A stretch of 64,000 nucleotides of DNA from Candidatus Bathyarchaeota archaeon. GTDB taxonomy: Archaea; Thermoproteota; Bathyarchaeia; 40CM-2-53-6. The stretch is from positions 320,001 to 384,000 of the forward strand of contig CAWHWX010000001.1 of assembly GCA_963833125.1 (NCBI GenBank), read 5' to 3'. The notes beneath the pieces were generated by a model. The model saw only the letters and a list, made by a program, of their open reading frames with translations, was not told the DNA's origin and made no database searches. Positions 1-64,000 of this stretch are shown one piece after another. Both the position numbers and the translations under genes were made by a program. Positions within the stretch are counted from its first letter, which is position 1; each line of letters begins with the position of its first letter.

Positions 1-1
1 A

Positions 2-142
2 CTGGGCAACGGCTCTTTCGCTTACAACGCCACCGCACCCTCCGCCGGCTCATATAACGTCGACGCCTTCTTCCTAGGCGACTACTCAACCAGCCCCCAG
101 TATCTCCCAAGCAAAGCAACCGCCAATGTCACTGTTAATTGA
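2..142 (+). CDS. 3' end of a probable Ig-like surface protein (partial, begins before window)
   Basis: Frame 2 reads LGNGSFAYNATAPSAGSYNVDAFFLGDYSTSPQYLPSKATANVTVN*, a beta-rich Ig-like C-terminus. Confidence 0.6.
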   Translation: MGNGSFAYNATAPSAGSYNVDAFFLGDYSTSPQYLPSKATANVTVN

Positions 143-311
143 CTGGTCCGTCGTATCCGCAGAGGTGCGTACGTACCTCCAATTCCTTGTTTCGTAGGTG
201 CTGCGCACATCTGTTATCGCCCAAACAAGTTTGTTTGGCCAGGGTTACGGATTTGGAAACGCACGGGAGAGTGCTGATGTCGGCTACGTCAGCTAAATGG
301 AAGGTTTCGTT

Positions 312-360
312 TTCGTCGTTCGGTTTGAAGTGTGTATGGGTTTTGGTTTAGTTGGTGTGC
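312..360 (+). repeat. Degenerate copy of dispersed TGG-N6-TGGTG repeat with CGTCGTTCG linker
   Basis: TTCGTCGTTCG...GTGTGTATGG...TGG|TTTAGT|TGGTGTGC. Confidence 0.5.
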
Positions 361-418
361 CGCCTGCGGCGTCGCATGAAGTCTTATTAGGACTAAACAC
401 ACGCTGAGCGCGTTAGGG

Positions 419-862
419 GTGCGGTTTGTGAGGGTCGGAACGGTTTGGGTCAAGTATGTCCTTCTTGTTGCAGTCGTCCTAGCCTTGGCGACAACTATGA
501 TTCCTAACGGGATGTCACTTGCTCCCGCGCAGACCTTCACATGCTCCAGTTTCGTCAGCACATCAACAACCTCTACTACAACGACGACAGTGACAACATC
601 AATTTCGTCTACGCAAGTTCCCGGGTTGAGTGCCGTTTCCACAGTATCTTCATTTCAAACAACGAATACGTCTACCAGTACATCTTGCGATACGCTTTCG
701 GGAACCTTTTCTGAGCTCCTCTCTGACCTTGTTACCGTCGTGATTATTCTCGGAATACCCTTGGCTATTCCTGAATACCCGTTGGGCTTATTCGTACTCG
801 TAATCTTGATCGTGGTTGCGTACCTGTTTATCAAACGTAGGGCGACACGAGAACAGAGCTAG
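419..862 (+). CDS. Ser/Thr-rich secreted protein with PEF-CTERM-like (PEYP) sorting signal
   Basis: N-terminal hydrophobic signal, poly-S/T tract, C-terminal IPEYPLG + TM helix + KRR. Confidence 0.75.
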   Translation: MRFVRVGTVWVKYVLLVAVVLALATTMIPNGMSLAPAQTFTCSSFVSTSTTSTTTTTVTTSISSTQVPGLSAVSTVSSFQTTNTSTSTSCDTLSGTFSELLSDLVTVVIILGIPLAIPEYPLGLFVLVILIVVAYLFIKRRATREQS

Positions 863-951
863 AATCACTTAGACCTAGCGTCAGAATCATCAACCGATTG
901 GTGACAGCCACAAGAATTTTTTGCCCGTGAGGATAACGTTGCCCGTTTTCG

Positions 952-1038
952 GTGTATGTGGTATTAATGAGGCGGCCGTTGGGATTCGGACCGTCGTCGT
1001 TCGTCGTCAGAAAAGTGTGTGTATAGCTGGTGCGCACA
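952..1038 (+). repeat. Two copies of dispersed repeat joined by linker
   Basis: GTGTATGTGG|TATTAA|TGAGGCG (952) and GTGTGTG|TATAGC|TGGTGCGCAC (1015); linker TCGGACCGTCGTCGTTCGTCGTCAGAAAA. Confidence 0.85.
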
Positions 1039-1054
1039 GTCCGGGTCTGGAATT

Positions 1055-1501
1055 CTAGGCTAGATTTTGGTGGGCAATCGTGTGAGAACTCCTGACGGGT
1101 ACGAAGAGTTGTAGTTCGGTTTGACTTCGGTAGAATTCTATGGAAGGTCTTGTCGGGTCAATGTCGTGGACTTTGACCAGTTCTTGATATAATTGGGGGA
1201 GTTGACCGTCGCGGATCTTCTTTTCCCAGTCCAGAATTTTGCGACGAGCGTATATTCCTCCTGGAATCACCCCGGTCTCCAATTGCATCTTACCTGGGTC
1301 GTCGGCGTCGATTCTTGCCACGGACGCGTAGTACTCTTCTCCGTCAGGGGTTTCGTGGAAGACGCCGTAGAATTTTCGACCCTTCAGAGTTGGAAGCTTG
1401 GATTCTAGCAAATCCATGGCCGCCGACGGACCTTTGCCTTTCATGTCTGCTTTGACACGCATGATTGGGATTTCGTTAAGTTCAACATAGGTGTCGTTCA
1501 T
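1055..1501 (-). CDS. GyrI-like small-molecule-binding domain protein
   Basis: 148 aa; KFYGVF..YYASV..IPGGIYAR..RPSIEFY..LFVPV pattern of GyrI-like domains. Confidence 0.75.
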   Translation of the reverse strand: MNDTYVELNEIPIMRVKADMKGKGPSAAMDLLESKLPTLKGRKFYGVFHETPDGEEYYASVARIDADDPGKMQLETGVIPGGIYARRKILDWEKKIRDGQLPQLYQELVKVHDIDPTRPSIEFYRSQTELQLFVPVRSSHTIAHQNLA

Positions 1502-1580
1502 AGAGAACTTCGGCGTGACGTCTGATATTTATGAATTGGAAGATGACTCGTGTCATCTTCTGGTTGCCAGTCATTTTTCT

Positions 1581-1778
1581 GTGGGTGGTATAGCTGGTGC
1601 GTGAAAATGAATTTGAACTGTCGTCGTTCGTCGTAAAGTGTGTGTGTGGTATCGCTGGTGCGAGCGTCGGAAATTGAACCTTCGGTTTTAGTGTGTGGTA
1701 TTAGTGATGCGAGCACCCGAAATTGAACCGTCTGTCAGGCGTAATTTTGCGTGTGTGCGCACCAGCTATGCCAAGCAC
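1581..1778. repeat. Cluster of four repeat copies (three direct, one inverted)
   Basis: Cores TATAGC (1589), TATCGC (1650), TATTAG (1699) on +, CATAGC on - (1751-1778); linkers share AA(A/T)TTGAAC. Confidence 0.9.
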
Positions 1779-1812
1779 GAAATGAATCTCCTGAACAGAT
1801 TTTTTGGTATCA

Positions 1813-2583
1813 TTAAATTCGAGGGGAAACTGTCCAGGTCCGGTAGTCTAGGATGTGGCGGAATCCCATTTTGAGATACACTGGGAATCCGATGGGGCTT
1901 GCCTGCAATGATGAGAGATCGCATCCGTGTTGAAATCCATCTTTCACAGCGAAAGCGCTCATGGCTGCGCCGAATCCTCTACCCCTGAATTCTGGGATGG
2001 TGCTCACGCCGTAGATTCCTGCAACGTTATCGGTTTCGTACAGAATAGAGGTAGCTACCGGCTTACCGCTGCAGATTCCCAGATAGTACGTCAAGCCTTT
2101 CGTTGCAAGGCTCTGAGGCGTAGCTAAACGGTCGAAGAAATTTGGGTCAGACATCTGGAAACCGAGAGCTGCTGCTCGCTCCCAAGACAAGCGTTCGCTT
2201 ACGTCACGAACTTGGCGGATTTCCAAGTCGGAAGGCAGGGGTCGGAGGGTAGCTGCTTCCTTGGGCAAAATCATTTCTGGATCCCTCCTAAACCGCGTGA
2301 CCGGTACGTGCCGAGGTATCTCGTAGAAATCATCTCCAACCGAGGGAGGCACAACGATCTTCCATTCAGACCTTTGCTCAGCAAAGAAGCGCTTCACTCT
2401 CTCCAGAGTCTCAGGCCGCACACCAGCCTTGTCCGATACCAGAGCACAATTCCAGTCATTCAATAGGATAGGACTGCGCATACACATAACCCCCGGAAAA
2501 TACTCAATCGTACCTCCGCTCTCAGCTGCGAAGGCGGATGAAGCAGCGAAGAAATTACGCGTCACACGTTCTTCGGTTGACAT
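1813..2583 (-). CDS. GNAT family N-acetyltransferase
   Basis: AGIYGVSTIPEFRGRGFG acetyl-CoA motif, LQAS..G..VY.KMGF; start set at ATG 2583 to avoid overlap with the upstream gene. Confidence 0.85.
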   Translation of the reverse strand: MSTEERVTRNFFAASSAFAAESGGTIEYFPGVMCMRSPILLNDWNCALVSDKAGVRPETLERVKRFFAEQRSEWKIVVPPSVGDDFYEIPRHVPVTRFRRDPEMILPKEAATLRPLPSDLEIRQVRDVSERLSWERAAALGFQMSDPNFFDRLATPQSLATKGLTYYLGICSGKPVATSILYETDNVAGIYGVSTIPEFRGRGFGAAMSAFAVKDGFQHGCDLSSLQASPIGFPVYLKMGFRHILDYRTWTVSPRI

Positions 2584-2615
2584 AATACCACGAAAAACAG
2601 TACCAGTATCCACCG

Positions 2616-3434
2616 CTACGTGGCGAGTGTTGCTTCTCCGTTTGGTTTGATTTCTATTTGATGCCAAGCCGAGTCATGAGGTTGTCCTCTGAGACTCCTG
2701 ATTCTCAGAAAGTTCTGGGCCTTCTCTTCTTTTTCCATTACTCTGATGTCTATAACTCCGTCCCAATCGGCTTCCATGCGTCGATACACCCATTCGGGAT
2801 GGACTCCGCGAACGAAGCCCTGTAAGGTGATACGGTTCGCTCTCCGCTCGTTTGGATTAACTCTGCTTTCCATCCACTCCACGTATGCTTTCTCGTCGTT
2901 GAATCGCATTTGCGAGGAACACGATTCGACCAATAACAAACTCCATCCGGCCATGTGTGTTTGCCCTACTGTGTCCCTTTCATAGACTTCCGGGCTCAAC
3001 TTTGTCCATTTGAGCCATTCGAGGCTGAGGTCTGAAACCTTCAAAGACCGGACTCTGACTCCCCCATCGATTTGTTCGAAGAGTCCTTCATGCCCTCCTT
3101 CAGTTCTTACACGGCCACCGGTGAGGGTTGCGGAATACCAGTCCTGGACTTCGAGACGTCCTTCCTTCAATGTCGCCGATACATTAATTTCCAAAGCCGA
3201 TAAGGCATCTAAGACATTATTCCTCGATCTTGCCATCGCCAAATAACCAACACTTCTGTTTTCCAGTAGAGTTTTCGCGGCAATAGTCGCGGCGACGGCG
3301 AACCATTGAGACTCAGGATCAAATTCAACGCCAAAGATCGTTGCAGGTTTAATTCCGCCCGGAATAAGTTGAGTTAGAAGAGGAATGTCAACGCGGCCAG
3401 CGGAAGGCAAGTTATACCTGACAAAAGTAGACAT
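2616..3434 (-). CDS. RAD55/KaiC-like RecA-fold protein with degenerate Walker A
   Basis: IPLLTQLIPGGI start, EFDPESQW replacing GxxGxGKT, DGVIDIR..LRIRSLRG..HDS C-terminal KaiC/RAD55 motif. Confidence 0.75.
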   Translation of the reverse strand: MSTFVRYNLPSAGRVDIPLLTQLIPGGIKPATIFGVEFDPESQWFAVAATIAAKTLLENRSVGYLAMARSRNNVLDALSALEINVSATLKEGRLEVQDWYSATLTGGRVRTEGGHEGLFEQIDGGVRVRSLKVSDLSLEWLKWTKLSPEVYERDTVGQTHMAGWSLLLVESCSSQMRFNDEKAYVEWMESRVNPNERRANRITLQGFVRGVHPEWVYRRMEADWDGVIDIRVMEKEEKAQNFLRIRSLRGQPHDSAWHQIEIKPNGEATLAT

Positions 3435-3497
3435 TCAACTAACCAAAAGCATTGACGGTCCAAGTTTTCAGCCAAGTGCGTGTAAGCATGATGTGAG

Positions 3498-4433
3498 TTA
3501 ACCGATAAGTATCTGAGCAAGCTGGTGTGGCTCAATGTTTCCGCCGGTTACGAGAAGCGCTACGTTCTTCCCCTGCAATTCGTCCCGGATTTTTGTGGCG
3601 GCGGCTGTTGAGGCTGCTCCTGATAACTCAGCTACTTGACCAGTAGTTGAGAAGATCGTTCTCACAGCTTCCATCATTTCCGCGTCGCTGACGAGAACGA
3701 CATCATCCAACTTCTCCTTTAGAAAACTGAACGGCAACTCATAGGCCTGTGAAGTAGCCAATCCCTCAGCCTTCGTCTTTACGCCATTAGTGGACGTAAT
3801 CGACCCGCTCTTCCATGACTTGTAAAAGGCTGGTGCACCTTCGGCTTGCACGCCAATCACTCTGATCTTCGGGTCGATGGACTTGTAGACGATACACGCC
3901 GAGGATGCCGCTGACCCGCCTCCGATCGGAGCGATCACAATATCCAAATCGGGCTGTTCTTCGATGACTTCCAAATGCATAGTGGCAACGCCTTCGAAGA
4001 GCAGCGGCTCATTGCTAGCATGGATGTACAGGTACCCATTCTGAGAAGCCAGCTTCTCCGCGTACTCACGTGCCTCATCATAGTAGCTTCCGTGGAAAAG
4101 AAGTTCTGCACCCAAATCCTTGACAGCCTCAGACTTTAGCTGAGGGACGCCGTGTGGCATAACAATCTTGACCTGTACTCCGAATAGCTTGCCTGCATAG
4201 GCTACTGACTGAGCGTGATTACCTGTCGACGCCGTAATGACTGTACGAGATTGGCCTTGCTTCACCAAGTTCTCAATAAAGCGCACACCTCCGCGAACTT
4301 TGAATGCCCGTGTGGGCTGGAGATTCTCCAGTTTGAGGAAGACCTCGCACCCAAGTAGTTTCGAAAGCCCTCTCGGGTGAATCAGAGGGGTCGGCTTCAA
4401 GTAACGATTAACGATTGTTCGTGCGACAAACAC
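3498..4433 (-). CDS. PLP-dependent threonine/serine dehydratase
   Basis: KLENLQPTRAFKVRG, ASTGNHAQ, PIGGGS motifs; true start may lie slightly upstream. Confidence 0.9.
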   Translation of the reverse strand: MFVARTIVNRYLKPTPLIHPRGLSKLLGCEVFLKLENLQPTRAFKVRGGVRFIENLVKQGQSRTVITASTGNHAQSVAYAGKLFGVQVKIVMPHGVPQLKSEAVKDLGAELLFHGSYYDEAREYAEKLASQNGYLYIHASNEPLLFEGVATMHLEVIEEQPDLDIVIAPIGGGSAASSACIVYKSIDPKIRVIGVQAEGAPAFYKSWKSGSITSTNGVKTKAEGLATSQAYELPFSFLKEKLDDVVLVSDAEMMEAVRTIFSTTGQVAELSGAASTAAATKIRDELQGKNVALLVTGGNIEPHQLAQILIG

Positions 4434-4615
4434 ATCGAGCAGACGTGGAATCTGAGATTGCGCCGATATTCATCACGCTCACCTTTCCCGTTGCTAATTT
4501 CCACTCCGATAAGAGCCTTCAACTAAAGAAGCTGTTCATTCGACAAACAAAATCACCGGCTCAGTTTCCAGTATTTTACCACAATCGAACCAAACCCTCG
4601 TGGAGACTTCCTCGG

Positions 4616-5515
4616 TCATGGATGAGGCTCGGGTTCCAGGGGTTTGCCGTAGATGGTCGTGATTGCAGTAGATACTAGTATCAAGAAACCGCCGAACCAT
4701 TGAGATATGGTGAGTTTGTTTCCGAAGAGGGCTAGCGAGAGAAGTACTGAGGTGACCGGTTCGATGAGGCTGATCAATGCAGCTCTTGAGGGACCTATTT
4801 TCGAAATGCCGATGAAGAAAGCAGTTGCTGCGAAAACGGTGCATACGAGTGTTATGGTCAGCACCCAGAACCATCCAGCAACGCTCCAGTTCAAACGGAT
4901 CGAACCGGTCAGTGCTCCGGTTAAGCCAAAGGTTACCGACGCGGCTCCCATCACGTAGAAGGCAGCTACGTCTCCCTTTACCCTTCTAAGAACCTTCGAG
5001 CTGCTTAGAATGTAGATCGTGTATACTATCGATGAAGCAAATGCGAGGAACACGCCGAGGCCGATAGCTGTCCCGAACGGATTTGCAACCAAGACCAAAC
5101 CAATCAATGCTATTACGAAAACTCCTGCGAGACGGCGCGGTACCCGCTCCCATCCTAACAAGAATGCGCCTAACGTAACGAAGACTGGGTAGGTGTAAAG
5201 AAGCAGCGCAACGATTGCAACAGGCGAAAAGAGGAGAGCTGTAAAGTAGAAAGTGGATTGCAGGAAGTAGACCAATGCACCGAGTATAATCAACGCCAAA
5301 AGGTCGGTTCTCTTGGGAAGAACCAGCCTATGGGAAAGGGCGAGAAGTGTTCCCATAATCAGGAATGCGAGAAGGAATCTGACGAAGAGAAGCTCATCAA
5401 CACCAACTCCTTGAGCGTAGGCTAACTTAGCGAAGATGGGCTGGAAGCCAAACGCGACGGCTGACACAAAAACAAGGATTGTTCCTTCGTGATCACTCTT
5501 CATAGGGAGCCACAA
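4616..5515 (-). CDS. DMT/EamA family transporter
   Basis: About 10 TM helices in two EamA repeats; LLYTYPVFV, LIEPV motifs. Confidence 0.9.
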   Translation of the reverse strand: MWLPMKSDHEGTILVFVSAVAFGFQPIFAKLAYAQGVGVDELLFVRFLLAFLIMGTLLALSHRLVLPKRTDLLALIILGALVYFLQSTFYFTALLFSPVAIVALLLYTYPVFVTLGAFLLGWERVPRRLAGVFVIALIGLVLVANPFGTAIGLGVFLAFASSIVYTIYILSSSKVLRRVKGDVAAFYVMGAASVTFGLTGALTGSIRLNWSVAGWFWVLTITLVCTVFAATAFFIGISKIGPSRAALISLIEPVTSVLLSLALFGNKLTISQWFGGFLILVSTAITTIYGKPLEPEPHP

Positions 5516-5530
5516 TAGGTTGATCTGATT

Positions 5531-6472
5531 CTAGCGTAAGTCGCACAGAACGTATCGATCTGGTCGATCAAATGCTGGCTCATTCGGCCTTAGCATTAGG
5601 ACTCCTTGAAAGTCAGCACGAAAACCTCGCGCAATCATTCTCCGGTACGCATTATGGCATGCGGAGTTTACGCCCGCGACTACATCCGTCACCCCTTTCA
5701 CAGTAGCTAACTCTTCGCAGGCATTTAGCAACCTGTCAAAGAAAACCTCCGCACTTGATCCGCTCCGAACGGCTCCGAACTTGACGTAGCATGTGTCTCT
5801 TCCAGCTTCAGTGCCCGGCCCGCAGTGACAAACAGCAACGCCAACAACCGTTTCTCCTTCCCACAAGAGTACGGTGTCGCCAAGTCCCTGCTTGCGGACT
5901 GACATTATTTCTCGTTCCAGATCCAACCCTTCGTAGACCGAGTTGGTCACGCTTCGACACATCTCCAAGCATCTTCCCATCTCAACGTGAGGCACATCGG
6001 AAAACTTAGACCACCCCTCGAAAGTGCCTTTACCCTGGGTAGTCTTCGACATCAGGAGTGTAAGAAATCGTGGCCAAAACCCGTACTTCTGGTACAAGCC
6101 TATGTGTTTTGGGCTCTGAGCGAACGTGAACAGACCTACACGGCTGACACCCCATTTATTGAAAAGATCCATAGCGGGCTCGAGCAGAAGTTTAGCAATA
6201 CCTCGATCCCACAGATCGGGACGCACAGTTAACGGTCCGAAGAAACCAAAACTGCCCCATCTTGTGGCAAAGTTAGAACCTACAAGCTCGCCATCGCTTT
6301 CAGCACCAAAAGCCGCATTCGGATCCGCAAGCCAACGAGTCCTCACGTGATCCATCCCTTCGCCGAAGCTTGCTGGATCAGGAACACCCATGAATGTTCC
6401 AAAAGCCACGCGCATGATGTGATCGGCCGTCTGCAAATCTTCCTCTTTCAAGAGTCGCACTTTGAATTCCAT
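5531..6472 (-). CDS. GNAT family N-acetyltransferase (tandem domain)
   Basis: GPLTVRPDLWDRGIAKLL, LYQKYGF. Confidence 0.85.
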   Translation of the reverse strand: MEFKVRLLKEEDLQTADHIMRVAFGTFMGVPDPASFGEGMDHVRTRWLADPNAAFGAESDGELVGSNFATRWGSFGFFGPLTVRPDLWDRGIAKLLLEPAMDLFNKWGVSRVGLFTFAQSPKHIGLYQKYGFWPRFLTLLMSKTTQGKGTFEGWSKFSDVPHVEMGRCLEMCRSVTNSVYEGLDLEREIMSVRKQGLGDTVLLWEGETVVGVAVCHCGPGTEAGRDTCYVKFGAVRSGSSAEVFFDRLLNACEELATVKGVTDVVAGVNSACHNAYRRMIARGFRADFQGVLMLRPNEPAFDRPDRYVLCDLR

Positions 6473-6585
6473 TCGCTAAACGCCGTCGACGTCTTGCATA
6501 TCAGAGATGATTAGCTTTCCGCCAAATCCTTGGTCGGCGAATATAAGTGTCAATTTGCAGGTCAACAGCAACAGTTACAGTTTGT

Positions 6586-7083
6586 TCAACGATTCAATGA
6601 TGACAGTAACACCACGTTCTGCAAACCTGCCATCCAGTGCCCTATCGCTAACAAAATCATGAACAACATGATTGCTGCGGCTTGACCAGCGGCCGTTGTC
6701 GCGAACGAACTTGTTCTCGTAACTGAGTAGGCTTTCCAAATCAAAACTATTTCAAACGCCCAGGTAGCAGCTAAGCCAATGAACAGGCCTGTAGTACCCA
6801 AGCCCAAGTTATACATGAGGAATATTACGAAGATATTTCCAACTTCTTCGAAGCTGCCCCTGAACATGGGATTAACGAACGCAGTAATCGTTGACGCAGA
6901 ATCAATCAGCTCACCCGTCACTAAGGCCAACGTAGCAATGGTCACGTAGAATCGAAGCGACGCCAACTCTGTTACGACACATCCGCCTATCCGGTGACTG
7001 AGAATAGTACCAACAGGTTTTGTTAAGTTGATGGGCGTTGATTCGACTGTTAGGTGCCGGGTGTCGAGGGTATGATGTCTCAA
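6586..7083 (-). CDS. Hypothetical membrane protein (start uncertain, probably downstream of 7083)
   Basis: About 3 hydrophobic helices; no recognisable motif. Confidence 0.5.
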   Translation of the reverse strand: MRHHTLDTRHLTVESTPINLTKPVGTILSHRIGGCVVTELASLRFYVTIATLALVTGELIDSASTITAFVNPMFRGSFEEVGNIFVIFLMYNLGLGTTGLFIGLAATWAFEIVLIWKAYSVTRTSSFATTAAGQAAAIMLFMILLAIGHWMAGLQNVVLLSSLNR

Positions 7084-7407
7084 GTTCCGTTGATTAAGGC
7101 TCTGTCAAAAATCGAAGGGTTCGGAGCGTTTGCCTCACGACGAATAGAAAAGGAGTCTCAAATTGCGGTTTGGGATGGACCTTATGCTCACGAACTACCG
7201 AGTGATGCTTCTGCGAAATACTACCTGTATGTCAGACCGCACGTATACCTCGTAGGCTTCGGAGGGGACTACCCAGAATCTTTCATCAATCATTCCCGCA
7301 ATCCGAACAGCAAAATCGTTTGGACCGGTGACATAGCGATTCTTGTTGCAATACGCGACATTGAACAGAACGAAGAAGTTACCTTCGATTATGGGTTTTC
7401 GCCATGA
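7072..7407 (+). CDS. SET-domain protein-lysine methyltransferase
   Basis: SKIEGFGAFA, FINHSRNPN, AIRDIEQNEEVTFDYG SET signatures; no post-SET Cys. Confidence 0.85.
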   Translation: MMSQVPLIKALSKIEGFGAFASRRIEKESQIAVWDGPYAHELPSDASAKYYLYVRPHVYLVGFGGDYPESFINHSRNPNSKIVWTGDIAILVAIRDIEQNEEVTFDYGFSP

Positions 7408-7524
7408 TGCTGCAAGTTAATTATCGCCCGACAGTTAACAAGCCTATCGAGCACACTTCAACTTAACAGAACCCGATTCAGTTACAGATATTACGGTCTT
7501 TACATTTGTTGGCTGCTGAGTTGT

Positions 7525-8196
7525 TTGAGTGTGAAGTGTCCGTCTTGCGGTAACGAGATGCCGGAAGGTAACAAGTTCTGTCCCAGTTGCGGTTTCAAGG
7601 TCGAAACCACACAACCCCAAGCAGCAAGCCCCGTCGGCTCCAGTTCAGTTTTCTCGGGTATGGAGTATATTATCGAGCAGAAGATTGCTGCATTGCGGGA
7701 TACGTTCGGCATTAAGGACAGAAACGGCAACTTGCTGGCTTACGTGAAGAAGAAACTCGTCAGTTGGGGGCCACAATTCTATTTCGAAACACCAGACGGA
7801 TCCACGTTGGGTGAGATGAAGGGTAAGGTACTAACGGTCAGGCCGACGTTCGAAATTTACAACCCCCAAGGACTTGTAGCAGTGGTCAAGAAGAAGGTCC
7901 TGAAGCTGCTAGGTTCGGAATGGTGGCTTGAAGATTCGACCGGGAAGGAGATTGCGAGAATTAATGGGAATATAACTGCGCATGAGTTTTCCATTCAAAG
8001 CCCATCAGGTAACACAATAGCCCAGATTCATAAGAAATGGGTGAGCATTCGTGATTCCTATGGCGTAGAAATACAGAGCCGAGAAATCGATCCGTATGTG
8101 ATTCTGGCTTATGCGATCGCCATGGACAACGCCGAATTCAAAGGTGCAAAGAAGGGCTTCGGCATTGGGTTCGGAGGCATACGAACCGACTTCTAA
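7525..8196 (+). CDS. Zinc-ribbon + LURP-one/scramblase (tubby C-like) protein
   Basis: CPSCG..FCPSCG N-terminus; IAQIHKKWVSIRDSYGVEI LURP-one motif. Confidence 0.85.
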   Translation: MSVKCPSCGNEMPEGNKFCPSCGFKVETTQPQAASPVGSSSVFSGMEYIIEQKIAALRDTFGIKDRNGNLLAYVKKKLVSWGPQFYFETPDGSTLGEMKGKVLTVRPTFEIYNPQGLVAVVKKKVLKLLGSEWWLEDSTGKEIARINGNITAHEFSIQSPSGNTIAQIHKKWVSIRDSYGVEIQSREIDPYVILAYAIAMDNAEFKGAKKGFGIGFGGIRTDF

Positions 8197-8294
8197 CTGA
8201 AATGGTATACTTGGAGGTTCTCAAATGCCTGGTACATTGAGAACTTTTCAGCGAGATTCAGAGTTTCTGTGGCAATTGTGCATTTCGGTCTTTC

Positions 8295-8314
8295 GCGTGT
8301 GGGTCTGGTGACTG
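8295..8314 (+). repeat. Degenerate repeat copy
   Basis: GCGTGTGG|GTCTGG|TGACTG between convergent genes. Confidence 0.4.
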
Positions 8315-8337
8315 TTACCGGTACGGTTTCGTTTCAA

Positions 8338-9207
8338 TCATCCAATAATCGCGATCATGAGTAGGCCTGTGATCACGCAGGCGAGAGCGACCAGTTGAAG
8401 CCGATTCAACTTCTCACGAAGCAATATCACGGCGGCCGTCACTGTGACGAGCGGATAGGCACTGGATATTGGAGCAACAAGCGACACGAAGCCCATGCTA
8501 AGCGCAAATGTGAGAGCGAGTGTGCCAGAGACATTAAGGGCAAGGCCAGTCGCTCCGAAAACCCAAGCAGTCCATGACGGCTTCCCAACATTCGAATGTC
8601 CTTGTCCGCTTCGAAACCACATGTAGGCTAAGGGCACCGTGACTGCTGAGATTACGTAAAAGCCGAAAACATTTCCCACACCAATTTTGCTGACCGTAAT
8701 TTTTGCGGTCAGACTCCATAAACCCCAGAGTGCGAACGCCAACAGCGCGAAGAACAAGGATCTTCTCGGGATGGAATACCGTGAATGCGGATTCCGCTCG
8801 TAGGACAAAGCTACGATGCCACAGATTATAGCAGCAACTCCAACTAATTCCGCACCCGTCAGAGACTCTGAAAGGAACGCAAGCGCGCCGATGACAGTCA
8901 AGCTAGGATAGGCGGCTGATATGGTTCCCACGATTGCGACTTGACCGTCCACCACTGATTCTAAGAAGCAGATGTAAGCAGCTGTCCCGACAAAAGCTGA
9001 AGCCGCTGCAAGAGCACCGTATTCTAAGTCAACAACTGCGTTGTTGTGCCAAAAGAGGAAACCTGCAAAATACGCCATGCCCTCAATAACCACTACAAGC
9101 CCGGCTATGCGCGCTACTCCAAGCCTCGGAGTGCTTAGCTTGGCAAAGACATTACCGAAACCCCATAGAAACGCGGTCAGTATCGCAAAAACGAACCAGT
9201 ACTCCAT
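8338..9207 (-). CDS. DMT/EamA family transporter
   Basis: Two EamA repeats, ISAAYP and APISSAYP motifs; likely start MEYWF. Confidence 0.85.
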   Translation of the reverse strand: MEYWFVFAILTAFLWGFGNVFAKLSTPRLGVARIAGLVVVIEGMAYFAGFLFWHNNAVVDLEYGALAAASAFVGTAAYICFLESVVDGQVAIVGTISAAYPSLTVIGALAFLSESLTGAELVGVAAIICGIVALSYERNPHSRYSIPRRSLFFALLAFALWGLWSLTAKITVSKIGVGNVFGFYVISAVTVPLAYMWFRSGQGHSNVGKPSWTAWVFGATGLALNVSGTLALTFALSMGFVSLVAPISSAYPLVTVTAAVILLREKLNRLQLVALACVITGLLMIAIIG

Positions 9208-9474
9208 GAAACCATACCGTCCGCGACTCGTTCCAGGCACACTCCACTCGGACTCCTTAGACTTTAGTGCTTCCGGCCGAGAGACTACTACCATCGTCGA
9301 TTTTCATTTGGAATCGGCTGGATCCTTCACTCCGTTGTTGCTGTTGGTGTAACTCAGCTGTTCTAAGGTTGTGAATTGTTATAGTCTAAGAGTAGAGTTT
9401 ACCAGCCGCTTACGTAAATACTGTAACGGCCAGTATCCTATACTTCTAACCTGCCGTAAAAGGAGCATTCACAT

Positions 9475-9530
9475 GTGTGTGGTATAGCTGGTGCGCGCAC
9501 ACACACACACTTATTGAAGGAACGACGATC
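9475..9530 (+). repeat. Repeat copy with CA tail and inverted linker
   Basis: GTGTGTGG|TATAGC|TGGTGCGCGCACACACACACAC followed by GAAGGAACGACGA. Confidence 0.9.
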
Positions 9531-9567
9531 CAAAATATGACGGAGCACGAGGTGCGTATTCGGTGAG

Positions 9568-10035
9568 TTATCGATGTCTTCTATAGTCCTTCTCTAGCGC
9601 GGCCGCATACTTTGTCCAGACGTCATGAATAGATTTCAGATAATCTGATTTCGACGGATAGTCTCCGATTTTCCATCGTTCAATAAACTTCATGTCCAGT
9701 CTAGTCTTCGCGGAACCGAGTTTCGATAATCTGTATTCTCCCTCTTCGTCATCTTCGTCTCCTCTGGAGTCTAGATGCCAGGACCTGGGTGGGTGTAGAG
9801 TGACTATGTTCACGGCGGTCCGGGTTTTTCCACCGCTCTTGTAGCGAATTGTATAGATCACTCTTTCTTTCGTCTTCTCGAGTATCTTCCTCCTGTTCCC
9901 TGAACCAGTTATCTTCGGGTCGGTGTCACGGAAGTCTGTACACCACCGGTAAGCGAATTTTAATGGCGCGTTGAGCACCTTGGTTGCATGGTAGGTTCTT
10001 ACGTCAGGTTTCTTCGCAGACACGTCGCAAGCCAC
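9568..10035 (-). CDS. SRPBCC/START-like fold protein
   Basis: LNAPLKFAYRWCTDF start, beta-sheet core, C-terminal W-containing helix. Confidence 0.6.
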   Translation of the reverse strand: MACDVSAKKPDVRTYHATKVLNAPLKFAYRWCTDFRDTDPKITGSGNRRKILEKTKERVIYTIRYKSGGKTRTAVNIVTLHPPRSWHLDSRGDEDDEEGEYRLSKLGSAKTRLDMKFIERWKIGDYPSKSDYLKSIHDVWTKYAAALEKDYRRHR

Positions 10036-10121
10036 CGGTGTTAACCCGTTTCCGTTGTGTCGTTATAAATCGCTTACGGAATTTCCCATCCTCAAATCTT
10101 GGCAGACGTTGAGTTAGCTTA

Positions 10122-10212
10122 GTGTGTGCGTGGTATGCTGGTGCGCACACACACTTTTCTGACGACGAACGACGGTCCGATTTTGGACGCCCTCACCAGT
10201 GGATACACGCAC
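10122..10212. repeat. Inverted pair of repeat copies with linker
   Basis: GTGTGTGCGTG|GTATGC|TGGTGCGCACACACAC, then TTTTCTGACGACGAACGACGGTCCGA (near reverse complement of 986-1014), then a degenerate - strand copy. Confidence 0.85.
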
Positions 10213-10288
10213 AAAAGAAAAACGACGGCAGTGGATCTCTAATACCGTAAGCAACTCTCAAATACTCCAATCATGCGAAGTCTGATTT

Positions 10289-10738
10289 ATGACGCAGAAG
10301 TCTGATGTTATCAACCTTCAACTACTAATTCGTAAATCTCCTGAATCGGTTCGTGCTTGGTGGACCGATCTTCCGGAAGACTATCAAGCGAAAGATCCGC
10401 GGGAACAGCCCTACCGAATCGTGACTACCCGTAGGTTATCAAACGGGCGCGAGCTTCGCACGTATTGGCGAATGCCGGATGGTTCAGCATTCGATTTCCA
10501 AGAGATACTGACTTTGAAACCGGATGGGAGTTGGACCTTTGAAATCCCAAACGGCATGGGCTTCCGCATACTCGACGAATTTCGAGCCGAATCAGTTCCA
10601 ACCGGAACTAAACTCACCATTCACAGTACTCTGACACCGCTAGACGCTTCCGCTGCCAGCCGTATTTCGGCACAGGAGGAGCTAATGGCCGAAGGTTGGA
10701 AGGGCGCGGCAGAAATTTGCGAACATGACTCACCTTGA
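10289..10738 (+). CDS. SRPBCC/START-like fold protein
   Basis: IRKSPESVRAWWTD start, GTKLTI, C-terminal GW helix. Confidence 0.6.
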   Translation: MTQKSDVINLQLLIRKSPESVRAWWTDLPEDYQAKDPREQPYRIVTTRRLSNGRELRTYWRMPDGSAFDFQEILTLKPDGSWTFEIPNGMGFRILDEFRAESVPTGTKLTIHSTLTPLDASAASRISAQEELMAEGWKGAAEICEHDSP

Positions 10739-10805
10739 TCAGCTATCAGTTAACATTAACAACAGGTTAATGACGCCGGCCACTTAGATCGACGCAATCG
10801 CGCTG

Positions 10806-11543
10806 ATGAGCTTGTCGAGTTCTTTACGCGCAAAGATTGTCGAAACAGGAAATCTCGATTTAGCGGTTCTATCTGAGATTTTCGGCCGCATTCCTTACGG
10901 AAGAGTGATATTAGCTCTGTATGATCCTGATAGCCAATTTAACTCATTGATGGTCAACGTCGCAGCTGAGCACCTGAAGATCGGGCGTGATCTCCTCTAT
11001 CTTGCCTCATCTAGGCCCACAGTCGAAGTCAGGCAGCAATTCAATGGTCTTGGAGTGAACGTGGCGGAATACGAGGCGAAAGATAATGCGGTTCTCTTTG
11101 ATGATTATTCCACGCAAATGGGCGTGAAGTCACCTGAGAGATATCACTCCACGACTTCGAATCTCAACGAACGGTCCATTACCATAGGTCAGTCGGCACC
11201 CCAATGGCCGGCGGGAACGTTGGTTATTGTAGAGTCCTTCTCGAGCATGGCGGTTAATGAGGAGAACGTCTTTGCGAAGTTCTCGAAACGGGCCGTGGGA
11301 GTATGGAGAGCTCGAGGAGCAGTCATGATAGTTGGTCTGGCAGTCGATATACATACGTTACAATTCTATCAGGAAATGAAACTGCTATGCGATGGAGTGT
11401 TCGAGGTAAGACTAGTTGAACATCACGCAGAGATGATCAATTCGATCAGGTCCAGGTCAATGAAGGGGCAGATGTCAGACTCCAGATGGCGACGGATTCT
11501 ATTCGACAATAAGATGAAAGCTTCACTCCAATTCCTCAAATAG
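10806..11543 (+). CDS. RAD55/KaiC-like RecA-fold protein with degenerate Walker A
   Basis: LYDPDSQF at P-loop position; LCDGVFEVR..RSMKGQMSDSRW. Confidence 0.75.
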   Translation: MSLSSSLRAKIVETGNLDLAVLSEIFGRIPYGRVILALYDPDSQFNSLMVNVAAEHLKIGRDLLYLASSRPTVEVRQQFNGLGVNVAEYEAKDNAVLFDDYSTQMGVKSPERYHSTTSNLNERSITIGQSAPQWPAGTLVIVESFSSMAVNEENVFAKFSKRAVGVWRARGAVMIVGLAVDIHTLQFYQEMKLLCDGVFEVRLVEHHAEMINSIRSRSMKGQMSDSRWRRILFDNKMKASLQFLK

Positions 11544-11572
11544 CGGAAAGAGCAATCTTACAAAGTTTTGCA

Positions 11573-11620
11573 CCGTCGTCGTTCGTTTTCATTTGTGTGT
11601 GGCATTAGTGGTGCGCACCC
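11573..11620 (+). repeat. Repeat copy with linker
   Basis: CCGTCGTCGTTCG...TGTGTGTGG|CATTAG|TGGTGCGCAC. Confidence 0.9.
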
Positions 11621-11695
11621 CACCAGAAAATGCTGAAACAATTCGTTCGGACTTTTCGAATGATGTACGTGATTTTATGTTTTCCTGTGTGCTCA

Positions 11696-12037
11696 TTATG
11701 GACGGGGTTGTTTTAGTTCAACGAATAAGACATGAGTGTTTGTCTCTCCGATATTTTCGCCGATATGCGATTGTTCATCGTTCCAGACGACTTCTCCTCC
11801 CTTAATATCCACAACTACAGACTTACCATTATCGAAAGTAAGTTTCCTCTTGAAAGCACTCAGCATATAGAGCACAGCGTCCGGGTGATGATGCAGCTTT
11901 GTCTTATCGCCAGGTTTGTCTTTGTAATCGATAACTCTTACACGGTCATTTTCGAAAATGACCTTATACTTATCCGGATCAGTTGTTACGGCGTGCGGTA
12001 AAATATTCCTTGCTGCTGACATAACATAAAAAACCAC
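11696..12037 (-). CDS. Small cupin-domain protein
   Basis: FENDRVRV..PGDKT..HHHPD..H.GENIG..VLFVELK. Confidence 0.85.
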   Translation of the reverse strand: MVFYVMSAARNILPHAVTTDPDKYKVIFENDRVRVIDYKDKPGDKTKLHHHPDAVLYMLSAFKRKLTFDNGKSVVVDIKGGEVVWNDEQSHIGENIGETNTHVLFVELKQPRP

Positions 12038-12113
12038 ATACGTACACTAAAACCTTTATTGAGTCCAAAGTGACGGCCTCGCATATCATCGGCTTTTTTT
12101 CGGTTGATTTTTA

Positions 12114-12147
12114 GTGTGTGTGGGTATGCTGGTGCGCACACACACAC
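12114..12147 (+). repeat. Repeat copy forming a 9-bp hairpin
   Basis: GTGTGTGTGG|GTATGC|TGGTGCGCACACACACAC. Confidence 0.9.
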
Positions 12148-12183
12148 GAAAACGGGATCGACGGTGGAACGATGGAGTCGTAG

Positions 12184-12732
12184 TTAGACTTGCCTTGGAT
12201 TAGAGGTTCTGCGTCGGATAATTCCGTACACGATTGCAGTTAGAAACACTAGGATGGCCAGACCGTATGGGTATTCTCCGATTGAGGATAAACATGTGGA
12301 AACAGTGGTCAGAGCGACGGTGGCGGTACTCGTGACGGTGGTTATCGCCTGCTCCAAGACATTCACGAAGCTCGACGCCAGAATAAGCCCGTCAGAGAAT
12401 TGAATCGTCTCTACACAATGTACCCCAATTGGGTATCCAGAAGTAGAGATTGCTATCGGACCAATGTTACCCGAATTGTCAACAAAGGCCTTGTCCGTAA
12501 AAATATTGTTTAGAACGGACCCTGTACAGACTCCGGCGATGTCCGACCAGACCCTAACCGCAACTTCATCAGGCGCCTGGATTGTGTATTCGCCGCCGGA
12601 GACTTGGAAGGTATCCCCTTGAATGACCGTGTTGGGGGTAACGTTGATCGTTTGGACGGCATATACCTTTCCAGCATTAAGAAAAACCAGAATGATTACG
12701 ACTAGGGCTATTGTGGCTTGATTTCTAACCAA
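12184..12732 (-). CDS. Secreted Ig-like protein with PEF-CTERM-like (GEYP) sorting signal
   Basis: Signal peptide, beta-rich body, Thr-rich linker, IGEYPYG + TM + RRR. Confidence 0.8.
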   Translation of the reverse strand: MVRNQATIALVVIILVFLNAGKVYAVQTINVTPNTVIQGDTFQVSGGEYTIQAPDEVAVRVWSDIAGVCTGSVLNNIFTDKAFVDNSGNIGPIAISTSGYPIGVHCVETIQFSDGLILASSFVNVLEQAITTVTSTATVALTTVSTCLSSIGEYPYGLAILVFLTAIVYGIIRRRTSNPRQV

Positions 12733-12892
12733 AAGCGAAAACCGAGCGAGCCGTCACCGACAGAGGCAATATAACACTTTTGCGTGATGAGGATCTTCTT
12801 GACTAATCTTGATTCCCATTTTTTCTTGATGGTGCTAACCAGCCTGTCCACAGACACAACAGAATCTGGTTTTTCATCGTCCTCTTTTGGTG

Positions 12893-12924
12893 TTGTGTGT
12901 GTGCACCAGCATACCCACACACAC
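12893..12924 (-). repeat. Repeat copy, inverted partner of 12114 copy
   Basis: Reverse complement GTGTGTGTGG|GTATGC|TGGTGCACACACAC; first 22 nt identical to the 12114 copy. Confidence 0.9.
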
Positions 12925-13055
12925 TTTTGCGCCGTATGAACGAAACAAGTTATTTGACTTGGGCCGAAAGGCGAACTTGAGAAGTGTCTAGGTGTATCGC
13001 ACAAGAACCTTAAACCCTACAATCACAGAATGGCGTTGGTTCAGGGAGTCGCGAT

Positions 13056-13911
13056 TTGAGGCATGCCATGATCGAGGTGCTGTTGACGATCGCCCTTTTC
13101 CTGTTTTTGATTAATGCTCGGCCTGCATATGCCTTTGCGACCCTAGTTCAACAAAGCAACTTCGGTTGTTCTTGCAATAGTGTTAGTGGCTCCCCTCCCA
13201 CACTGCGCATGTTTCTCTCCTTCTCTCCGGCACTGTGACGGCCGGGGACGTGTTGGTTGTCGGGTTGGCATTCTCTCATCTAGGGAGTCCTTTCCTCATT
13301 GCGTGTGGGTCTCCTATGGTGACGGTTGTCTGTGTGACGGATGCCCATGGCTCACAGTTCACGCAAGCCGTAGCGACGGGGGCGACGGGTAGTTCAGCTG
13401 TGCTCATTTATACGGCTACCATTCCACCGTGTGGAAGTTGCATCCCCTCAGATGAGTTTACTGTAACATTCTTGCGCGTCGCACTTTCATGGATGTGTAC
13501 GCGTATGAAGTGTCTGGCGTAAGCACCGTCGGCCTCGCAACCGGCACGGGTTCAGGGTCCGGAACGATTGTTTCCACATCACCGGTCAGCTTCACAGCGG
13601 GTGCCTTTCTTCTCGGATTCAATATCCATGATTCCGGTGCGTCGGTTACCGCTGGGTCGGGGTTTACACTCAACAATGACCTCCTCGGGATCTCAGCCGC
13701 CGAGTATGCTGACCCGGTCTCTTCGCCAACAACCTTCCCAGCCATCTTAAGCGGCAGCGTGAACTGGGCTGAGGCAGGAATAGCTTTGAATCCGGCACTT
13801 GTTCCTCCAATATCTGAGTATCCTGTGGGGCTACCCTTACTCGCTCTCCTAGCTACGGTCGCCTACGGTGTGGTAAGACGCAGAACTTGTGACAGTCCAA
13901 AGAAGATGTGA
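13056..13911 (+). CDS. Secreted surface protein with PEF-CTERM-like (SEYP) signal, split by two frameshifts
   Basis: ORFs 13056-13238, 13235-13522 and 13489-13911 join into signal peptide + beta-rich domain + ISEYPVG-TM-RRR. Confidence 0.7.
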
Positions 13912-13931
13912 TGACTCATCCTTCAGTTCAA

Positions 13932-14017
13932 GTGTGTGTGGGTCTAATGGTGCGCTTACCAACCGCGGAGAACTTACACAAGCGAAGCCTAGAGACTTTT
14001 CATCCTTTCACACACAC
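13932..14017 (+). repeat. Repeat copy plus distal CACACACAC
   Basis: GTGTGTGTGG|GTCTAA|TGGTGCG at 13932-13954; CACACACAC at 14009-14017. Confidence 0.9.
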
Positions 14018-14043
14018 AAAAATAATTGATTCTCTCGCAGAGT

Positions 14044-14991
14044 CTAGAACTGATATGTCGTACCGACGCTGTTTTGGATGAATGCGCCTGGTGCTGTCCG
14101 CATTATTTCATATACCGCTTTCAATCCTGTACAGTGGCATGGAACGAGGACGCGAGGCTTGAGCGCCGTTAGCTCTTCAATGGTCTTTGGGATTATCGGT
14201 TCAAAGATTCCTCCTGTCAGATGCATTCCGCCTATTACTGCATAGATTGTGTCTTGTCCAGTCAGATCTTTCGCATAATTGATTGTGTTAATGATTCCGG
14301 AATGACCGCAGCCTGTGATGACGACGAGCCCCTTGTCTTTCACATTTAAGACCAGAGCCTGGTCGTCTTGGATTAGGGGATCGTTTTCCATTTTTCCGTC
14401 GATTTCCGCGTAATGAATTGGGAACCCCTTCTCGAATTCATTGATCCTCGGAATTTCCCCTGTGACAAGAATTCTACCATCCAACCGCGGGCTGGGACCA
14501 CTGTCTTCTACGATTTCGTAACCCGCATCTGTCAAGAGCGCCTTGCTTGGAGGGGGAAGCGGCAACGTTCTTCCATCGGGGAATTTTACCATCCTGTTCC
14601 TGAAAGCGTACGGGTGCAAGAGTAACGGCATCTTTCTCGCAGCCGGCATCTTTCGCTTTATGTTTAGAAGTCCACCTGCATGGTCTATGTGGCCGTGGCT
14701 TGAAACAACTGTTTCACAATGGGATAAGTCGAAATCGAGGGCTTCTACGTTATGTACGACGGCAAAGGGGTCTAGTCCGGAATCGAATAGAAGACTACGT
14801 TTCCTTCCGTCGAGTTCCAGAGTGACAAGCGCTGAAAAGCCATGCTCTGCAATCAGCGGCCTTTCAAACCAATCATTTCCCATCATTTTGGGTCTCTTAG
14901 CCACATCGGTTGTTGCGAGTAGAACATCGACCGTGTTGTCCACTAAGCAGGTGACCTCTGCTTTTTCTACTTCTTTCAGGCTAACTGGCAT
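14044..14991 (-). CDS. MBL-fold metallo-hydrolase (MJ0301-like family)
   Basis: AEHGFS, SHGHIDHAGG, DDQAL, GCGHSG, GGMHL, HCTG motifs; likely start MPVSL. Confidence 0.9.
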   Translation of the reverse strand: MPVSLKEVEKAEVTCLVDNTVDVLLATTDVAKRPKMMGNDWFERPLIAEHGFSALVTLELDGRKRSLLFDSGLDPFAVVHNVEALDFDLSHCETVVSSHGHIDHAGGLLNIKRKMPAARKMPLLLHPYAFRNRMVKFPDGRTLPLPPPSKALLTDAGYEIVEDSGPSPRLDGRILVTGEIPRINEFEKGFPIHYAEIDGKMENDPLIQDDQALVLNVKDKGLVVITGCGHSGIINTINYAKDLTGQDTIYAVIGGMHLTGGIFEPIIPKTIEELTALKPRVLVPCHCTGLKAVYEIMRTAPGAFIQNSVGTTYQF

Positions 14992-15029
14992 GACTAAAAT
15001 TAGCGTAGAATGATTAATTTGATTTTTGT

Positions 15030-15074
15030 GTGTGTGTGGGTCTAATGGTGCGAGCGAGGCAAATTCAACCGTCA
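15030..15074 (+). repeat. Repeat copy identical (23 nt) to 13932 copy
   Basis: GTGTGTGTGGGTCTAATGGTGCG, then linker-like AAATTCAACCGTC. Confidence 0.9.
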
Positions 15075-15213
15075 ATAAATTACGAAACTTTCGTGCAAAG
15101 ACTCCTTGCGATTTATTTAATTAGAATGAGAGACCAAAATGGAACGTTAGTGCGAACATGTCCTTCGGAAAATTATGACTCCCAGGTTGCCTAAAATAGA
15201 TGATGCGCAGGGA

Positions 15214-15591
15214 TCAAATTCTCTTGAGTTGGGCCAGCGTCTTCTCGTTCTTCAAGTTACCGGTGTTCAAGGTTGATTTCGGTTCTATCAAAACAACGTG
15301 AACCTCTTCATCGGCAACTGGCTTATGCTCAACTCCTTTCGGAATTACGATGAACTCACCCTCATCTAACCAAATATCTTTGTTTCTTAGTTTGATCAGC
15401 AGTTTCCCTTTCTTCACAAGGAATAACTCGTCCTCGTACTCGTGTTTGTGCCATACGAATTCGCCTTTCAGTTTGGCAACTTTAACGTAAGAATCGTTGA
15501 GTTCGCCTACGATGCGTGGTGCCCAATATTCGTTGAATAGCGCAAATTTTTGATCTATGTTTACTTTCCCAAGGTTAGGGTGTTCTCCCAA
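15214..15591 (-). CDS. Cupin domain protein
   Basis: GEFVWHKHEYEDELF, IPKGVEHKP. Confidence 0.9.
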   Translation of the reverse strand: MGEHPNLGKVNIDQKFALFNEYWAPRIVGELNDSYVKVAKLKGEFVWHKHEYEDELFLVKKGKLLIKLRNKDIWLDEGEFIVIPKGVEHKPVADEEVHVVLIEPKSTLNTGNLKNEKTLAQLKRI

Positions 15592-15606
15592 AAGTTAGAC
15601 CTAGCT

Positions 15607-16479
15607 TTATTGTTTCTTTTCTGTCCAGTCGTAGAATCCTTTCCCGGTCTTCCTTCCGAGTAGGTTTGCGCGCACCATTTGTTTGAGTAGGGTGCTCGGG
15701 CGGAATTTTGGATCCCCAGTCTCGTTCACCATCACATCCGTGATGAAGAGGTGTGTGTCAGCGCCAACGTAGTCAACTAGTCTCAGTGGGCCCATCGGCC
15801 AGTTCAATCCCAAGGTAATTGCTTTGTCAATATCCTCTGGATCTGCAACCCCTTCTGCGACAAGGAATACAGCCTCGTTAAGGGCTGGTACTAGAATCCG
15901 GTTTACAATGAAACCAGGCGTATCCTTCTTGACTAGCACTGACTCTTTCCCGAGTTTAGTAGAAACTTGTTTGATTGTCTCCACCGTCTCATTTGAGGTC
16001 TTCAGACCGCGGACAATCTCGATCAATCGCATTAATTGTGGGGGGTTGAAGAAATGCATCCCGCAAACCTTCTCAGCCCTCTTTGTAGCAGCTCCGATCT
16101 CGGTAATACTGATCGAAGATGTGTTAGATGCGATGATTGCGTGTGGGGGAGCATACTTGTCAGCCTCTGCAAGAACAGCTTTCTTAATCGGCGGATTCTC
16201 AGTGACCGCCTCGATAACTAGATCCACGTTCTGAACAGCCTCTTTGAGGTCCAAGGTGGGGTGAATTCTGTTGAGAATTTCTTTCGATTCGGCTTCGCTT
16301 ATGGTTCCTTTCTTGACGAAACGTTGAAGGCTGTCTTTGATCATCTTCATGCCATTATCGATGAATTGTTGCTCGATATCCCGCATGCTAACATCGAATT
16401 TGCCGGTTTGAGCGCAGACCTGAGTTATGCCATGACCCATTAAACCGGCACCCAAGACACATACTCGCTTCACTTCCAT
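15607..16479 (-). CDS. hbd: 3-hydroxyacyl(butyryl)-CoA dehydrogenase
   Basis: GAGLMGHGI, SNTSS, GMHFFNP, PGFIVNR, GRKTGKGFY. Confidence 0.92.
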   Translation of the reverse strand: MEVKRVCVLGAGLMGHGITQVCAQTGKFDVSMRDIEQQFIDNGMKMIKDSLQRFVKKGTISEAESKEILNRIHPTLDLKEAVQNVDLVIEAVTENPPIKKAVLAEADKYAPPHAIIASNTSSISITEIGAATKRAEKVCGMHFFNPPQLMRLIEIVRGLKTSNETVETIKQVSTKLGKESVLVKKDTPGFIVNRILVPALNEAVFLVAEGVADPEDIDKAITLGLNWPMGPLRLVDYVGADTHLFITDVMVNETGDPKFRPSTLLKQMVRANLLGRKTGKGFYDWTEKKQ

Positions 16480-16622
16480 ATTGAATCAACGACACATAGT
16501 CCGTTTTTCAAGCGAGATATGCTTTCCCATACAGCAGACCTTGGTCTAGAACTCGTAGCGGACGCTTCGCCCATGGTCTATCTGTCACCGGTGGTAGTCA
16601 ACACAGACGACTGAGTCTATTT

Positions 16623-17552
16623 TTAACGAAAAGAGAGGAATGTGTATGCGTAGATTAGAATCGTTACGATGGGCATAATTCTCACCGTGTAGTACTGAAT
16701 TTTCTCTGACTTGATCAAATCCTTCTTGTCGTTATACTTCAGCAGCAGAATTGAGATCGCCAAAGTCGCTACGATGATAATGTACGTCGCGATCATGAAC
16801 TTGTCCGCGAACGTGAGATAACCCAGGGGTGGAAGCGTGCTGTCCAATGTGAATTGGAAGAACACTGCGGCTAGCAGAGCAGTCACTGTGAGTAAGATCC
16901 TCGATTCGAGTCTGCTGCCGACGAGTAGCATGGAAATCAATGCAATGAAAACTACGAAGAAGACCGGAAGGAACATGTTGAATCCTGAAGTTAAGCCCGG
17001 CCGGTTGAGGGCGATTGAAAAGATGTAACGGGAATAGGTTTGGTTGTAGGGAGGGTAGAAGTGATCGACTACGCTTGCGTTCCATCCAGCGACGTTCCAA
17101 CCCACGATTATAACTCTCGGGTCCAAGCCGCTATTACTTGGATCAGGCTGGTATACCAGATATTGTTTGGTGAGAGTGGTATCCTCGATTTCGATATGCA
17201 GATTATGAGAGTCGAAAGGGTATTTCTGTAGGTCTAGATTTTCGTAGAACTCTCCTTGTATGCGGTAGAACCTTTCGTTGGTCGTGTTTTCCTGCAAAAT
17301 GATGCTATCGGCGCGGCCGTCCATGAATTCGAAGGAACCCAGGTTGCATTTGCCGTCGCATGACATAGATAAGTAGAAATCGACTGTATAGGAACCTGTC
17401 GATAGATCGAATTTTCCAATCTGAAGCACATAGATTCCGACTCTCACGACGTTGGGCGACGCTGTTGTCTGAGCGTGCACACTTGATGCGTGCATTTGAC
17501 TGAGCATCAGCGCGAAGAAAAGATAGTAGGCAAGGAGCCGGCTGTATGCCAT
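16623..17552 (-). CDS. Pentameric ligand-gated ion channel homolog (Pro-loop, GLIC/ELIC-like)
   Basis: Signal peptide; VGIYV..DFYL; LDLQKYPFDSH Pro-loop; pre-M1 Arg, M1 Pro (FLPV); M2-M3 LPPLGYLTFADKF; 4 TM. Confidence 0.88.
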   Translation of the reverse strand: MAYSRLLAYYLFFALMLSQMHASSVHAQTTASPNVVRVGIYVLQIGKFDLSTGSYTVDFYLSMSCDGKCNLGSFEFMDGRADSIILQENTTNERFYRIQGEFYENLDLQKYPFDSHNLHIEIEDTTLTKQYLVYQPDPSNSGLDPRVIIVGWNVAGWNASVVDHFYPPYNQTYSRYIFSIALNRPGLTSGFNMFLPVFFVVFIALISMLLVGSRLESRILLTVTALLAAVFFQFTLDSTLPPLGYLTFADKFMIATYIIIVATLAISILLLKYNDKKDLIKSEKIQYYTVRIMPIVTILIYAYTFLSFR

Positions 17553-17636
17553 GGGCCATAGTCTAATTCTTTCCCGATAAAGCGCTTACTGCGAGGCTAA
17601 CAGGTTATGCCAAAGAAATTCGCAGCTCGACTCAGT

Positions 17637-18986
17637 CTATCGAAGCTGAGCTGCTACTTCCTTTACTGCGCCTTCGAAGATTTCCAATCCTTCATCGATG
17701 ATGTCACGGGTTATGATTAGGGGTGGGGCGAAGCGCATCGCTGATTTGCCAGCAGTTATGATTGCCAATCCACGTTTGAAGCACTTGTTCGTTATGTCCT
17801 CCACTTCCTGAGGTGCCGGTTCCTTGGTCTCCGGATCTTTAACGAATTCCACTCCGATCATCAAACCTTTGCCGCGAACGTCGCCCATGATGGGGTATTG
17901 CTGTTGCATTTCTTTCAGTCGCTTCATCAGGTACGTCCCTTGATGGGTCGCGTTCTCCATGAGCTTCTCTTCCTTTATGATATCAATCACCTGTAACGCG
18001 GCGGCGCAAGCTACTGGGTTACCTCCAAAAGTATTGGCATGGGAACCCCCTTCCCAATCCATGAGTTCTTGTCGGGCGACTGCGGCGCCAATCGGAAGGC
18101 CCGATGCAAGGGCCTTGGCGGTGGTCACAATATCAGGTGTTACCCCCCAGTGCTCTAATGCGAACCATCTGCCAGTACGCCCCATCCCAGATTGTATCTC
18201 GTCGTCAGCCAAGAGAATATCATATTTGTCCAGAATCTTCTTCAGGCGCTGGAAGTAATCGTCGGGAGGAACCACGTACCCTGCCTCCCCCTGGATTGGT
18301 TCTACGAACATTGCCGCAGTGTCTTCTGGGGGATGGTATTTCTTGAGTACCTCTTCTTCTATGAAGTCGACGCACCACATGTCGCACTCGGGATACTTCA
18401 GCCCGAAGGGGCAGCGGTAGCAGTAAGGATAAGGAACATGGGTTACTTCGGGAACGAGCGGGAAAAAGTGCCTTCTCTGAACGGGTTTACTAGCAGTTAG
18501 AGCCATCGTTCCGAAACTTCTTCCATGAAACGCACCGGTATAGGCTAAGAAGAGCGGTTTGCGCGTGTGCCAACGGGCCATCTTCATTGCCGCCTCGTTC
18601 GCCTCCGCACCACTATTACAGAAGTACACTTTCTTAGCAAATGAGCCAGGCGTAATCTCAGTTAATTTCTCGGCCAGGTCGATGATTGGCTTATAGTAGA
18701 AATCGGTCCATGAATAGTGAATTAATTTCTCAGCTTGATCCTTGATCGCTTTGACCACGCGCGGGTGCGAATGGCCCACGGCCAAAACTACTAACCCCGA
18801 ATTGAAGTCTATGAACTCGTTACCGTCCACATCCTTAACGACGCATCCCGAACCAGAGTCGGCGACGAGAGGATACCAGCGAACAGCCGATTGCGATATC
18901 AGACTCGCATCTTTCTTAAGCAATTCCCTCGCCTTAGGTCCAGGCGGAGTGGCAACGATCTTATGTCGCTCAACTTTAGCCACCAT
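17637..18986 (-). CDS. Class III PLP aminotransferase (4-aminobutyrate/acetylornithine aminotransferase family)
   Basis: NSGAEANE, FHGRS, EPIQGEAG, DEIQSGMGRTG, TAKAL, TFGGNP. Confidence 0.92.
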   Translation of the reverse strand: MVAKVERHKIVATPPGPKARELLKKDASLISQSAVRWYPLVADSGSGCVVKDVDGNEFIDFNSGLVVLAVGHSHPRVVKAIKDQAEKLIHYSWTDFYYKPIIDLAEKLTEITPGSFAKKVYFCNSGAEANEAAMKMARWHTRKPLFLAYTGAFHGRSFGTMALTASKPVQRRHFFPLVPEVTHVPYPYCYRCPFGLKYPECDMWCVDFIEEEVLKKYHPPEDTAAMFVEPIQGEAGYVVPPDDYFQRLKKILDKYDILLADDEIQSGMGRTGRWFALEHWGVTPDIVTTAKALASGLPIGAAVARQELMDWEGGSHANTFGGNPVACAAALQVIDIIKEEKLMENATHQGTYLMKRLKEMQQQYPIMGDVRGKGLMIGVEFVKDPETKEPAPQEVEDITNKCFKRGLAIITAGKSAMRFAPPLIITRDIIDEGLEIFEGAVKEVAAQLR

Positions 18987-19116
18987 TACGAGTCACCCGC
19001 TTATTGGAACGCGAGCGCTTAGTCCATGAATTGTAAAAGGCTTCCGTTCATCTCTCGTGCATAACACCTAGTTCACTGAAGGACCGGTTTCATGATAAAC
19101 CAAGGTGGCGTCCCGA

Positions 19117-20866
19117 TCATTTTATGATTAGAGGTACCACTCTTTGGTGATCAACGTCAAAGAGCCCTTTGTCTGTAATTCTTGCGTGAGATATTACCGG
19201 AAGTGCGAGCGTGGAGATTATCAGTATGGTTCCGTAATCGACGAGTCCAAGTTGTTCCTCCACTTTTCTGAATGCCAGCAATTTTCCTGCGACTGTCTCA
19301 GCCTTTTCTTCCGACATGAGGCCTGCTACCGGTAGCTCAACTTTAGCCAACACCTTTCCTCCGTTCACTGCAACCAACCCACCTTGGCACTCGATTAGAG
19401 TGTTTGCGGCCATCGCCATATCTGGCGGGTTATTCCCAACAACAGTAAGGTTGTGTGAATCGTGTGAAATGGTGGTAGCTAAGGCTCCTTCCTTCAGACC
19501 GAATCTATCCAGGAAGCCAAGCGACTTGTTTCTGGTTTTTCCGTGTCTTTCCAAAACGGCAACGGTCGCACCATCGTGCTGCACGATATGGTCCTTGACG
19601 GTCATGTCTTTTTCCTCAAAGTTGGTTAAGAAGCCCTGCATGGTTATTGTGCGGACTCTGATCGATCCAGTCTCTTGTTCGACCCGGACCTGGAAATCTC
19701 CCGGCGTCACGCTCGTGAAGTTTCACTGTGTGTGTTGCTTCTTTCGGGAAATGCGTCGTCGTAAGTTTTGTTGTAAGCATACCATTTTCTGCTACGATTC
19801 TCCCATTCGCAACAACCAAGTCCACTCTGAACTCATTCAAGTCTTTGAGTAGTAGGATGTCGGCGATTTTTCCTGGGGCTATGGCGCCGCGGTCGAATAG
19901 GCGAAGGTGTTTGGCTGGGAAGAGGGTTGCTGAGCGGACGGCGTCGATTGGATCGAACCCGTTTCGTATTGCTTTGCGCACAACATCGTCCAAATGTCCA
20001 TCTCGCACGAGATCGTCTGGCATTGTGTCGTCAGTAACGAATAGCAGGCCTTGCTTGCTAGGAAGCTTGGCCAGCAATTTGACTAATCCGGGAACGAGAG
20101 AGAATTTCCTTAGCTTTGCGAACATTCCGAGCCGCATTTCGCGGAGGATTATGTCAAAATCAGCCTTGTAACCATGTTCGGAGTCCACAGGGAAGTATTC
20201 ATGGTTTGCTTCAATTCCTGCGGCTGCGTACGCGTTCGTTCCCTTTTCGTCTAGACCCATGCAGTGACCGTCAATAACGACTCCTGCCTCCCTGCCAGCC
20301 TTGACTATACCAGTCATACGTTCATCGAGGTTGACAACGCCGCTGTAATCCATTACTTCTGCGAGGCCGATAACCCTCTCCCAACCAAGCATTTCTCTAA
20401 CATCTGATGCTTGAATTTCAGCCCCCGCTGTGTCCGCGTTCAAGACCGCAGGGACGCACGTAGGGACGAGAACAAGAACCTTCAACGGCAGGCCTGCACT
20501 GGAATCAAGCATCATCCTTACCCCGGCTTTCCCTAACACATTTCCAATTTCATGAGGATCAATTGCCACGGTAGTCGTCCCATGTGGTAGAACGGCCTCA
20601 GCAAATCGCGGTGGAGTAAGCATACTGCTCTCAATGTGGAGATGCGAATCGATCAGGCCTGGTATGGCATACATTCCTTTCGCGTCGAAAACATCCTTCG
20701 ACTTAGTTGCTTCTAGATCTCCAACATAGGAGATTATGTCGCCACAAATCCCTATACTGGTCTCGTATTGTTCGCGGGTGTAAACATTCACGAGCCGCAC
20801 GTTTCTCAGTACGAGGTCGAACGGGACGTCTCCGCGTGCAGTCTGGACTACTTTTTCATAACTCAA
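19117..20866 (-). CDS. ade: Adenine deaminase (binuclear Ade type), one frameshift near 19710
   Basis: PGLIDSHLHIESSM, DPHEIGNV, VTDD, ISHDSHN, LPVAGLMS. Confidence 0.88.
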
Positions 20867-20923
20867 GTTTGAATCAAGTCTTTCCCAATACTGGCAACCC
20901 TAGGAAATGATTACAAGGCTTTC

Positions 20924-22190
20924 GTGATCGTTGACGTAACAAAAATGGATGTGGTTGGTGTGACTTCGGCGAGTCAAGTCGCCACGGAGCGCTTGGTTCA
21001 ACGATCGCTTGCGCCTGCAAGATGGTTCTGGTTGGATTGGCTCAGAGTTATCGCCATGGGCACTATCTTCCTGTTTCATAGTAGCAGGCCCTTCGCGCCG
21101 CCTCCATGGCATGTTATGAACTCGACTTTGGATCTAGGGTTCACTCTGTTCGACGCTTTCATTTCCGGATGGATCATGCCCCTCTTCTTCGTAATCTCAG
21201 GTATCGCCGTGTACTCTTCTCTAAGAAAACGAAGTGGAAGTGCCTCTCAATTCCTTAAGGACCGATTCATGCGACTCATGATCCCCTTCCTAACCGTTGG
21301 ACTGCTAGTCATTTTATCTGTGAACGTTTACTACGACGCAGTCTTCCACGGGAATTTCACGGGAGACTTTCTCAGCTTCTATCTTGGACCGTACTTCACG
21401 AAGTTCTTCCCATTCGACCTGAACTTTTCATCCACCTATTTCGCAGAACTCGAATCAGGGCATATACCTTTGGTACCTCTTCTGGCTGTTCGCCTTCTCC
21501 ATCGCGACATTTCCCTTGTTCAGATGGCTCGCGAAGGAAGTGAACCGCGAGAGGCTCTCGAAGCTGTACGCTGCCTGCAACAGGCGGGGAGGCATTCTAT
21601 TGCTGGCGATTCCTCTGATCATTGTGAATATAGCCGCGGTGCCGCCTTACTTCGTCTTTCCCAGCGGCTATGGAGGCTGGAAACTCCCCGCATACCTCGT
21701 GCTTTTCGTCATTGCTTACGTGATGGCTTCTAGCCCTCAATTCGAAGAGTCGATCGAGAAGAACCGGAAAATCAGCTTGATTTTGGGGGTCGTCATAAGC
21801 CTCATCATAATCGCCATAGCAGCTTCATCCGGAGGCGCGCCCGCTTCATCTGGCATAGACGGTTCTTACGTTGTGGTTTCCACGATCTGGGCATTGAACG
21901 GGTGGTGCTGGGTGACGGCGATACTTGGCTTCGGGCGCAAATACCTCTCCTTCGACCACAAATACCTGAAAGTCTCAAATGAACTCGTGTTACCGTTCTA
22001 TATTCTCCATCAGTCCGTCATCGTCGCAGTAGCCTTCTATGTTGTCGGTCTGAACTTAATCGTGATCGAGAAATACCTTCTAATCGTGCTCGTATCATTT
22101 CCAATAATAGCGGCTCTACTTTACCCTGTTAGCAAAGTCAATGTGCTCAGGTTTCTGTTTGGAATGCGAACGAAGACGCACGCTTCCTGA
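20924..22190 (+). CDS. Acyltransferase 3 family (OpgC/MdoC-like), frameshift near 21447
   Basis: LDWLRV..FH, MPLFFVISG, RFMRLMIPF, PFYILHQ. Confidence 0.85.
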
Positions 22191-22206
22191 GGGCGAGCAA
22201 CAATCG

Positions 22207-22238
22207 CATGTGGGGTTATCGTGGTACGCACCCACATG
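22207..22238 (+). repeat. Divergent repeat copy with a different perfect 8-bp stem
   Basis: CATGTGGGG|TTATCG|TGGTACGCACCCACATG; CATGTGGG pairs with CCCACATG. Confidence 0.7.
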
Positions 22239-22296
22239 GACAGTCGTCAAGCCATATTGTAGAATATCGTTCGAGACGCGTTTTCTCGGCTGTTGC

Positions 22297-23860
22297 TCAC
22301 TCGGGAGGGATTTCTTTGTAGGCGAGTGATATGTCGATTCCTCGTTTTCCGTGGTAGTACTTGGATACCCCGTAAAGAACCAGGCCTGTTAGAAATGAAG
22401 CTGCTACGTATGAGTATGCGAATGGGTTTCCGCCCCAGATCGACGGGAACGCGAGGAACTGGTAAAGCAGGTACAGAAATACTAGAGAGGTGAAGGTTCC
22501 ACAGGATAACAGCAACCATTTCGCTTGTCCCTTCTCCTTCCTAACTCCATACACCGCCCCTGCTGCTCCGATGCATGCGAAGTAAATCATCGAGGCGATG
22601 ACACTTCCGTAGAGGGATACCAAGAGTTCCATAGAGGAAGGAAGCTCCGCCGATCAAGAAGATGACTACGACAAGGTCAATCAAGTGAGCCACGACTGGA
22701 GAACCCCATTTGGGAGTTACATAGGCGATTTTTGATGGGAGGAAGCGGTCGAATGCTTCGGCGAACAGATACCTAGAAACAAGAATTATCCCGTAAGCAA
22801 GGATGGCGACGTTCCAGACAATCCATCCCAGCCCAATGAACCATGACAAGGCGACGTTGTTGGATACTCCCATCGCTAGAGTCCAGAAGTTGAACGAGTA
22901 TGTATACACCAAAGTAGAATTGGCTAAGGCGGCCGTAATGAATTCGAACCCTCCTACAAAGTACATCGTTGCGAACGAACCGGTAACGAGTAAGAAGATG
23001 ATGAACGCTGCGATTGGAATATTCCATTTGAGAGTTTTATTTCCGCCTTTGAGTTCAGACGCTACGGCAGGGCCTGCGAAGACCCATGGGTAAACGAAGA
23101 TTGCGAAGAACGGAAGCATCATAATTGTGGCGTTGAAATCGAACGTAGGCCCCGTATAAGACGCAGCGACCTTTGCGTAGGTCGTATTCGCGCCGATGCT
23201 ATTGAGGAAGTCCATGTAACTCGACACTCCTGCCCTACCGGCGGAGAGTAATGTGATGTTGGCGACGATCATACTAATGACGCCGAGAGTAGTGCATACC
23301 GCTACAAGTTTGTATCCGAACTTGGGTCTCCAGATATTCACGCCTATCATTACGGCAAAGATCACGGCACCAAGGACAAACTGGGACACTACGTCAGCTC
23401 CTTGAATGTTCCCAGGCAAGGCGAGTCCAAGGCAGCTTGTAATTCCGCAGCTCGTGTAACCCAAAGACGCACCCACTGAACCGATTGCAAAGATTGTTGA
23501 AAGCGTAATCAGCGCAAGATATGCCATCGTCTCGAGGGCTGGACCCATGAAGGCTAGGGATCCTCCTAACCATCCGCCGAAAGTCCGGGAAAGCCAGACA
23601 TAATCTCCGCCCGTTCTAGGTATACGTTGAGTCATCATCGTGTAGACGACAATTTGCGGTATAGAAAGCACGAACGCAATAATTGATCCATACACAAGGT
23701 TTACGCCGGATATGGTTGGCAACAAAACCATCGTGAAACCCACAACGGCGAGTGCCGCTCCGGCTGACATGTCAGCTATGTTGAGAGCGACCGCATCAAA
23801 GAGAGAGACGTTCTTGATCAGCCCAGTAGCTTCACGAACGAAAACAGCGCCTTTAGCCAA
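22297..23860 (-). CDS. APC family amino acid/polyamine permease, frameshift near 22620
   Basis: FVREATGL, IPRTGGDYVW, FDRFLP, C-terminal YKEIPPE. Confidence 0.88.
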
Positions 23861-23991
23861 TTAGTCTTCCCTAGAACGCCATTCATGACGTCTGTTCGCA
23901 TAAAAGACTTTGTTGACACTTTCAAATGGCGGCGGACCCGATCGTGACAAAGATTTATGAACGCACCCAAAAATAAAGCCCGAAGGCCACT

Positions 23992-24999
23992 TTGTCAAGT
24001 AGAATTAACCAAATGATCTACGAGTTTCCAAAGGCTGAGTTACACCTTCACATTGAGGGCACGTTCGAGCCGGAGCTAATGTTCGAAATAGCGCAACGAA
24101 ACAAAGTAAAACTTCCTTACAAAACCGTGGAGGAGGTTCGAAAGGCCTACAAGTTCACGGACCTGCAATCGTTCTTGGACATATACTACAACGCGATGAG
24201 CGTTCTTCTTCACGAACGAGACTTTTACGAGCTAACCACGGCTTATCTCAAACGAGCATCATCCCAAGGGGTTCGGCACGCTGAAATTTTCTTCGACCCC
24301 CAAGCACACACAGATCGACACGTACCTTTCGACACCGTAGTCAATGGAATAAGTCAAGCACTCGTTGACGGCCAGAAGAACATGGGAGTAAGCTCCAAGC
24401 TCATAATGTGTTTTCTGAGAGACCTCTCAGCGGCTTCCGCCATGCAAACGCTCGAGAAGGCATTTTCGTACAAGGACAAGATTTTCGCAGTAGGGTTGGA
24501 TTCCAAAGAACTCGGTAACCCTCCCAAGAAATTTCAAGAAGTGTTCGCGAAAGCAAGGGACGGAGGCTTTCTTGCCGTAGCACACGCAGGGGAAGAAGCT
24601 CCACCGGAATATGTTTGGCAAGCTTTGGAACTATTAGGGGTGTCTCGAATCGATCATGGATACCACTCCCTTGAGGACCCCAGATTAGTGGATAAACTTG
24701 TGAAGGAACAAATCCCCCTAACCGCCTGCCCATTGGCCAGCGTCGGCGTCCAATACTTTGAGTCCATGGATAAGTTCCCAATCAAGAAGATGCTCGATCT
24801 AGGCTTGCTCGTGATGCTGAACTCAGATGACCCGGCGTACTTTGGCGGCTATGTCGCAGAGAATTACAAAGCAGTGACGGACGCGCTTAGGCTCACCGAG
24901 CAAGATGTGCTCAAACTTTTGAAGAACTCATTCAAGGCTTCCTTCTTAGAAGAGAGCAGTAAACAGCGATATATCACACAACTGGACGAAAAATTCTGA
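23992..24999 (+). CDS. add: Adenosine/adenine deaminase (Add family)
   Basis: PKAELHLHIEG, AHAGE, RIDHG, NSDDPAYF. Confidence 0.92.
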   Translation: MSSRINQMIYEFPKAELHLHIEGTFEPELMFEIAQRNKVKLPYKTVEEVRKAYKFTDLQSFLDIYYNAMSVLLHERDFYELTTAYLKRASSQGVRHAEIFFDPQAHTDRHVPFDTVVNGISQALVDGQKNMGVSSKLIMCFLRDLSAASAMQTLEKAFSYKDKIFAVGLDSKELGNPPKKFQEVFAKARDGGFLAVAHAGEEAPPEYVWQALELLGVSRIDHGYHSLEDPRLVDKLVKEQIPLTACPLASVGVQYFESMDKFPIKKMLDLGLLVMLNSDDPAYFGGYVAENYKAVTDALRLTEQDVLKLLKNSFKASFLEESSKQRYITQLDEKF

Positions 25000-25106
25000 T
25001 CCGAGATCGAGTGTCTCGCCTGGAATTCTGCGTTATATTGAACAACTGGAAGCGAAAATTAAGAGTAAGTGTTCGAAATACGATATCGAATGTCTCGCTT
25101 GGAATA

Positions 25107-25442
25107 TTACGAGGTTGTGGTTTGCTCAGCTTCGACGCTCTCGTCTTCTTCAAACTCGCCTTCGTCTTCTCCTTGCGAGAGCGTGATTTCGATCGTTGAA
25201 ATGTTGCCCCTAGTACCGTCGTAACGGGTGACGTCTTCTGAACCAAGGTTTATGCTTTTAATGAGTACGTCTTTGAGAAAGCTATGCCTTAGCATTTGTA
25301 CGGTGTCGATGGCTTTCTCTATCGCTTGACCCCTCGCCCTGACCATAACTTCCTCGTTGCCGGAATTGAAGAGCGTTACGCAGGCTGTGACGTAGTTCAT
25401 GACGGGTTTCTTGCCAATTCGAACGAGGTTCGGTTGACTCAT
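25107..25442 (-). CDS. albA: DNA/RNA-binding protein Alba with acidic C-terminal tail
   Basis: IGKKPVMNYV, ARGQAIEKAID, ISTIEITL. Confidence 0.92.
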   Translation of the reverse strand: MSQPNLVRIGKKPVMNYVTACVTLFNSGNEEVMVRARGQAIEKAIDTVQMLRHSFLKDVLIKSINLGSEDVTRYDGTRGNISTIEITLSQGEDEGEFEEDESVEAEQTTTS

Positions 25443-25574
25443 CGAACACACCAAAACAAAATTGTTGGATTACTCGTGAAGGGCGTTGCGATTCAGGGTT
25501 TTCTGGGAAGGACCATCTCGCGTTCTATTAAGATTGTTCGACGAAGAATTCGCTATTAAAATAGTCTGCTCTCT

Positions 25575-26564
25575 CTAGCCACCAATGGTGTGCATTGGTC
25601 GGATATGTTCAAGCCCTTCATATTTCTTGAGCAATGTTTCAACACCAGGCGCCTTACGCAGAACTGCGTCGCGCATGAAATTCAGAATGGCTTCATCGGA
25701 TGCTCCGCCTCTAAGCAGGGGTCTTAGGTCGAATCCAGTTTTGTCAAAGAGACACGGAACTATTTTGCCATCCGCGGAAAGACGGATTCTGTCGCAATCG
25801 GAGCAGAATGGTTCGGTTATTGAAGTAATTATTCCGATCTCACCTTTTCCGTCTTGAAACTTGTAGAGCTTTGCAGTGCTTCCGGCTTGGCGTGGAACTG
25901 GGGCCAGCGGGTAGTGTTCTCGAATTCTTTCCACAATCTCATTGCCGCTCACTACCTTATCCATGCCCCAATGTTGTTGACCATCGAAGGGCATGTATTC
26001 AATGAATCTCACCGTGACGTCGCCCGCTATCGCAAGGGAAGCCAGGTCCGCAACCTCGTCATCATTGCAGCCGCGAATGATTACGGCGTTTATTTTGAGA
26101 GGTTTGAAGCCGCTTGATTTCGCAGCTCTTATTCCAGCGACAACGGTCTCGAGGACACCGCCTCCCGTTATCTGGCTGAACCTTTCGGGCTTGAGGCTGT
26201 GAAGGCTTACAGTGACTCCCTTCAACCCGGCCTTTCTTAGGGCCGAGGCTTTCTCAGACAGGAGGAATCCGTTCGTGGTCATGCTGAGCTGGCGGAGTTT
26301 GGGAATCTTAGCTAAGAGAGCGACTAGTTCCTCGATGTCGCGGCGCATTAAGGGTTCGCCGCCACTCAACCGTATGTTCTCTACACCCATACCCACGAAG
26401 AGAGATGCAACTCGCTGAATCTCCTCATAGCTGAGAATCTCGCTCTGCGGCAACCAGACCGGGTGTGTGGGCATGCAGAACTGACAGCGGAAGTTACAGC
26501 GGTCCGTAACCGAAATTCGGAGCTTACGCGCAACGCGCCCATAAGAATCGGTTAGAACCGGCAC
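25575..26564 (-). CDS. moaA: GTP 3',8-cyclase (radical SAM)
   Basis: LRISVTDRCNFRCQFC, FCSDCDRIRL, C-terminal IGG. Confidence 0.95.
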   Translation of the reverse strand: MPVLTDSYGRVARKLRISVTDRCNFRCQFCMPTHPVWLPQSEILSYEEIQRVASLFVGMGVENIRLSGGEPLMRRDIEELVALLAKIPKLRQLSMTTNGFLLSEKASALRKAGLKGVTVSLHSLKPERFSQITGGGVLETVVAGIRAAKSSGFKPLKINAVIIRGCNDDEVADLASLAIAGDVTVRFIEYMPFDGQQHWGMDKVVSGNEIVERIREHYPLAPVPRQAGSTAKLYKFQDGKGEIGIITSITEPFCSDCDRIRLSADGKIVPCLFDKTGFDLRPLLRGGASDEAILNFMRDAVLRKAPGVETLLKKYEGLEHIRPMHTIGG

Positions 26565-26643
26565 TAGACCTAAGCCGCCCTATGTAGCATGCAGAAAGTG
26601 CATCATTTAAAGCCTAATTTTCCCCATCAAGAGTGAACCAGAT

Positions 26644-27108
26644 ATGAGTCCATCAGGACCTCCGCTGGTGTCCTCATCCTCTGAGCAAATTGTATTGTTC
26701 GTTTGCGTGGAGAATACCTTTCGTAGTATCATAAGTGAAGCTATTTTCAACACATATGCACCAAAAGGCTGGCATGCAGAAAGCGCCGGCGTGCAACCCA
26801 GCGAAGCCATCAACCCAGTCGCCATCGAGCTCCTACGAGAGATTGGAATCGAAATCGGCTCGAAAAAGCCTAGGTCGGTCACGCCGGAGTTAGTCGCCGG
26901 TGCAACTCGGATCGTCACTTTCGGCTGCTTAGACCGCTGTCCCATCGGTGCTAAAGAAAAATCGGAGGATTGGCCTATCCCCGGGAGCACGACCGGGAAG
27001 AATGGCTCTCTGAGGAGCCCTGTCGAGTTACATGCGATTCGCGGTGAACTAGAACGCCGGATTCTCAAGTTAATCCATGAAATCGAACGAAGCACACCAG
27101 CTCAGTAA
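26644..27108 (+). CDS. LMW-PTP-fold arsenate reductase (ArsC-like)
   Basis: FVCVENTFRS (CX5R), ESAG, CLDRCP. Confidence 0.8.
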   Translation: MSPSGPPLVSSSSEQIVLFVCVENTFRSIISEAIFNTYAPKGWHAESAGVQPSEAINPVAIELLREIGIEIGSKKPRSVTPELVAGATRIVTFGCLDRCPIGAKEKSEDWPIPGSTTGKNGSLRSPVELHAIRGELERRILKLIHEIERSTPAQ

Positions 27109-27164
27109 ATACGTCAACCACCATCGAAACAATATATCGGCGGGGTTAAGGTAATGGTGCAGCC

Positions 27165-27416
27165 ATGCCTAGAAAACTTCCGTCCTCATACTTGCGGAAA
27201 CTGAACGAGGAACAGAAAAGAACCAAAGTTTACGCTGAGAAAGCGGCAGAAAAGAAACTGGAGCCAAAGGATCCGGATTCGGGAAAGCTCAAAGGGTTTA
27301 CGGGGATTTGTCAAACGTGTGGGTCTCGCACGAAATTCACTGTAGACAAGTTTGGGTACGCGACATGCGGAAACTGTAGGGCAATTGCCAGTTACAAGTT
27401 CGGGCACGTAGCGTAA
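27165..27416 (+). CDS. Small basic zinc-ribbon protein
   Basis: CQTCG and CGNC pairs. Confidence 0.65.
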   Translation: MPRKLPSSYLRKLNEEQKRTKVYAEKAAEKKLEPKDPDSGKLKGFTGICQTCGSRTKFTVDKFGYATCGNCRAIASYKFGHVA

Positions 27417-27434
27417 TCTGAGTTCGATAGGAAG

Positions 27435-28100
27435 CTACGTAACCACAGGTTGCTCGAGAGCATCAACACTCGCTTCATCTAGATCAAGATCGAAGACTTC
27501 CTCGAACCTCCTTCGAACCTGCTCTTTCACATCACGGAACTTCAGGTCTGTCCCAAGCAGGGCTTTCATCGAGGTCATGGTTGAACCAGAGAACCCGCAA
27601 GGGTTAATCTTGTGGAAGTAACTCAAGTCCGTGTTCGCGTTGAGCGCGAATCCGTGAAAGCTTACCCAGTTTCTGATCGCTGCCCCGATTGAAGCAATCT
27701 TCTTGCTTCCTACCCATACACCAGTCTGCTCTCCTCGCCCCCCAGCTATCCCAAACTTCCCAATCGTCAGAATGAGAGTTTGCTCAATATTTCTTAGGAA
27801 TCGATGAATGTCTCGCTCTCTCTCATTCAAGTCTAGAATCGGATAACCCACTACCTGTCCCAAGCCGTGGTACGTCCATTGGCCCCCGCGCTCTATTCGA
27901 TAGACTGGGATGCCATCTATTTGGGGAGGGATGTCCCCAGACACGGCTTTGCCTACTGTGAATACATGTGGATGCTCCACCAAGATCAAGCTATCCGGAA
28001 TCAGTTTCCTCGCTCGAAGATCAACGAGCTTCCGCTGAAGTTCCCAGACTTCTGCATACTCTCGTTGTCCGAGGTCGAGTAGATTTCCTTTCGTTGTCAT
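27435..28100 (-). CDS. lipB: Lipoyl(octanoyl) transferase
   Basis: EHPHVFT, RGGQWTYHG, KIASIG, HGFALN, INPCG. Confidence 0.92.
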   Translation of the reverse strand: MTTKGNLLDLGQREYAEVWELQRKLVDLRARKLIPDSLILVEHPHVFTVGKAVSGDIPPQIDGIPVYRIERGGQWTYHGLGQVVGYPILDLNERERDIHRFLRNIEQTLILTIGKFGIAGGRGEQTGVWVGSKKIASIGAAIRNWVSFHGFALNANTDLSYFHKINPCGFSGSTMTSMKALLGTDLKFRDVKEQVRRRFEEVFDLDLDEASVDALEQPVVT

Positions 28101-29488
28101 TTTTGTAGGATGTGAATCGCTTTTCCTTTTGCTGCCTCGGCTGCCTCCATCACACTTTCTGGTAAAGTGGGGTGGGGGTGAACTGTGAGTCCAATGTCTT
28201 CTAATGTTGCTCCCATTTCTATGGCGAGAGCGGCCTCGCTGATTAGGTCAGAGGCTTCGGTACCAACTATGTGAACACCGAGAACCAAGTCGGAGTTCTT
28301 GTCGGCCACTATCTTGGTGAAACCCTCGGTTTCCCCTGCGAGGAGTGCGCGTCCCAAGGCTGTAAACGGAAACTTCCCAACGATAGGTTCGTACCCCTTT
28401 TCTTTTGCTTGCGATTCGGTGAGGCCGACAGTTGCGATTTCTGGGTCGGTGAATATGACTCCTGGGATCGCATGAAAGTCAGCTTCACTGCTCATTCCCG
28501 CGATAACCTCCGCGGCTACAATCCCTTCCTTGGAGGCCTTGTGTGCGAGCATGGGTGGTCCCACCACATCACCGATCGCATAGATTCCTGGTGAGCTGGT
28601 TTGCATCTTCTTGTTGACTTGAATGAACCCGTGGGAATCAGTTTGGACCCCGGCCTTTTCCAAGCCGATTTCGTCGCTATTTGGACGCCTTCCGACGGTG
28701 ACCAAGACCTTGTCAGCCTCAAATGCGCCTTCCTTCCCGTCCTCTAGGGTGGCGTAGATTTTCCCGTCACGATATTCCTTTGCCTTGGATTTGACATGAT
28801 ATTCAATGCCAAGTTTTCGAAGTGACCTTTCGACGACTCTCACGAGGTCAATGTCGGTTCCCGGGAGAAGTTGGTCTAACATTTCGATTATGGTCACCTT
28901 CGTTCCAAGTTGGGCGTACATAGTTCCCATCTCCAATCCAGTCACGCCGCCCCCGATTATGCCCAACTTTTTCGGGACTTGCTGAAGTGAGAGTGCTTCG
29001 GTTGAGCTGATTATGCTGGTTCCGTTGAACTTGAAAGTGGGAAGGTCGAAGTAACGCGAACCCGTTGCTATGATGATGTCCTTTGCTTCAATGATCTCCG
29101 TCCCAGTCGACTCTTAACTTCAAGCTGGTGAGCGTCAATGAATTTCCCGGATCCTTTTACGAGCTTGACGTTGTTTCCTTTGAGTAGGTAATCGATACCC
29201 GATACTAAGCCGATCGACTACACCCTGTTTCCATGCTTGCACTTTAGCAAAATCTACGTTAACCCCGGTTACCTCTAGGCCAATCTGTTTGGCTGCTTCT
29301 ACCCGCTGTTTTAGTTTCGCGACGCGGATAAGTGCCTTCGAGGGTATACATCCAATGTTTAGGCATACACCGCCTAGCTTTTCTTTTTCTATGAGGATCG
29401 TTTCCTTTCCGAGCTGCCCGAGTCTTATGGCTGCAACATAACCGCCCGGCCCACTCCCAAGCACAGCAGCTTCCGTCTTCTGTGTCAT
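28097..29488 (-). CDS. lpdA: Dihydrolipoyl dehydrogenase (E3), two frameshifts
   Basis: GSGPGGY, GGVCLNIGCIPSK, HPHPTLPE; middle part found in another frame. Confidence 0.9.
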
Positions 29489-29731
29489 TTTAACCCCTAA
29501 ATTCAGATTTATGAGGCGAATGTTAGGCTTAATCCTAAAAGTTTGCTTCGACCCTCCCGAACCTCCCGTTCGGATTTCTCCAGCCGTTCAGCCACCTCGT
29601 CGAGTTCGGCTAGGTACTGGATCTCAAATCACCGATTGCTCGCAGAAATCTAGACGTATGGCAAAGCTACGCTAACCTGGTCTACCGTAGCGGTTTAATG
29701 GTAGTCCAGACTGAGTTCAAATTCAGTTGCC

Positions 29732-29754
29732 CGCACCACTAGACCCACACACAC
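29732..29754 (-). repeat. Repeat copy
   Basis: Reverse complement GTGTGTGTGG|GTCTAG|TGGTGCG. Confidence 0.9.
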
Positions 29755-29791
29755 TGAACGACCCGCCGGAAGACTGCCCTCGACTAATTCT

Positions 29792-30127
29792 TCAAGTGTT
29801 CAACGTCCATCCCATTAGATCTCTTACAAGTGTGATCTGTTCGCGTATTACGTCCACAAGCTTCTTCACTGGTTGTAACGCTGCGAGGTATGCGCCTTGC
29901 GACCCGTAAGTTGTTGCAATAAGCTCTTCATGCTGCCGGTTATAATGCTCGCAATGAATGAACAGGTTTCGCAATGCTCTAAATTGGATAGGTTTTAGCT
30001 GAAACAGAAGTCCACTCGACTTTGCGACTTCCCATGAATCAAGAGGGATGTACGGAAGCTTATCGGAGTCAAGTTCGTGAAACACTTGATCCATCACATC
30101 AACCTCTTCTCTCAGTAACAAAAGCAA
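29792..30127 (-). CDS. Hypothetical helical protein (start uncertain)
   Basis: 111-aa ORF directly downstream of the nuclease-like gene. Confidence 0.5.
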   Translation of the reverse strand: MLLLLREEVDVMDQVFHELDSDKLPYIPLDSWEVAKSSGLLFQLKPIQFRALRNLFIHCEHYNRQHEELIATTYGSQGAYLAALQPVKKLVDVIREQITLVRDLMGWTLNT

Positions 30128-30132
30128 CTTGC

Positions 30133-30726
30133 CTAGGTCGCCTTCCTGTTTCTCCCACTTCCGTTGAGCGGCGGGTATGCGATAAGTAACACGAATTGAG
30201 TGGGATTTAGCGAAATCTGTTCGAAGAGACCCTCGTAGCCACAGACTGGTTTATCGCAACGGTTCGGTGCAACAAGCTCTGGGGTATACTCGGTTCTGCA
30301 ACGAGGGCATCTAACCATACGCTTTCCTGACCACGCAATCGTCGCGAATCCAGCATTGGCATAGATTGGTGCCCAACTTTCCGCGTCGAGTTGAGGAATG
30401 ACAACACTAACAGTGTCAGTTGGGTGGCTTCTCTTGTACTTTTTGAGTTGTCTTAGTGTTCCTCCGATATCATATTCGTGAATCTCCCCAACCCGCAAAA
30501 CCTTGACGTGCGTCTTTATCTCGAATCTTAGTCTATGATTCGAGGTCGTGGCTGAAACATCGGGCCAGCCTTCCCCAGAAGGATCTTCCAGATCGAAGCC
30601 CAAGAGATCTTCCCGCACCAGTTCTTTTGTGATTGTTCTTAGACCACCATCCAGAACAAACGTGCGAGCAACATCATCCTGAAGAGTCACTGACCGGACA
30701 CTTCCTACTCCTTTGCAATGGATCAC
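30133..30726 (-). CDS. Putative PD-(D/E)XK nuclease with C-terminal zinc finger
   Basis: WPDV...FEIKT...QLKKY motif order; CPRC...CDKPVC. Confidence 0.6.
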   Translation of the reverse strand: MIHCKGVGSVRSVTLQDDVARTFVLDGGLRTITKELVREDLLGFDLEDPSGEGWPDVSATTSNHRLRFEIKTHVKVLRVGEIHEYDIGGTLRQLKKYKRSHPTDTVSVVIPQLDAESWAPIYANAGFATIAWSGKRMVRCPRCRTEYTPELVAPNRCDKPVCGYEGLFEQISLNPTQFVLLIAYPPLNGSGRNRKAT

Positions 30727-30759
30727 GTCTGGGAGACATTATGTGATCTCCACACTGTT

Positions 30760-31566
30760 CTAGGTTTTGGTTATTGGAATGCCAAAGTCGGCAAAAGTCT
30801 TCTGGATCTCAGAATTGGCCAGACTTACTGCTATCCCGTATAGACTTGGTATCTTTATCCAAATTTCTTGGCCGTTCTTCTCCAAATGCCTTTGACGAAC
30901 TGGCATGGGTTGAAAGCGTGTGCAAATAGCATGAACATTTCCAGTCGATTGAGCGATAATAGGTCCACCGCTATTTCCGTAGTTCAAAGCCTTGTCAAGC
31001 ACGTATACCTTTGTATCCGCCGCGGACATCACCATTCTTGACTTCTCGAAAGTTGAAGAAACTATTGCAGATGTAACTCGCGGGGAATGCTCAACTATTC
31101 CGACTGTTGCGCCCGGCATTTCGAATGATTTTGCCATCGACAATGGGTACCCAAATGAGTATACGGGCTCTCCCTCCTCCAAGTCGCGCACTGAAGTGAG
31201 TATGTAGGGAAACTCAGTTTTTCCTTGTAGCCAAGCCTTGTTGGAGTTCTTTGCGAAATCAACTTTTATTAGCGCAAAATCATTTTTCGAATCTACATGT
31301 TTTAGCTCAACGTACTGACACATGTCTCCGGGTCTCCCTTGCCCTGGTCGAGATTCTTTCATCAACCAAGCCTGGTTGACATCATCTCGAACTTTTGCTG
31401 ACTCACCTTCGCCATGCATTACGACATGTGCAGCCGTAGCAAACCAGCCGTCACTTGACACGAAGAAACCTGTTCCTGCAGGTGTTGGCAGACCTTTGTT
31501 CAAATCGCTGGGAAGATCGATAGAGAACGTGGCAGTTTGTGTTCGACTAAGGGTTTTCCTAATCAT
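30760..31566 (-). CDS. Trypsin-like (S1) serine protease, no signal peptide
   Basis: GTGFF, TAAHV, DFALI, GYP, GNSGGP catalytic triad motifs. Confidence 0.9.
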   Translation of the reverse strand: MIRKTLSRTQTATFSIDLPSDLNKGLPTPAGTGFFVSSDGWFATAAHVVMHGEGESAKVRDDVNQAWLMKESRPGQGRPGDMCQYVELKHVDSKNDFALIKVDFAKNSNKAWLQGKTEFPYILTSVRDLEEGEPVYSFGYPLSMAKSFEMPGATVGIVEHSPRVTSAIVSSTFEKSRMVMSAADTKVYVLDKALNYGNSGGPIIAQSTGNVHAICTRFQPMPVRQRHLEKNGQEIWIKIPSLYGIAVSLANSEIQKTFADFGIPITKT

Positions 31567-31757
31567 CGATTGTACCTTCTATCCTTGCAGCGACCTTACG
31601 ATACACTCGAAAACTTTTTCGACCTTTGGCGTTTTGTCGGAGATAATGAAGCGTACTCTTGCCAATGCCCCGTTGTTTGGCATGAGATCCAGTGAGCGAG
31701 AATCTTAGCGCGCATTCCAAGATCCGCATTTCGTACTAGCCTTGGTGCAGGATAGTC
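31559..31757 (-). pseudogene. Remnant of the C-terminal HTH of a casposase/solo-type Cas1
   Basis: Across two frameshifts: DYPAPRLVRNADLGMRAKILA/LTGSHAKQRGIGKSTLHYLRQNAKG/SFRVYRKVAARI; recognised by recall of the family, not by search. Confidence 0.6.
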
Positions 31758-31822
31758 CGCACTACAATTTCAACACGCCGAACAGTAGCGCGTCACGGCC
31801 GGCGGCTGCGAAGAGTGGTGCA

Positions 31823-31844
31823 GGGTGTGGGTATTCATGGTTTG
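31823..31844 (+). repeat. Degenerate repeat copy just upstream of the cas1-like remnant
   Basis: GGGTGTGG|GTATTCA|TGGTTTG (7-nt core). Confidence 0.35.
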
Positions 31845-31953
31845 AGGTTTGTAAGTTTATGGCGAGTTGGGGATGTTTATGAAATCAATATGCTTTCGTT
31901 TCTTGGAACTTGGATAGACATAAGAAGAATCAATGGTAACCTTCCGGCCTGCA

Positions 31954-32795
31954 ATGACCCGAAGAACAAAGGTCCCGAAACAGATCGAAGCAAGCGTTCT
32001 CTTTGAGAATGATCACACATGCTGCATTTGCAGAGAACCGCGGGAAAGACGTAATAACACATCATATAGACGGAGACAGCAGTAACAATGATCCGACGAA
32101 CCTAGCCGTTCTCTGTCACGATTGTCATAGCAGAGTCACAGGTACACACGGCCTTGGCCGGAAATACTCTTCAATAGAGGTCGGGAAGTACAAACGGGAT
32201 TGGGAGTTCATTGTACGAAAGAAGCGGCACCTTATCATTGAACCGTATCGGAAACTTGAGAAATCTGAAGTGAGATCCACTAGATTCGAGATCAAAAGAA
32301 ATCTGTACGAGCTAGCCGACGGAGAATGGCAAACGAGCCAAAGAGATACTGGAGCTACTAGACATTTATTACATCTATGAGGGCGAGTCGGATTATGTTT
32401 TGGATACGCTAAACGTTCTGGTACCACTCACTCACGGCGCCACAAACCGCCTCGCAGCGGAGTACGCTCTTCACTATTTTTGGCATCTCCCCGGACCAGA
32501 GTACACCCAGATCACAAAGAAAGACATGCGAATTATAGGCAAGGCCATACAATTTCTTACTTGGATGGGGGAATACAGTGCTGAATTCGGCGAAGAAGGC
32601 ACGACAGTACGGGCGGCCTTGAGAGCTCTTCACTCACTATTCGAGACGGTCAGCTCCTACCACGTGAAGAAGCTGGAGACCAGAATTAAGAAATCATATC
32701 GGTCAATCAGGAAGGCAATGCTGGCGTCCGAATATCCGAAAAGAGAAAAGAAGTCGATCATAGCGACCGCAGATTCTTACTTGAGAAGAACATAG
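31954..32795 (+). CDS. HNH endonuclease domain fused to a helical C-terminal region, two frameshifts
   Basis: MTRRTKVPKQIEASVLFENDHTCCICRE / HHIDGDSSNNDPTNLAVLCHDCH. Confidence 0.75.
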
Positions 32796-32830
32796 ATGGA
32801 ATAGAAGTTCGTCACGGGCGGCGGGGGCGG

Positions 32831-32853
32831 CGCACCACTAGACCCACACACAC
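32831..32853 (-). repeat. Repeat copy identical to 29732 copy
   Basis: CGCACCACTAGACCCACACACAC, 23/23 match. Confidence 0.9.
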
Positions 32854-32873
32854 GAAGCGCTACATTACAAGTC

Positions 32874-33640
32874 CTACGTGACCAGTGTTGCTTCGCCGTT
32901 TTGTTTAATTTGGATTTCGTGCCATCGAGCATCGTGCGGCTGGCCCTTTAGGCTTCTGATGCGGAGGAGGTTCTTCGCTTCCTCATCTCGCTCCTTAACC
33001 CGCACGTCGATAACTCCGTCAATGTCGCTTTCCAATCGTTTGTAAAATGACTCCGTATGAATACCACGGACAAATCCGTTGAGAAGTATCCTTTTGGCTC
33101 TCCGGCAGTTTGGGTTGACTCTGCTGATCGCCCCTTCCAGGTAGGGTTTCTCTTCATTGAATCGAAGCAATTGCGAGCTGGACCCCGCTACGGTGAGAGC
33201 GCCTGGAGGCCAAGTTTCAAAGGCGTCCCCAGATTCGGGGCCTTGCGTCATATCCTTGAGGTATTGAACGCTGAGGTCGGAGAGTTTCAGAGAAATGCGC
33301 ACGGTATCCTCCCTCGATCGGTTCGAACATAGAGGGCCCTCCTTCCTCAAGTCTACCCCCGGTAAGCGTTGCTGAATACCAGTCGTCCAAGGCAAAACGG
33401 CCTTCGCTAATCACCGTTGAGACATCAACGCCCAACGCAAGCAGCCTCTCCCTAACGGTTTCTGGGGATCCAAGCATGGCGGTGTATGATACGCGTCCCC
33501 CTGCACGAAGGTAACCTGCGGTGATCGTGCCGCAACAGGTAACCATTAGGATTCTGGATCAAATTCAACAAGGAATAATGTTCCAGGTTTAACTCCATCC
33601 GGGATGAGGTCGGTTAGGACTGGGATGCTGACTAGGTGGT
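32874..33640 (-). CDS. RAD55/KaiC-like paralog of 2616-3434, multiple frameshifts (error or pseudogene)
   Basis: IPVLTDLIPDGVKPGTLFLVEFDPES / DWYSATLTGGR / LRIRSLKGQPHDARWH. Confidence 0.7.
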
Positions 33641-33830
33641 CAGAGGGCAAGGTAGGGCGAGGGAAGCAGTGGTTGAGGTCACCAAAAGGATTGACGGTTG
33701 AACTCGTTTTTTCTGGGGGGAAGTGCACACCACTAAAGCCCGGTTCTGTTAACTTAAACGGGTGGTCGAGTCAGTGTTTTCCCATGTTAACTATTCGGGA
33801 GGTTATTCGATAGTCTATCGGATGCTAACT

Positions 33831-33965
33831 CTAGAGTTCGCTTAGGAGATCGGTTAGCCTCTTTTCTAGCTTCTTGAGTTTTGGTTCAATAATATAGAAT
33901 TGAAAGTGGTTGACGGCTAGGCCGATCATCTTTTGAATTTCGCTCTCGTCAGGTTCGCTCAACAT
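33831..33965 (-). CDS. 44-aa hypothetical protein (not in ORF track)
   Basis: MLSEPDESEIQKMIGLAVNHFQFYIIEPKLKKLEKRLTDLLSEL preceded by SD-like GAGGTGA. Confidence 0.55.
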   Translation of the reverse strand: MLSEPDESEIQKMIGLAVNHFQFYIIEPKLKKLEKRLTDLLSEL

Positions 33966-34239
33966 TCTTCTTTCACCTCTATGACGAGAGGTCTTCGTAC
34001 GTACCTTAAGAGAACTTTTCTTCTTTCCAACGAATCGAAGTTTAATTAAATCTCAGTGTTAATTCGTGAAAGCAGTTTTCTTATTTTTGTATCTTAGACG
34101 AAAATGACGGGGAAATCGTTGGGGGATTTGTTCAGCCGACGACTTGCAAACCAGTTTTTCAGCCTCTTGCGAACATATAGAATGGCGGGCGTCATGGCTG
34201 GAATCGCAGTCAAGACGACTTCAACCATTTGAATGCCGA

Positions 34240-34572
34240 TCAATAAATCCACTCCTCCTTAAGCTGCCGCCGAACACCTGTTATGCCAAATGCCTCTTTC
34301 ACCCAATCGCTAATGGAAGCTGGCTCCATGTATTTTTGCGTGAAATAACGAACTCCAAGCGTTCCAATCCCCATGTTGCAATTGTAGCACAAAGGAACGA
34401 GATTCCTTAGGCTGTCACTTCCACCCCTTGACTTTGCGATCTTGTGACCAACATGCCATGCACCGTGCTGACCCTGTTGCCTATTTGAAAAAGAAAGCCA
34501 CTTCCCGCAAATGTAACACTGACCATTGTTCGATTCGAAAACCAACATTTCTCTCTCGGCTTGAGTAAACAC
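34240..34572 (-). CDS. HNH endonuclease
   Basis: CYICG..HVGHKIAKSRGGSDSLRNLVPLCYNCN. Confidence 0.85.
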   Translation of the reverse strand: MFTQAEREMLVFESNNGQCYICGKWLSFSNRQQGQHGAWHVGHKIAKSRGGSDSLRNLVPLCYNCNMGIGTLGVRYFTQKYMEPASISDWVKEAFGITGVRRQLKEEWIY

Positions 34573-34596
34573 GGGCAGTCCCCTCTATTCTTGAGA

Positions 34597-34830
34597 TTAT
34601 GCGTTCATTCTTCTCAGCAATCGGATGCGTTCTTTCTTCTCCCTGTCCCACTCAAGCTTTCCACGCGGTAAGGGTTTAGGACCACCGATTTCGAGCTCGG
34701 CACGATCTGGAGAAATTGTATTGATTACTGTTTCCCCGACCTTGGGTTTTCGTGAAGCATGGCCCACCCTAAAGTATTTGGGGCTTTTACGCCTAAACAT
34801 TGACCTACTCCCTCCCAATCTAAAGCTCAA
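34597..34830 (-). CDS. Small basic hypothetical protein
   Basis: Tightly packed co-oriented ORF; GGAGG before internal ATG (MFRRK). Confidence 0.5.
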   Translation of the reverse strand: MSFRLGGSRSMFRRKSPKYFRVGHASRKPKVGETVINTISPDRAELEIGGPKPLPRGKLEWDREKKERIRLLRRMNA

Positions 34831-35081
34831 ACCTGAACGCCCTCTATCGTATGGAAGAATGCTTTGTCAAATACTGGTTGCCAAGTCGGATGGTCTTTCT
34901 TCACACACTCGATACATTGCGCAAGGGTTTCTTCCTTAGTCTTCCCCAACTTCAACCCTTCTCGTCTTAAGGCATTGTAAAAGCCACGCAAATCTGCTTG
35001 ACCATCGTAGATGTGCCTACCCGTCCTCGGAATATGTTGAAGTTCGCCGTTAACTATCTGTGTCATCTCTTCCTTTTTCAT
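34827..35081 (-). CDS. Small hypothetical protein
   Basis: 84 aa, protein-like composition, abuts the next ORF. Confidence 0.6.
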   Translation of the reverse strand: MKKEEMTQIVNGELQHIPRTGRHIYDGQADLRGFYNALRREGLKLGKTKEETLAQCIECVKKDHPTWQPVFDKAFFHTIEGVQV

Positions 35082-35410
35082 AATTCACACCCATTCATGC
35101 CCACAGGAAGCCGCACCGCATCTATGAGGTTCTACGTGTCCTTTAGGAAGAACGCAACCGTGAATGTGAGTCGTGTCGGTAGCTTTGCCAACTCCACAAC
35201 GGTCAGGTGGAGCATACTCAGTTAGATGTGCTCTATTCATCCGAGTCACCGAGACAGAAGGAGAAGGTGATGGGTATTGAGAAGTTGATCGTAGCGCAGC
35301 TGCCACAAGAGCACTCAATTGGATGATTTTGTGAACGCTGATAGAGCCAAGCTAGACCTTCGACAGCGAGAGCAACTAAAGCCGCATTCCTTCGCTTCAA
35401 TAGCAGTCAC

Positions 35411-35839
35411 TTATCCGAAAAGATTCGCAAAGAACTGGAATACAGGCAAGAGAAAACCGAACGCAAAAAGCATTGGTGCTAGGTATTTGCAAGCTTTCTT
35501 AACCGCTAACAATTGGTCATGCTGTTGACCACTGAACGCCAATGTCAAAGCAACCATGCCCAAGACGAAGCCAGCACTTGTGAGCCAGTTTATCCCAACC
35601 CATCCAGCGATCTGAAGTCTTAGTTCGGGAATGCCCATCGTAAAAGTCCATGTTAGAATGCCATGCTCAACTAGGAGTGTGGGAAAATACAGGATTATGG
35701 TTACGACTGCGCAGAAGAAAGCCCAAACACCGCTACGCCACCTAACCGAATCGGCAAAGCGATTCGAGATGGCCATTAATCCACCAAGGACCACACCAGC
35801 AAATAGTCCAACGAATAGAGGATCTCCTAGCATGTCCAT
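35411..35839 (-). CDS. Hypothetical 4-TM membrane protein
   Basis: Four hydrophobic segments. Confidence 0.7.
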   Translation of the reverse strand: MDMLGDPLFVGLFAGVVLGGLMAISNRFADSVRWRSGVWAFFCAVVTIILYFPTLLVEHGILTWTFTMGIPELRLQIAGWVGINWLTSAGFVLGMVALTLAFSGQQHDQLLAVKKACKYLAPMLFAFGFLLPVFQFFANLFG

Positions 35840-35850
35840 GTTAGTGCTAC

Positions 35851-35885
35851 ACTGTCCTAGCTGTACAGTTAGGACAGTAATTATA
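35851..35885. promoter_or_regulatory. 28-bp palindrome (candidate operator) abutting a TATA-like box
   Basis: ACTGTCCTAGCTGT/ACAGTTAGGACAGT, 13 of 14 pairs; TATAATTA on - strand at 35885-35878. Confidence 0.7.
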
Positions 35886-35893
35886 CTGTATTA

Positions 35894-36058
35894 TTAAGCT
35901 TTGCTCGGACGTTGGACAGGCTGTATGAATACCTCTTTGCCCTTTGACACAAGCGCCACGTACTCTGGGTCACCGAGATCAGTCATTACATCCTTAGGAA
36001 TTGTAATTCTCTTGCTACCTGAGCCAGTTGGGAATACCTTCACAATCTTGAAGCTCAT
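35894..36058 (-). CDS. AbrB/MazE/SpoVT-like DNA-binding protein (54 aa)
   Basis: MSFKIVKVFPTGSGSKRITIPKDVMTDLG..VALV..EVFIQPV. Confidence 0.75.
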   Translation of the reverse strand: MSFKIVKVFPTGSGSKRITIPKDVMTDLGDPEYVALVSKGKEVFIQPVQRPSKA

Positions 36059-36477
36059 ATCACGAAACACTATCTCCTTCCTTAGCATAAAAATTAGTGA
36101 CAGTCTGGCACTTTTAACACTTGGTACACCTGAACTCACAAAAATCGACACCAGCACTGTTTTAAATGACGCTATTGCCGCAAACAAACACATCAACTCT
36201 GCTTGGCCAAGTATTCGCTCACAATCACACGTACTGTCTCTGGGATCGAGTCCAAGAGTCATTTCTTTCGTTCCTTCTCTAATGCCCGCTCCATTTCTTC
36301 CGAGATGGAGAGGGTAAATCGTTTCATTATCGTGCTCGGCACTTATTGACACTGCCACTCTCCAACCCATCCCTTCAGGTTTCCTTGACAAGGCGCTCAG
36401 TTCGCTCTCCATAGCCCGCTCCGATATGAACACTATAATCGTGATGAGAAGACGAACACCGCACGAACAATTGTCAT

Positions 36478-37735
36478 TTAGTCCGTTTCGAGAAGAAGGA
36501 GTTTTGGATCTTCTAGGTATTGTTTGATTGCGTTTACGAAGCGGGCTGCCATTGCGCCGTCTAATACTCGGTGGTCGAAGGATAGGGAGAGGTAGGTCAT
36601 GTCACGGATTGTGATTTGGTTGTCCTTGACGACGGGTCGTTTGGTGATTTTATGGAGCCCGAGTATGGCGACCTCTGGGTAATTGATTATGGGCGTAGCG
36701 AACACTCCCCCAATTCCGCCTACATTGGTTATTGTAAAAGTGCCTCCCTGAACTTCATTCAACGCCAACTGACCTGCGTGAGCTTTCTCACTCAGGGTTG
36801 CAATTTCAGTGGCGAGTTGGGTTATCGATTTGTGTTCCGCATCCTTGACTATTGGAACGACTAAACCTGATTCCGTGTCGGTTGCTATGCCAATGTTGTA
36901 GTATTTCTTGAGCACTATCTCCTCTTTTTCGTCATCCAAGCTGGAGTTGAGGTAAGGGTATTGCTTCAGTGCCGGAATTAGCGCCTTAATGACAAAGGGC
37001 AGATAGGTCAGCTTAACTCCGCGTTTCTCAGCGGAAACCTTCGCCCTCTCCCTCAGATGGACAACTTCGGTCATGTCAACTTCGTCCACGTGGGTTACTT
37101 GTGCCGCCGCATTCTTCGATTTGAGCATGTGTTCAGCAACTTTTCTTCGAATTCCGCGCAACGGAACTCGCTCTTCAACACCACGCGGCCCAGAGGTAGT
37201 AACAGCTACAACCGCGACCGCTCCCCCTAGCTGTTTGAATCGTTGCACATCCTCGTCGGTAATTCTTCCCCCGCGGCCAGTTCCCTGGACAACAGATAGG
37301 TCTACGCCAAGATCCCTTGCAAGCTTTCGAGTCGCAGGAGTCGCTAGGATTTCTTCGGGTTTTCGTGAAGCTTGAGGGGCGGTTGTTATGTGGGATTTCT
37401 TGTGGCCTAGCAATCGTGGATGTTTTCGCGGGTATGGGGGGAGCTGGTTTCGTGGCAATGGGTGTTCTTTCTGATCCCGGGACACTTGGTTGTCCACCCT
37501 TTTCTTCTATTGAGAGGAGACCTTGTCCCACTTTGACGACTTCGCCCTCTTTGGCCATGAGTTTCTGTACTATTCCTTGCTTGGGGGAAGGTATCTCTAC
37601 GTTGACCTTATCGGTCATGATTTCGACGAGTGGCTGGTTTTCCTTTACCTCGTCTCCTTCCTTCACAAGCCATTTTACAACCTCGCCTTCAGCGACGCCT
37701 TCACCTATGTCGGGAAGGCGGAACTCGTAGACCAA
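36478..37735 (-). CDS. 2-oxoacid dehydrogenase E2 dihydrolipoamide acyltransferase, one frameshift
   Basis: Lipoyl domain LPDIGEG..TDKV, ATPATRKLAR, FDHRVLDG. Confidence 0.92.
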
Positions 37736-37755
37736 TCAGTATCACTATTTCCCGG

Positions 37756-38730
37756 TTAGAAGTTGTGAACTTTCTCGATTGCAGCTAGGACCCGAGGGGT
37801 GTTGGGCATGTATTCGTCTTCGAGAACGTATGGGAAGGGAATGTCGAAGCCTGCTACCCTTAGGATAGGCGCTTTCAAACTTAGAATGCAACGTTCAGCG
37901 ATTTGAGCCGCTATTTCTGCGCCGAACCCACAGGTCTTGCATGCTTCATGCAGAATCACTACCCTTCCTGTTTTCTTAACTGAATTGATGATTGTTTCGA
38001 TGTCGAAGGGTGCGATGGTTCTGATGTCAACCACCTCGACATTGATGCCTTTCGCTGCTGCAAGTTCCGCGGCTTCCATAGCTACGTGGAGCATCGCCCC
38101 GTAAGCGAATACGACTACATCATTCCCTTCGCGGGCGATGTTGGCCTTACCTATGGGGACCGTATATTCCTCTTCAGGGACTTCTCCGCGGACTGTTCGA
38201 TAGATTTTCTTGGGTTCAAGAAATATGACAGGGTCGGGATCGCGCATTGCAGATGTGAGTAGGCCTTTGGCGTCGTAGGGTGTTGCTGGAATCACAACTT
38301 TGAGCCCGGGTGTGTGGGCGAAGAACGCCTCGGTGCTTTGAGAGTGGTAATGGCTGCCCCTGATACCGCCCCCGTAAGGGGTTCTGACTACGACGGGGGT
38401 TGTGAATTGGCCTCCGGATCTGTATCTGAACTTGGAAAGTTCGCTTTGGATTTGGTCGAAGCCGGGATAAATGAAATCCATAAACTGAATCTCTGATACA
38501 GGCCTTAACCCATACAGAGCCATCCCGATGGAAACCCCGATGATTCCTGTCTCAGAGAGTGGTGTGTCGATGACTCGGTTTGGGCCAAATTCCTGGATTA
38601 ATCCTTCAGTTGCTCGAAAGACACCACCGTCGATCCCCACATCTTCACCGAGTACTATGACCTTGTCATTTCGCGTCATCTCTTCTCGTAACGCGTGATT
38701 GACCGCTTGAACCACATTCAGAACAGTCAA
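37756..38730 (-). CDS. 2-oxoacid dehydrogenase E1 beta subunit
   Basis: GEDVG..GGVFR, DTPLSE, EIQF, HSQS; TTG start overlapping the E1 alpha stop. Confidence 0.93.
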   Translation of the reverse strand: MTVLNVVQAVNHALREEMTRNDKVIVLGEDVGIDGGVFRATEGLIQEFGPNRVIDTPLSETGIIGVSIGMALYGLRPVSEIQFMDFIYPGFDQIQSELSKFRYRSGGQFTTPVVVRTPYGGGIRGSHYHSQSTEAFFAHTPGLKVVIPATPYDAKGLLTSAMRDPDPVIFLEPKKIYRTVRGEVPEEEYTVPIGKANIAREGNDVVVFAYGAMLHVAMEAAELAAAKGINVEVVDIRTIAPFDIETIINSVKKTGRVVILHEACKTCGFGAEIAAQIAERCILSLKAPILRVAGFDIPFPYVLEDEYMPNTPRVLAAIEKVHNF

Positions 38731-39815
38731 TTGTTGCCCCCTTGTTGCTTTTCTTCTCGCAGCTGTCTCAACTGTTCTTCGAGATGCCACGGCATTTCGG
38801 CGTACACATCGGTGAATAGGGTTTCGAGGGCTGGTTTCGGTAATTTCTCAGCGTGTTGAACCGCCTGTTCTATCTCGCGGTTTGTCTCATCCTGTGTCTT
38901 CTTTTCGTCTGCCTCGCTCCAAATTCCCTTTCTTTCTAGATACTTTCGGAACCGTACTAGCGGGTCCCGTTTCTGCCATTCTTCTAATTCTTGATCTGTC
39001 CTGTAGCGTTTTGGATCATCCGAAGATGAATGTGCGCCCATGCGGTAAGTAACGGCTTCTATGAGAGTTGGGCCTCCTCCCTTCCGAGCTTTTTCAACCG
39101 CCTCCTTTGTGGTTCGATAGACAGCGAGAATATCGTTCCCATCGACGCGAACACCTTCGAACCCGTAAGCCTGCGCCTTAATCGCTATGGTCTCGGAAGC
39201 GGTCTGTCGTTCAACCGGTAGGGAAATGGCCCAATGATTGTTCAAACAGAAGAGTATCGTAGGAGTCTTGTATACACCCGCGAAATTCATGCCTGCGTGA
39301 AAATCATTTTCGGATGTCGCTCCATCTCCGAAATAAGTTAGCGTCACAATCTGATCTCCTCGTAGCTTGGCTGCGAGGGCGGCGCCAACTGCGTGCGGAA
39401 TTTGTGTGGCTATCGGCGCGGATCCTGTAACATAGTTAAGGGTCTTGACACCGAGGAGATTCGTCAGTTGTCGACCTTTCTGAAGGTCTTCAGCGTTAGC
39501 GAAGTATTGGTCGAGGAGCTGAGTAAGTGTGATGCCACGTAGAAGCATTGAACCTACTTCTCTGTATGCAGGGAAAACCCAATCTTCCGGCTTCAGAGCA
39601 TAGGCGCTTCCAATATGCGCTGCTTCCTGCCCCAAACAGCCGATGTAGAAGCCTATTCGTCCCTGCCGCTGCAACTGTAACCCACGAGTGTCCAGATTTC
39701 TCGTTAGAACCATGACACGGTAGAGCCGCCGCAGTTCGTCTTTGGGGATTTCTGGCTCCATGTTCGCAATTGACTCACCGCTAGGCTTGATGACCTGCAG
39801 TAACTCGAGAGTCAA
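38727..39815 (-). CDS. 2-oxoacid dehydrogenase E1 alpha subunit
   Basis: RQGRIGFY, GDGATSE...NN TPP motif, HSSSDDP. Confidence 0.93.
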   Translation of the reverse strand: MTLELLQVIKPSGESIANMEPEIPKDELRRLYRVMVLTRNLDTRGLQLQRQGRIGFYIGCLGQEAAHIGSAYALKPEDWVFPAYREVGSMLLRGITLTQLLDQYFANAEDLQKGRQLTNLLGVKTLNYVTGSAPIATQIPHAVGAALAAKLRGDQIVTLTYFGDGATSENDFHAGMNFAGVYKTPTILFCLNNHWAISLPVERQTASETIAIKAQAYGFEGVRVDGNDILAVYRTTKEAVEKARKGGGPTLIEAVTYRMGAHSSSDDPKRYRTDQELEEWQKRDPLVRFRKYLERKGIWSEADEKKTQDETNREIEQAVQHAEKLPKPALETLFTDVYAEMPWHLEEQLRQLREEKQQGGNN

Positions 39816-39930
39816 ACCTTAACCCTCATGGAGGTTGCGTGAAACGAAGGCAGAGCCGAACTAGGGCTTGTAAAGCTTGCCCTTTGAGCCAGATTCTTCC
39901 AGTACCAGCTTGCTTCAAGACTGTCAAAGA

Positions 39931-40864
39931 TCAGCTTATGATTCCCATTTTCTTCTTACGAATCAGCGCTTCGACGAAGAACTCCCCAGCCCTGTATGAG
40001 CTTCTAACGAACGGGCCGGAGGCCACGTACAAAAATCCTAGGTTGTCAGCGAGGCGTTTGTAATGTTCGAACGTTTCCGGGCTGACGTATTCGCTTACTG
40101 GAATATGGCCCTTCGACGGTCGAAGGTACTGTCCAAGGGTTAGGATATCTACCTCTGCTCGCCTCAAGTCCTCCATCGTCTTGACGATATCACTCTCAAT
40201 CTCACCCAAGCCAAGCATGATAGATGATTTCGAGTATACTGAAGACCCGACTTCCTTGATGTGCTTGAGAACTCGAAGTGACTGGTCGTAGGTTGCTCTT
40301 GGATCTCGCACATTCGGTGTTAGCGTTTCAGTAGTTTCTATATTATGTGCGATGACTTCCGGTCCCGCTTCGATGACTTTGTCTATGTCTGCAAAGTTGC
40401 CCTGGAAGTCAGGTATGAGGACCTCCGTTATTACATCAGGATCTCGTAGTTTGATGGCTTTGATGGTGGATGCAAAGTGTTCTGACACCGCCGTCCGGAA
40501 TATCGTCTCTATCAACCGAGGTTATCACGACATACCTCAATCCCAAGTCCGCTATGGCTTCCGCGACCTTCACGGGTTCAAAGACATCCAACATCGCACG
40601 TGGGTTTCCTGTCTTAACCATGCAGAAACGACAGCCACGTGTACAAGTATCACCCATGAGCATGAATGTGGCTGTTCCTCCTCCCCAACATTCGGCTACG
40701 TTAGGACAGTGCGCCTCCTCACAGACTGTGTGGAGGTTGTGGCTCCGAAGCACGCCCTTGATTTTCTCGTAATTGTCTCCCGTTGGATATCTCACACGTA
40801 ACCAACCAGGCTTCGATACTGGAGAGGCTTCTTGGACCTGTAGGACGTGTGAGTATCTTGGCAT
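39931..40864 (-). CDS. lipA: Lipoyl synthase, one frameshift near 40485
   Basis: [25 protein letters not shown]. Confidence 0.92.
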
Positions 40865-41071
40865 TGAAGACCCAGGTTTAGTCAAACCAGTAATGTTCCG
40901 CGCATTTGGCTTTTGCTTTGCTGAATAACTCACTAACGTGTTTACCAAAATGTGGATATAGAATAGTGCTCAATCGAGAGCGTATTACAGGGTTAATTCA
41001 CTCATCTCTCTCCGTTATGTGAAAAAGAACGACAACCTGTGCTTGAACGAACCTGTTAGCGAAGTAGAACT

Positions 41072-42380
41072 ATGAATCCCAGAGAAGTGGAGCATGAAGT
41101 GGAGAAACCGAATCAGGTTCCAGGCCTTCGAAAAGCTATCCGATTGAGAAATGCTGTTGCCCTGTACGCGAGTTCAGTTCTAGGGTCTGGTGTACTGGTG
41201 CTTCCCGGGTTGGCGGCCCAGATCGCGGGGCCAGGATCCATTCTCGCGTGGGCTTTGCTTTCCGTTGCAAGTTACCCCTTTGCGTACACATTTGCTTCCT
41301 TGTCTGCTAGGCGACCGGAATCTGGAGGCGTCTATTCGTTCGCAAAGGAGGGTTTTGGGTTTCGAGCCGGTGCAGTTGTTGCTTGGCTTTTCATTTTCTG
41401 GGTTGTTACGGGGGCGCCCGCGGTCACTCTAATTGCGGCTTCCTATCTAGGCTACGCTTTTCCATTGAGCCGAGCGGAGACGTACCTTATCGCTTTCGGG
41501 ATTATTCTTGCAGCGTTTGCGATTAACTATAGAGGGATAGTTGTTAGCAACAAGGTTCAGTTTGGTGTTATTGCAGCCATTGTGGCACTTCTTCTAGCGA
41601 CTATAGTCGCCTCAACATTCTTTGTACGAATGCAGAACTTTACCCCGTTCCTTCCGAACGGCATCCTCGCGGTGGGCACGGCTGCTGCGTTAATCTTCTG
41701 GTCCTACCTGGGATACGAGAACACTTCGAATGTGGCTGAAGAGTTCGAAAATCCAGAGAAGGACTTTCATCGTAGCATCATTCTAAGCGTGGTCGTTATC
41801 AGCGTTCTCTATTTGGCCGTCGCCTTTGTAACGATCGGGACTCGAGCGTACGAAGCGGGAGGGAGCGTCGCGCCATTCGCTGCGATTCTCTCGAATGTGC
41901 TGGGAAGGTATGGAGCTGAAGGAACAGGACTTCTCGCGGTGTTCATAATATTCGGAACCGCTAACGCCTATACAACAGGCGTGTCGAGGTTGGTGTTTGC
42001 CGCGGCAAGAGACGGTGGAATCCCCCGAGTCCTGGATCACTTGAATAGCAAGACTAGGGTTCCGGATCGGGTTCTGTTAGCACTCCTGAGCAGCTATGCC
42101 CTCGTGCTGATAACATATTATTTTTCTAAGGTTGATTTAGAAACGGCCCTCCTAATTCCGAGCGGCGCAGCCATTTTAGTTTACGTGATCGGCTCGGCGG
42201 CGGGCGGCGAAGATACTTGCTCGAGATTATAGAGGTAGTCGGAGAAAGGTGATTTTTCCTTTGGTTTCTCTTGTAATCTCACTCATAATTTTGCCTTTCA
42301 TTGGGCCATTGATTTTTGCAAGCCTGATTGTTGTCGCGGCTGCTTTCGTTTATGTCTCTGTGATTAGGAGGGGGGCTTAG
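41072..42380 (+). CDS. Amino acid permease (APC), frameshift near 42205
   Basis: LGSGVLVLP, PESGG, GYE..AEE; the alternative frame supplies the last TMs up to stop 42380. Confidence 0.88.
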
Positions 42381-42688
42381 ATTTTGAATCCGAAAGCTGA
42401 TGCGAAGGATTCGACTCTTCGGAAATTATTAAGAAACTCAGTGCCTTTCTGGGTTAAGCTGTAGATCTTATCGTCCGTTCCAGTTTCTTGTATTACTCCT
42501 AAGGCTTCTAGTTCTTCGAGGTATTTGACGAGTCGATCGTGGGAAAGGTTTGCTCCGTAGAGGATCCTCGTGGGTTTCGCTTGGTTGCTTTCGCGCTGAA
42601 TGACGTACATTACGTCCACATAGATGCGCAGTTGTGAACGATATTTTGCAGTAGGCTTAGCAGGTTGCCCCTGCGTGTCCAGGGTCAT
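42377..42688 (-). CDS. Archaeal winged-helix transcription regulator
   Basis: YRSQLRIYVDVM..PTRILYGANLS..YSLTQKG. Confidence 0.85.
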   Translation of the reverse strand: MTLDTQGQPAKPTAKYRSQLRIYVDVMYVIQRESNQAKPTRILYGANLSHDRLVKYLEELEALGVIQETGTDDKIYSLTQKGTEFLNNFRRVESFASAFGFKI

Positions 42689-43308
42689 GCGGGATGATTC
42701 ACCCTAAGCAGCATGGCCAAGAGTAGAAGGAAACCGAACAATTGTGCGATCTGCGCGATCGGGAAGAAGAGGGGGGCTACGGTGAAAAGTAGAAAGAATA
42801 CATGGGCTACTGAGAGCGAGGCAAAGGCACCGAAGACCAGCATTGAATTCGTGTTCTTGTTGATGCTATAATTAATCCCGGTTTGAGTAGCGATGTAGAC
42901 TAAGAGAAAGATTAGGATAAGTTCCGTTACCGCGTTGCGTTCGAAGAACAATACTGGAACAGCTGCCAACACCTCTGTCGCAGCGGTTACATTCCTAGCC
43001 TGATGAACATACGCGTACACTAGGAGCCCGTAGGCAATGAGTTGCGCGATGAAATTGATCGTGTAGCCGATACCAAAAAGATAGAAAAATTCTCTATGAA
43101 GACGAGCGAGGAGAACGATTAGGCCGGAGAGTCCGTCGATCAGTAAGCCGGCGCCGATTAGGACGAAGCTCAGGTTGAGGTAGAGAAGGGTTTTCTCTTT
43201 CGATAATTTGTAGGCTTTCAGGGCTTGATAGGCGACAGCGATCGCGATGACGAACGCTATGAACTCCATCATGGAGCCGAAACCAAAGAACCAGGAAAGA
43301 CCAACCAT
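42685..43308 (-). CDS. Polytopic (6-7 TM) membrane protein
   Basis: Hydrophobic helices throughout; stop overlaps the wHTH start. Confidence 0.8.
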   Translation of the reverse strand: MVGLSWFFGFGSMMEFIAFVIAIAVAYQALKAYKLSKEKTLLYLNLSFVLIGAGLLIDGLSGLIVLLARLHREFFYLFGIGYTINFIAQLIAYGLLVYAYVHQARNVTAATEVLAAVPVLFFERNAVTELILIFLLVYIATQTGINYSINKNTNSMLVFGAFASLSVAHVFFLLFTVAPLFFPIAQIAQLFGFLLLLAMLLRVNHPA

Positions 43309-43429
43309 TAGGACTTCAGACCCTACTGGTCTTTACCAGAGTTGGCGTACTTTTCAGCGTTGTGCACTAATCGTACATCGAAAATCTCCTCTCACTGAAC
43401 GAGAGGATTCCTGTGAGGGATTGGATGGT

Positions 43430-43591
43430 TTATGCTGTGGCGAGTTGTACAAGTTTACCGTTCGTGAAGAAACCTTTGAGCCCGCATTCCTCGCATCGGG
43501 CTCCCAGCTGAAGGTCGGACCCCTCATCGTAGTAAACGTCTAACGTCTTTTGCCCGCACCTTGGGCACACATCGCCTTCGACCTTATCCAT
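43430..43591 (-). CDS. 53-aa CPxCG zinc-ribbon microprotein (not in ORF track)
   Basis: MDKVEGDVCPRCGQKTLDVYYDEGSDLQLGARCEECGLKGFFTNGKLVQLATA. Confidence 0.75.
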   Translation of the reverse strand: MDKVEGDVCPRCGQKTLDVYYDEGSDLQLGARCEECGLKGFFTNGKLVQLATA

Positions 43592-43788
43592 CACTAACCA
43601 AGAAGTTTACACATACACGACCATATAGGCTTGAGAGATGACTGAAAATAACAATAATCAGCCTAAAAGGCGACTTTCCTTCCCCTTCGGAGGGGTGAAA
43701 ACTCAAACAGTATGGGACTAGGAACCTATGCTTGTTTGAGGAGTTAGGGCGTAGTCGCAGCCGTTGCAGCTTTTCGCGGGTTTGTATC

Positions 43789-45022
43789 TTATGCTGGTAG
43801 CATGAGGAGTGGGGTTTCTTCTTTTGTCACTTCATTCCATTGAAACCCGAGTTCAGTGAAGGCTTTCATGATTGGGTCGGGGGCTAATGCTTCGGGTGGA
43901 AACACTCCTTTTTCTTTAATCTGTCCGCGAGCCAGTAGAGTGGCTGCGGTGGCTGTTGGAAGCGCTGTCTGCAACGCAGTCGCAGTAACGCCGTAGTACG
44001 CGTAGGCTTCTGTGTGGCTCATGATGTTGTAGATGTAGTGGCTGTATCTCTTTCCAGCTTTTTCGCCGATTACCATGGTGCCAACACAGGTGTACCCGTC
44101 GGTTCCACTTTGAAGTCGATGGTCTACTGGGGAGGGCATGCAGGCGGTTACAACGTCGCGGGGTGCCACTTCCATTCCTTTTACGTTGATTGGGGAGGGG
44201 CTTGCTAGGCCTAGTTTCTTGAGAACTCGCATCGTCTCCACTGTCTCGTTGCTGAGAGATATCATGAAGTTGCATTCGTTGCATTTTATGAAGCGGGCTA
44301 GTGTTTGTGGTTCTTCGTGGTCCACTGCCCAAACGCGCAACTTACCTATTGGCGCCGGGAAGTCCCATTCCTCACTTCTCGTGAGCGAGGGTAATCTTTC
44401 GTAGTGGCCGTTGGTCCAGACAAGGGCGTCGGCGTAGGCAACTTCTTCTATGAACGTGTCGGGTGACCATAGGGATACTAGTCCGTCGAAGCCGCCGGTT
44501 CTGGCGTTGTCCCCGTCTCTAATCAGGATCCGATCTACGGAATCTAGGTGGTTTGAAGCATATCGTGCAAATACATTTGCGGCGCCTGGGTCGGCACCCC
44601 AGCAGACCATGGCAGCGAGGCCTGCGCTCTTCCATGCATCAGCTTGTTCGAATTGGTAGTCGTAGGGTACTTTGTTGATTCTGTCTCCAGCCCTTGAGTT
44701 CGCTACGTCGATGTCGGTGGCCATGTCGATGTAGTTCGCGCCGCTCTCGAGGCTTGCTTTCATGATTTTGAGGAAGAAGCGTGGGAGTGTGGCGTTTATC
44801 ACGAGATCAACGCCCTTCATTGCTTTCTTCATATCGGCAATGTTGTTGGCGTTCATGGCGATTGGGGTCATTTTGCAGGGGCCAGACTGCATTCGCCGCT
44901 ACTAGTTGCGCTGTTTCCTGTTTTAGGTCGGCGAGAATGATTTCTTCGAACTCTGGACGGGATTGCAAGATTCGGCCGATGACGGAGCCTATCGCGCCTG
45001 ATCCAACTACTAGCACCTTCAT
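43789..45022 (-). CDS. Saccharopine dehydrogenase / carboxy(nor)spermidine synthase family oxidoreductase, frameshift near 44893
   Basis: VVGSGAIG, NYIDMA, GADPG, WSPDTFIEE, DHEE, GVFPPE. Confidence 0.85.
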
Positions 45023-45585
45023 CGCGAATCTACCTCCAGATACTTCCTCTACCATTCTTTACCGTATTCCACCATATAGGTTAATCCTACGGTATTCTTG
45101 TTCGTTTTCTGGGTTTTCTTGACTAAAAACTGCGATTTTCGAGCCAAAACCGGGCCCTAAACAACTAAGAACCCAAATTCAACCATTTCTTGAATTATTC
45201 AAATAATTATTTAACCTAAAGGCAACTACAACCCATCGAACCATCTGCCCAAATCATGAACACACCTGCTCCACCCCCCCGGTAACATGTTGTACCCAGA
45301 AAACTACACCACATATTCAATCCCACATTCGAACGTACGCACACACAACAGCAAACCCGAAACGAGTCATCCTTGTCGGAGACACACACGACCCAAACGC
45401 AGCAAAGTAACATGTTCTCCCCACAAATTACACCACCCCCCCGGGACTATGGAAGCACCAAGTTCGCCTCACAAGCCTGAAGCGACAAGAACCATCCTGC
45501 ATTCGACGTTGAATTTGCGAATCTAACGAAGTTACTGATTTTTCGCTGCACCGGATGGAATATTATTATCAGCACTCAAACCTTT

Positions 45586-46602
45586 GTGGGGTTGACGCAA
45601 TCGGGTGAGGCCGCCGATCGAGATCTTCTGAAGGTTAACGATCTCACCCTAGACTACGCGACTGTCGACCAAAGAGTACGAGTACTCCAAAACGTCTCAT
45701 TGCATGTGAAGAAAGGAGAGATACTGGGCGTTGTGGGCGAAAGCGGATCAGGGAAAACAACGCTCGGGTTATCGATTATTCGTCTCCTAGACTCGCCGCC
45801 CGCGGATATCATCGGTGGTTCCATAACATTCGAAGAGAAAGACCTCCTCAAACTGAATCCTACCGAACTCTCACAATTCAGAGGCCCAGGAATAGGAATG
45901 GTGTTCCAAGAATCCCTAGCAGCACTAAATCCAGTTTACAGAACTGATTCACAGCTCAAAGAATCGATTCAAGTTCTCCGAAGAGCTCAGAACCTAACTC
46001 TTTCAGCAAAAGACGAAAACAAAATGATGGTAGAGATCCTGAAAGATTTGCGCCTCGACAAACCTGAATGGGTCCTGAAGAAATATCCCCACGAGCTTTC
46101 CGGTGGGATGAGGCAACGGGTCTCAATTGCAATGGCCATCGTGGAGAAGCCGAAGCTTCTGATATTGGATGAAGTCACTACTGGACTTGACGTGTATGTT
46201 CAGAATAGAATACTGAACATTCTGAAGGATTTGAATCGGCGAACAGGAACCGCTATGATGTTCATAACCCACGACCTGATGGTCGCTTCACAGATTTGTG
46301 ATAGATTGTACGTGATGTATGCGGGGAGGGTAATGGAGGAGGGCAGCACGGAGCGTATATTGAATGCGCCTGCGCACCCTTACACTCAGAAACTTTTCGC
46401 CGCGATACCGCAGGGGTTTGTAGATTCTCCCCCTCTTCCCGCTCCCATAGGTGAAGCGCCAGATCTAAAGAGCCTGCCCGCTGGCTGCAAATTCCATCCT
46501 AGATGCCCATTCGTGATGGAGAAATGCAAAGAGAGTGAGCCGCCGTTTTTTGAGACCGATGATAATCGAAGCGTCTTATGCTGGTTGCTAGAGAAGAAAT
46601 GA
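45586..46602 (+). CDS. Peptide/nickel ABC transporter ATPase (DppD/OppD)
   Basis: GESGSGKT, LSGGMRQR, GCKFHPRCP. Confidence 0.93.
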   Translation: MGLTQSGEAADRDLLKVNDLTLDYATVDQRVRVLQNVSLHVKKGEILGVVGESGSGKTTLGLSIIRLLDSPPADIIGGSITFEEKDLLKLNPTELSQFRGPGIGMVFQESLAALNPVYRTDSQLKESIQVLRRAQNLTLSAKDENKMMVEILKDLRLDKPEWVLKKYPHELSGGMRQRVSIAMAIVEKPKLLILDEVTTGLDVYVQNRILNILKDLNRRTGTAMMFITHDLMVASQICDRLYVMYAGRVMEEGSTERILNAPAHPYTQKLFAAIPQGFVDSPPLPAPIGEAPDLKSLPAGCKFHPRCPFVMEKCKESEPPFFETDDNRSVLCWLLEKK

Positions 46603-47567
46603 GCAACATCGTCGAAGTAAACAACCTCACGGTTTCCTTCATCGTTAGGGGAGGAAACCTATTGCTGTTCGAGAGAGGATCCGGAATGATGAACGTAGTT
46701 AACGACGTCACTTTCAATGTAAGGGAAGGTGAAACTTTTGGCTTAGCCGGTGAGACCGGATCTGGAAAATCAATAATAGCTTGGGTTCTCGTTGGCCTAT
46801 TCAAGCCGAGGTCTGGGTCCGTCAAGTTACTCGGTAAGGAGATAAACTTCCGAAAGAAAGCGGACGTGACCTACCTTAGGCGAAATGTCGGAATCGTCTT
46901 TCAAGATCCAGTCGGTTCGCTAAACCCGCGTTTACGTGTTAAGGACATCATAGAGGAGGCCCTAGTGGCCGCTAGAACCTTCAACCGACGAGATTATGAT
47001 AGCAGAATCGAAGAGACGATTGATTTAGTTGGATTGAGAAAGAGCTGCCTCGAGGCATATCCGAGGGAGCTCAGCGGTGGCGAGAAACAGAGAGTCAGCC
47101 TTGCTAGAGCTATTGCGGTGCCGAGAAAAATGTTGGTGCTCGACGAACCCACTAGTTCATTGGACGTATCGGTCCAGGCCCAAGTTTTGAACACATTGAA
47201 AGAATTGAAGTCAAAGTTGCATCTCTCCTACTTCTTCATAACTCATGACATCAACGTCATGAAGTACATGAGCGACTCGCTCGGTATCCTCTATTATGGA
47301 AAGCTCCTGGAAGTAGGACCGACCTATGATGTTGTGACAAATCCTCAGCATCCGTTCACGGTGAGGCTGATGTCAAACGTCCCCGGAGTCAGGCGCGGTG
47401 AACTTCGGCAGGAGGAAGATGGAGGGGAGCGTGGATCATCACCGACCGGATGTGTGTACAGTAAGGTATGCCCGCACGTCTTTGAAAGATGCAGTAATTC
47501 TCCACCAATGTTCGAGTCAGGTTCCGGACATTTTGCCTCTTGCTTCCTTCTCGACAAGAGTAGTTAA
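46599..47567 (+). CDS. Peptide/nickel ABC transporter ATPase (DppF/OppF)
   Basis: GETGSGKS, LSGGEKQR, DEPTSSLD. Confidence 0.93.
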   Translation: MSNIVEVNNLTVSFIVRGGNLLLFERGSGMMNVVNDVTFNVREGETFGLAGETGSGKSIIAWVLVGLFKPRSGSVKLLGKEINFRKKADVTYLRRNVGIVFQDPVGSLNPRLRVKDIIEEALVAARTFNRRDYDSRIEETIDLVGLRKSCLEAYPRELSGGEKQRVSLARAIAVPRKMLVLDEPTSSLDVSVQAQVLNTLKELKSKLHLSYFFITHDINVMKYMSDSLGILYYGKLLEVGPTYDVVTNPQHPFTVRLMSNVPGVRRGELRQEEDGGERGSSPTGCVYSKVCPHVFERCSNSPPMFESGSGHFASCFLLDKSS

Positions 47568-47585
47568 CGCGTTACGGTTAGGGAA

Positions 47586-48563
47586 TTAGTTTGAGGCTTG
47601 CTGTGGGGATGTTCGTTGCTTTGCTAGTTCCTGTTTGAGAATTTCGGGCGCTTTTCCGAATACTCTTCCTTCGAAGAGGATGTAGGGTCTGACTTTCACG
47701 TCGGATGCTTCTCTGGCACCTTCGCCTAGGAAACTGAAGCCAACGACGAGAAGCATTGTGATGAAAGCCGGGAAAAGAGCCTGCCACGGGTAACTGTAAA
47801 GACCATAACTGATCGAACCTACCATTATCCCAAGCTCTGGAGTATTTGGTGGAATCCCAATCCCCAAGAAACCCAGTATGGATACTTCAAGCAGAGCCGT
47901 TCCGATATCGAGAGTTGCGTATGTTAGAACGGCCGGCAATATGTTTGGGAGAATACCTTTCAGGATTATGTGAGTGAACGATGAGTTCAATGCTTTCGAG
48001 ATTGAAATGAAATCTTCCGCAACAACCTCCAAAACGCCCCCCCTCACTAGCCTCACATAGGGTGGCCACCAAACGAACACGAACGCCAGCATTGCGTTGA
48101 CCAAACCTGCTCCTAACGTCGCGGCCACCGCTAACACCATAATGATCGTCGGAAAGGCCAAGAAGAGGTCGGTAATTCGCATGATGACCTCATCCACGAG
48201 GCCTCCCAAGTAGCCCGCCGCCATACCGAGAAATATTCCCAGCACAGACGAGAGTAGAACTATCGCGATTGGCAAACCCAAGTCAATGGGCAAGGCGGCT
48301 ATGACTCGAGAGAATATGTCTCTACCCTGAAAGTCCGTGCCAAAGAAATGGGCCAAGCTCGGCGGCAGATTGGATTCCTGAAGGTTCAGTGCGTATGGGC
48401 TGTAAGGAGTGATCCGCCCGCCAAAAATCGTGAAAGCTACAGCTAGACTCACGGATATGATTACGATGGTCAATCCAAAGGTTGAGAGCCGGTTGGATAG
48501 GACCAGTTGCCTGAACTTAAATGACTGCGCCGTTGTGACCACCAATTCCGATTCTAGGATCAA
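47586..48563 (-). CDS. Peptide ABC permease (DppC/OppC)
   Basis: HFFGTDFQGRDIFSR, LGFLGIG. Confidence 0.9.
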   Translation of the reverse strand: MILESELVVTTAQSFKFRQLVLSNRLSTFGLTIVIISVSLAVAFTIFGGRITPYSPYALNLQESNLPPSLAHFFGTDFQGRDIFSRVIAALPIDLGLPIAIVLLSSVLGIFLGMAAGYLGGLVDEVIMRITDLFLAFPTIIMVLAVAATLGAGLVNAMLAFVFVWWPPYVRLVRGGVLEVVAEDFISISKALNSSFTHIILKGILPNILPAVLTYATLDIGTALLEVSILGFLGIGIPPNTPELGIMVGSISYGLYSYPWQALFPAFITMLLVVGFSFLGEGAREASDVKVRPYILFEGRVFGKAPEILKQELAKQRTSPQQASN

Positions 48564-49574
48564 GAAGCGAGTAGGCTACATCCGCGACGAAATTAGCCAC
48601 AATTACCCCAAGAGTGAATACTACTACGATTGGAATCAGGACAGGATAATCGCTGCTGAAAATTGCCTGGTAAGCGAATTGACCTAAACCAGGCCACGCG
48701 AACAACTCCTCAACTACTAAAGTGCTAGTTAAGACCCAACCGAAAATTACAGCACTAAGGCTAGTCGCGTCAATCAAAGCATTCCGTAGAATATGCTTAC
48801 GCCTAACTTCATTTTCACTCAACCCCTTTGCCCGTGCAGTCTTCACGTGCGTTGACCATCGAACATTTAGAATGGAAGATCGAACCGCTCTGGAAATTAG
48901 CCCAAAATTCACGAAGGCAAGAGCCGCGGCTGGAAGAATCAAATGTTGAAGTCCCGACAAAAACGCGGACATGTTGAGTGCTAGAAGTGCGTCGATTAGG
49001 AAAATGCCTGTCACGGGTTGGGGTGGCGTGATAGATAATGAGTACATACCGCCTGACGGGAATATTGGGATGTAGTTTGCGAATACAAGGATGGCCACGA
49101 TTGCTGCCAGGTACATTGGCGTTGACCAAGAAACCAAGTAGGCTATTCTTGCAATTGAGTCTCCAAGTGTACTGAAGTGCATTCCCTGCAAAGTACCCTA
49201 CGGCTACTCCTACTATGACGAGGATGACGAATGAGAAGAGCACTAGCTCAAGGGTGTTCGGAAGGTAGAATCGAATTTCGGAGAGAATCGTTTGACCAGT
49301 TAGCGGGTCGATGCCGAAGTTTCCGGTGAAAAGGTCTCGCATGAAGTAATAATATTGAGAGTACAGCGGCTCATTCAAGTGGTATCTTGCTGTCACTGCA
49401 AGAATCGTGGACTCACGGGCTCTCGGGCCCGCCCACAGTCGTGCCGGGTCGGGGTTGAGTATGTGCGAGATGAAGAAAATGATGGTAACGGTTCCTATGG
49501 ATACGAGTATCGAGCCTACTATTCTTCTTCCAAGAACTGGAAGAAAATCTTTGAAGTAGACCAGAACGGGTCAT
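48517..49574 (-). CDS. Peptide ABC permease (DppB/OppB), frameshifted
   Basis: DPARLWAG, ARAKGL..KHILRNA, FAWPGLG. Confidence 0.85.
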
Positions 49575-51438
49575 CTATGAAGTGTAATGTACCGTATTGT
49601 AGAACATGAAGTATCCCATGCCTGATCCGGCAGGGTTAGGAATCATTCCGGCGACGTTGCTTCTGTTCGTCGCCATGAAGTATGGTACGTATAGCCAAAT
49701 GTTCGTGTAGTCGTAATACATGGCTCGGGTAATTTGTTGAAAGTTCTGGATTATCGTGTTTTGATCTAGTGCGGTTGCTGCTGACGTCGTCCAACCGGCT
49801 ACGGTCGAGTTGGAGAATCCGGAGAATCCGACTTGGCCAGTTGTAGTTAGAGCGGACACGTAGTCTATGCTCGCGGTGTAGTCTTCACTATAGTAGCTTA
49901 TGCCGAACGGATATGCGGTACTGTTTACATTTCCAGTTGAGGTTACCACATTCGCGTATTGCTTGAACGTAAGGGGACTGAGGGTTATCGTAACTCCTAT
50001 CGTTTGGAGTTCTGATGATATGATTTGTGCAGTTTGGGCTTCAGGTGAACTGTCAGCGTCGTAAAGAAAGTTCACTGAAGGGAACGCTTTCCCCGTAGGG
50101 TTCAGAGTTGTCCCGTTAGGTAGGGTGGACTTGTAACCTGCCTGAGCAAGTAAGGATGCGGCCTGAGTTGGGTCGAACTGGTAAGGCTGCAAGCCCTGTG
50201 TCGATTCATTGTAGTAGGGGAACCCTGGCGGAACAGGACCAATCCATTGAGTCGCCAGATCATTGTACACTGAATGGATTATAGATTTGTAATCGATCGC
50301 GTAGGAGATGGCTTCTCTGACTCGGCGGTCTTGAAATGCTGGGAATGCATATGGATCCATGTAAACGAAGATAATGCTTGCCGAGGATCCGAAAGCAGTA
50401 GGCAGGATCGTCGTGGTGATACCTGCGGCTTGCTGAAGAACGCTGTACTGAGTGGGAGGCGCTTCGATCATTTGAGCTGTGTTGGATTGTAAATCAGCGA
50501 TCATTGCGGATGCGGCTTTGTAATAGAAACTAATTGTGTCAAGGACCGCAGGCTGAATTGCATAATTGCTTTCAGATGCTGGAAGACTTGTTCCCCAGTA
50601 ATTCGGATTCTTGGTTAGCGTTACGCTCTGTCCCTGAACCCAGGACTGCAATTCGTAGAAACTGGTTCCTAAGGCGTTGGTTTCCATGTAATTATTCGGT
50701 TGCCCCGCAACTACGCCGCCGTTCGCTTCCACAACTTTCGGGTCTACAGCCATGGCCATTGGCGTAATGAGGGTCGCCGGAAACTGCGGAATACGGTGAA
50801 TTGCCGTTGTAACCATATCCTAGGTGGATAACCAATTGATTGGGTGACACAGCTTGAATCGATTGGTTTGCAAAAGTCAAGTAATTGAGATCCTTCGGTG
50901 AAGGGTTAGTGTAGTTGATGGAATTTAGTATGCTGTCGGTTATGTTGAATCCAGCGCCATTTGTTGTACCCAGATTCTGGCCAAGAATCCAAGCAGGTGC
51001 TTGATTCATGACGAGCGTTCTGTATATTGAGAACCACATTACGTACGCATTGAATGGATCTCCATTGCTGAAAGTTACTCCCGGCCTGAGCGAGAACGTG
51101 TAGGTCATCCCGTCGGATGAAACCGTCCAATTCTGAGCGAGGACACCGATGTATGTGGTGTAGCTCGTGCCGTCCGGCGCCAATAATCCCTGATAGACTT
51201 GCTCAATGATTTCCCACCCAGGAGTCGTATAGCCAACCGCCGGATCCAACGAATCAGGCTGACTTTCCTCTTCCACTACCAGCGACGTGGGCAGTTGACT
51301 AGTTGAAACACCGGTTGTTGTGCTTGGCGTCTTGATTACGGAGTAAAAGTAAACTACGCCCACGACGGCGACGATAAGGACCACAATTATTGCGATACCC
51401 TGTATCTTGCTAATGCCCGATTTCTGCAATCGATTCAC
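49575..51438 (-). CDS. Peptide ABC substrate-binding protein (family 5), frameshift near 50785
   Basis: SLDPA, YTFSLRPGVTFSNG, VREAISYAID. Confidence 0.9.
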
Positions 51439-51588
51439 CCAATGAGTAATCGACTAGTTGCGAGTAGAAGATACGTCGAAGCACGCGATTTTAACATTTG
51501 GCATTTGACTCCCACGAATCTACTCAGATGGCTTCTACTTCCTTCAAGCTTCATATGGAGCGGATATGTACCTCAATTGGCCTCATCA

Positions 51589-52176
51589 ATGAACGCGAAC
51601 TATGCACAGCAATGCCCCAGCTGCGACAACACCTCAATGCTCACCAGCCAAACTCAATATGAAGTAGACCACTTTGGGGCAGTATTGCTAAGCGTAGCCG
51701 TATGCCAAAGGTGTGGCTACAAACATTCAGACGTCATCACGCTCACTAACCGCGAAGCCACTGCCCTAACTGCCAAGATAAATTCTCTCGACGATCTGAA
51801 TATGCGGGTAATCAAGTCCGGAACTGCAACGATCAGCATCCCGGAATTCGGAGCGACAATCACCCCCGGTCCATACAGCGAAGGTTACATCTCAAACGTA
51901 GAAGGCCTCCTCGGGAAAATAGAAGATGCCCTAACATTCATGCTCAGTACGGCGAAGGGAAAACGCTTGAAAAAAGGAGAGACAATGTTGAAGAAAATGC
52001 GAATGGCACGAGATTCGAAACCCCGATTCACCCTTATCATCAAGGACCCCCTCGGAAATAGCGCGATCGTATCTACAAACCCGCGGAAAGTTAGAAAACG
52101 CAAGTTGACAAATCGAGAACTACGAAACGTTAAGTTTGGCCAATATGCAATTTTGGAAAATGTAACTCAAAACTGA
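51589..52176 (+). CDS. ZPR1 zinc finger protein
   Basis: CPSC..CQRCGYK, GYISNVEG, DPLGNS; exact start uncertain. Confidence 0.9.
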   Translation: MNANYAQQCPSCDNTSMLTSQTQYEVDHFGAVLLSVAVCQRCGYKHSDVITLTNREATALTAKINSLDDLNMRVIKSGTATISIPEFGATITPGPYSEGYISNVEGLLGKIEDALTFMLSTAKGKRLKKGETMLKKMRMARDSKPRFTLIIKDPLGNSAIVSTNPRKVRKRKLTNRELRNVKFGQYAILENVTQN

Positions 52177-52208
52177 AACTTCGGGTACAAAACTGAGGCG
52201 CAACCATC

Positions 52209-53235
52209 TTGCAGGAACAGCCGATCGGATGGAGCAATGGGATAATAGTGAATACTGGCTCGTCGCGCCTTCTCTTCGATCCAACTTTAGGTAGGCGTTT
52301 AGGTGAGGATTGGAATGTTTTCATCACTCACGCACATTCAGACCATACCTATGGTTTTGGAACTTCCGCGAGAAAACATTCCACGCCGGAGACCTTGCGC
52401 ATCTACGAATCACTTTCAAAACGTACAGTCAAGAACGATCAGACCATAAAGATCGGCGAGAGAATGCGATTTGATGATACTGAAGTCAAGGTCCTCGATG
52501 CTGGTCACATGCTTGGTTCCTGCCAGTTCCAGCTCATCGCTCCCGAATTTACTGCGCTCTATACAGGCGACATCAACTGCGTCGATACACTGACTACCAA
52601 GGCGGCAGATGCTGAGCCATGCGATTTTCTGATTATAGAAGCTACGTATGGTCATCCGTCATATGTGTTCCCAAAAAGAGACACCATATACGCCGACATC
52701 ATTCGATGGACAATGACGGAGATAAATGACGACAAGTTACCAACTTTCCAAGTTTACTCATCAGGTAAACCGCAAGACATCGTCCGCCTCTTCAACGTCT
52801 ACACCAAAATCCCAGTCGTATGCGCACCCGGTATAGCGGCAGCAAACCTTGTCCACAATGAAAACGGCGTCCAACTCGAATACCTAGATTCTTCGACCCC
52901 TGACGGAAAGCACGCGCTGAAATCGAGGGGATGCATCTACGTTACGACTACTCGAGGAAATCAGGTGCCCCATAATGCTTCAAGAGCAGTTGCTACAGGT
53001 TGGGCTCTACGAGAGGCTTTTCGCAGTTTTACAGCCTTTCCCCTGAGTAGCCACGCTGACTATCAATCAGCTCATGCAATTTATCGCGGCCGTCAACCCG
53101 AAAGCGGTGTTCATCTTCACAGGATACATAGATCTGTTGTCGGCCCAGATAGAAAGGAAGCTAGGCATCAAAGCTGGGCCACTGCCTGTACTCGCGCAGA
53201 CGAAGTTAGCCGACTTTACGCGAAAGGCTACTTGA
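52209..53235 (+). CDS. MBL/beta-CASP-type nuclease, frameshift near 53062
   Basis: THAHSDH, AGHMLGS, YTGD, EATYG, LSSHAD. Confidence 0.85.
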
Positions 53236-53407
53236 AAGTCACATACATGAAGAGACTTACGGCAACAAGGCCGATTGCTCCCATAATTACAACCTCGGGC
53301 CTTACCTTTACTCCCGGAGTCTCCTCTTCAAAGAACCGAAGTAAGCCGGCACTGGCAGCGGGCATTGGCGATTCTCGTTTGCGTCTTTTCTCACGTGCGG
53401 TTGACAT
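53228..53407 (-). CDS. secG: Preprotein translocase subunit Sec61beta (59 aa, not in ORF track)
   Basis: MSTAREKRRKRESPMPAASAGLLRFFEEETPGVKVRPEVVI + TM; AGL.RFF and K..P motifs. Confidence 0.9.
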   Translation of the reverse strand: MSTAREKRRKRESPMPAASAGLLRFFEEETPGVKVRPEVVIMGAIGLVAVSLFMYVTFK

Positions 53408-53484
53408 TATTTACTAGGTCCCTGCTGGTTGGTTTTGGACGACGCTCAATTAAACTTTCATTTAGTGCATTAGGAGACGGATTG

Positions 53485-54845
53485 TTATCGGATTTTGATG
53501 TATTCGTATGCTTTCCTTGCGCTTTCGAAGCAATAGTGGACGTCCTGGAAATTCTTTCGCAATTCTGCAACGTCCTGTTTGACTTTCTTCGGGTCTTCCT
53601 TGTTGATTACTACACTCTTGATGAGCCTTGCGATCTCACTCATTTCATTCTTCCCCATCCCTATTCGGGTTATTTCCGAGGTTCCTATGCGTATCCCGCC
53701 TGGATTCTGATAATGCCGCCCGGCTTTAATGTCACCAGGAAGTAGCTGACGATTCACGATGATGTTAGCCGCTTCGAGTGCCCTCTCCGCATCTCCTCCA
53801 AGGGTGTACTTGGTAACGTCTACGGCGATTTGATGTGACTCCGTGAAGCCCTTACTCTCCCCAAGAAGAGAGAACCCCGTCTCATGTAATGCCTGCCCCA
53901 GAGCTTTCGGCGTTATCAATAACTTGCACAACGTACTGCTTCCCGAACTCCAACATCTCCGCAAAAGCAACGGCCTTCCCAGCCAAATTATGCAGGTGGT
54001 GGTTACTCGTATTCGATGGGAATGTCGCTTTCTTAATTTGATCACCATATTTATCGAACGACAACACAGCGCCCCCCTGAGGCCCGAAGAGCGTCTTATG
54101 AGTACTCAAACATACGGCGTCAACTCCTTCTCTCAGCGGATCCTGAAAACGCCCACCCGCAATGAGACCACCGACGTGAGCGGCGTCGTATGCTATTTTG
54201 GCGCCAACCGAATGCAAAGCGTCCGCAAGTTCGCGGATTGGTTGTGGGAATAGGAATAGGCTGCAACCAAACATCGCGAGTTTCGGCGGCTTATGCTCTT
54301 CCTCAGCCATCTTCCGTATTTTCTCCTTCGTCTTGTCAACGTCAATATTCATCTCCTCTTTGTCGAACGCGAAGTACTCCACGTCAAGGCCGTGTACGGA
54401 ACCGGCGGTTCCGTTGAACTCCTTTCTTCCCGTAGAAATGTGCCCACCGTTCGGGATGGCCATGGCTAACATGCGGTCACCTGGATTTGTGAAAGTAGTG
54501 TAGACGACTAGGTTGGCACAAACTCCAGAGACGGGTCGAACGTCAACGAATTCGGCTTTGAACAGATCCTTTGCTAGGTCGATGCAGATTCGTTCAACTT
54601 GATCTATGTATACGCATCCGGCGTATACTCGTTCCCCGACCCATCCTTGCGTAGACTCGACAGGATGTCTAGGTCTATTCCGCGTAACGGTTGCCGAAGT
54701 CGGAAACGATTGCTTCGCGCACCGCCGGGCTGGGAACGTTTTCGGATGCGATCAATGGTATCGATTCGGAGAACCACTTATGGTGCTGCTCCAGTAGTTG
54801 GAGCACCTTGTTGCGGGACTCCTTTGGCTGTGGTAACTCAAACAC
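53485..54845 (-). CDS. glyA: Serine hydroxymethyltransferase, interrupted by a 31-nt insertion and one single-base indel near 53908
   Basis: LIASEN, NRYAE|GWVGERVYAGC, DAAH, STHKTLFGPQG, GIRIGT. Confidence 0.92.
54647..54677 (-). other. Candidate BHB-type mRNA intron in glyA
   Basis: TAGACCTAGACATCCTGTCGAGTCTACGCAA; removal restores frame and the YAEG motif; folds into a BHB-like structure. Confidence 0.7.
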
Positions 54846-54932
54846 CCCACCCAAGGTGGTTCCCTAGGTCTCTAAATGCCTTTTGCCCTGAGAGTCCTCT
54901 GTAACGAAGTCTCTTGGAGTTGCTAGGTCCCA

Positions 54933-55295
54933 TTAACCTATGCTTAGGTTCCAGAAGTAACCTAGAATGAGGCTGACAATTAGAATCAGCATCACAGAAC
55001 CTGTAACGAAAACGAACTTGCGGTCATGATTCGCGGCAAAAACTAGAATGGAAAGGAAAACGCGGGTAATTGGGGTCGCGATCAAAAGTATTGTTCCAAC
55101 CATCAGAATTGCTGAAGCACGCATGGCAATCAGTTGCTGAACAAAATCATTCAGGCTAGTGTATCTTACCAACGTCGCCTGCATTGGATTGGGGTTCTGT
55201 AAGAGGAATAGGATTAATCCGAATATGTAAACGACGGAGCTTGAAATCATTCCTACAACCAAAACGACGTACATTGCCCTATTCAAGTCAACCAT
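54933..55295 (-). CDS. DUF1634-like membrane protein
   Basis: LLIATPITRV motif, 3 TM, follows TauE/SafE gene. Confidence 0.8.
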   Translation of the reverse strand: MVDLNRAMYVVLVVGMISSSVVYIFGLILFLLQNPNPMQATLVRYTSLNDFVQQLIAMRASAILMVGTILLIATPITRVFLSILVFAANHDRKFVFVTGSVMLILIVSLILGYFWNLSIG

Positions 55296-56196
55296 TGTGG
55301 CTCACCCCAAGATTGGAATCTTGATTCCAAACGACACGAGCGCCTGCGCGAACATGGTATACGCGAGGTATGCAACTAAGAGGCCGAACGCGACTTTCAA
55401 CAGCGTAACTGCGAAGCCTGTTCATAATTGCAGTGCCAAGCGTCGCGCCTAGCGTAGTTCCAAGCGCGATCGGTGCAAGGACGTACACGTTCACCAATCC
55501 GGTAACGAAGAAGAGGAGCGCCCCAACTGCGGCTGTTACACCTATCATGAATTTGCTTGTAGCGATCGCGGCTTTCAACGGGACATTCATGGTCAAGTTC
55601 ATCGCTGCCACTTTGATGATTCCGCCTCCGACGCCCAGCAGCCCTGCGGTGATTCCGGCGAAGCTTGAGATTACCGCTCCCTTGACGGTGCCATTGACAA
55701 CGTAGTCTACCTCCTTCTTCTCCGAACCGTCAAAGTAGGAACCTGTGAGTCCCAAGTATTTCGATATGCGATCTTGCTTTGCGCTGGTAAACTCATTCTT
55801 GGCGATTCGCTTTTCTTCCATCGATCTTGATTTAAGATTGGAGACCGCAACGTAAGACAGCAATACGCCGAAGATCATGAATAGTACCCAACTTTGAAGA
55901 AGCAGCGCGACAACGCTACCTACGAGAGCTCCGGCGGTGGTGGCTACTTCAAGATACATGGCGAGCTTGATGTTTGTGATTTTCTGCTCTAGATATGAAG
56001 ATCCACCGGCATTCGAGGTAGCGATCACTGAAACGAGACTGATCGCTATTGCCTGATGGATTGGCACACCCATAAACACGGTTAGAAATGGAACAATGAT
56101 GGCTCCGCCCCCTATCCCGAAAAGACCGCCGAAGAAACCAGCAAATATTGCTGTCAAGAAACAGATCGCCAGAAAACCGAGAGTAATTTCCATCAA
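55288..56196 (-). CDS. TauE/SafE family sulfite exporter-like protein (C-terminal frameshift)
   Basis: GIGGGAIIVP, GVGGGIIKV, ATSKFMIGVTA. Confidence 0.88.
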   Translation of the reverse strand: MMEITLGFLAICFLTAIFAGFFGGLFGIGGGAIIVPFLTVFMGVPIHQAIAISLVSVIATSNAGGSSYLEQKITNIKLAMYLEVATTAGALVGSVVALLLQSWVLFMIFGVLLSYVAVSNLKSRSMEEKRIAKNEFTSAKQDRISKYLGLTGSYFDGSEKKEVDYVVNGTVKGAVISSFAGITAGLLGVGGGIIKVAAMNLTMNVPLKAAIATSKFMIGVTAAVGALLFFVTGLVNVYVLAPIALGTTLGATLGTAIMNRLRSYAVESRVRPLSCIPRVYHVRAGARVVWNQDSNLGVSHNG

Positions 56197-56264
56197 AGCA
56201 CATGCACCATCGCAGATAGCGAGTTAGGCCCCTGTGTGAGTGCCGCTATCTGCCTTTCTACCAA

Positions 56265-56930
56265 TTATTGAGAGCGCCTCATCTCTCTTAGAAAACGGCC
56301 CGTCTTGTTACGCATGTGATGATGCATGAGCCACCTGAAGTCTTTCGGTTCGTCCACATCAAAACTGATTCCGATTGATCTTATCACTCGGCGGGAGACG
56401 CCTTGCCTATCCGCAAGAGCCAGATGCCTTTGGAAACTATCTATTCCGAAGACATTGCGAATTACTCCAGGCGGATGCATCAGCAGAGCATTTGTCCCGG
56501 TTCCATCTTTCGAGGGTGTAAGCGCCACGGAATAACCGGCGGCCTGATCGAGAAAGTTGGCGATCTCACGGGGAGTGATCAATGGAATGTCGGCGGGCAT
56601 TATTAGTGCGGCTGAGGCGCCTCGGTGTTGCGATTCATTGATGGCCAACCGGACTCCCTTATTCAAGCCACGCCTCTTGCCCTCCCAAAGCCAACTGGCA
56701 CCATGGGACCGTGCGATTTTCCCGACTGCGTAATCGGCGCTCACAACCGTTACGCCATCAAGCCTCTTGACCTTTCTCAGGACTTCGAGAACATCTACTA
56801 ACATTGCAACGGAAAGGTGGGCTCTTTGGGCAGGGTTCAGTACGGTTGCTAGTCTAGTCTTTGACAGCTTCAGGATATTTACGGGAACTACAGCGTGGAC
56901 TTTGGCCGGTCTTCGCCGCTTTTTTCTCAA
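56265..56930 (-). CDS. cofC: 2-phospho-L-lactate/PEP guanylyltransferase
   Basis: KTRL, ADIPL, GTNAL, FG.DSF.RH, DVDEP.D. Confidence 0.9.
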   Translation of the reverse strand: MRKKRRRPAKVHAVVPVNILKLSKTRLATVLNPAQRAHLSVAMLVDVLEVLRKVKRLDGVTVVSADYAVGKIARSHGASWLWEGKRRGLNKGVRLAINESQHRGASAALIMPADIPLITPREIANFLDQAAGYSVALTPSKDGTGTNALLMHPPGVIRNVFGIDSFQRHLALADRQGVSRRVIRSIGISFDVDEPKDFRWLMHHHMRNKTGRFLREMRRSQ

Positions 56931-57853
56931 CGCTTGAATTCACTTGTCGCTGTTCGTGCTAAGTGAATTTTGTCTGTCATGGTTTTCATGAGGGTCTGAG
57001 TCACGATCGGTTTGATGCCGAGTGCTCTTATCTGAGGCGCAAGTTCGACGTCAACTTTGTCGATGATTAGTACATCTAGGAAATCTTTGTAGCATGTTGC
57101 TACGCCCACCGCGCTTGCTTCTATGCCTGAGGCTTTCATCAATTTGTCAGCTGGACCCTTTACAGTCTTACCGCCCACGATTGGACTGATGCCTAAGACC
57201 TGCGCCTTTGTTTTCTTAAGCGCTGCACGGATACTCTTTACGGCTAAAATTGCTCCTATGCTCACGATAGGATTGCTCGGACAAATTATGATCCCGCTTG
57301 CTTCGTTTATTGATTCAATTACATGCGGTCCAGCCCTTGCGGAATCCGACCCTTTGAAGAGAACGCTCTTGACCTTTGGCCTCGTCTGATGCCTAACCAT
57401 GTATTCTTGGAAGTGCATGCGACTCCGGCCGGACAAAACGTAGGTCTGAAGCAGATCGTCAGTTGAAGGAAGAAGCGTCACATCGAGTCCCAAACGCGAA
57501 ACTATACTCGCCGTAGCGGCTGACAACTTCTTACCTTCACGCATTTGTTCAGTGCGGTAGAGGTGCGTTGCCAGATCGCGATCCCCGATATTGAACCATG
57601 GTCTGTAACCATACCTCTGAAGCAGTTTTTGGCAATAGAAGGTGTCTCCTTTGAATCCCCAACCTCTTACCGGATCGACCAAACCGGCGAGGGTGTAAGT
57701 GACAATGTCTAAGTCGGGAGACACATGAAGGCCGTAGAACTCTATGTCGTCTCCAACATTGCCAATTATCGTGATACGTCTTTGCGGCTCGACTCGAATG
57801 AGACCCTCAAGGAATCTCGCAGCTCCAACCCCGCCGGCTAAAGCGACGATCAA
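56927..57853 (-). CDS. cofD: 2-phospho-L-lactate transferase
   Basis: LAGGVGAARF, SPDLD, GDRDLATH, HFQEY, PSNPIVSI. Confidence 0.93.
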   Translation of the reverse strand: MIVALAGGVGAARFLEGLIRVEPQRRITIIGNVGDDIEFYGLHVSPDLDIVTYTLAGLVDPVRGWGFKGDTFYCQKLLQRYGYRPWFNIGDRDLATHLYRTEQMREGKKLSAATASIVSRLGLDVTLLPSTDDLLQTYVLSGRSRMHFQEYMVRHQTRPKVKSVLFKGSDSARAGPHVIESINEASGIIICPSNPIVSIGAILAVKSIRAALKKTKAQVLGISPIVGGKTVKGPADKLMKASGIEASAVGVATCYKDFLDVLIIDKVDVELAPQIRALGIKPIVTQTLMKTMTDKIHLARTATSEFKR

Positions 57854-57882
57854 GGGCTGAACCAGTCGGGAACAGCTATCTG

Positions 57883-58572
57883 CTAAGCCTTGCTAAGCCT
57901 GCTTATCCAGGGATGACCTGAAGCGATTTGGGGAACCTTCGAGTAGATCGACGTGAAAACTGCGTAGGGTACCGCGACCGAGAAGACTGCGTGCAGAGCA
58001 TTGAAGATGCTCGTAAAGAGCAACATGGCCGAAAGAATCTGCCATGGTCCTGCGAATTGCATGTGGAGCGTACCTTGAAGGGTTTGTTGGCTAAAACCCA
58101 GATAGTCTATACCGAAAATTACTGGGCCAATATACGTGAAGACAAAGTAGTTGATTACTAGCAGAATCAAGACTCGAGTCATGATTGCAAACGCAAGCAT
58201 TGTGCCAAGAGCTAAGGATATTCGATTATGATTCACCGCTAACCGTCGATAGGTTATGCTTCCTAACCACAAACCCAAGAGTGTTGAAAGTACCGAAGCG
58301 AACTTTACGGCAGGCCCTAACGGCGTATCGGTTCCTGTGGCAGTGAGAAACATCCAATGAACAGTAGCGGTTACAAGCGCGGGGATCGGACCGAAGATAA
58401 AGAAAGCTAAGACCGAGAATAGCTCGGCCGGATCAAACTTGAGGAATGGCAGTATTGGAAATGATGGTTGAATGCGAGCAGGAAGTATAACGGTAGTCAG
58501 GGCTGCAAGCGCACCCATCACTGCAGCGCCCGTTAAGCTCACGCTTCGCCTCGCAAACAGACTTTCCGTCAT
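57883..58572 (-). CDS. ECF transporter S component (RibU-like)
   Basis: PILPFLKFDPAE..FGP motif, multi-TM. Confidence 0.8.
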   Translation of the reverse strand: MTESLFARRSVSLTGAAVMGALAALTTVILPARIQPSFPILPFLKFDPAELFSVLAFFIFGPIPALVTATVHWMFLTATGTDTPLGPAVKFASVLSTLLGLWLGSITYRRLAVNHNRISLALGTMLAFAIMTRVLILLVINYFVFTYIGPVIFGIDYLGFSQQTLQGTLHMQFAGPWQILSAMLLFTSIFNALHAVFSVAVPYAVFTSIYSKVPQIASGHPWISRLSKA

Positions 58573-58674
58573 CTAAAGCACCAACGCTGTGCACAGAAAG
58601 TCACAACTACTTAACTTTTATTTTATGACAATCTCATGAAAACAACATGATATTATGTTTAAGTAGTCATTGTA

Positions 58675-58971
58675 TTATCTTCGTTTGTTGAATCCTTTAG
58701 CTTTTGTTATGAAGTCGCGTAACTGTTCAACGTTTAGGGGAGAGAGAACCCTGGATCTACCGACCTCGTAAACTTGGAGGAGGCCTGCCCTTCTGAGTAT
58801 TTCGACGTGCCTATACACTCCTCCGTAATCCATTTTCAAATTACTAGCTACAGCAGTAATGTGTAATGGCTTCTTGCTGTCCATGAGCATTAACAGAATA
58901 CGGAGCCTAACACTATTCCCTAACGCCGAGAACATTGCCGAAGCTAATTGGAGTTCTTCGGCAGCGGACAT
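58675..58971 (-). CDS. ArsR-family HTH regulator
   Basis: FSALGNSVRLRIL..VYRHVEILRRAGL. Confidence 0.85.
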   Translation of the reverse strand: MSAAEELQLASAMFSALGNSVRLRILLMLMDSKKPLHITAVASNLKMDYGGVYRHVEILRRAGLLQVYEVGRSRVLSPLNVEQLRDFITKAKGFNKRR

Positions 58972-58988
58972 TGATGATCAAGCCCTTC

Positions 58989-59180
58989 CTATGGCAGACA
59001 GTTATCACGGTTACTGAGAGTTAACCTTGTCCAGCGCCATTCCTTTCCTGCGGCAAACTCAGCCATGTGCTCGTTAGAGCAGAAATGGTACATTTTCATG
59101 TGCCCTTCTTCATCGATCGCGAAGGACAGTGAGGCCATGAGGTCGGATACCTTCCCACAGACATTGCACATGACTTTCAT
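58989..59180 (-). CDS. Small TRASH/YHS-like metal-binding protein (3' end uncertain)
   Basis: CNVCGK..YHFCSNEH. Confidence 0.65.
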   Translation of the reverse strand: MKVMCNVCGKVSDLMASLSFAIDEEGHMKMYHFCSNEHMAEFAAGKEWRWTRLTLSNRDNCLP

Positions 59181-59199
59181 TCTCTTGACCTAGGATCCT

Positions 59200-59964
59200 C
59201 TAGCTAACGTAGGGTAGTTCCCTTTCGCCGCCCTTACGGCCTTCGCGGGGAAAGGAATGCGAGAGATCCTTGGCCTTTTGCACAACCTCCGCGTTCTCTT
59301 TGGCTTGTTTCTCAAGCGCCGTGAGATCTATGGAGATGTTCAACATTCGCGAGGCGAGCTGTAGGGCTGCTTTCGCTGCGTTAGCATCTAGTGATAAGTA
59401 ACCCGGGGTTTCGGCTAGGAGGCAGATGGCTGGAATTTTCTTTTGTTTGGCGAGCCCGAATATGAGGCCGTTCGTTCCCGTTATTGCGCCTCCGGCTAGT
59501 TTCACTGCGCCCAAAGATTCGAGCTCCTTCACCGATTCGACATCTGTTGCACCAGCATATACCTTCGGCTGCTCTGCAAACCTGTCCGTAGCCATTCCAC
59601 CCATAGTGATCACTTTTTTCGTAGCGAATTTCGCTGCTAAGTCTAAGACCACTTCCGCGAGCTCGTATTGCCCTTCGGGTGAATAGGGCTGCTCGTTAGC
59701 TGTGAAGAGAAGTAGATCGGATCCTCCGTCCTTGTTCTTCCAGTAGTGGAATTCGCCTTTCATCATACCCACGACTCCATCCTCACTCAACCAAACTTTC
59801 GGGGAGAACATTGGAGAGAAGACTTCCGCGAACAGTTGAGCTTTCAGCTCTTTCTGGAGGTGGTTGACTGCTAACCATGCGACTGAGCCGATGCCTGGAA
59901 GACCACATACCATTACGGGGTCTCGGAGTTCGGGTTGTTGCGAGTAAAGCACTTCTGTTTGCAT
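59200..59964 (-). CDS. PAC2-family proteasome assembly chaperone
   Basis: GLPGIGSV, GAITGTNG, CLLAETPGY..D. Confidence 0.9.
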   Translation of the reverse strand: MQTEVLYSQQPELRDPVMVCGLPGIGSVAWLAVNHLQKELKAQLFAEVFSPMFSPKVWLSEDGVVGMMKGEFHYWKNKDGGSDLLLFTANEQPYSPEGQYELAEVVLDLAAKFATKKVITMGGMATDRFAEQPKVYAGATDVESVKELESLGAVKLAGGAITGTNGLIFGLAKQKKIPAICLLAETPGYLSLDANAAKAALQLASRMLNISIDLTALEKQAKENAEVVQKAKDLSHSFPREGRKGGERELPYVS

Positions 59965-60063
59965 TGTGATTCACGATGGATCATGAGTATTGGTATGGAA
60001 TCTATGTGAGTAGCCGGTAATTAGCATGCTTGTGAATAAGACCGGATTAGCGAGTGTTGGCGG

Positions 60064-60348
60064 CTATTGAGAAGGCAGTTTCTGTTGGCCAAATGGAGTG
60101 AGCCCCCATGCGAATGGTCTCGTCTTGCTCAATCGGTCCACCAATCGGTCCTTTCTGAGTGCTTTGAGGTGATAAGTGACGCATGCGTAAGACAGCCCGG
60201 CCTCTTTCACTATTTGTGGTGCACTCTTTCGGTCTTTCTCAAGAACTATGAGGATCCTAGTTCGTGCGACTAATCCTGCCTTGACGTTACGCTTCGAAGT
60301 GAGATAGGCTTTGGGATGAGAGCGCGCCGCGCTTTGACATGTTATCAT
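60064..60348 (-). CDS. Winged-helix DNA-binding protein
   Basis: RTRIL..LSYACVTYHLKAL..WGLTPFGQ. Confidence 0.8.
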   Translation of the reverse strand: MITCQSAARSHPKAYLTSKRNVKAGLVARTRILIVLEKDRKSAPQIVKEAGLSYACVTYHLKALRKDRLVDRLSKTRPFAWGLTPFGQQKLPSQ

Positions 60349-60349
60349 C

Positions 60350-63300
60350 TCAAACGAATTGCGCTAGGGTTGGCTGTTTCTTTTTCTCTTCATGTTCATT
60401 AAAGAGGGATTTGATCTCTTCGCGGAGAAGCAACAATCGCTGTACGTGGTACTGACCTAGGTCGTATCGCTTAACCAAATCCTCCGCTACCGTCAAGTAC
60501 TTTTCCACACCCCCCTTGTACACAGTTAAAGAGAGTTTCCCGCCGCACCTGGGACAAGCTCCTTTCAACGGTAAACGCCGGAATTTCGAATTGCATTTCG
60601 TGCACCGAAATCTCTGCCCGGCAAAAGCCTTCAGGTTTCCAGTAAGGTCCCGCATGAAATGAGTTGACAACACCCTTTTCGCGACTTCCCCTGCTTCCAC
60701 CGCTTTAATCGACTCCGCCAATTTCAGTTGCAGGGTCACCTTTTCAACCATCGACCCAAGTTGCTTGTAAACGCTCTCCAAGTTTCCCGCGTCCACATCT
60801 TCAGTATTATGAGTGAAACCTAGAGACTCCAATACTGCCTGCGAACCAAGCCGGTCCTGAACGGTCTCGATGATGCTCGCTTGAGATTTGGGGTCAGAGT
60901 GTTTTTGCGTTGCTTCGTAGAACTGTAATGGAAGACGGCTGACTGTCTCGATGTTGAAGGCTTGGCGGGCCACCTCCCGCGGCTTAATTCCGATGGTTAA
61001 CAGTATTGGCGCATCCATTATTCCCCCAATCCTTGAGGGAAGAAACTGTTTCGAAAAATTCAGAAGTATATCCAAAGCAAGGCTGACGGAGTCCTCATCT
61101 CCATCACAATCCCTGCGCTTTGCGGCGTGCCAGAATGGGTGTGCTAGGGTGACGCTGGCTTTCGTAAAGCCGATGATACGTCCAATGACACCCACTGAGG
61201 TGTGTGGTGAGAGGCCGATAACCAATTGACCGACGAGATCCTGTTTGGTCTTCGCATTGTAGAATGGGGGCAAGCCGTATAGGAGTTGTAGGAGATCGTC
61301 GATGAATTTTGCAACTCGGACGAAATAGTCTCCGCACTCTTCAGGGATGATGATGTCGTGTACTCTGAGGCTACAACATTGATTCGATGTAAGCGGGTTG
61401 CCTGCTACGTCGACATCGTACCCCAACTCAATTAGCTTGTCGACCTCTACGCCGATCTCAGCAGGTTTGAAGTGTGTAAGCGGCGCATTCGTCGCATCGA
61501 ATCGTACGGTTCCATCTTTGAAGACGGATACGTCATACTTCGCCCTTAGAAGTCCCTTCTCAAGCGGTTCTGGCGTCCTCGTCTTATTGGTCAACCCGCG
61601 CACGCCTTTTACGCTCTCGGGAGTGACGGTAAGGGAGAGTCTTTTTTGCGCCGAATTGAATAAGTCACGTATGGGTACGTTTCTTCGAGTAAACGCCTCG
61701 GCGTTGCCTTTGCATGAGGGGCAGATTTTACCGGGGGTATCGATACCGCACCTTTGGCAGGTGAACGCGCCGACCGTATCGGCGCCACATTTCTCACATT
61801 TGCCCAAATGGGTCGTGTTACCGCAGCTCCCGCATTTTCGATATGCCAAATCAACTGAGATTATGCTGTGTTCTGCTATAGTTTCAACAATATTCCGTCG
61901 AGAACCCCCTGCTAACCCAATAGGAAAGAGGCAATGGACGACAGGCCGCATTTCACGCCGCGCCGCCTTTTCCGGCCGACCCATCCGAGCACCAACGTAA
62001 ACCGGTGCCTTTCTCATCACCCGCATCCCCGAGGCGTGAAAGAGCTTCTCGAACACGTCCTTCCCCTCCACTGCACCGCTCTTAGAAGCCAACCCAAGGC
62101 ATTCATACAAGATCGGCGCATCCTCGTCTACCACTAGGAACTCTCGATCAACTCTGTGCGGGACGCATAGGTTCTCCAGAATCGCCTTCGTCATTACATC
62201 ATTCCTAGTCGATATACGATTAGGGGATGAGGTTGTTTGGTTGGGATCCAGCAGCCTCGAGCGTAAATGATCATAGTCTTGTGGGGCGATGTTCTCCCAG
62301 AACCAAGTATACTTCGGATGCAGAGGAACATTGGATTGTTTGGCGATGCGAATTGCCTCCTCAGCCGTTGGACATTGTCCACCTGAGTCATTCAGATAGG
62401 CAACAATGCGAGATTCGTCAACACCTATGTGACCCGCAAATTCATGCAAGCTGGAGTGCTTTGTAGCTTCAAGTTCCATTAGCTGCGTCCACCATTCCTC
62501 AACAAAACCTGATGGGAGTAGGGGGCGATTGTTCTCGAGAAATTCTCCGAATCCTATCAGTATGTCTCCTAGGAACAGGATCTTATCCACCGAATCGAGG
62601 AGCGATTCCGTTCGCTTTGCATCTGACAGTCTGACAACGGAACCATCCTTCAATCGGACAATGGGTGGTTCGATTGAATCAACGGTGGCCGCTATGCCTG
62701 CCTTGCCAGGCTTCTCTAACCTCAGCTGTGTCCCTACTGCGATGAACTTGCCGAGCACGATCATTGTAGAAGGATGAAGTCCGATTGCAGCTAGGCCGGT
62801 GTTTCTAGATCTACCATATCTCAGCCTGAAGCCTCCCGTGAACTGAGGGAAAGAGAAGATTGGCCGTCCTGCCAGAACATCCTCCATGAACATGAACTCA
62901 CGTGCTTCTTCAGCCTCAGCCACGGGGGGCTTGATTTCCTTCAGCCAGCTCCATCCCTCTATTCCCAGGCTGTCGATTATCTTCAGGACCTTGTGGCTTC
63001 TCCCGATCAATCCATCGTGAACAACCCTTAGCGCTCCGCCTCTGACCCGGTTCGTGTCTACCCGTGGCACGTTCCGGTACGCTGAAACTTCGACGGGATC
63101 AGTTTCAACACCGTTGACTTCAACAGGTAGTCGCATGACGGCGTTGAACAGCTCCTCATCTGAGACCTTAAACTGAAATCGGGCCACCTCTCTCTCGTAC
63201 AAGCGTAGTTCTTCCACGAACCTTTTCGCTTCAAGTTCAGTAGCCTTGTATCGACCCAATCCCACCTGGTGTCTCACATAATCAGCTATGACAAGAATCA

Positions 63301-63763
63301 ATGCCATATCGGTGCCCCCAGCAGACCTAATGGGGCCTGCAAAATAGACGGCTAGATACTTTGAACCATCTTGATTTGTTCTTATCCTGACGCTTGAGAT
63401 TCCCTCAATCGGCGCGGCGGTAACGCCTTCATCTAGAATGGCCGAAGCTGTTCGGACCGCTTGCTCTGCTGCACGTTCACCATCAACTCCATATTTGGAA
63501 AGCGAGATCTCTTCAGCTATCTTGAGCGCTACTAGCTCACGCGGCATTAGAAGCGAGAGTTCGCGGATTCTTGCAGCCACCGTGGGGGGACCGACGGCTT
63601 TCTCGACGCGCTCCGCAACATCCTGGGTAACCACAGACTCTGGGTCGCGTGAGGGATCAAACCCCTTTACACGTGCCTGTCTGGCAAGATCATAGATCTT
63701 GTCAACCTGATCCTTCAGGCCCTGAAAATACAGGTCATGTCGGCTTAGAGCTGTGGCATCCAA
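60350..63763 (-). CDS. polC: DNA polymerase D large subunit DP2 (no intein)
   Basis: AGPIRSAGGT, GGFRLRYGRSR, RMGRPEKA, KRRDCDGDED, C-terminal Zn finger. Confidence 0.97.
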   Translation of the reverse strand: MDATALSRHDLYFQGLKDQVDKIYDLARQARVKGFDPSRDPESVVTQDVAERVEKAVGPPTVAARIRELSLLMPRELVALKIAEEISLSKYGVDGERAAEQAVRTASAILDEGVTAAPIEGISSVRIRTNQDGSKYLAVYFAGPIRSAGGTDMALILVIADYVRHQVGLGRYKATELEAKRFVEELRLYEREVARFQFKVSDEELFNAVMRLPVEVNGVETDPVEVSAYRNVPRVDTNRVRGGALRVVHDGLIGRSHKVLKIIDSLGIEGWSWLKEIKPPVAEAEEAREFMFMEDVLAGRPIFSFPQFTGGFRLRYGRSRNTGLAAIGLHPSTMIVLGKFIAVGTQLRLEKPGKAGIAATVDSIEPPIVRLKDGSVVRLSDAKRTESLLDSVDKILFLGDILIGFGEFLENNRPLLPSGFVEEWWTQLMELEATKHSSLHEFAGHIGVDESRIVAYLNDSGGQCPTAEEAIRIAKQSNVPLHPKYTWFWENIAPQDYDHLRSRLLDPNQTTSSPNRISTRNDVMTKAILENLCVPHRVDREFLVVDEDAPILYECLGLASKSGAVEGKDVFEKLFHASGMRVMRKAPVYVGARMGRPEKAARREMRPVVHCLFPIGLAGGSRRNIVETIAEHSIISVDLAYRKCGSCGNTTHLGKCEKCGADTVGAFTCQRCGIDTPGKICPSCKGNAEAFTRRNVPIRDLFNSAQKRLSLTVTPESVKGVRGLTNKTRTPEPLEKGLLRAKYDVSVFKDGTVRFDATNAPLTHFKPAEIGVEVDKLIELGYDVDVAGNPLTSNQCCSLRVHDIIIPEECGDYFVRVAKFIDDLLQLLYGLPPFYNAKTKQDLVGQLVIGLSPHTSVGVIGRIIGFTKASVTLAHPFWHAAKRRDCDGDEDSVSLALDILLNFSKQFLPSRIGGIMDAPILLTIGIKPREVARQAFNIETVSRLPLQFYEATQKHSDPKSQASIIETVQDRLGSQAVLESLGFTHNTEDVDAGNLESVYKQLGSMVEKVTLQLKLAESIKAVEAGEVAKRVLSTHFMRDLTGNLKAFAGQRFRCTKCNSKFRRLPLKGACPRCGGKLSLTVYKGGVEKYLTVAEDLVKRYDLGQYHVQRLLLLREEIKSLFNEHEEKKKQPTLAQFV

Positions 63764-63835
63764 CGGGGCAGGCCTAAACTACAGACTGGCCTTCCTCTTC
63801 TTTAAGACTAGGAGACGCTAGTGCCCGCACGCAGT

Positions 63836-64000
63836 TCAAACCGGGGCAGATTCAGCGGGCTGCTGACTCTGCTGAGTTTGAGCTTGGGCCTTATCTTTGA
63901 CGTAGAAGCTGTCCATGAACACGCAGTATATGTCGACGATCTGACTTGACGGGGTCGCTTCGAATTCGCGTTTGAGTCCACACGAACCACATTGGACAAT
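63836..64000 (-). CDS. elf1: Transcription elongation factor Elf1, 3' part (partial)
   Basis: IVQCGSCGLKREF..VDIYCVFMDSFY. Confidence 0.7.
   Translation of the reverse strand: MVQCGSCGLKREFEATPSSQIVDIYCVFMDSFYVKDKAQAQTQQSQQPAESAPV

Follow-up and report, generated by a model that had tools for sequence, protein, structure and literature searches.

The stretch of DNA considered here (the window) comprises 64,000 nucleotides of a Candidatus Bathyarchaeota MAG, hereafter G000, which is 87.8% complete with 7% contamination and in which genes were called by ORF heuristics. Its accessory part includes a G000-specific block, a 6.9-kb island of about seven modules and a variable island, and these are divided by a short repeat, designated S (Table 1). 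An earlier note had described the repeat as a dispersed motif, GTGTGTGTGG-N6-TGGTGCG, and S, written as CGCACCA-N6-CCACACAC, is the reverse complement of that motif.

The motif is real: a scan allowing up to three mismatches gave 13 matches in the window (952, 1579, 1640, 1689, 9473, 11593, 12114, 12835(-), 12902(-), 13932, 15030, 29732(-), and 32831(-)), while 100 dinucleotide-preserving shuffles gave a mean of 0.06 and a maximum of 1. Twelve of these are positions on the list of about 18 copies in the earlier note, and the match at 12835(-), absent from that list, is probably a degenerate or chance copy. The other seven listed sites (~344, 1015, 1751(-), 8295, 10122, ~10195(-), and 22207) are visible in the sequence as partial or degenerate copies; for example, three bases of the left arm are missing at 1015, and the copy at 8295 reads CGCGTGTGGGTCTGGTGACTG. 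All 13 matches lie outside long ORFs, in agreement with the intergenic location claimed before, with three overlapping merely ORF starts or short ORFs, the latter probably spurious. The tract of 36.5–64 kb, said to be free of the motif, indeed contains zero matches at three or fewer mismatches. The N6 core varies, as had been noted, and its sequence is not free: there is a weak nTAGAC-type preference with low information per position, and cores of the GTCTAA/GTCTAG type predominate. In most copies, the right arm runs on into a tRNA-like stretch or (CA)n. In each of the three tandem mini-units, the motif is accompanied by ACGACGAACGACG and, on the opposite strand, by a T-loop-like GGTTCAA(A/T)T; none of the units bears cargo. 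The copy at 15030 sits 88 bp within the right end of the 6.9-kb island.

Table 1. Copies of S, modules and islands in the window.
Feature	Coordinates	Strand	Remarks
G000-specific block, window part	1..4617		starts 2181 bp before the window; absent at the syntenic place in G016 and G019
S copy, 3 mismatches to the motif	952..974	+	partial copy at 1015-1035
Three tandem mini-units (1579, 1640, 1689)	1579..1711	+	49-61 bp spacing
Partial S copy GCGCACCAGCTATGCCAAGC, facing the tandem units	1757..1776	-	sequence reading
6.9-kb island, ~7 modules	8207..15140		absent at the orthologous site of G016 and G019
S copy followed by (CA)6, quasi-palindromic type	9473..9508	+	motif scan, fold test
Inverted doublet, ~90 bp	10122..10212	both	motif variant, (CA)n and ACGACGAACGACG, followed by a diverged opposite-strand S
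Commonest cargo, KaiC/MEDS-like protein without P-loop	10806..11543	+	paralogues 2616-3434(-), 32874-33395(-)
S copy between convergent genes	11593..11615	+	motif scan
One-gene module	12114..12924		ORF 12184-12732, minus strand, 182 aa
S copy, 0 mismatches, between convergent genes	13932..13954	+	motif scan
S copy, 0 mismatches, then diverged T-loop-like stretch	15030..15075	+	outside the 16 copies with a T-loop in tRNA register
Boundary S copy	29632..29754	-	conserved in G000, G016 and G019
Variable island	29755..36345		~2 kb in G016, >4.7 kb in G019; unrelated DNA with its own further S copies
S copy, 0 mismatches	32831..32853	-	homology of module 32830-33720 with G019:C10 starts here

Distribution of S and turnover of modules

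The whole-genome scan proposed earlier gave 72 matches in the 3.07-Mb genome, and extending it to relatives revealed the motif in all 22 same-genus genomes. Beyond the genus, it is borne by G034, which belongs to another family (20 copies), and by G036 (12 copies), while G028, a congener of G036, has none. Among 61 S copies in G000, 54 are intergenic, though ORFs occupy 81% of the genome, and 72% have a neighbouring copy within 3 kb, compared with 13.5% (maximum 33%) under random intergenic placement. The uniform distribution that the earlier note had named as a counter-argument is not seen, S being clustered and lacking from the collinear tract. Within the window, 12 of the 13 matches fall in blocks missing from, or replaced in, the two closest relatives (G016 and G019); these blocks make up 31% of the window, and the thirteenth match is on a block edge. 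Of 60 adjacent pairs of copies less than 4 kb apart, 29 have the same orientation and 31 the opposite one. Co-orientation is seen beyond the boundary copy at 29732 in three genomes.

On the plus strand, the boundary copy reads as a conserved non-coding block of ~100 nt, a T-loop-like GAGTTCAAAT, and then CGCACCA-CTAGAC-CCACACACAC. Homology between G000, G016, and G019 stops at its last base, and beyond it each of the three species holds different modules; in more distant genomes, this place holds neither S nor an island. The same pattern of a kept copy with turnover beyond it is found between G013 and G014 at a tRNA-adjacent S copy. The 6.9-kb island is flanked by direct AAATGG, and the empty-site form has also been found in one metagenome contig (joint 8199->15137, side 69). 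The empty site does not contain S; therefore, arrays also enter S-free places.

Single modules recur elsewhere at 91–97% identity, against 68–88% for syntenic DNA. Modules share 96.8% identity with G019 and 93.2% and 95.6% with G016, against 83–88% for syntenic DNA, and one module is 91.6% identical to G018, with which syntenic DNA shares 68–74%. The 96.8% value belongs to the interior of the one-gene module at 12114..12924 compared with G019:C4; this module is bounded by 31–33-bp inverted copies with the same rare N6 (GTATGC). One module is covered 14–27x in metagenome contigs, its neighbours 0–6x. Modules move between species, with homology breaking inside or beside S, and S marks swap points of single-gene modules between genomes. 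The proposal that the repeat partitions accessory DNA into gene modules has held up; the modules comprise one or two genes, and the repeat sits at boundaries between conserved and variable DNA.

Anatomy of S and the positions of breakpoints

Read on the opposite strand, the right arm of the motif (TGGTGCG) becomes CGCACCA, and these are the last seven encoded bases of an intron-bearing tRNA gene (tRNA-X): three acceptor bases, the discriminator A, and CCA; CCA is encoded in the tRNA genes of G000. The gene ends in ...CGGCCGCACCA, which in G000 is followed by N6 and CCACACACAC. Upstream of S, the T-loop-like GTTCAAAT (at most one mismatch) is present in 16 of 61 copies, in all 16 at an identical offset and in exact tRNA register, with its G at tRNA position 53. 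Across the genome, this pattern has a frequency of 4.7e-4 per position. That tRNA-X ends in CGCACCA and that these 16 T-loops stand in exact register show the origin of S from the 3′ end of a tRNA gene. tRNA-X is present in 21 of 23 genomes, and at 12 of the 24 loci a script flagged S as abutting its 3′ end. On contigs C18 and C6 of G000, S lies at an intact tRNA-X, with a second unit 52 nt downstream, followed by modules. In the window, no tRNA was detected within positions 1–37000 by Rfam (E<=1) or around 29732 by ARAGORN.

The conserved blocks of S are CGCACCA and CCACACAC, placed around an N6 of fixed length, and its arms are not reverse complements of each other. The tRNA origin, not recognised in the earlier note, holds the key to this anatomy. 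A (GT)n arm able to form a hairpin with (CA)n is found in 24 of 61 copies only. Ten stretches were tested for folding; one had a z-score of -3.9, the remaining nine ranging from -1.5 to +0.8, and one of the ten folds better than all its shuffles.

Homology ends were scored over 101 positions around S. On the downstream side, 10 of 27 ends fall within -7 to +1 of the first CGCACCA base (about 2.4 would be expected if they were even), and on the upstream side they are scattered, with 5 of 18 within -7 to +5. In individual cases, the break comes after CGC or CGCAC, two bases inside N6, or at the (CA)n edge, and some modules end 40–77 nt off S. N6 as the single point of crossover is not supported, since CGCACCA and the edges of (CA)n runs contain breaks as well.

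Enzyme searches and the possible nature of S

The window contains no cognate enzyme, as stated before. With the nine integrase-like ORFs of G000 as phmmer queries, nothing integrase-like was recovered from the ORFs of 127 loci around S, and the 25 commonest families of the 146 ORFs near S include no integrase; the nearest integrases lie 3–6 kb from arrays, in G011 and G017. At E<=1e-5, PF00589 was undetected in five of the 22 same-genus genomes (G018, G006, G007, G012, and G020) and in G034, which speaks against a linked recombinase; these six genomes are 67–98% complete, G018 being 98% complete with 36 copies. The co-varying recombinase that the earlier note had suggested looking for did not emerge either: across 41 genomes, none of PF00589, PF01797, PF00665, and PF01609 follows it. 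A RAYT-type gene (Y1, PF01797) occurs in 1 of the 41 genomes, which is not G000, and G000 gave no match to PF00239, PF01867, rve (PF00665), DDE_Tnp_1 (PF01609), or the TnpB domain (PF07282). No enzyme performing the module swap was identified in these surveys.

According to a study of Thaumarchaeota (PMC6563490) and a review of archaeal tyrosine recombinases (PMC8371274), archaeal integrative elements have att sites in the 3′ part of tRNA genes. S resembles such sites in that the repeat is a tRNA 3′ end, with a T-loop in some copies and, at tRNA-X, one copy within an intact intron-bearing tRNA; variable DNA starts just past a copy, and copies form arrays. It differs from them in having 50–70 copies per genome rather than a few, most of them distant from any tRNA gene, and in a conserved (CA)n block outside the tRNA; furthermore, the modules hold one or two genes, some units are empty (49–61 bp), no integrase lies inside or beside modules, and flanking copies face both ways equally. 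Fixed-point cleavage by a linked integrase does not fit. We favour, with about even confidence, the view that S is an att-derived dispersed junction repeat from the tRNA-X 3′ end that serves as a joint for the gain, loss, inversion, and exchange of modules. Copies would first have been made as att duplications by integrative elements targeting tRNA-X, and their present role may be mainly that of portable short homology (20–35 bp) for recombination between S copies, with RadA-type recombination, template switching, or a recombinase in trans as candidate processes. Against this view, an N6 of fixed length between two highly conserved blocks resembles protein recognition more than plain homology, and the 29 same and 31 opposite pairs also count against it, as serial integration at one att would predict co-orientation; the lack of an accompanying enzyme in these surveys, the S-free empty site of the 6.9-kb island, the scatter of upstream-side homology ends, and the modules ending 40–77 nt off S weigh in the same direction.

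The attC sites of integrons are imperfect palindromes with RYYYAAC/GTTRRRY cores, and pdif modules on Acinetobacter plasmids are bounded by XerC/D sites. Like pdif, S comprises short conserved sites that bound gene modules in both orientations; unlike pdif, it lacks inverted arms, crossover is not limited to N6, and an Xer-type enzyme is undetected in several motif-bearing genomes. The Xer/dif or pdif architecture seen in the motif by the earlier note is not supported, TGGTGCG being the reverse complement of a tRNA 3′ end including CCA, and a Xer/dif-like reading fails because crossover occurs at points other than N6 too, the arms lack inverted symmetry, the orientation is random, and none of the four enzyme families surveyed in 41 genomes follows the motif. 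Parallels also exist with integron cassette arrays, including clusters of attC without integrase (CALINs) (10.1101/2022.02.06.479319, PMC9024848): in both, small, mostly single-gene accessory modules are each bounded by a repeat and occupy fixed genomic places with turning-over content, and arrays are possible without a nearby integrase. S might then be acted on by a dedicated site-specific recombinase whose gene lies elsewhere and whose family may be unrecognised, and which would excise and insert single-gene cassettes with crossover in or next to CGCACCA, a reading that we entertain only tentatively. It draws on the site in nearly every island gap, the one- or two-gene modules, the conserved blocks around a variable spacer of fixed length, island-edge sites that are kept while the content beyond turns over, tandem empty units adjoining sites, the peak of downstream-side homology ends at the first base of CGCACCA, and the patchy spread outside the genus (G034, 20 copies; G036, 12 versus 0 in its congener G028). 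It is equally doubtful, though conceivable, that an integron-like cassette system operates in this genus and in some other genera of its order, with a site mimicking the tRNA acceptor end (CGCACCA plus (CA)n) and a trans recombinase outside the families tested. However, there is neither IntI nor an attC-type palindrome with such cores, the sites are not co-oriented overall, and the breakpoints are not at a single position, being spread over CGCACCA, N6, and (CA)n; empty units of 49–61 bp are, by reasoning, too short for plausible circles, the four families surveyed in 41 genomes do not co-vary with the motif, and PF07282, PF00239, and PF01867 were not found in G000.

It is unlikely that S is a selfish REP-, REPIN- or MITE-like element which multiplies itself and prefers island intergenic DNA, module boundaries being incidental. 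Like REP/REPIN elements with their RAYT transposases (PMC3116915, PMC2817692), S is short, intergenic, clustered, and genus-specific, with singlets and inverted doublets (~90–95 bp, like REPINs), while its copy number is ~10x lower and its copies are confined to islands; it is also tRNA-derived. The REP-like alternative in the earlier note is only partly upheld: (GT)n...(CA)n quasi-palindromes occur, but in 24 of 61 copies only, so that a hairpin is not universal, fold z-scores are weak in nine of ten stretches, and Y1/RAYT is limited to 1 of 41 genomes. Three of 14 adjacent -+ pairs, which flank modules, share an identical rare N6 and 31–33-bp inverted ends that look like terminal inverted repeats ending TG...CA; in G019, one such module has direct sites instead, the three pairs lack a target-site duplication, and rve, DDE_Tnp_1, and the TnpB domain are unmatched in G000. 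Nor was a case found of S alone being present or absent between conserved genes. Least probable is a regulatory or architectural element (a promoter part, terminator, insulator, or chromatin-protein site) travelling with accessory genes, suggested by S pointing along the genes in 16 tandem gaps and against them in 6, by 34 of 52 copies pointing toward a co-oriented downstream gene, and, by eye, by CCA-N6-CCA direct half-sites about one helical turn apart. The next start codon lies anywhere from 48 to 1254 nt away from S. Convergent (12 of 52) and divergent (18 of 52) gaps alike hold S, a consensus scan gives no terminator-like site at it, it is missing from the collinear tract, and its patchy cross-genus spread matches a host regulator poorly.

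Bathyarchaeia are abundant and uncultured, and their gene exchange is little understood; the present genus is common in peat and soil. S provides a sequence handle on the accessory genome of these archaea, as it marks islands and delimits single-gene units, and it shows that such units pass between species sharing DNA that is only ~70–88% identical. If there is no dedicated enzyme, leftover att sites would have become portable homology that keeps the gene pool modular. If such an enzyme exists, S would represent a cassette system built on a tRNA-end mimic, outside the integron paradigm, and, should the integron-like reading be true, single accessory genes, including many for KaiC-like proteins without a P-loop, would be traded between species.

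The repeat and the 3′ end of a tRNA gene

The dispersed repeat described in the earlier note as GTGTGTGTGG-N6-TGGTGCG, treated here in reverse complement as S (CGCACCA-N6-CCACACAC), is real in the window: 13 matches with at most three mismatches were counted, against a shuffle mean of 0.06 and a maximum of 1 (100 shuffles), and 12 of the 13 lie at positions already listed there. At seven further positions of that list, the repeat is visible in the sequence, but only as partial or degenerate copies. The claimed lack of the motif from 36.5–64 kb was confirmed, with 0 matches at ≤3 mismatches. The whole source assembly (G000; 3.07 Mb, 39 contigs, completeness 87.8%, contamination 7%) holds 72 matches at this threshold (contig C1 accounts for 27), and the classes of S were drawn from the 61 copies with ≤1 mismatch. 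A 6-nt spacer does separate two conserved blocks, although N6 is weakly biased rather than free.

The tRNA genes of G000 have an encoded CCA. In an intron-bearing one, tRNA-X (contigs C18, C6, and C29, with a paralogue on C16), the 3′ end reads ...CGGCCGCACCA, and thus the right arm of the motif, TGGTGCG, corresponds to the last seven encoded tRNA bases; N6 and CCACACACAC follow directly 3′ of the gene in G000. tRNA-X is present in 21 of 23 genomes, and all 24 loci end in CCGCACCA. S was flagged at the gene end in 12 of the 24, and the DNA beyond varies between genomes. The C18 and C29 versions, which could represent different strains in this MAG, have tRNA-X and S in common and diverge right after CCACACACAC. 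Upstream of S, GTTCAAAT (≤1 mismatch; background frequency 4.7e-4 per position) was found in 16 of the 61 copies, in all 16 at the single offset that places G at tRNA position 53. In 24 of the 61, S is immediately preceded by (GT)n, so that the (CA)n block becomes one half of a quasi-palindrome, three have a GGCGGGGGCGG run, and 19 are preceded by neither a T-loop-like stretch nor (GT)n or GGCGGGGGCGG.

Since the pairing strand of the T-stem is missing, the S copies are fragments and not foldable tRNAs; neither Rfam nor ARAGORN saw a tRNA at them, and on both grounds their identity as an RNA gene or tRNA was rejected. Rfam at E ≤ 1 over window 1–37000 gave only a weak sR51 match, elsewhere than S, and ARAGORN found nothing at 29400–29900 or in the loci L133 and L135. 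A hairpin was also rejected as the defining trait, on fold tests and because the (GT)n arm belongs to only part of the copies. A longer recurring unit, (CA)n-TTT-ACGACGAACGACG-GGTTCAAAT-...-CGCACCA-N6-C, occurs in addition as tandem empty units 49–61 bp apart. As for annotation, intron mode does not enable ARAGORN to find the C18, C6, and C29 copies of tRNA-X; it calls the C16 paralogue Ala(TGC), an assignment made doubtful by the G3:C70 pair of the acceptor stem. Without intron mode, ARAGORN found 7 tRNA genes in G000, versus 19 by Rfam.

Islands, modules, and their breakpoints

Comparison with the closest relatives, G016 and G019, which covered the window up to 60 kb, revealed blocks collinear with both (~78–88% identity, small gaps) and islands, i.e., blocks missing or replaced in both (see the table). 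The islands, 31% of the window, hold 12 of its 13 matches; the thirteenth, at 29732, stands at a block edge, within the conserved DNA.

Coordinates of blocks, modules, and other features (window coordinates, negative before the window start, unless a G000 contig is named)
Position	Strand	Feature	Remark
4618–8208		Collinear block
15137–20860		Collinear block
22294–29754		Collinear block
36345–60000		Collinear block
-2181 to 4617		Island
8207–15140		Island	6.9-kb insertion
20861–22294		Island
29755–36345		Island
C1:313080–317819 (-6920 to -2181)		Two conserved blocks in reverse order versus G019 and G016	Local rearrangement adjoining a G000-specific block
1579–1711		Tandem empty units	Example
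29632–29731		Non-coding block upstream of boundary S	~100 nt, many invariant runs across three species
12137–12910		Module	96.8% identity to a site on G019:C4
12894–13887		Module	93.2% identity to G016:C2
C1:124691–125389		Module	95.6% identity to G016:C2
C28:139920–140510		Module	91.6% identity to G018
2616–3434	-	KaiC/MEDS-like paralogue
10806–11543	+	KaiC/MEDS-like paralogue
32874–33395	-	KaiC/MEDS-like paralogue
20924–21733 and 21516–22190	+	Acyl_transf_3 gene as two overlapping ORFs	Suggests a frameshift or assembly error; in a block differing from G019
32003–32380	+	Small ORF, weak HNH-endonuclease match (E ~1e-4)	Inside island 29755–36345
C18:125837–125996		tRNA-X (also C6, C29)	Several introns, encoded CCA
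C16:463652–463744		tRNA-X paralogue
C16:556–13451		Six tyrosine-recombinase-like ORFs in a row	First three (415, 408, 337 aa) adjacent

Relative to G019, the 6.9-kb island is cleanly inserted where two conserved genes converge, and direct AAATGG flanks it. The empty site, ...CTGAAATGG|AATGTTAGTGCG in G019, is without S, and the empty form also occurs in one metagenome contig (joint 8199->15137, side 69). The S copy at 29732 is conserved, along with ~100 nt upstream of it, across G000, G016, and G019. The similarity ends with the final base of S, and from there on each genome carries different genes and further co-oriented copies. The corresponding place in G014, G018, and G013 lacks both S and an island. 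RNAalifold on the three orthologues of 29632–29756 gave -13 kcal/mol with a covariation term almost nil, the structure predicted for the upstream block being weak. Elsewhere, G013 and G014 (88–93% identical locally) share a T-loop-bearing copy that follows a genuine tRNA gene at ~100 nt, and their sequences part directly after its CGCAC, where G013 continues into a 16.6-kb S-rich island absent at that place in G014.

In an all-against-all comparison of loci, 10 of 27 downstream-side homology ends fell within -7 to +1 of the first CGCACCA base, compared with ~2.4 expected from an even spread, and the upstream-side ends are scattered (5 of 18 within -7 to +5). Single breakpoints follow CGC or CGCAC, enter N6 by two bases, or coincide with the (CA)n edge. 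Homologous modules, the one- or two-gene units bounded by S, can bear unlike N6 (TTAATA vs. CTAGAC at 95.6% module identity), so N6 is stably part of neither neighbour, and its being tied to one side was rejected; moreover, one and the same module can have the core in either orientation. Three inverted S pairs around 0.55–0.85-kb modules, with one ORF each where checked, have an identical rare N6 and 31–33-bp ends, and no target duplication was seen at them. Because the closest relatives are only ~87% identical, single events are not resolvable.

The identities of individual modules to their counterparts are to be read against syntenic DNA, which is 83–88% identical between G000 and G016/G019 and 68–74% for G018. 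In two peat metagenomes, module 12918–14121 stood at 14–27x and the flanking modules at 0–6x. Metagenome joints at the motif (9508->15024, 12146->13930, and others) were rejected as evidence of excision: their shorter side is only 21–26 letters, and they are therefore cross-matches between motif copies. Two joints alone are solid: the one across the 6.9-kb island and an internal skip that spans 361 nt (side 250).

Distribution and cargo

A search for exact matches across public genomes listed 80 loci, of which 46, including all 11 with at least two exact matches, come from Bathyarchaeia or Bathyarchaeota MAGs; the remaining 34 are single matches in assorted bacteria, about the estimated chance number. 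Modules common to G000 and several named public loci are 85–95% identical. A shortened pattern (≤1 mismatch) is present in 22/22 same-genus genomes, with at least nine copies in 18 and a maximum of 70, versus 0–1 per genome for the reversed-pattern control; all genomes compared are MAGs, and related ones are not independent samples. Outside the genus the pattern is patchy: 20 copies in G034, 12 in G036, none in its congener G028, and 0–2 in the other 15 genomes (1 in G025). Of the words sampled from window 8000–16000, no public run contained >17%, which permits no conclusion on habitat or absence. No paper describing S or any Bathyarchaeia cassette system was found in the literature outside supplements.

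The earlier note called all its copies in the window intergenic; within G000, this holds for 54 of the 61 copies, though ORFs called heuristically fill 81% of the genome. The copies are clustered: 72% have a neighbour within 3 kb vs. 13.5% (maximum 33%) at random intergenic placement in 500 trials, and the median distance is 924 bp vs. ~20 kb. Of the families represented in 146 S-neighbouring ORFs, PF06745 is the most frequent (15 members). The cargo most often seen in S-bounded modules is a KaiC/MEDS-like family of ~240-aa proteins lacking Walker A, with 18 paralogues in G000; 12 of these lie no more than 1.5 kb from S (background for all genes, 11%). The family's closest solved relative is PH0284 (2dr3, E=0.0025), and PADLOC gave no match. 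Three TATA-binding-protein paralogues and two Cas1 (best E 1e-51) are also among the 146 ORFs (related MAGs).

Enzyme, regulation, or homology

Two strongly conserved blocks around a spacer of fixed length would suit a trans-acting, sequence-specific enzyme, a reading we regard as rather unlikely. The search for a co-varying tyrosine recombinase or RAYT went against it: PF00589 occurs in 25 of 41 genomes but was undetected at E ≤ 1e-5 in six that bear S (G018, G034, G006, G007, G012, and G020), PF01797 was found in 1 of 41, and 127 loci around S yielded no integrase-like ORF. For G018 (98% complete, 5 contigs, 36 S copies), the choice lies between a very divergent Xer-type recombinase and a lineage without one. 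Integrases lie 3–6 kb from S arrays on G011:C5 and G017:C4; the same type on G016:C2 has no S within 18 kb, so they were not taken as linked enzymes. PF01609 occurs in 4 of 22 genomes of the genus, PF00665 in none of G000, G002, and G016, and PF07282, PF00239, and PF01867 are without a match in G000. At 87.8% completeness, G000 gave no match to rve, DDE_Tnp_1, Y1_Tnp, TnpB domain, resolvase, or Cas1 and seems to hold few classical transposases, although its islands are many. Tyrosine recombinases of G000 lie at C22:67–918 and C28:133207–134208. The first three recombinase-like ORFs on C16 resemble a recombinase-in-trio element.

That S is a purely selfish repeat seems improbable. The KaiC-like proteins were rejected as a recombination enzyme: they lack Walker A, their pairwise identities have a median of 33%, and they are therefore cargo rather than a transposase-like gene. 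A regulatory element is more improbable still. S lies 48 to 1254 nt from the next start codon, and its neighbouring genes are divergent in 18 cases, convergent in 12, and in tandem in 22, with S co-oriented in 16 of the tandem cases and anti-oriented in 6; given such broad distances, and as a consensus scan found neither terminator nor promoter at S, both roles were rejected.

Integration at the 3′ end of tRNA genes is a known event in archaea (PMC6563490, PMC8371274). Three features suggest that S copies began as att duplications left by elements integrating at the tRNA-X 3′ end: the register shared with the tRNA, the presence of S at the end of an intact tRNA-X, and the start of islands at that point. 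Unlike known events of this kind, S has a high copy number, a single-gene grain, and a conserved (CA)n block, occurs equally in both orientations, and has no linked integrase. Adjacent copies are co-oriented in 29 of 60 pairs, and this random orientation, together with the scattered breakpoints, favours recombination from copy to copy, which we consider about evenly balanced between true and false: once spread, the S copies may have recombined with each other, serving as short homology.

Follow-up and report, generated by a model that had tools for sequence, protein, structure and literature searches.

The minus strand of the window (the whole stretch of DNA analysed, 64,000 nucleotides from a Candidatus Bathyarchaeota archaeon) very probably carries the remnant of a casposase gene, situated in an internally deleted casposon that is bounded by a target-site duplication (TSD); the dispersed repeat found around it would consist of this TSD plus the element terminus, and the intact relatives of the element would be devoid of PolB. 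The family revealed in this way is provisionally regarded as a new polymerase-less variant of the family-2 casposons.

The casposase relic

Positions 31559-31757 (minus strand) encode the C-terminal HTH tail, i.e., the last ~62 residues, of a Cas1-type integrase. The main tail ORF of the ORF list (31559..31729, minus strand, 56 aa) ends with ...AKQRGIGKSTLHYLRQNAKGRKSFRVYRKVAARIEGTIDD*, and the adjacent frame of the region translates as DYPAPRLVRNADLGMRAKILA. The overlap between the stop of the tail and the start of the protease gene noticed in the initial annotation exists, the end of the tail ORF and the start of the protease ORF (30760..31566) sharing 8 nt. Against a casposase HMM of 407 model positions, built from the casposases of 14 relatives, the family-2-type relic (31559..31757, minus strand) extends over positions 342-403 (linker and HTH tail) with one frame change. 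Its main piece reaches 45.0 bits (E 2.9e-16, positions 361-403 of 407); the piece in the second frame is weak alone (3.3 bits, E 0.0013 per piece, 85 pieces tested) and is collinear with and adjacent to the main piece (positions 342-362). When two full Cas1 proteins were compared with the window by tblastn, 31574-31699 was the sole place found (E 2e-10, ~60% identity), all other window matches to both proteins having E > 0.5, and neither tblastn nor the casposase HMM detected Cas1 homology upstream of ~31757, i.e., of model position 342. Neither Pfam nor NCBIfam gives a match for the 56-aa ORF itself, which has no second copy in its own genome; PF01867 (Cas1) has 0 matches in this whole genome (87.8% complete, 7% contamination), such that nothing here indicates recent activity.

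The relic possesses the C-terminal HTH extension of ~60-70 residues of the M. mazei/A. boonei type; it lacks the N-terminal domain of Cas1 as well as the catalytic one with its E/H/E active site. Around 340 codons, comprising these two domains, have probably been deleted, with linker and HTH alone surviving, so that the relic would be unable to integrate DNA. This stub is dead or, at most, has a regulatory role. Instead of the two frameshifts initially annotated, there is one frame change in this assembly, near 31695-31702, and even this one is gone in a 157-nt contig of public run X1, which has two extra letters behind 31695 and is otherwise identical to the window. Since the frames differ by two, these two letters arithmetically bring both pieces into one frame, and the break at 31695 may thus be an assembly error or a polymorphism.

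Full-length relatives

Related genomes encode proteins of ~405 aa whose C-termini share ~60% identity with the tail. Among the 60 related genomes searched with the tail ORF, 25 contain matches at E <= 1; at E < 1e-3 there are 54 matches (best 6.3e-13, 64% identity), of which 15 are located at the C-terminus of open frames of at least 390 aa and 39 in shorter frames, some of which run off their contig. PF01867 is matched at 5e-56 and 1e-52 by two long frames (408 and 404 aa). Among 1.84 billion representative proteins, searched exhaustively, 65 match at E <= 1e-3 (best 6e-7); most of these are short and match at their C-terminus.

Concerning the kind of Cas1, the solved structure closest to the full-length proteins is 6opm_A (8.4e-77, residues 4-395 against 21-405, HTH included), which is the family-2 casposase of M. 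mazei (available part of PMC6977970); the best CRISPR Cas1 structure is matched at 2.1e-22. TIGR00287, the general cas1 model, matches the full-length relatives at 1e-53 to 1e-57, none of the CRISPR-subtype NCBIfam models reaches its cut-off on them, and E167, H236, and E253 show no variation among the 14 aligned relatives. The decayed casposase-like cas1 tail that had been proposed for this gap is therefore borne out by the profile match and by the relatives, which are Cas1 proteins with a C-terminal HTH and not unrelated HTH proteins. According to the accessible text of PMC6614799, only family-2 casposases have the C-terminal HTH, which is missing in CRISPR Cas1 and in the other casposase families; the initial statement that archaeal casposon Cas1 proteins carry it and CRISPR Cas1 does not is consequently right for CRISPR and too wide for the casposases, as it applies to family 2 only. 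The M. mazei casposase is inactive without the HTH, which is essential for integration (PMC6977970, in the part available).

The closest named casposase records belong to Candidatus Bathyarchaeota/Bathyarchaeia MAGs, followed by a tier with 33-39% identity from Methanolobus, Methanosarcina, DPANN, and Thermoplasmata. In a quick tree of 50 of 78 loci (full-length, stop-free matches, picked by hand; rooted at the midpoint only), 16 proteins of the main type are situated beyond a branch with an SH-aLRT of 100, apart from a methanogen/DPANN group (99).

The cas1 gene has a common break point at model positions 332-342, at P-A-P codons (CCTGCACCA) resembling the target core. Auto-integration and nested insertion are models considered both for this break point and for the inverted 14-mer pairs described below.

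Truncated transposases are able to inhibit their parent elements, and it is conceivable, if unlikely, that the casposase-derived tail is kept as a putative working HTH protein of ~52-56 aa, translationally coupled to the protease gene; such a stub might repress or compete with casposition by binding to the leader or to an element end. Conservation of the HTH part is good (45 bits), and the only frame break vanishes in the public contig. The predominance of open frames < 390 aa among the tail matches (39 of 54 at E < 1e-3) also fits, although some of these frames end at contig ends. The tail-only remnants of four relatives (L002, L003, L005, L008; 8e-17 to 3e-22) likewise start at positions 332-342, and an internal Met is common to L002 and the window; however, V, L, or M is usual there in full-length genes too, so that a start codon at this place is not distinctive, and the shared break point may equally represent a deletion hot spot, given the resemblance of the P-A-P codons to the target core. 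A role of the HTH in recognising the sequence that precedes the site has been proposed, but the same authors did not succeed in demonstrating that the isolated HTH of M. mazei binds DNA (both in the available part of PMC6977970).

The window element

The relic of the casposase gene lies within an element (29746-32830) that, judged from its sequence, is probably an internally deleted casposon; it measures 3,085 bp, and ~4.1 kb would be expected with an intact cas1. As initially annotated, identical 23-mers (29732-29754 and 32831-32853) bracket the relic, whereas the degenerate copy noted at 31823 is a mere 8-nt core, with 5.5% of 3,000 random 65-nt windows scoring as high. On the other strand, the repeat reads CGCACCA-N7, followed by CACACACAC. 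The 23-mer can hence be divided into a putative 14-bp TSD (CGCACCA+N7) and the presumed first 9 bp of the element terminus.

The left duplication (29732..29745, plus strand) is preceded by a leader (29717..29731, plus strand) that consists of a tRNA T-loop mimic, TCAAATT (29717-29723), and 8 nt. This leader is not a tRNA gene, and neither ARAGORN nor Rfam found any tRNA in the window. The 14 bp of the duplication are identical (14/14) to 32831-32844 and start with 5'-CGCA, as does the TSD consensus of M. mazei. After the left terminus of the CACACACAC type (29746..29790, plus strand), three genes are encoded on the minus strand, i.e., a cargo ORF of 111 aa with no family match (29792..30127), a cargo ORF of 197 aa with weak zinc-ribbon-like matches (30133..30726; E 0.06-0.3), and a trypsin-like serine protease of 268 aa (30760..31566; PF13365 4.4e-16; PADLOC RT-Protease_XI protease region 9.6e-11). 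Just upstream of the start of the Cas1 homology, an internal copy of the right end (31780..31805, minus strand) exhibits 21 of 26 positions identical to 32799-32824 in the same orientation, its score of 27 being reached by 0 of 500 shuffles. Divergent from the relic, an HNH nuclease-like ORF of 125 aa follows (32003..32380, plus strand; PADLOC ZorE HNH region 6.5e-8; PF13392 1.5e-4 and PF01844 1.4e-3, both below the Pfam cut-offs), and the same divergent arrangement of HNH and cas1 is found in L009. An ORF of 131 aa with no family match (32400..32795, plus strand) precedes the right terminus (32817..32830, plus strand), whose ...GGCGGCGGGGGCGG or GGC type also bounds the casposase elements of L009 and L018. 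The right duplication (32831..32844, plus strand), identical to 29732-29745, passes directly into the start (CACACACAC; 32845..32853, plus strand) of the next element of the array, which contains a frameshifted KaiC-like gene.

The perfect 14-bp duplication at its bounds agrees with the earlier view of the island as a casposon-like element. The two ends of the element are unlike (CACACAC-type and GGC-type) and are not inverted repeats of each other; the internal copy of the right end suggests that the element is composite or resulted from an end-associated deletion.

A soil-metagenome contig of 3,335 nt, which is independent of this assembly, shows ~91.5% identity to 29728-31687; it contains 1,097 nt of unlike sequence before 29728, such that its homology begins 4 nt before the duplication. 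Dozens of public contigs with unlike flanks match the 42-nt junction, the comparison covering contigs, and only small shares (0.18, 0.07, 0.06), of the public runs. A joint 29748->32830 was tried as an empty site and rejected as too weak (one contig, with 26 letters on the shorter side).

Target sites and element ends

The pattern GTGTGTGTGG-N6-TGGTGCG has six copies in the window. Throughout the own genome (G000), the 23-bp repeat occurs in 38 copies at <= 4 mismatches and in 34 copies at <= 1 mismatch in the fixed positions (reversed control: 0); a relaxed site definition gives 89 sites, as compared to 3 in the reversed-sequence control, and a single element family was found at two loci. The motif is present in 33 of 61 genomes (reversed-pattern control: 0-1 match per genome), which belong to 8 of 19 genera and include all 6 genera with tail matches at E < 1e-3, an overlap that is weak by itself, since kin are not independent.

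A TTCAAAT motif is situated exactly 8 bp upstream of the 14-bp duplication. Within the 40 nt upstream of 47 CGCACCA-N7-CACACAC sites of G000, an exact TCAAAT is found at offset -15 in 11 of 11 cases, and a real tRNA-Ala(TGC) gene ends with ...CGCACCA followed by such a site. This geometry equals that of mapped family-2 casposase targets, which argues for the 14-mer as TSD and for the CA run as element end: the target of A. boonei has TCAAATC at -15..-9, 8 bp before a TSD of 14-15 bp (PMC6614799, available part), and that of M. mazei a TSD of 14 bp with CGCA at the first four positions, overlapping the tRNA end (PMC6977970, likewise in part). Solo-TIRs beside CGCA are known as remnants (PMC4779613, as far as its text is available). 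The link between a Cas1 integrase and the dispersed repeat, at first put forward as speculation, thus receives strong support, with the motif serving as both target and element end. Apart from the CA run, ends of the ...GGCGGCGGGGGCGG and poly-G types exist at the sites.

Two random sites share N7 with a chance of ~0.018. Among site pairs within 25 kb, the same N7 was found in 6 of 118 direct and in 4 of 107 inverted pairs, and L017 has a pair with the same N7 in inverted orientation, too. A simple TSD model would not lead one to expect inverted pairs of this kind; in M. mazei, however, a TSD in reverse complement was seen after in vivo casposition (available text of PMC10359463).

The inverted pairs with the same central variant would also suit site-specific recombination, i.e., the 23-bp repeats might be att sites of a tyrosine recombinase (or of another enzyme) at the tRNA-Ala 3' end, with cas1 as a mere passenger. 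The 3' ends of tRNA genes are classic att sites, and two motif-rich genomes (G016 and G018, with 20 and 29 motif copies) have no Cas1 match at all. This explanation is nevertheless very improbable: the ORFs (at least 70 aa) of the complete elements contain no tyrosine recombinase or other integrase family according to Pfam, the repeat comprises just 14 bp, with inverted element ends on its flanks, the spacing of TCAAAT, 8 bp, and CGCA is that of experimentally mapped casposase targets, and all 6 tail-bearing genera are among the 8 motif-bearing ones, even if kinship overstates this last point. An integron-like or Xer/dif-like recombination site was dropped in view of the TSD-bracketed casposase elements and the published target geometry. 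The possibility that a short ORF resembles HTH motifs by chance, to which the lack of a Pfam or NCBIfam match of the 56-aa ORF itself might point, is refuted by the profile score with its collinear second piece, by tblastn, by the 54 matches in relatives, and by the position of the remnant inside a TSD-bounded element, and its probability is next to nil.

Intact casposase elements in relatives

A casposon origin of the window element agrees with the loci of its relatives, 14 of which were taken, 11 being of the main type. Identical direct 14-mers, the first one following a T-loop-like leader, bracket the casposase gene in 4 of these 11: in L009 (CGCACCAGCATACC, element of 11.0 kb), in L018 (CGCACCAGCTGACC, 7.1 kb), in L020 (CGCACCAAGGTACC, 9.4 kb), and in L016, where three copies of CGCACCACTATACC delimit a tandem array of 8.6 kb with an intact cas1 and then 8 kb with a 5'-truncated cas1. 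Of the 19 Bathyarchaeia-type loci (at least 52% identity) of the named collection, studied with flanks of +-10 kb, only five are bracketed; four are the places of L009, L016, L018, and L020, and the fifth (L037) has the same 14-mer as the window. The motif thus occurs at intact cas1 genes as well, with five distinct casposase elements of 7.1-11 kb bracketed by identical motif 14-mers, in each case beside a T-loop-like leader. Six further loci exhibit one proper junction with the casposase gene on the element side, and L017 has a direct pair of unlike 14-mers. Short inverted ends are found in the relatives, GGC/GGC in L009 and L018 and CACAC/GTGTG in L016 and L020. Casposase loci are homologous at the nucleotide level only as far as the gene borders, so that the element borders cannot be found by comparison of copies.

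Absence of a polymerase and cargo genes

Neither the complete elements of the relatives nor the window element contain PolB (Pfam, ORFs of at least 70 aa). Three PolB matches of genome G014 are all located on a contig other than those with its two casposase genes. At 15 further loci of the clade (+-10 kb, ORFs of at least 430 aa), PolB matches were found at two, both strong and of cellular type; the one of L032 (869 aa) is situated outside the site-bounded segment, and the one of L041 (764 aa) 7 kb from the casposase, where the element borders are not delimited. As a positive control, 5 of 5 named methanogen loci were found to encode a PolB of 877-913 aa at ~2 kb from the casposase; in the same scan, L056, L057, and L068 have an ORF of the same size without a Pfam match, and L058 and L090 have none. 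The intact cas1 genes of these elements are hence not flanked by polB, whose presence beside them had initially been put forward as a check.

In the literature, as far as the parts available of PMC6452270 and PMC9966878 go, casposons are defined by Cas1 and PolB, TIRs, and a TSD, and PolB is invariably present; family 2 universally carries Cas1, PolB, HNH, and two HTH proteins (PMC9939771, in part). PolB-free mini-casposons are able to translocate in vivo if the casposase is supplied (PMC10359463, in part). Descriptions of polymerase-less casposons or of casposons in Bathyarchaeia were not found in the literature covered, mainly openly accessible main texts, so that this result is provisional.

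Immediately downstream of the casposase, the gene content varies, frequently with defence-like genes (TIR/ThsB-like, AbiU with 1.1e-43, type II methylase); in the window, this place is occupied by the protease, which is akin to RT-associated proteases. Directly upstream of the casposase, Csa3-like winged-helix proteins are encoded.

Comparison with known systems

With the family-2 casposons of M. mazei (MetMaz1FA1A3-C2; 6OPM), the elements studied here share a casposase with a C-terminal HTH, a 14-bp TSD that begins with CGCA and overlaps a tRNA 3' end, tandem insertions together with solo-end remnants, and genes for HNH and HTH proteins beside cas1. Despite this similarity, there are clear differences: the complete elements lack PolB; the target is the end of tRNA-Ala, whose encoded CCA leads to 7 rather than 4 fixed positions; the termini are short and simple (CACACAC... 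or CCGCCCCCGCC...); and the casposases constitute a separate, well-supported branch of the quick, unrooted tree, with only 33-39% identity to the methanogen enzymes. AciBoo-C1 of Aciduliprofundum boonei has the same offset of the T-loop motif (TCAAAT[T/C] here, TCAAATC at -15..-9 there), whereas its TSD starts with CC, its tRNA is tRNA-Pro, and it encodes PolB.

Equally to the elements studied here, the casposons of Thaumarchaeota (family 1 and the single family-2 NitNCS1-C1) reside in hosts of the TACK group, are integrated by a Cas1 homologue, and carry nuclease- and defence-like cargo (PMC6563490, in the part available); those of family 1, in contrast, have no HTH, possess a protein-primed PolB, and mostly use ef-2 as target (same part of that source). 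The Cas1 of CRISPR adaptation resembles the full-length relatives in fold and catalytic triad, but it has no C-terminal HTH; no cas2 and no CRISPR array were found near the casposase genes.

Proposed mechanism

For the intact elements, a mechanism can be inferred from the published family-2 enzymes. The window element would have been inserted beside the mimic of a tRNA 3' end, thereby duplicating 14 bp of the target (CGCACCACTAGACC). An intact casposase would read TCAAAT[T/C] 8 bp upstream of the target as well as CGCA at the 5' edge of the target, and would join the two 3'-OH ends of the element to opposite strands, 14 bp apart; gap repair would then duplicate the 14-mer. Reuse of one site, and of target mimics inside the element ends, may give rise to tandem arrays and solo-end mini-units.

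A more far-reaching reading is tentative and rather doubtful, namely that Bathyarchaeia of soil and peat harbour a large, undescribed branch of casposons that manages without a polymerase, ferries defence genes (TIR, AbiU-like, methylase, protease), has dozens of junctions per genome, and builds short arrays in the order leader, 14-bp repeat, end fragment of ~50 nt, and 14-bp repeat. If this were true, the short arrays would be a present-day counterpart of the step that has been proposed to lead from casposons to CRISPR arrays, and HTH-only casposase stubs like that of the window may be retained as regulators of array building.

Biological significance

The value of the window relic lies in its being the key to the reading of polymerase-less casposons. 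By this reading, a conspicuous dispersed repeat, which annotation pipelines would leave unexplained, is accounted for, and a sequence-defined set of target and ends from a globally abundant uncultured class of archaea becomes available for biochemistry. The CRISPR adaptation machinery is presumed to descend from casposons. If the proposed interpretation is true, a multi-copy clade has kept the casposase, the 14-bp CGCA duplication, and the T-loop leader, and has lost PolB and gained defence cargo; an integrase module would then be able to persist and spread without self-replication, which is the state that the scenario of CRISPR origin assumes.

Island between the E2 and E3 genes

An island of 7.0 kb (window 29489-36466) is flanked by the genes for dihydrolipoamide acyltransferase (E2) and dihydrolipoamide dehydrogenase (E3) and fills exactly the gap from the E2 stop to the E3 start, with both of its edges carrying the 8-bp string TGTCATTT. 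The E2 and E3 genes are contiguous in one relative (locus L023), and in other relatives they are spaced by 0.1-1.3 kb. The E3 gene of the window (28097-29488, - strand) is divided into two ORFs of 289 aa and 117 aa, whereas it forms a single frame of 463-489 aa in relatives; this split reflects either a gene disruption beside the island or a mis-assembly at 28097-29488. Further inside the island lies a second HNH endonuclease ORF (34240-34572, - strand; PF01844, 2.1e-8).

Junction sites and truncated casposase genes

Junction sites, i.e., the 14-mer CGCACCA-N7 plus an element end, form a second cluster of 11 at window 1601-15052, which comprises a mini-array of three units at 1601, 1662, and 1711, spaced by 61 and 49 nt. 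The cluster also contains two sites in inverted orientation, at 12136 and 12902, that share the same rare 14-mer and enclose an end-bounded segment of 765 bp. In relatives, 5'-truncated casposase genes (L002 1480-1775, L008 1477-1922, and L016 8347-9155) directly follow a junction site and an element end. The tail-only casposase stubs have their common start at model positions 332-342 of the casposase profile, where the P-A-P codons CCTGCACCA are similar to the target core.

Possible other element types

In the related genome G017 (G017:C4:956660-968889), a partial Cas1 gene and a protein-primed-type match to family B DNA polymerases (PolB; PF03175, 1.9e-14) are separated by about 10.5 kb. They may represent a distinct type of casposon in G017, one that carries a polymerase. 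The frameshifted KaiC/RecA-like gene of the island (32874-33728, - strand) adjoins repeat sites and belongs to a diverged, multi-copy family found at 17 further places in the source genome of the window (G000; 26-55% identity). Twelve of the 18 copies are located less than 1 kb from a site, compared to 4% of random points. The KaiC/RecA-like gene may be a hallmark of the non-casposase elements.

Follow-up and report, generated by a model that had tools for sequence, protein, structure and literature searches.

A probable bulge-helix-bulge intron in the glyA pre-mRNA of Bathyarchaeia

Introduction

An intron in the pre-mRNA of cbf5 is reportedly carried by Crenarchaeota of the Desulfurococcales and Sulfolobales, and is said to have been described by Watanabe in 2002 and by Yoshinari in 2006. 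In eukaryotes, HAC1/XBP1 splicing removes a short mRNA intron spliceosome-free with the help of an endonuclease and an RNA ligase, which changes the reading frame and is regulated by stress. For the crenarchaeal cbf5 intron, the consulted sections of Yokobori 2009 (PMC2738675) give a length of 16-44 bp and, as the motif, a mostly unconventional bulge-helix-bulge (BHB). Archaeal tRNA introns at non-canonical positions are described, in excerpts of a further study, as having a relaxed BHB (HBh') that is cut by splicing endonucleases (EndA) of the (alpha-beta)2 or epsilon2 type (PMC5829648). Passages of a 2026 review mention the unconventional splicing of HAC1/XBP1 mRNA by IRE1/RtcB in eukaryotes and cover archaeal splicing under tRNA only (PMC13149111). 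In the reference list of a 2025 paper on archaeal splicing endonucleases, the cbf5 work is the sole citation for mRNA introns (PMC12397907), and excerpts of a 2026 preprint on Asgard tRNA introns leave mRNA introns unmentioned. Within the literature searched, which consisted in part of excerpts and excluded subscription journals and supplements, cbf5 is the only protein gene named as the host of an archaeal mRNA intron, and reports of an intron in archaeal glyA or aEF-2 were not found. A first-pass annotation of the DNA analysed here had likewise known of no such report for glyA.

Here, we analysed a 31-nt insert in glyA, the SHMT gene, within a window (the whole stretch of DNA under analysis, 64,000 nt in length) from a Bathyarchaeota genome called G000 (39 contigs, 3.07 Mb, 87.8% completeness, 7% contamination). 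We conclude from sequence comparisons that the insert is very probably a spliced tRNA-type (BHB) intron in the glyA pre-mRNA, because the protein profile is contiguous across it, its site is conserved, the predicted helices covary, the exons are under selection and splicing enzymes are present.

Results

A 31-nt insert interrupts glyA next to a catalytic codon

The features of the locus are collected in Table 1. On the minus strand, glyA reads ...N-R-Y-A-E, is interrupted by the 31 nt and continues with G-W-V-G-E-R-V-Y-A-G-C (AAC CGT TAC GCG GAA / 31 nt / GGA TGG GTC GGG GAA CGA GTA TAC GCC GGA TGC). Read in the frame of exon 1, the insert has TAG as its codons 1 and 3, and with 31 nt it changes the frame. 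In a profile search with the NCBIfam SHMT model NF000586, exon 1 covered positions 2-46 and the piece after the insert positions 47-284; Pfam PF00464 matched in three pieces (5-51, 50-311 and 309-399). The match to the SHMT profile is full-length once the insert and a 1-nt frameshift are read through, and solved SHMT chains match too, exon 1 aligning with 4uqv/4bhd up to residue 52/51. Excision of the 31 nt joins profile positions 46 and 47 with no residue lost. Since the profile continues unbroken from one side of the insert to the other, the 31 nt are additional sequence throughout. The insert, its two in-frame TAGs and the frame shift are confirmed as they had been annotated on the minus strand.

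Table 1. Positions of the glyA exons, the candidate intron and its predicted structural elements in the window.
Feature	Position	Strand	Details
glyA exon 1	54678..54845	-	56 codons from GTG at 54843-54845; ends ...NRYAE
glyA alternative start TTG	54852-54854	-	exon 1 would have 59 codons
glyA candidate BHB intron	54647..54677	-	31 nt; 30 nt in the four closest relatives
glyA exon 2	53485..54646	-	386 codons in relatives; stop codon 53485-53487; broken by an extra base near 53910
Single-base insertion in exon 2	53909..53911	-	GCC versus GC in G016; frameshift
Helix H, 5' strand	54680..54683	-	exon GCGG; third base is the Ala wobble base
5' bulge AA^T	54677..54679	-	predicted cut between 54678 and 54677, following base 2 of the bulge
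Intron hairpin h'	54653..54676	-	AGAC (54673-54676) / GTCT (54653-54656), enclosing GACA-TCC-TGTC
Helix H, 3' strand	54649..54652	-	intron ACGC; 3 pairs plus G.A here
3' bulge AA^G	54646..54648	-	predicted cut between 54647 and 54646, following base 2 of the bulge

A blastn-short search of G000 returned no other copy of the 31 nt, only chance matches of 11-15 nt; being present once in the genome, the insert is therefore not a repeat or a transposon scar. The region 54300-55000 gave no match in Rfam at E up to 1. Compared with the 30 nt of the four closest relatives (G016 and L120-L122), the window's insert is one base longer; the additional base is in the hairpin loop at about 54664 and may be real or a single-base insertion of the assembly.

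The position of the insert relative to the active site was determined via the intron-less orthologue L020, which aligns gap-free to solved SHMT chains. In this alignment, the Glu preceding the insert corresponds to position 53 in 2dkj and 1kkj and to position 57 in 1dfo. Glu53 of SHMT is named as the proposed acid-base catalyst in the consulted part of a published study (PMC11323337). Because this Glu aligns with Glu53, the glyA insert abuts a catalytic codon, as does the one in cbf5, and its initial assignment to the active-site motif holds.

A bulge-helix-bulge geometry is supported by covariation

The BHB geometry was set solely by the distance from the splice sites, which yields eight pairs per variant, and was applied to 60 distinct variants of the insert. 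Helix H is formed between four exon and four intron bases, in each case the four that precede the final two, and h' pairs intron bases +2 to +5 with the bases immediately upstream of the 3' strand of helix H. At the predicted register, 97.3% of the pairs were standard pairs, compared to 33.5-51.7% when the 3' partner was slid by 1-3 nt. Helix H positions 1-4 were paired in 59, 60, 60 and 55 of the 60 variants, and the first four pairs of h' in 60, 60, 58 and 55, with several pair types. The Ala wobble base of the exon faced its intron base as G-C in 56 variants, C-G in three and A-U in one, and was unpaired in none (0/60). The same pair showed a 15/3/1 distribution in a MAFFT alignment of 20 sequences (called A4), in which helix H was 96.1% paired and h' 91.5%. 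Seven pairs changed on both sides in this alignment, two-sided changes were seen in all five h' pairs tested, and the covariation score was reached by 0 of 500 shuffles. The first-pass annotation had pointed to relatives as the place to look for same-site inserts with covarying stems; such inserts were found as 61 distinct variants in which both helix H and h' covary.

The bulges are A-rich and almost fixed, the 5' bulge being AA^T in 52 of the 60 variants, AA^A in six, and AG^A and AG^T in one each. Cutting after the second base of each bulge, as had been proposed for the window, is predicted to yield the in-frame product in all of the variants.

Most other variants have CCGT as the 3' strand of helix H, with four pairs; in the sub-clade formed by the window, G016 and L120-L122, the fourth position is G.A. 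The minimum free energy (MFE) fold of 54627-54697 contains the AGAC/GTCT helix, the inner GACA-TCC-TGTC hairpin and the GCG/CGC and CCGUU/GAUGG pairings, all in agreement with the initial proposal, and it shows the 5' bulge as GAA, not AAU. On account of this bulge and of the three pairs plus G.A in helix H, we regard the glyA motif as relaxed. The fold energy of the region is ordinary (z = -0.37; 57 of 200 shuffles fold equally well). Folding energy is thus uninformative on chance, and the comparison across orthologues settles the question. Of the exon-exon pairing that had also been proposed, CCGUU/GAUGG is present in the MFE fold and the helix (CCGTT/GATGG) is 'paired' in 83%, but mostly by invariant coding bases, and in alignment A4 it lacks consistent covariation, the pair at columns 6-53 being unpaired in 13 of 19 rows. 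With no consistent covariation in the outer exon-exon helix, the motif fits the relaxed HBh' type rather than the strict hBHBh' type.

The insert recurs at the same site with a patchy distribution

The 61 distinct variants of the same-site insert measure 25-36 nt and are hosted by Bathyarchaeia, one Nitrososphaerota-labelled MAG and three Asgard-type genomes. They were drawn from related genomes, and their counts overstate independence. Among relatives of the window's genome, the insert stands at the same codon boundary in 16 of 29 orthologue loci, namely 13 of the 15 from the same genus and 3 of the 14 from other families of the order. Within the genus, intron-less alleles are exemplified by L015 and L185. 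It was present in 14 of 75 resolved loci of the genome collection (5 of 80 being unresolved by the pattern used), in 57 of 80 loci on metagenome contigs and, for the relatives of an Asgard-labelled genome, in 3 of the 26 loci that were resolved. A search for an intron-less contig near-identical to an intron-bearing one had a best match of 92.5% over 120 nt and thus yielded none, and a search for RNA sequencing runs with window positions 50001-60000 returned no run either.

The presence of the insert was mapped onto a quick maximum-likelihood tree of 85 glyA rows, 19 of them with the intron, from which nine identical duplicates had been dropped. The trait requires at least six changes, among which gains and losses are indistinguishable because the tree is unrooted; the starred branches force all six, and 0 of 500 label shuffles gave a number as low. 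Intron-bearing groups comprise the window's genus for the most part (one sister row being intron-less), L048 in a neighbouring clade, two other families of the order, the Nitrososphaerota-labelled MAG L114, and L090 and L091, which are near-identical Asgard-labelled records.

Inserts were also seen elsewhere in glyA. The Asgard-labelled genes (L090/L208, L091/L209 and G045/L210) contain two further inserts of identical geometry, one of 28 nt after ...ASEN and one of 29 nt after ...AGK, and glyA of three other genomes (L216-L218) has a 41-nt insert after ...GWPGE.

Both exons are conserved and the insert cannot be translated

Selection was assessed in 14 intron-bearing orthologues picked for having no other breaks (exon 2 of 385-388 codons). 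dN/dS was 0.04-0.07 in every pair with unsaturated dS, and the last 50 codons of exon 1 alone showed, within the genus, dN of 0.009-0.09 versus dS of 0.06-2.3. These values indicate that both exons are under strong purifying selection and that the gene is alive. The insert has an in-frame stop in 59 of 60 variants, and its lengths fall into all three frame classes (24/22/14 modulo 3), which together make it untranslatable.

Stops and a shifted frame would also be expected of a decaying pseudogene with an insertion scar, be it a transposon footprint or a small duplication, whose role had passed to a second SHMT gene. The first-pass annotation had raised this case against its own reading, and an intact SHMT-family gene of 438 aa does exist on contig C32. 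This gene is only 40% identical to glyA and has counterparts (40-46% matches) in 15 relatives, in those with the glyA insert and in those where the orthologue lacks it; it is a conserved paralogue, not a replacement, and the case raised against the intron reading does not apply. The low dN/dS extends over both exons and across species with saturated synonymous sites, the insert occupies a single exact site in 61 distinct variants with compensatory changes, and the genome holds no other copy of it, so decay of the gene is very unlikely. A narrower version accepts the intron as real in the lineage and takes only the window's glyA as dead, the base at 53910 being real and the C32 paralogue or uptake covering the function. 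The frameshift is indeed in the assembly, the paralogue is intact, and, as assembled and provided that the extra base is real, splicing alone would not restore the window's glyA. Over 18.5 kb aligned with G016, the closest relative (85% nucleotide identity), however, 7 of 10 isolated gaps of a length not divisible by three are single extra bases in the window. At 49187, 50784 and 53910 the G016 frame is clearly longer (350 versus 251, 616 versus 414 and 395 versus 289 codons), and its glyA exon 2 is intact with 386 codons. The cbf5 and aEF-2 genes of G000 carry extra frameshifts as well. Since an organism cannot have essential genes broken at such a rate, an assembly error is the simpler and most likely explanation of the 53910 frameshift, and we consider a dead window copy unlikely.

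Translation around the insert has also to be weighed, either by a ribosome that bypasses it in the manner of phage T4 gene 60 or by separate synthesis of exon 2 as part of a split protein. A stop codon immediately after the last exon-1 codon in 53 of the 61 variants, followed by a hairpin, resembles a take-off site. The landing codon, however, must match the take-off codon GAA/GAG, and the last three insert bases could serve as such in none of the 60 variants, given that the third base from the end is T, C or A. Covariation moreover ties the insert, at its 3' end, to a base of the exon, a pairing that a hop does not require, and a start codon in the exon-2 frame lies within the insert in only 2 of the 61 variants, which speaks against a split protein. 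We therefore hold translation by either route to be highly improbable and retain the spliced intron as the preferred reading.

The genome encodes splicing enzymes and two further probable mRNA introns

Two ORFs of the EndA family (PF01974) are present in G000. For the ORF on C34 (185 aa), the matched chains were 3p1z_B (7.8e-40), 3ajv_B, 2cv8_A and 2zyz_B; they are labelled as tRNA-splicing endonuclease, and we take them to be catalytic subunits of crenarchaeal heterotetrameric EndA. The one on C14 (190 aa) is divergent, with sub-threshold NCBIfam matches to 'subunit beta'. The EndA of G000 is probably a two-subunit (alpha-beta)2 enzyme. RtcB is encoded as well, and by gene content the host thus appears to possess a splicing endonuclease of the relaxed-motif type together with an RNA ligase. 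In intron mode, ARAGORN called introns in 29 of 35 tRNAs of G000, several of them of implausible length, and these calls were set aside.

Inserts of the same kind were found in two other protein genes of G000. In cbf5, 19 nt (G000:C19:108179-108197) lie inside the Asp codon of GGTL-D-PKVTG, which is the catalytic Asp codon. The geometry is as in glyA, with a CCCT/GGGG helix and bulges AG^A and CA^A. Across the order, 28 of 30 loci have 17-21 nt inserted at this site, the other two being unresolved, and exon and intron co-vary. In aEF-2, 27 nt (G000:C7:79794-79820) separate ...QIR-N from MGIIAHVDHGKTT; TCCG and CGGA form a perfect helix here, and the bulges are AA^A and AC^A. Of the 28 aEF-2 loci resolved in the order, 27 carry the insert. 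Its 26 distinct forms measure 25-44 nt, and each has 4/4 central pairs and an in-frame stop.

The genome was screened with tblastn using two outgroups: the ORFs of a Nitrososphaera contig of 1.169 Mb (847 ORFs matched, 45 raw candidates) and those of 1.2 of the 1.497 Mb of a Bathyarchaeota chromosome (595 ORFs matched, 37 raw candidates). Both outgroups are intron-poor, and the screens are blind to introns shared with the outgroup and to short out-of-frame first exons. Both recovered glyA, cbf5 and aEF-2, and among the 503 and 484 outgroup ORFs with a best match of at least 80 bits no further convincing intron was detected. BHB-type mRNA introns in G000 are few, glyA being one of three found. 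The search for BHB inserts elsewhere in the genome, which the first-pass annotation had suggested, thus returned cbf5 and aEF-2 as additional candidates.

Several screen candidates were rejected. C36:5813-5884 takes in the last part of a MoaD/ThiS-like gene and the gene that follows, C19:103868-103940 is the boundary between two genes, and C16:431127 is a 1-nt frameshift; the remaining ones were put down to frameshifted regions, to shadow ORFs or to sequence upstream of start codons. A scan of all of G000 for a BHB motif combined with ORF fusion gave 25,735 candidates, of which 1,719 passed stricter filters. It was dropped, as its upstream-closure filter lost the glyA control and its output was noisy with assembly frameshifts.

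Discussion

We propose that the exon sequence GCGG pairs with four bases near the 3' end of the intron and that the intron hairpin adjoins this helix, which would leave one 3-nt bulge on each strand, with roughly a 4-bp helix between the two. The tRNA-splicing endonuclease would cleave after the second base of each bulge, RtcB would ligate the exons to ...Y-A-E/G-W-V..., and the intron would probably be released as a small circle. Active SHMT would then be made from spliced mRNA only, as translation of unspliced mRNA would stop at the TAG right after the catalytic Glu codon. That the intron has a regulatory role is speculation.

If the spliced-intron reading is correct, archaeal mRNA introns go from one gene to several and reach Bathyarchaeia and Asgard-type genomes. 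The glyA and aEF-2 introns span a whole order of abundant uncultured archaea, and that of glyA occurs in Asgard-type genomes too. Gene callers will mistake such essential genes for pseudogenes or give their proteins as truncated at the N terminus, and the miscalled genes distort metabolic reconstructions and estimates of MAG completeness. The 61 glyA and 26 aEF-2 variants constitute a natural mutational data set for the recognition of targets outside tRNA by a broad-specificity endonuclease, and recurrent gains at conserved codons make the spread of BHB introns directly testable.

Short BHB introns in protein genes might even form a mobile, recurrently gained class of archaeal elements that includes Asgard-type lineages, an idea that we put forward tentatively and with some doubt. 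It is suggested by the fact that glyA is interrupted at a minimum of four different codons and in three or more groups of phylum level, that the NRYAE/G site by itself calls for six or more gains or losses, and that the introns of glyA, cbf5 and aEF-2 are all located at or next to codons belonging to catalytic or nucleotide-binding motifs. If true, such introns would home to conserved sequence, or would be inserted by reverse splicing through EndA and RtcB and subsequently fixed, and the expression of core enzymes would depend on the tRNA-splicing machinery.

The glyA intron appears to work like the cbf5 intron, in another gene and at another position, and G000 has a cbf5 intron of its own. 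As far as the consulted sections of the cbf5 literature describe it, the cbf5 intron is, like that of glyA, short and without an ORF in a protein gene (16-44 bp versus 25-36 nt), and both have a relaxed or unconventional BHB with predicted cuts between bulge residues 2 and 3. On the same partial sources, both are patchy in distribution, implying gains or losses, and both are tied to a hetero-oligomeric endonuclease, in the case of glyA presumably so. Each is located at a catalytic codon, within that of Asp in cbf5 and directly after that of Glu in glyA. They differ in that the glyA intron resides in a gene of one-carbon metabolism and is found in Bathyarchaeia, in a Nitrososphaerota-labelled MAG and in Asgard-type genomes, and in that the cbf5 intron is backed by cDNA and cleavage data and that of glyA is predicted from sequence. 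With the non-canonical tRNA introns, the glyA intron shares the geometry of the motif and presumably the enzymes EndA and RtcB; unlike them, it is hosted by an mRNA, has no tRNA body to aid recognition, and the exon half of its motif is constrained by coding. The splicing of HAC1/XBP1 resembles that proposed for glyA in the combination of an endonuclease with a ligase, whereas the endonuclease and the motif differ, and regulation by stress belongs to the eukaryotic case.

Sequence quality and a second SHMT-family gene

Compared with the collinear region of the closest relative genome (G016), window positions 45478-64000 contain many isolated single extra bases that probably stem from errors of assembly and either break reading frames or lengthen them artificially. 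Besides the glyA gene of the window, which encodes serine hydroxymethyltransferase (SHMT), the same genome harbors an intact second SHMT-family gene of 438 aa that is 40% identical to the window glyA and carries an insertion of about 20 residues in place of the canonical YAEG motif. Copies resembling this second gene were seen in 15 relatives. The window contains 12 copies of the heptamer GACCTAG (5.2 expected; 12 copies reached in 0 of 100 shuffles). Five of these copies lie on the minus strand in and around glyA (53414-54929): the intron and exon 2 hold one each, two more are situated upstream of the gene and the fifth is downstream of it.

Inserts at further glyA codons

Bulge-helix-bulge (BHB)-like inserts were detected at three further glyA codons in Asgard-labelled or Asgard-related genomes: a 28-nt insert after ASEN and a 29-nt insert after AGK, present together in three genomes, and a 41-nt insert after GWPGE in three other genomes. 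An archaeal glyA with intron was also encountered on a contig (locus L040) whose public record is named Candidatus Acidoferrum sp., a bacterial name; this contig is probably mis-binned.

BHB introns in aEF-2 and cbf5 of the same genome

The genome containing the window carries a BHB intron in the gene of the translation elongation factor aEF-2, immediately 5' of the P-loop. Within the archaeal order of this genome, the intron was found in 27 of 28 loci. It takes 26 different sequences, 25-44 nt in length, and each of them combines a 4-bp TCCG/CGGR helix between the bulges with an in-frame stop. No earlier report of the aEF-2 intron was found in the literature searched.

Features identified in the window, in its genome (G000; C, contig) and in compared gene loci (L)
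Feature	Location	Remark
aEF-2 BHB intron, 27 nt	G000:C7:79794-79820 (= L329:1294-1320)	QIR-N/MGIIAHVDHGKTT
cbf5 BHB intron, 19 nt	G000:C19:108179-108197 (= L118:1480-1498)	interrupts catalytic Asp codon, GGTL-D-PKVTG
Second SHMT-family gene	G000:C32:50585-51730 (= L001:1453-2769)	
glyA inserts	L090/L208: ~1383-1410 and ~2169-2197	
GWPGE-site glyA insert	L216-L218	~45 nt downstream of SEN motif
Single extra bases versus G016, examples	window 49187, 50784, 53064, 53910, 55401, 60320	

A BHB intron is also present in cbf5 of this genome. Among the cbf5 loci compared across the order, the site is interrupted in 28 of 30 by 17-21 nt, and exon and intron bases covary. In the portion of the literature consulted (including PMC2738675), the hosts given for cbf5 introns all belong to the Desulfurococcales and Sulfolobales.
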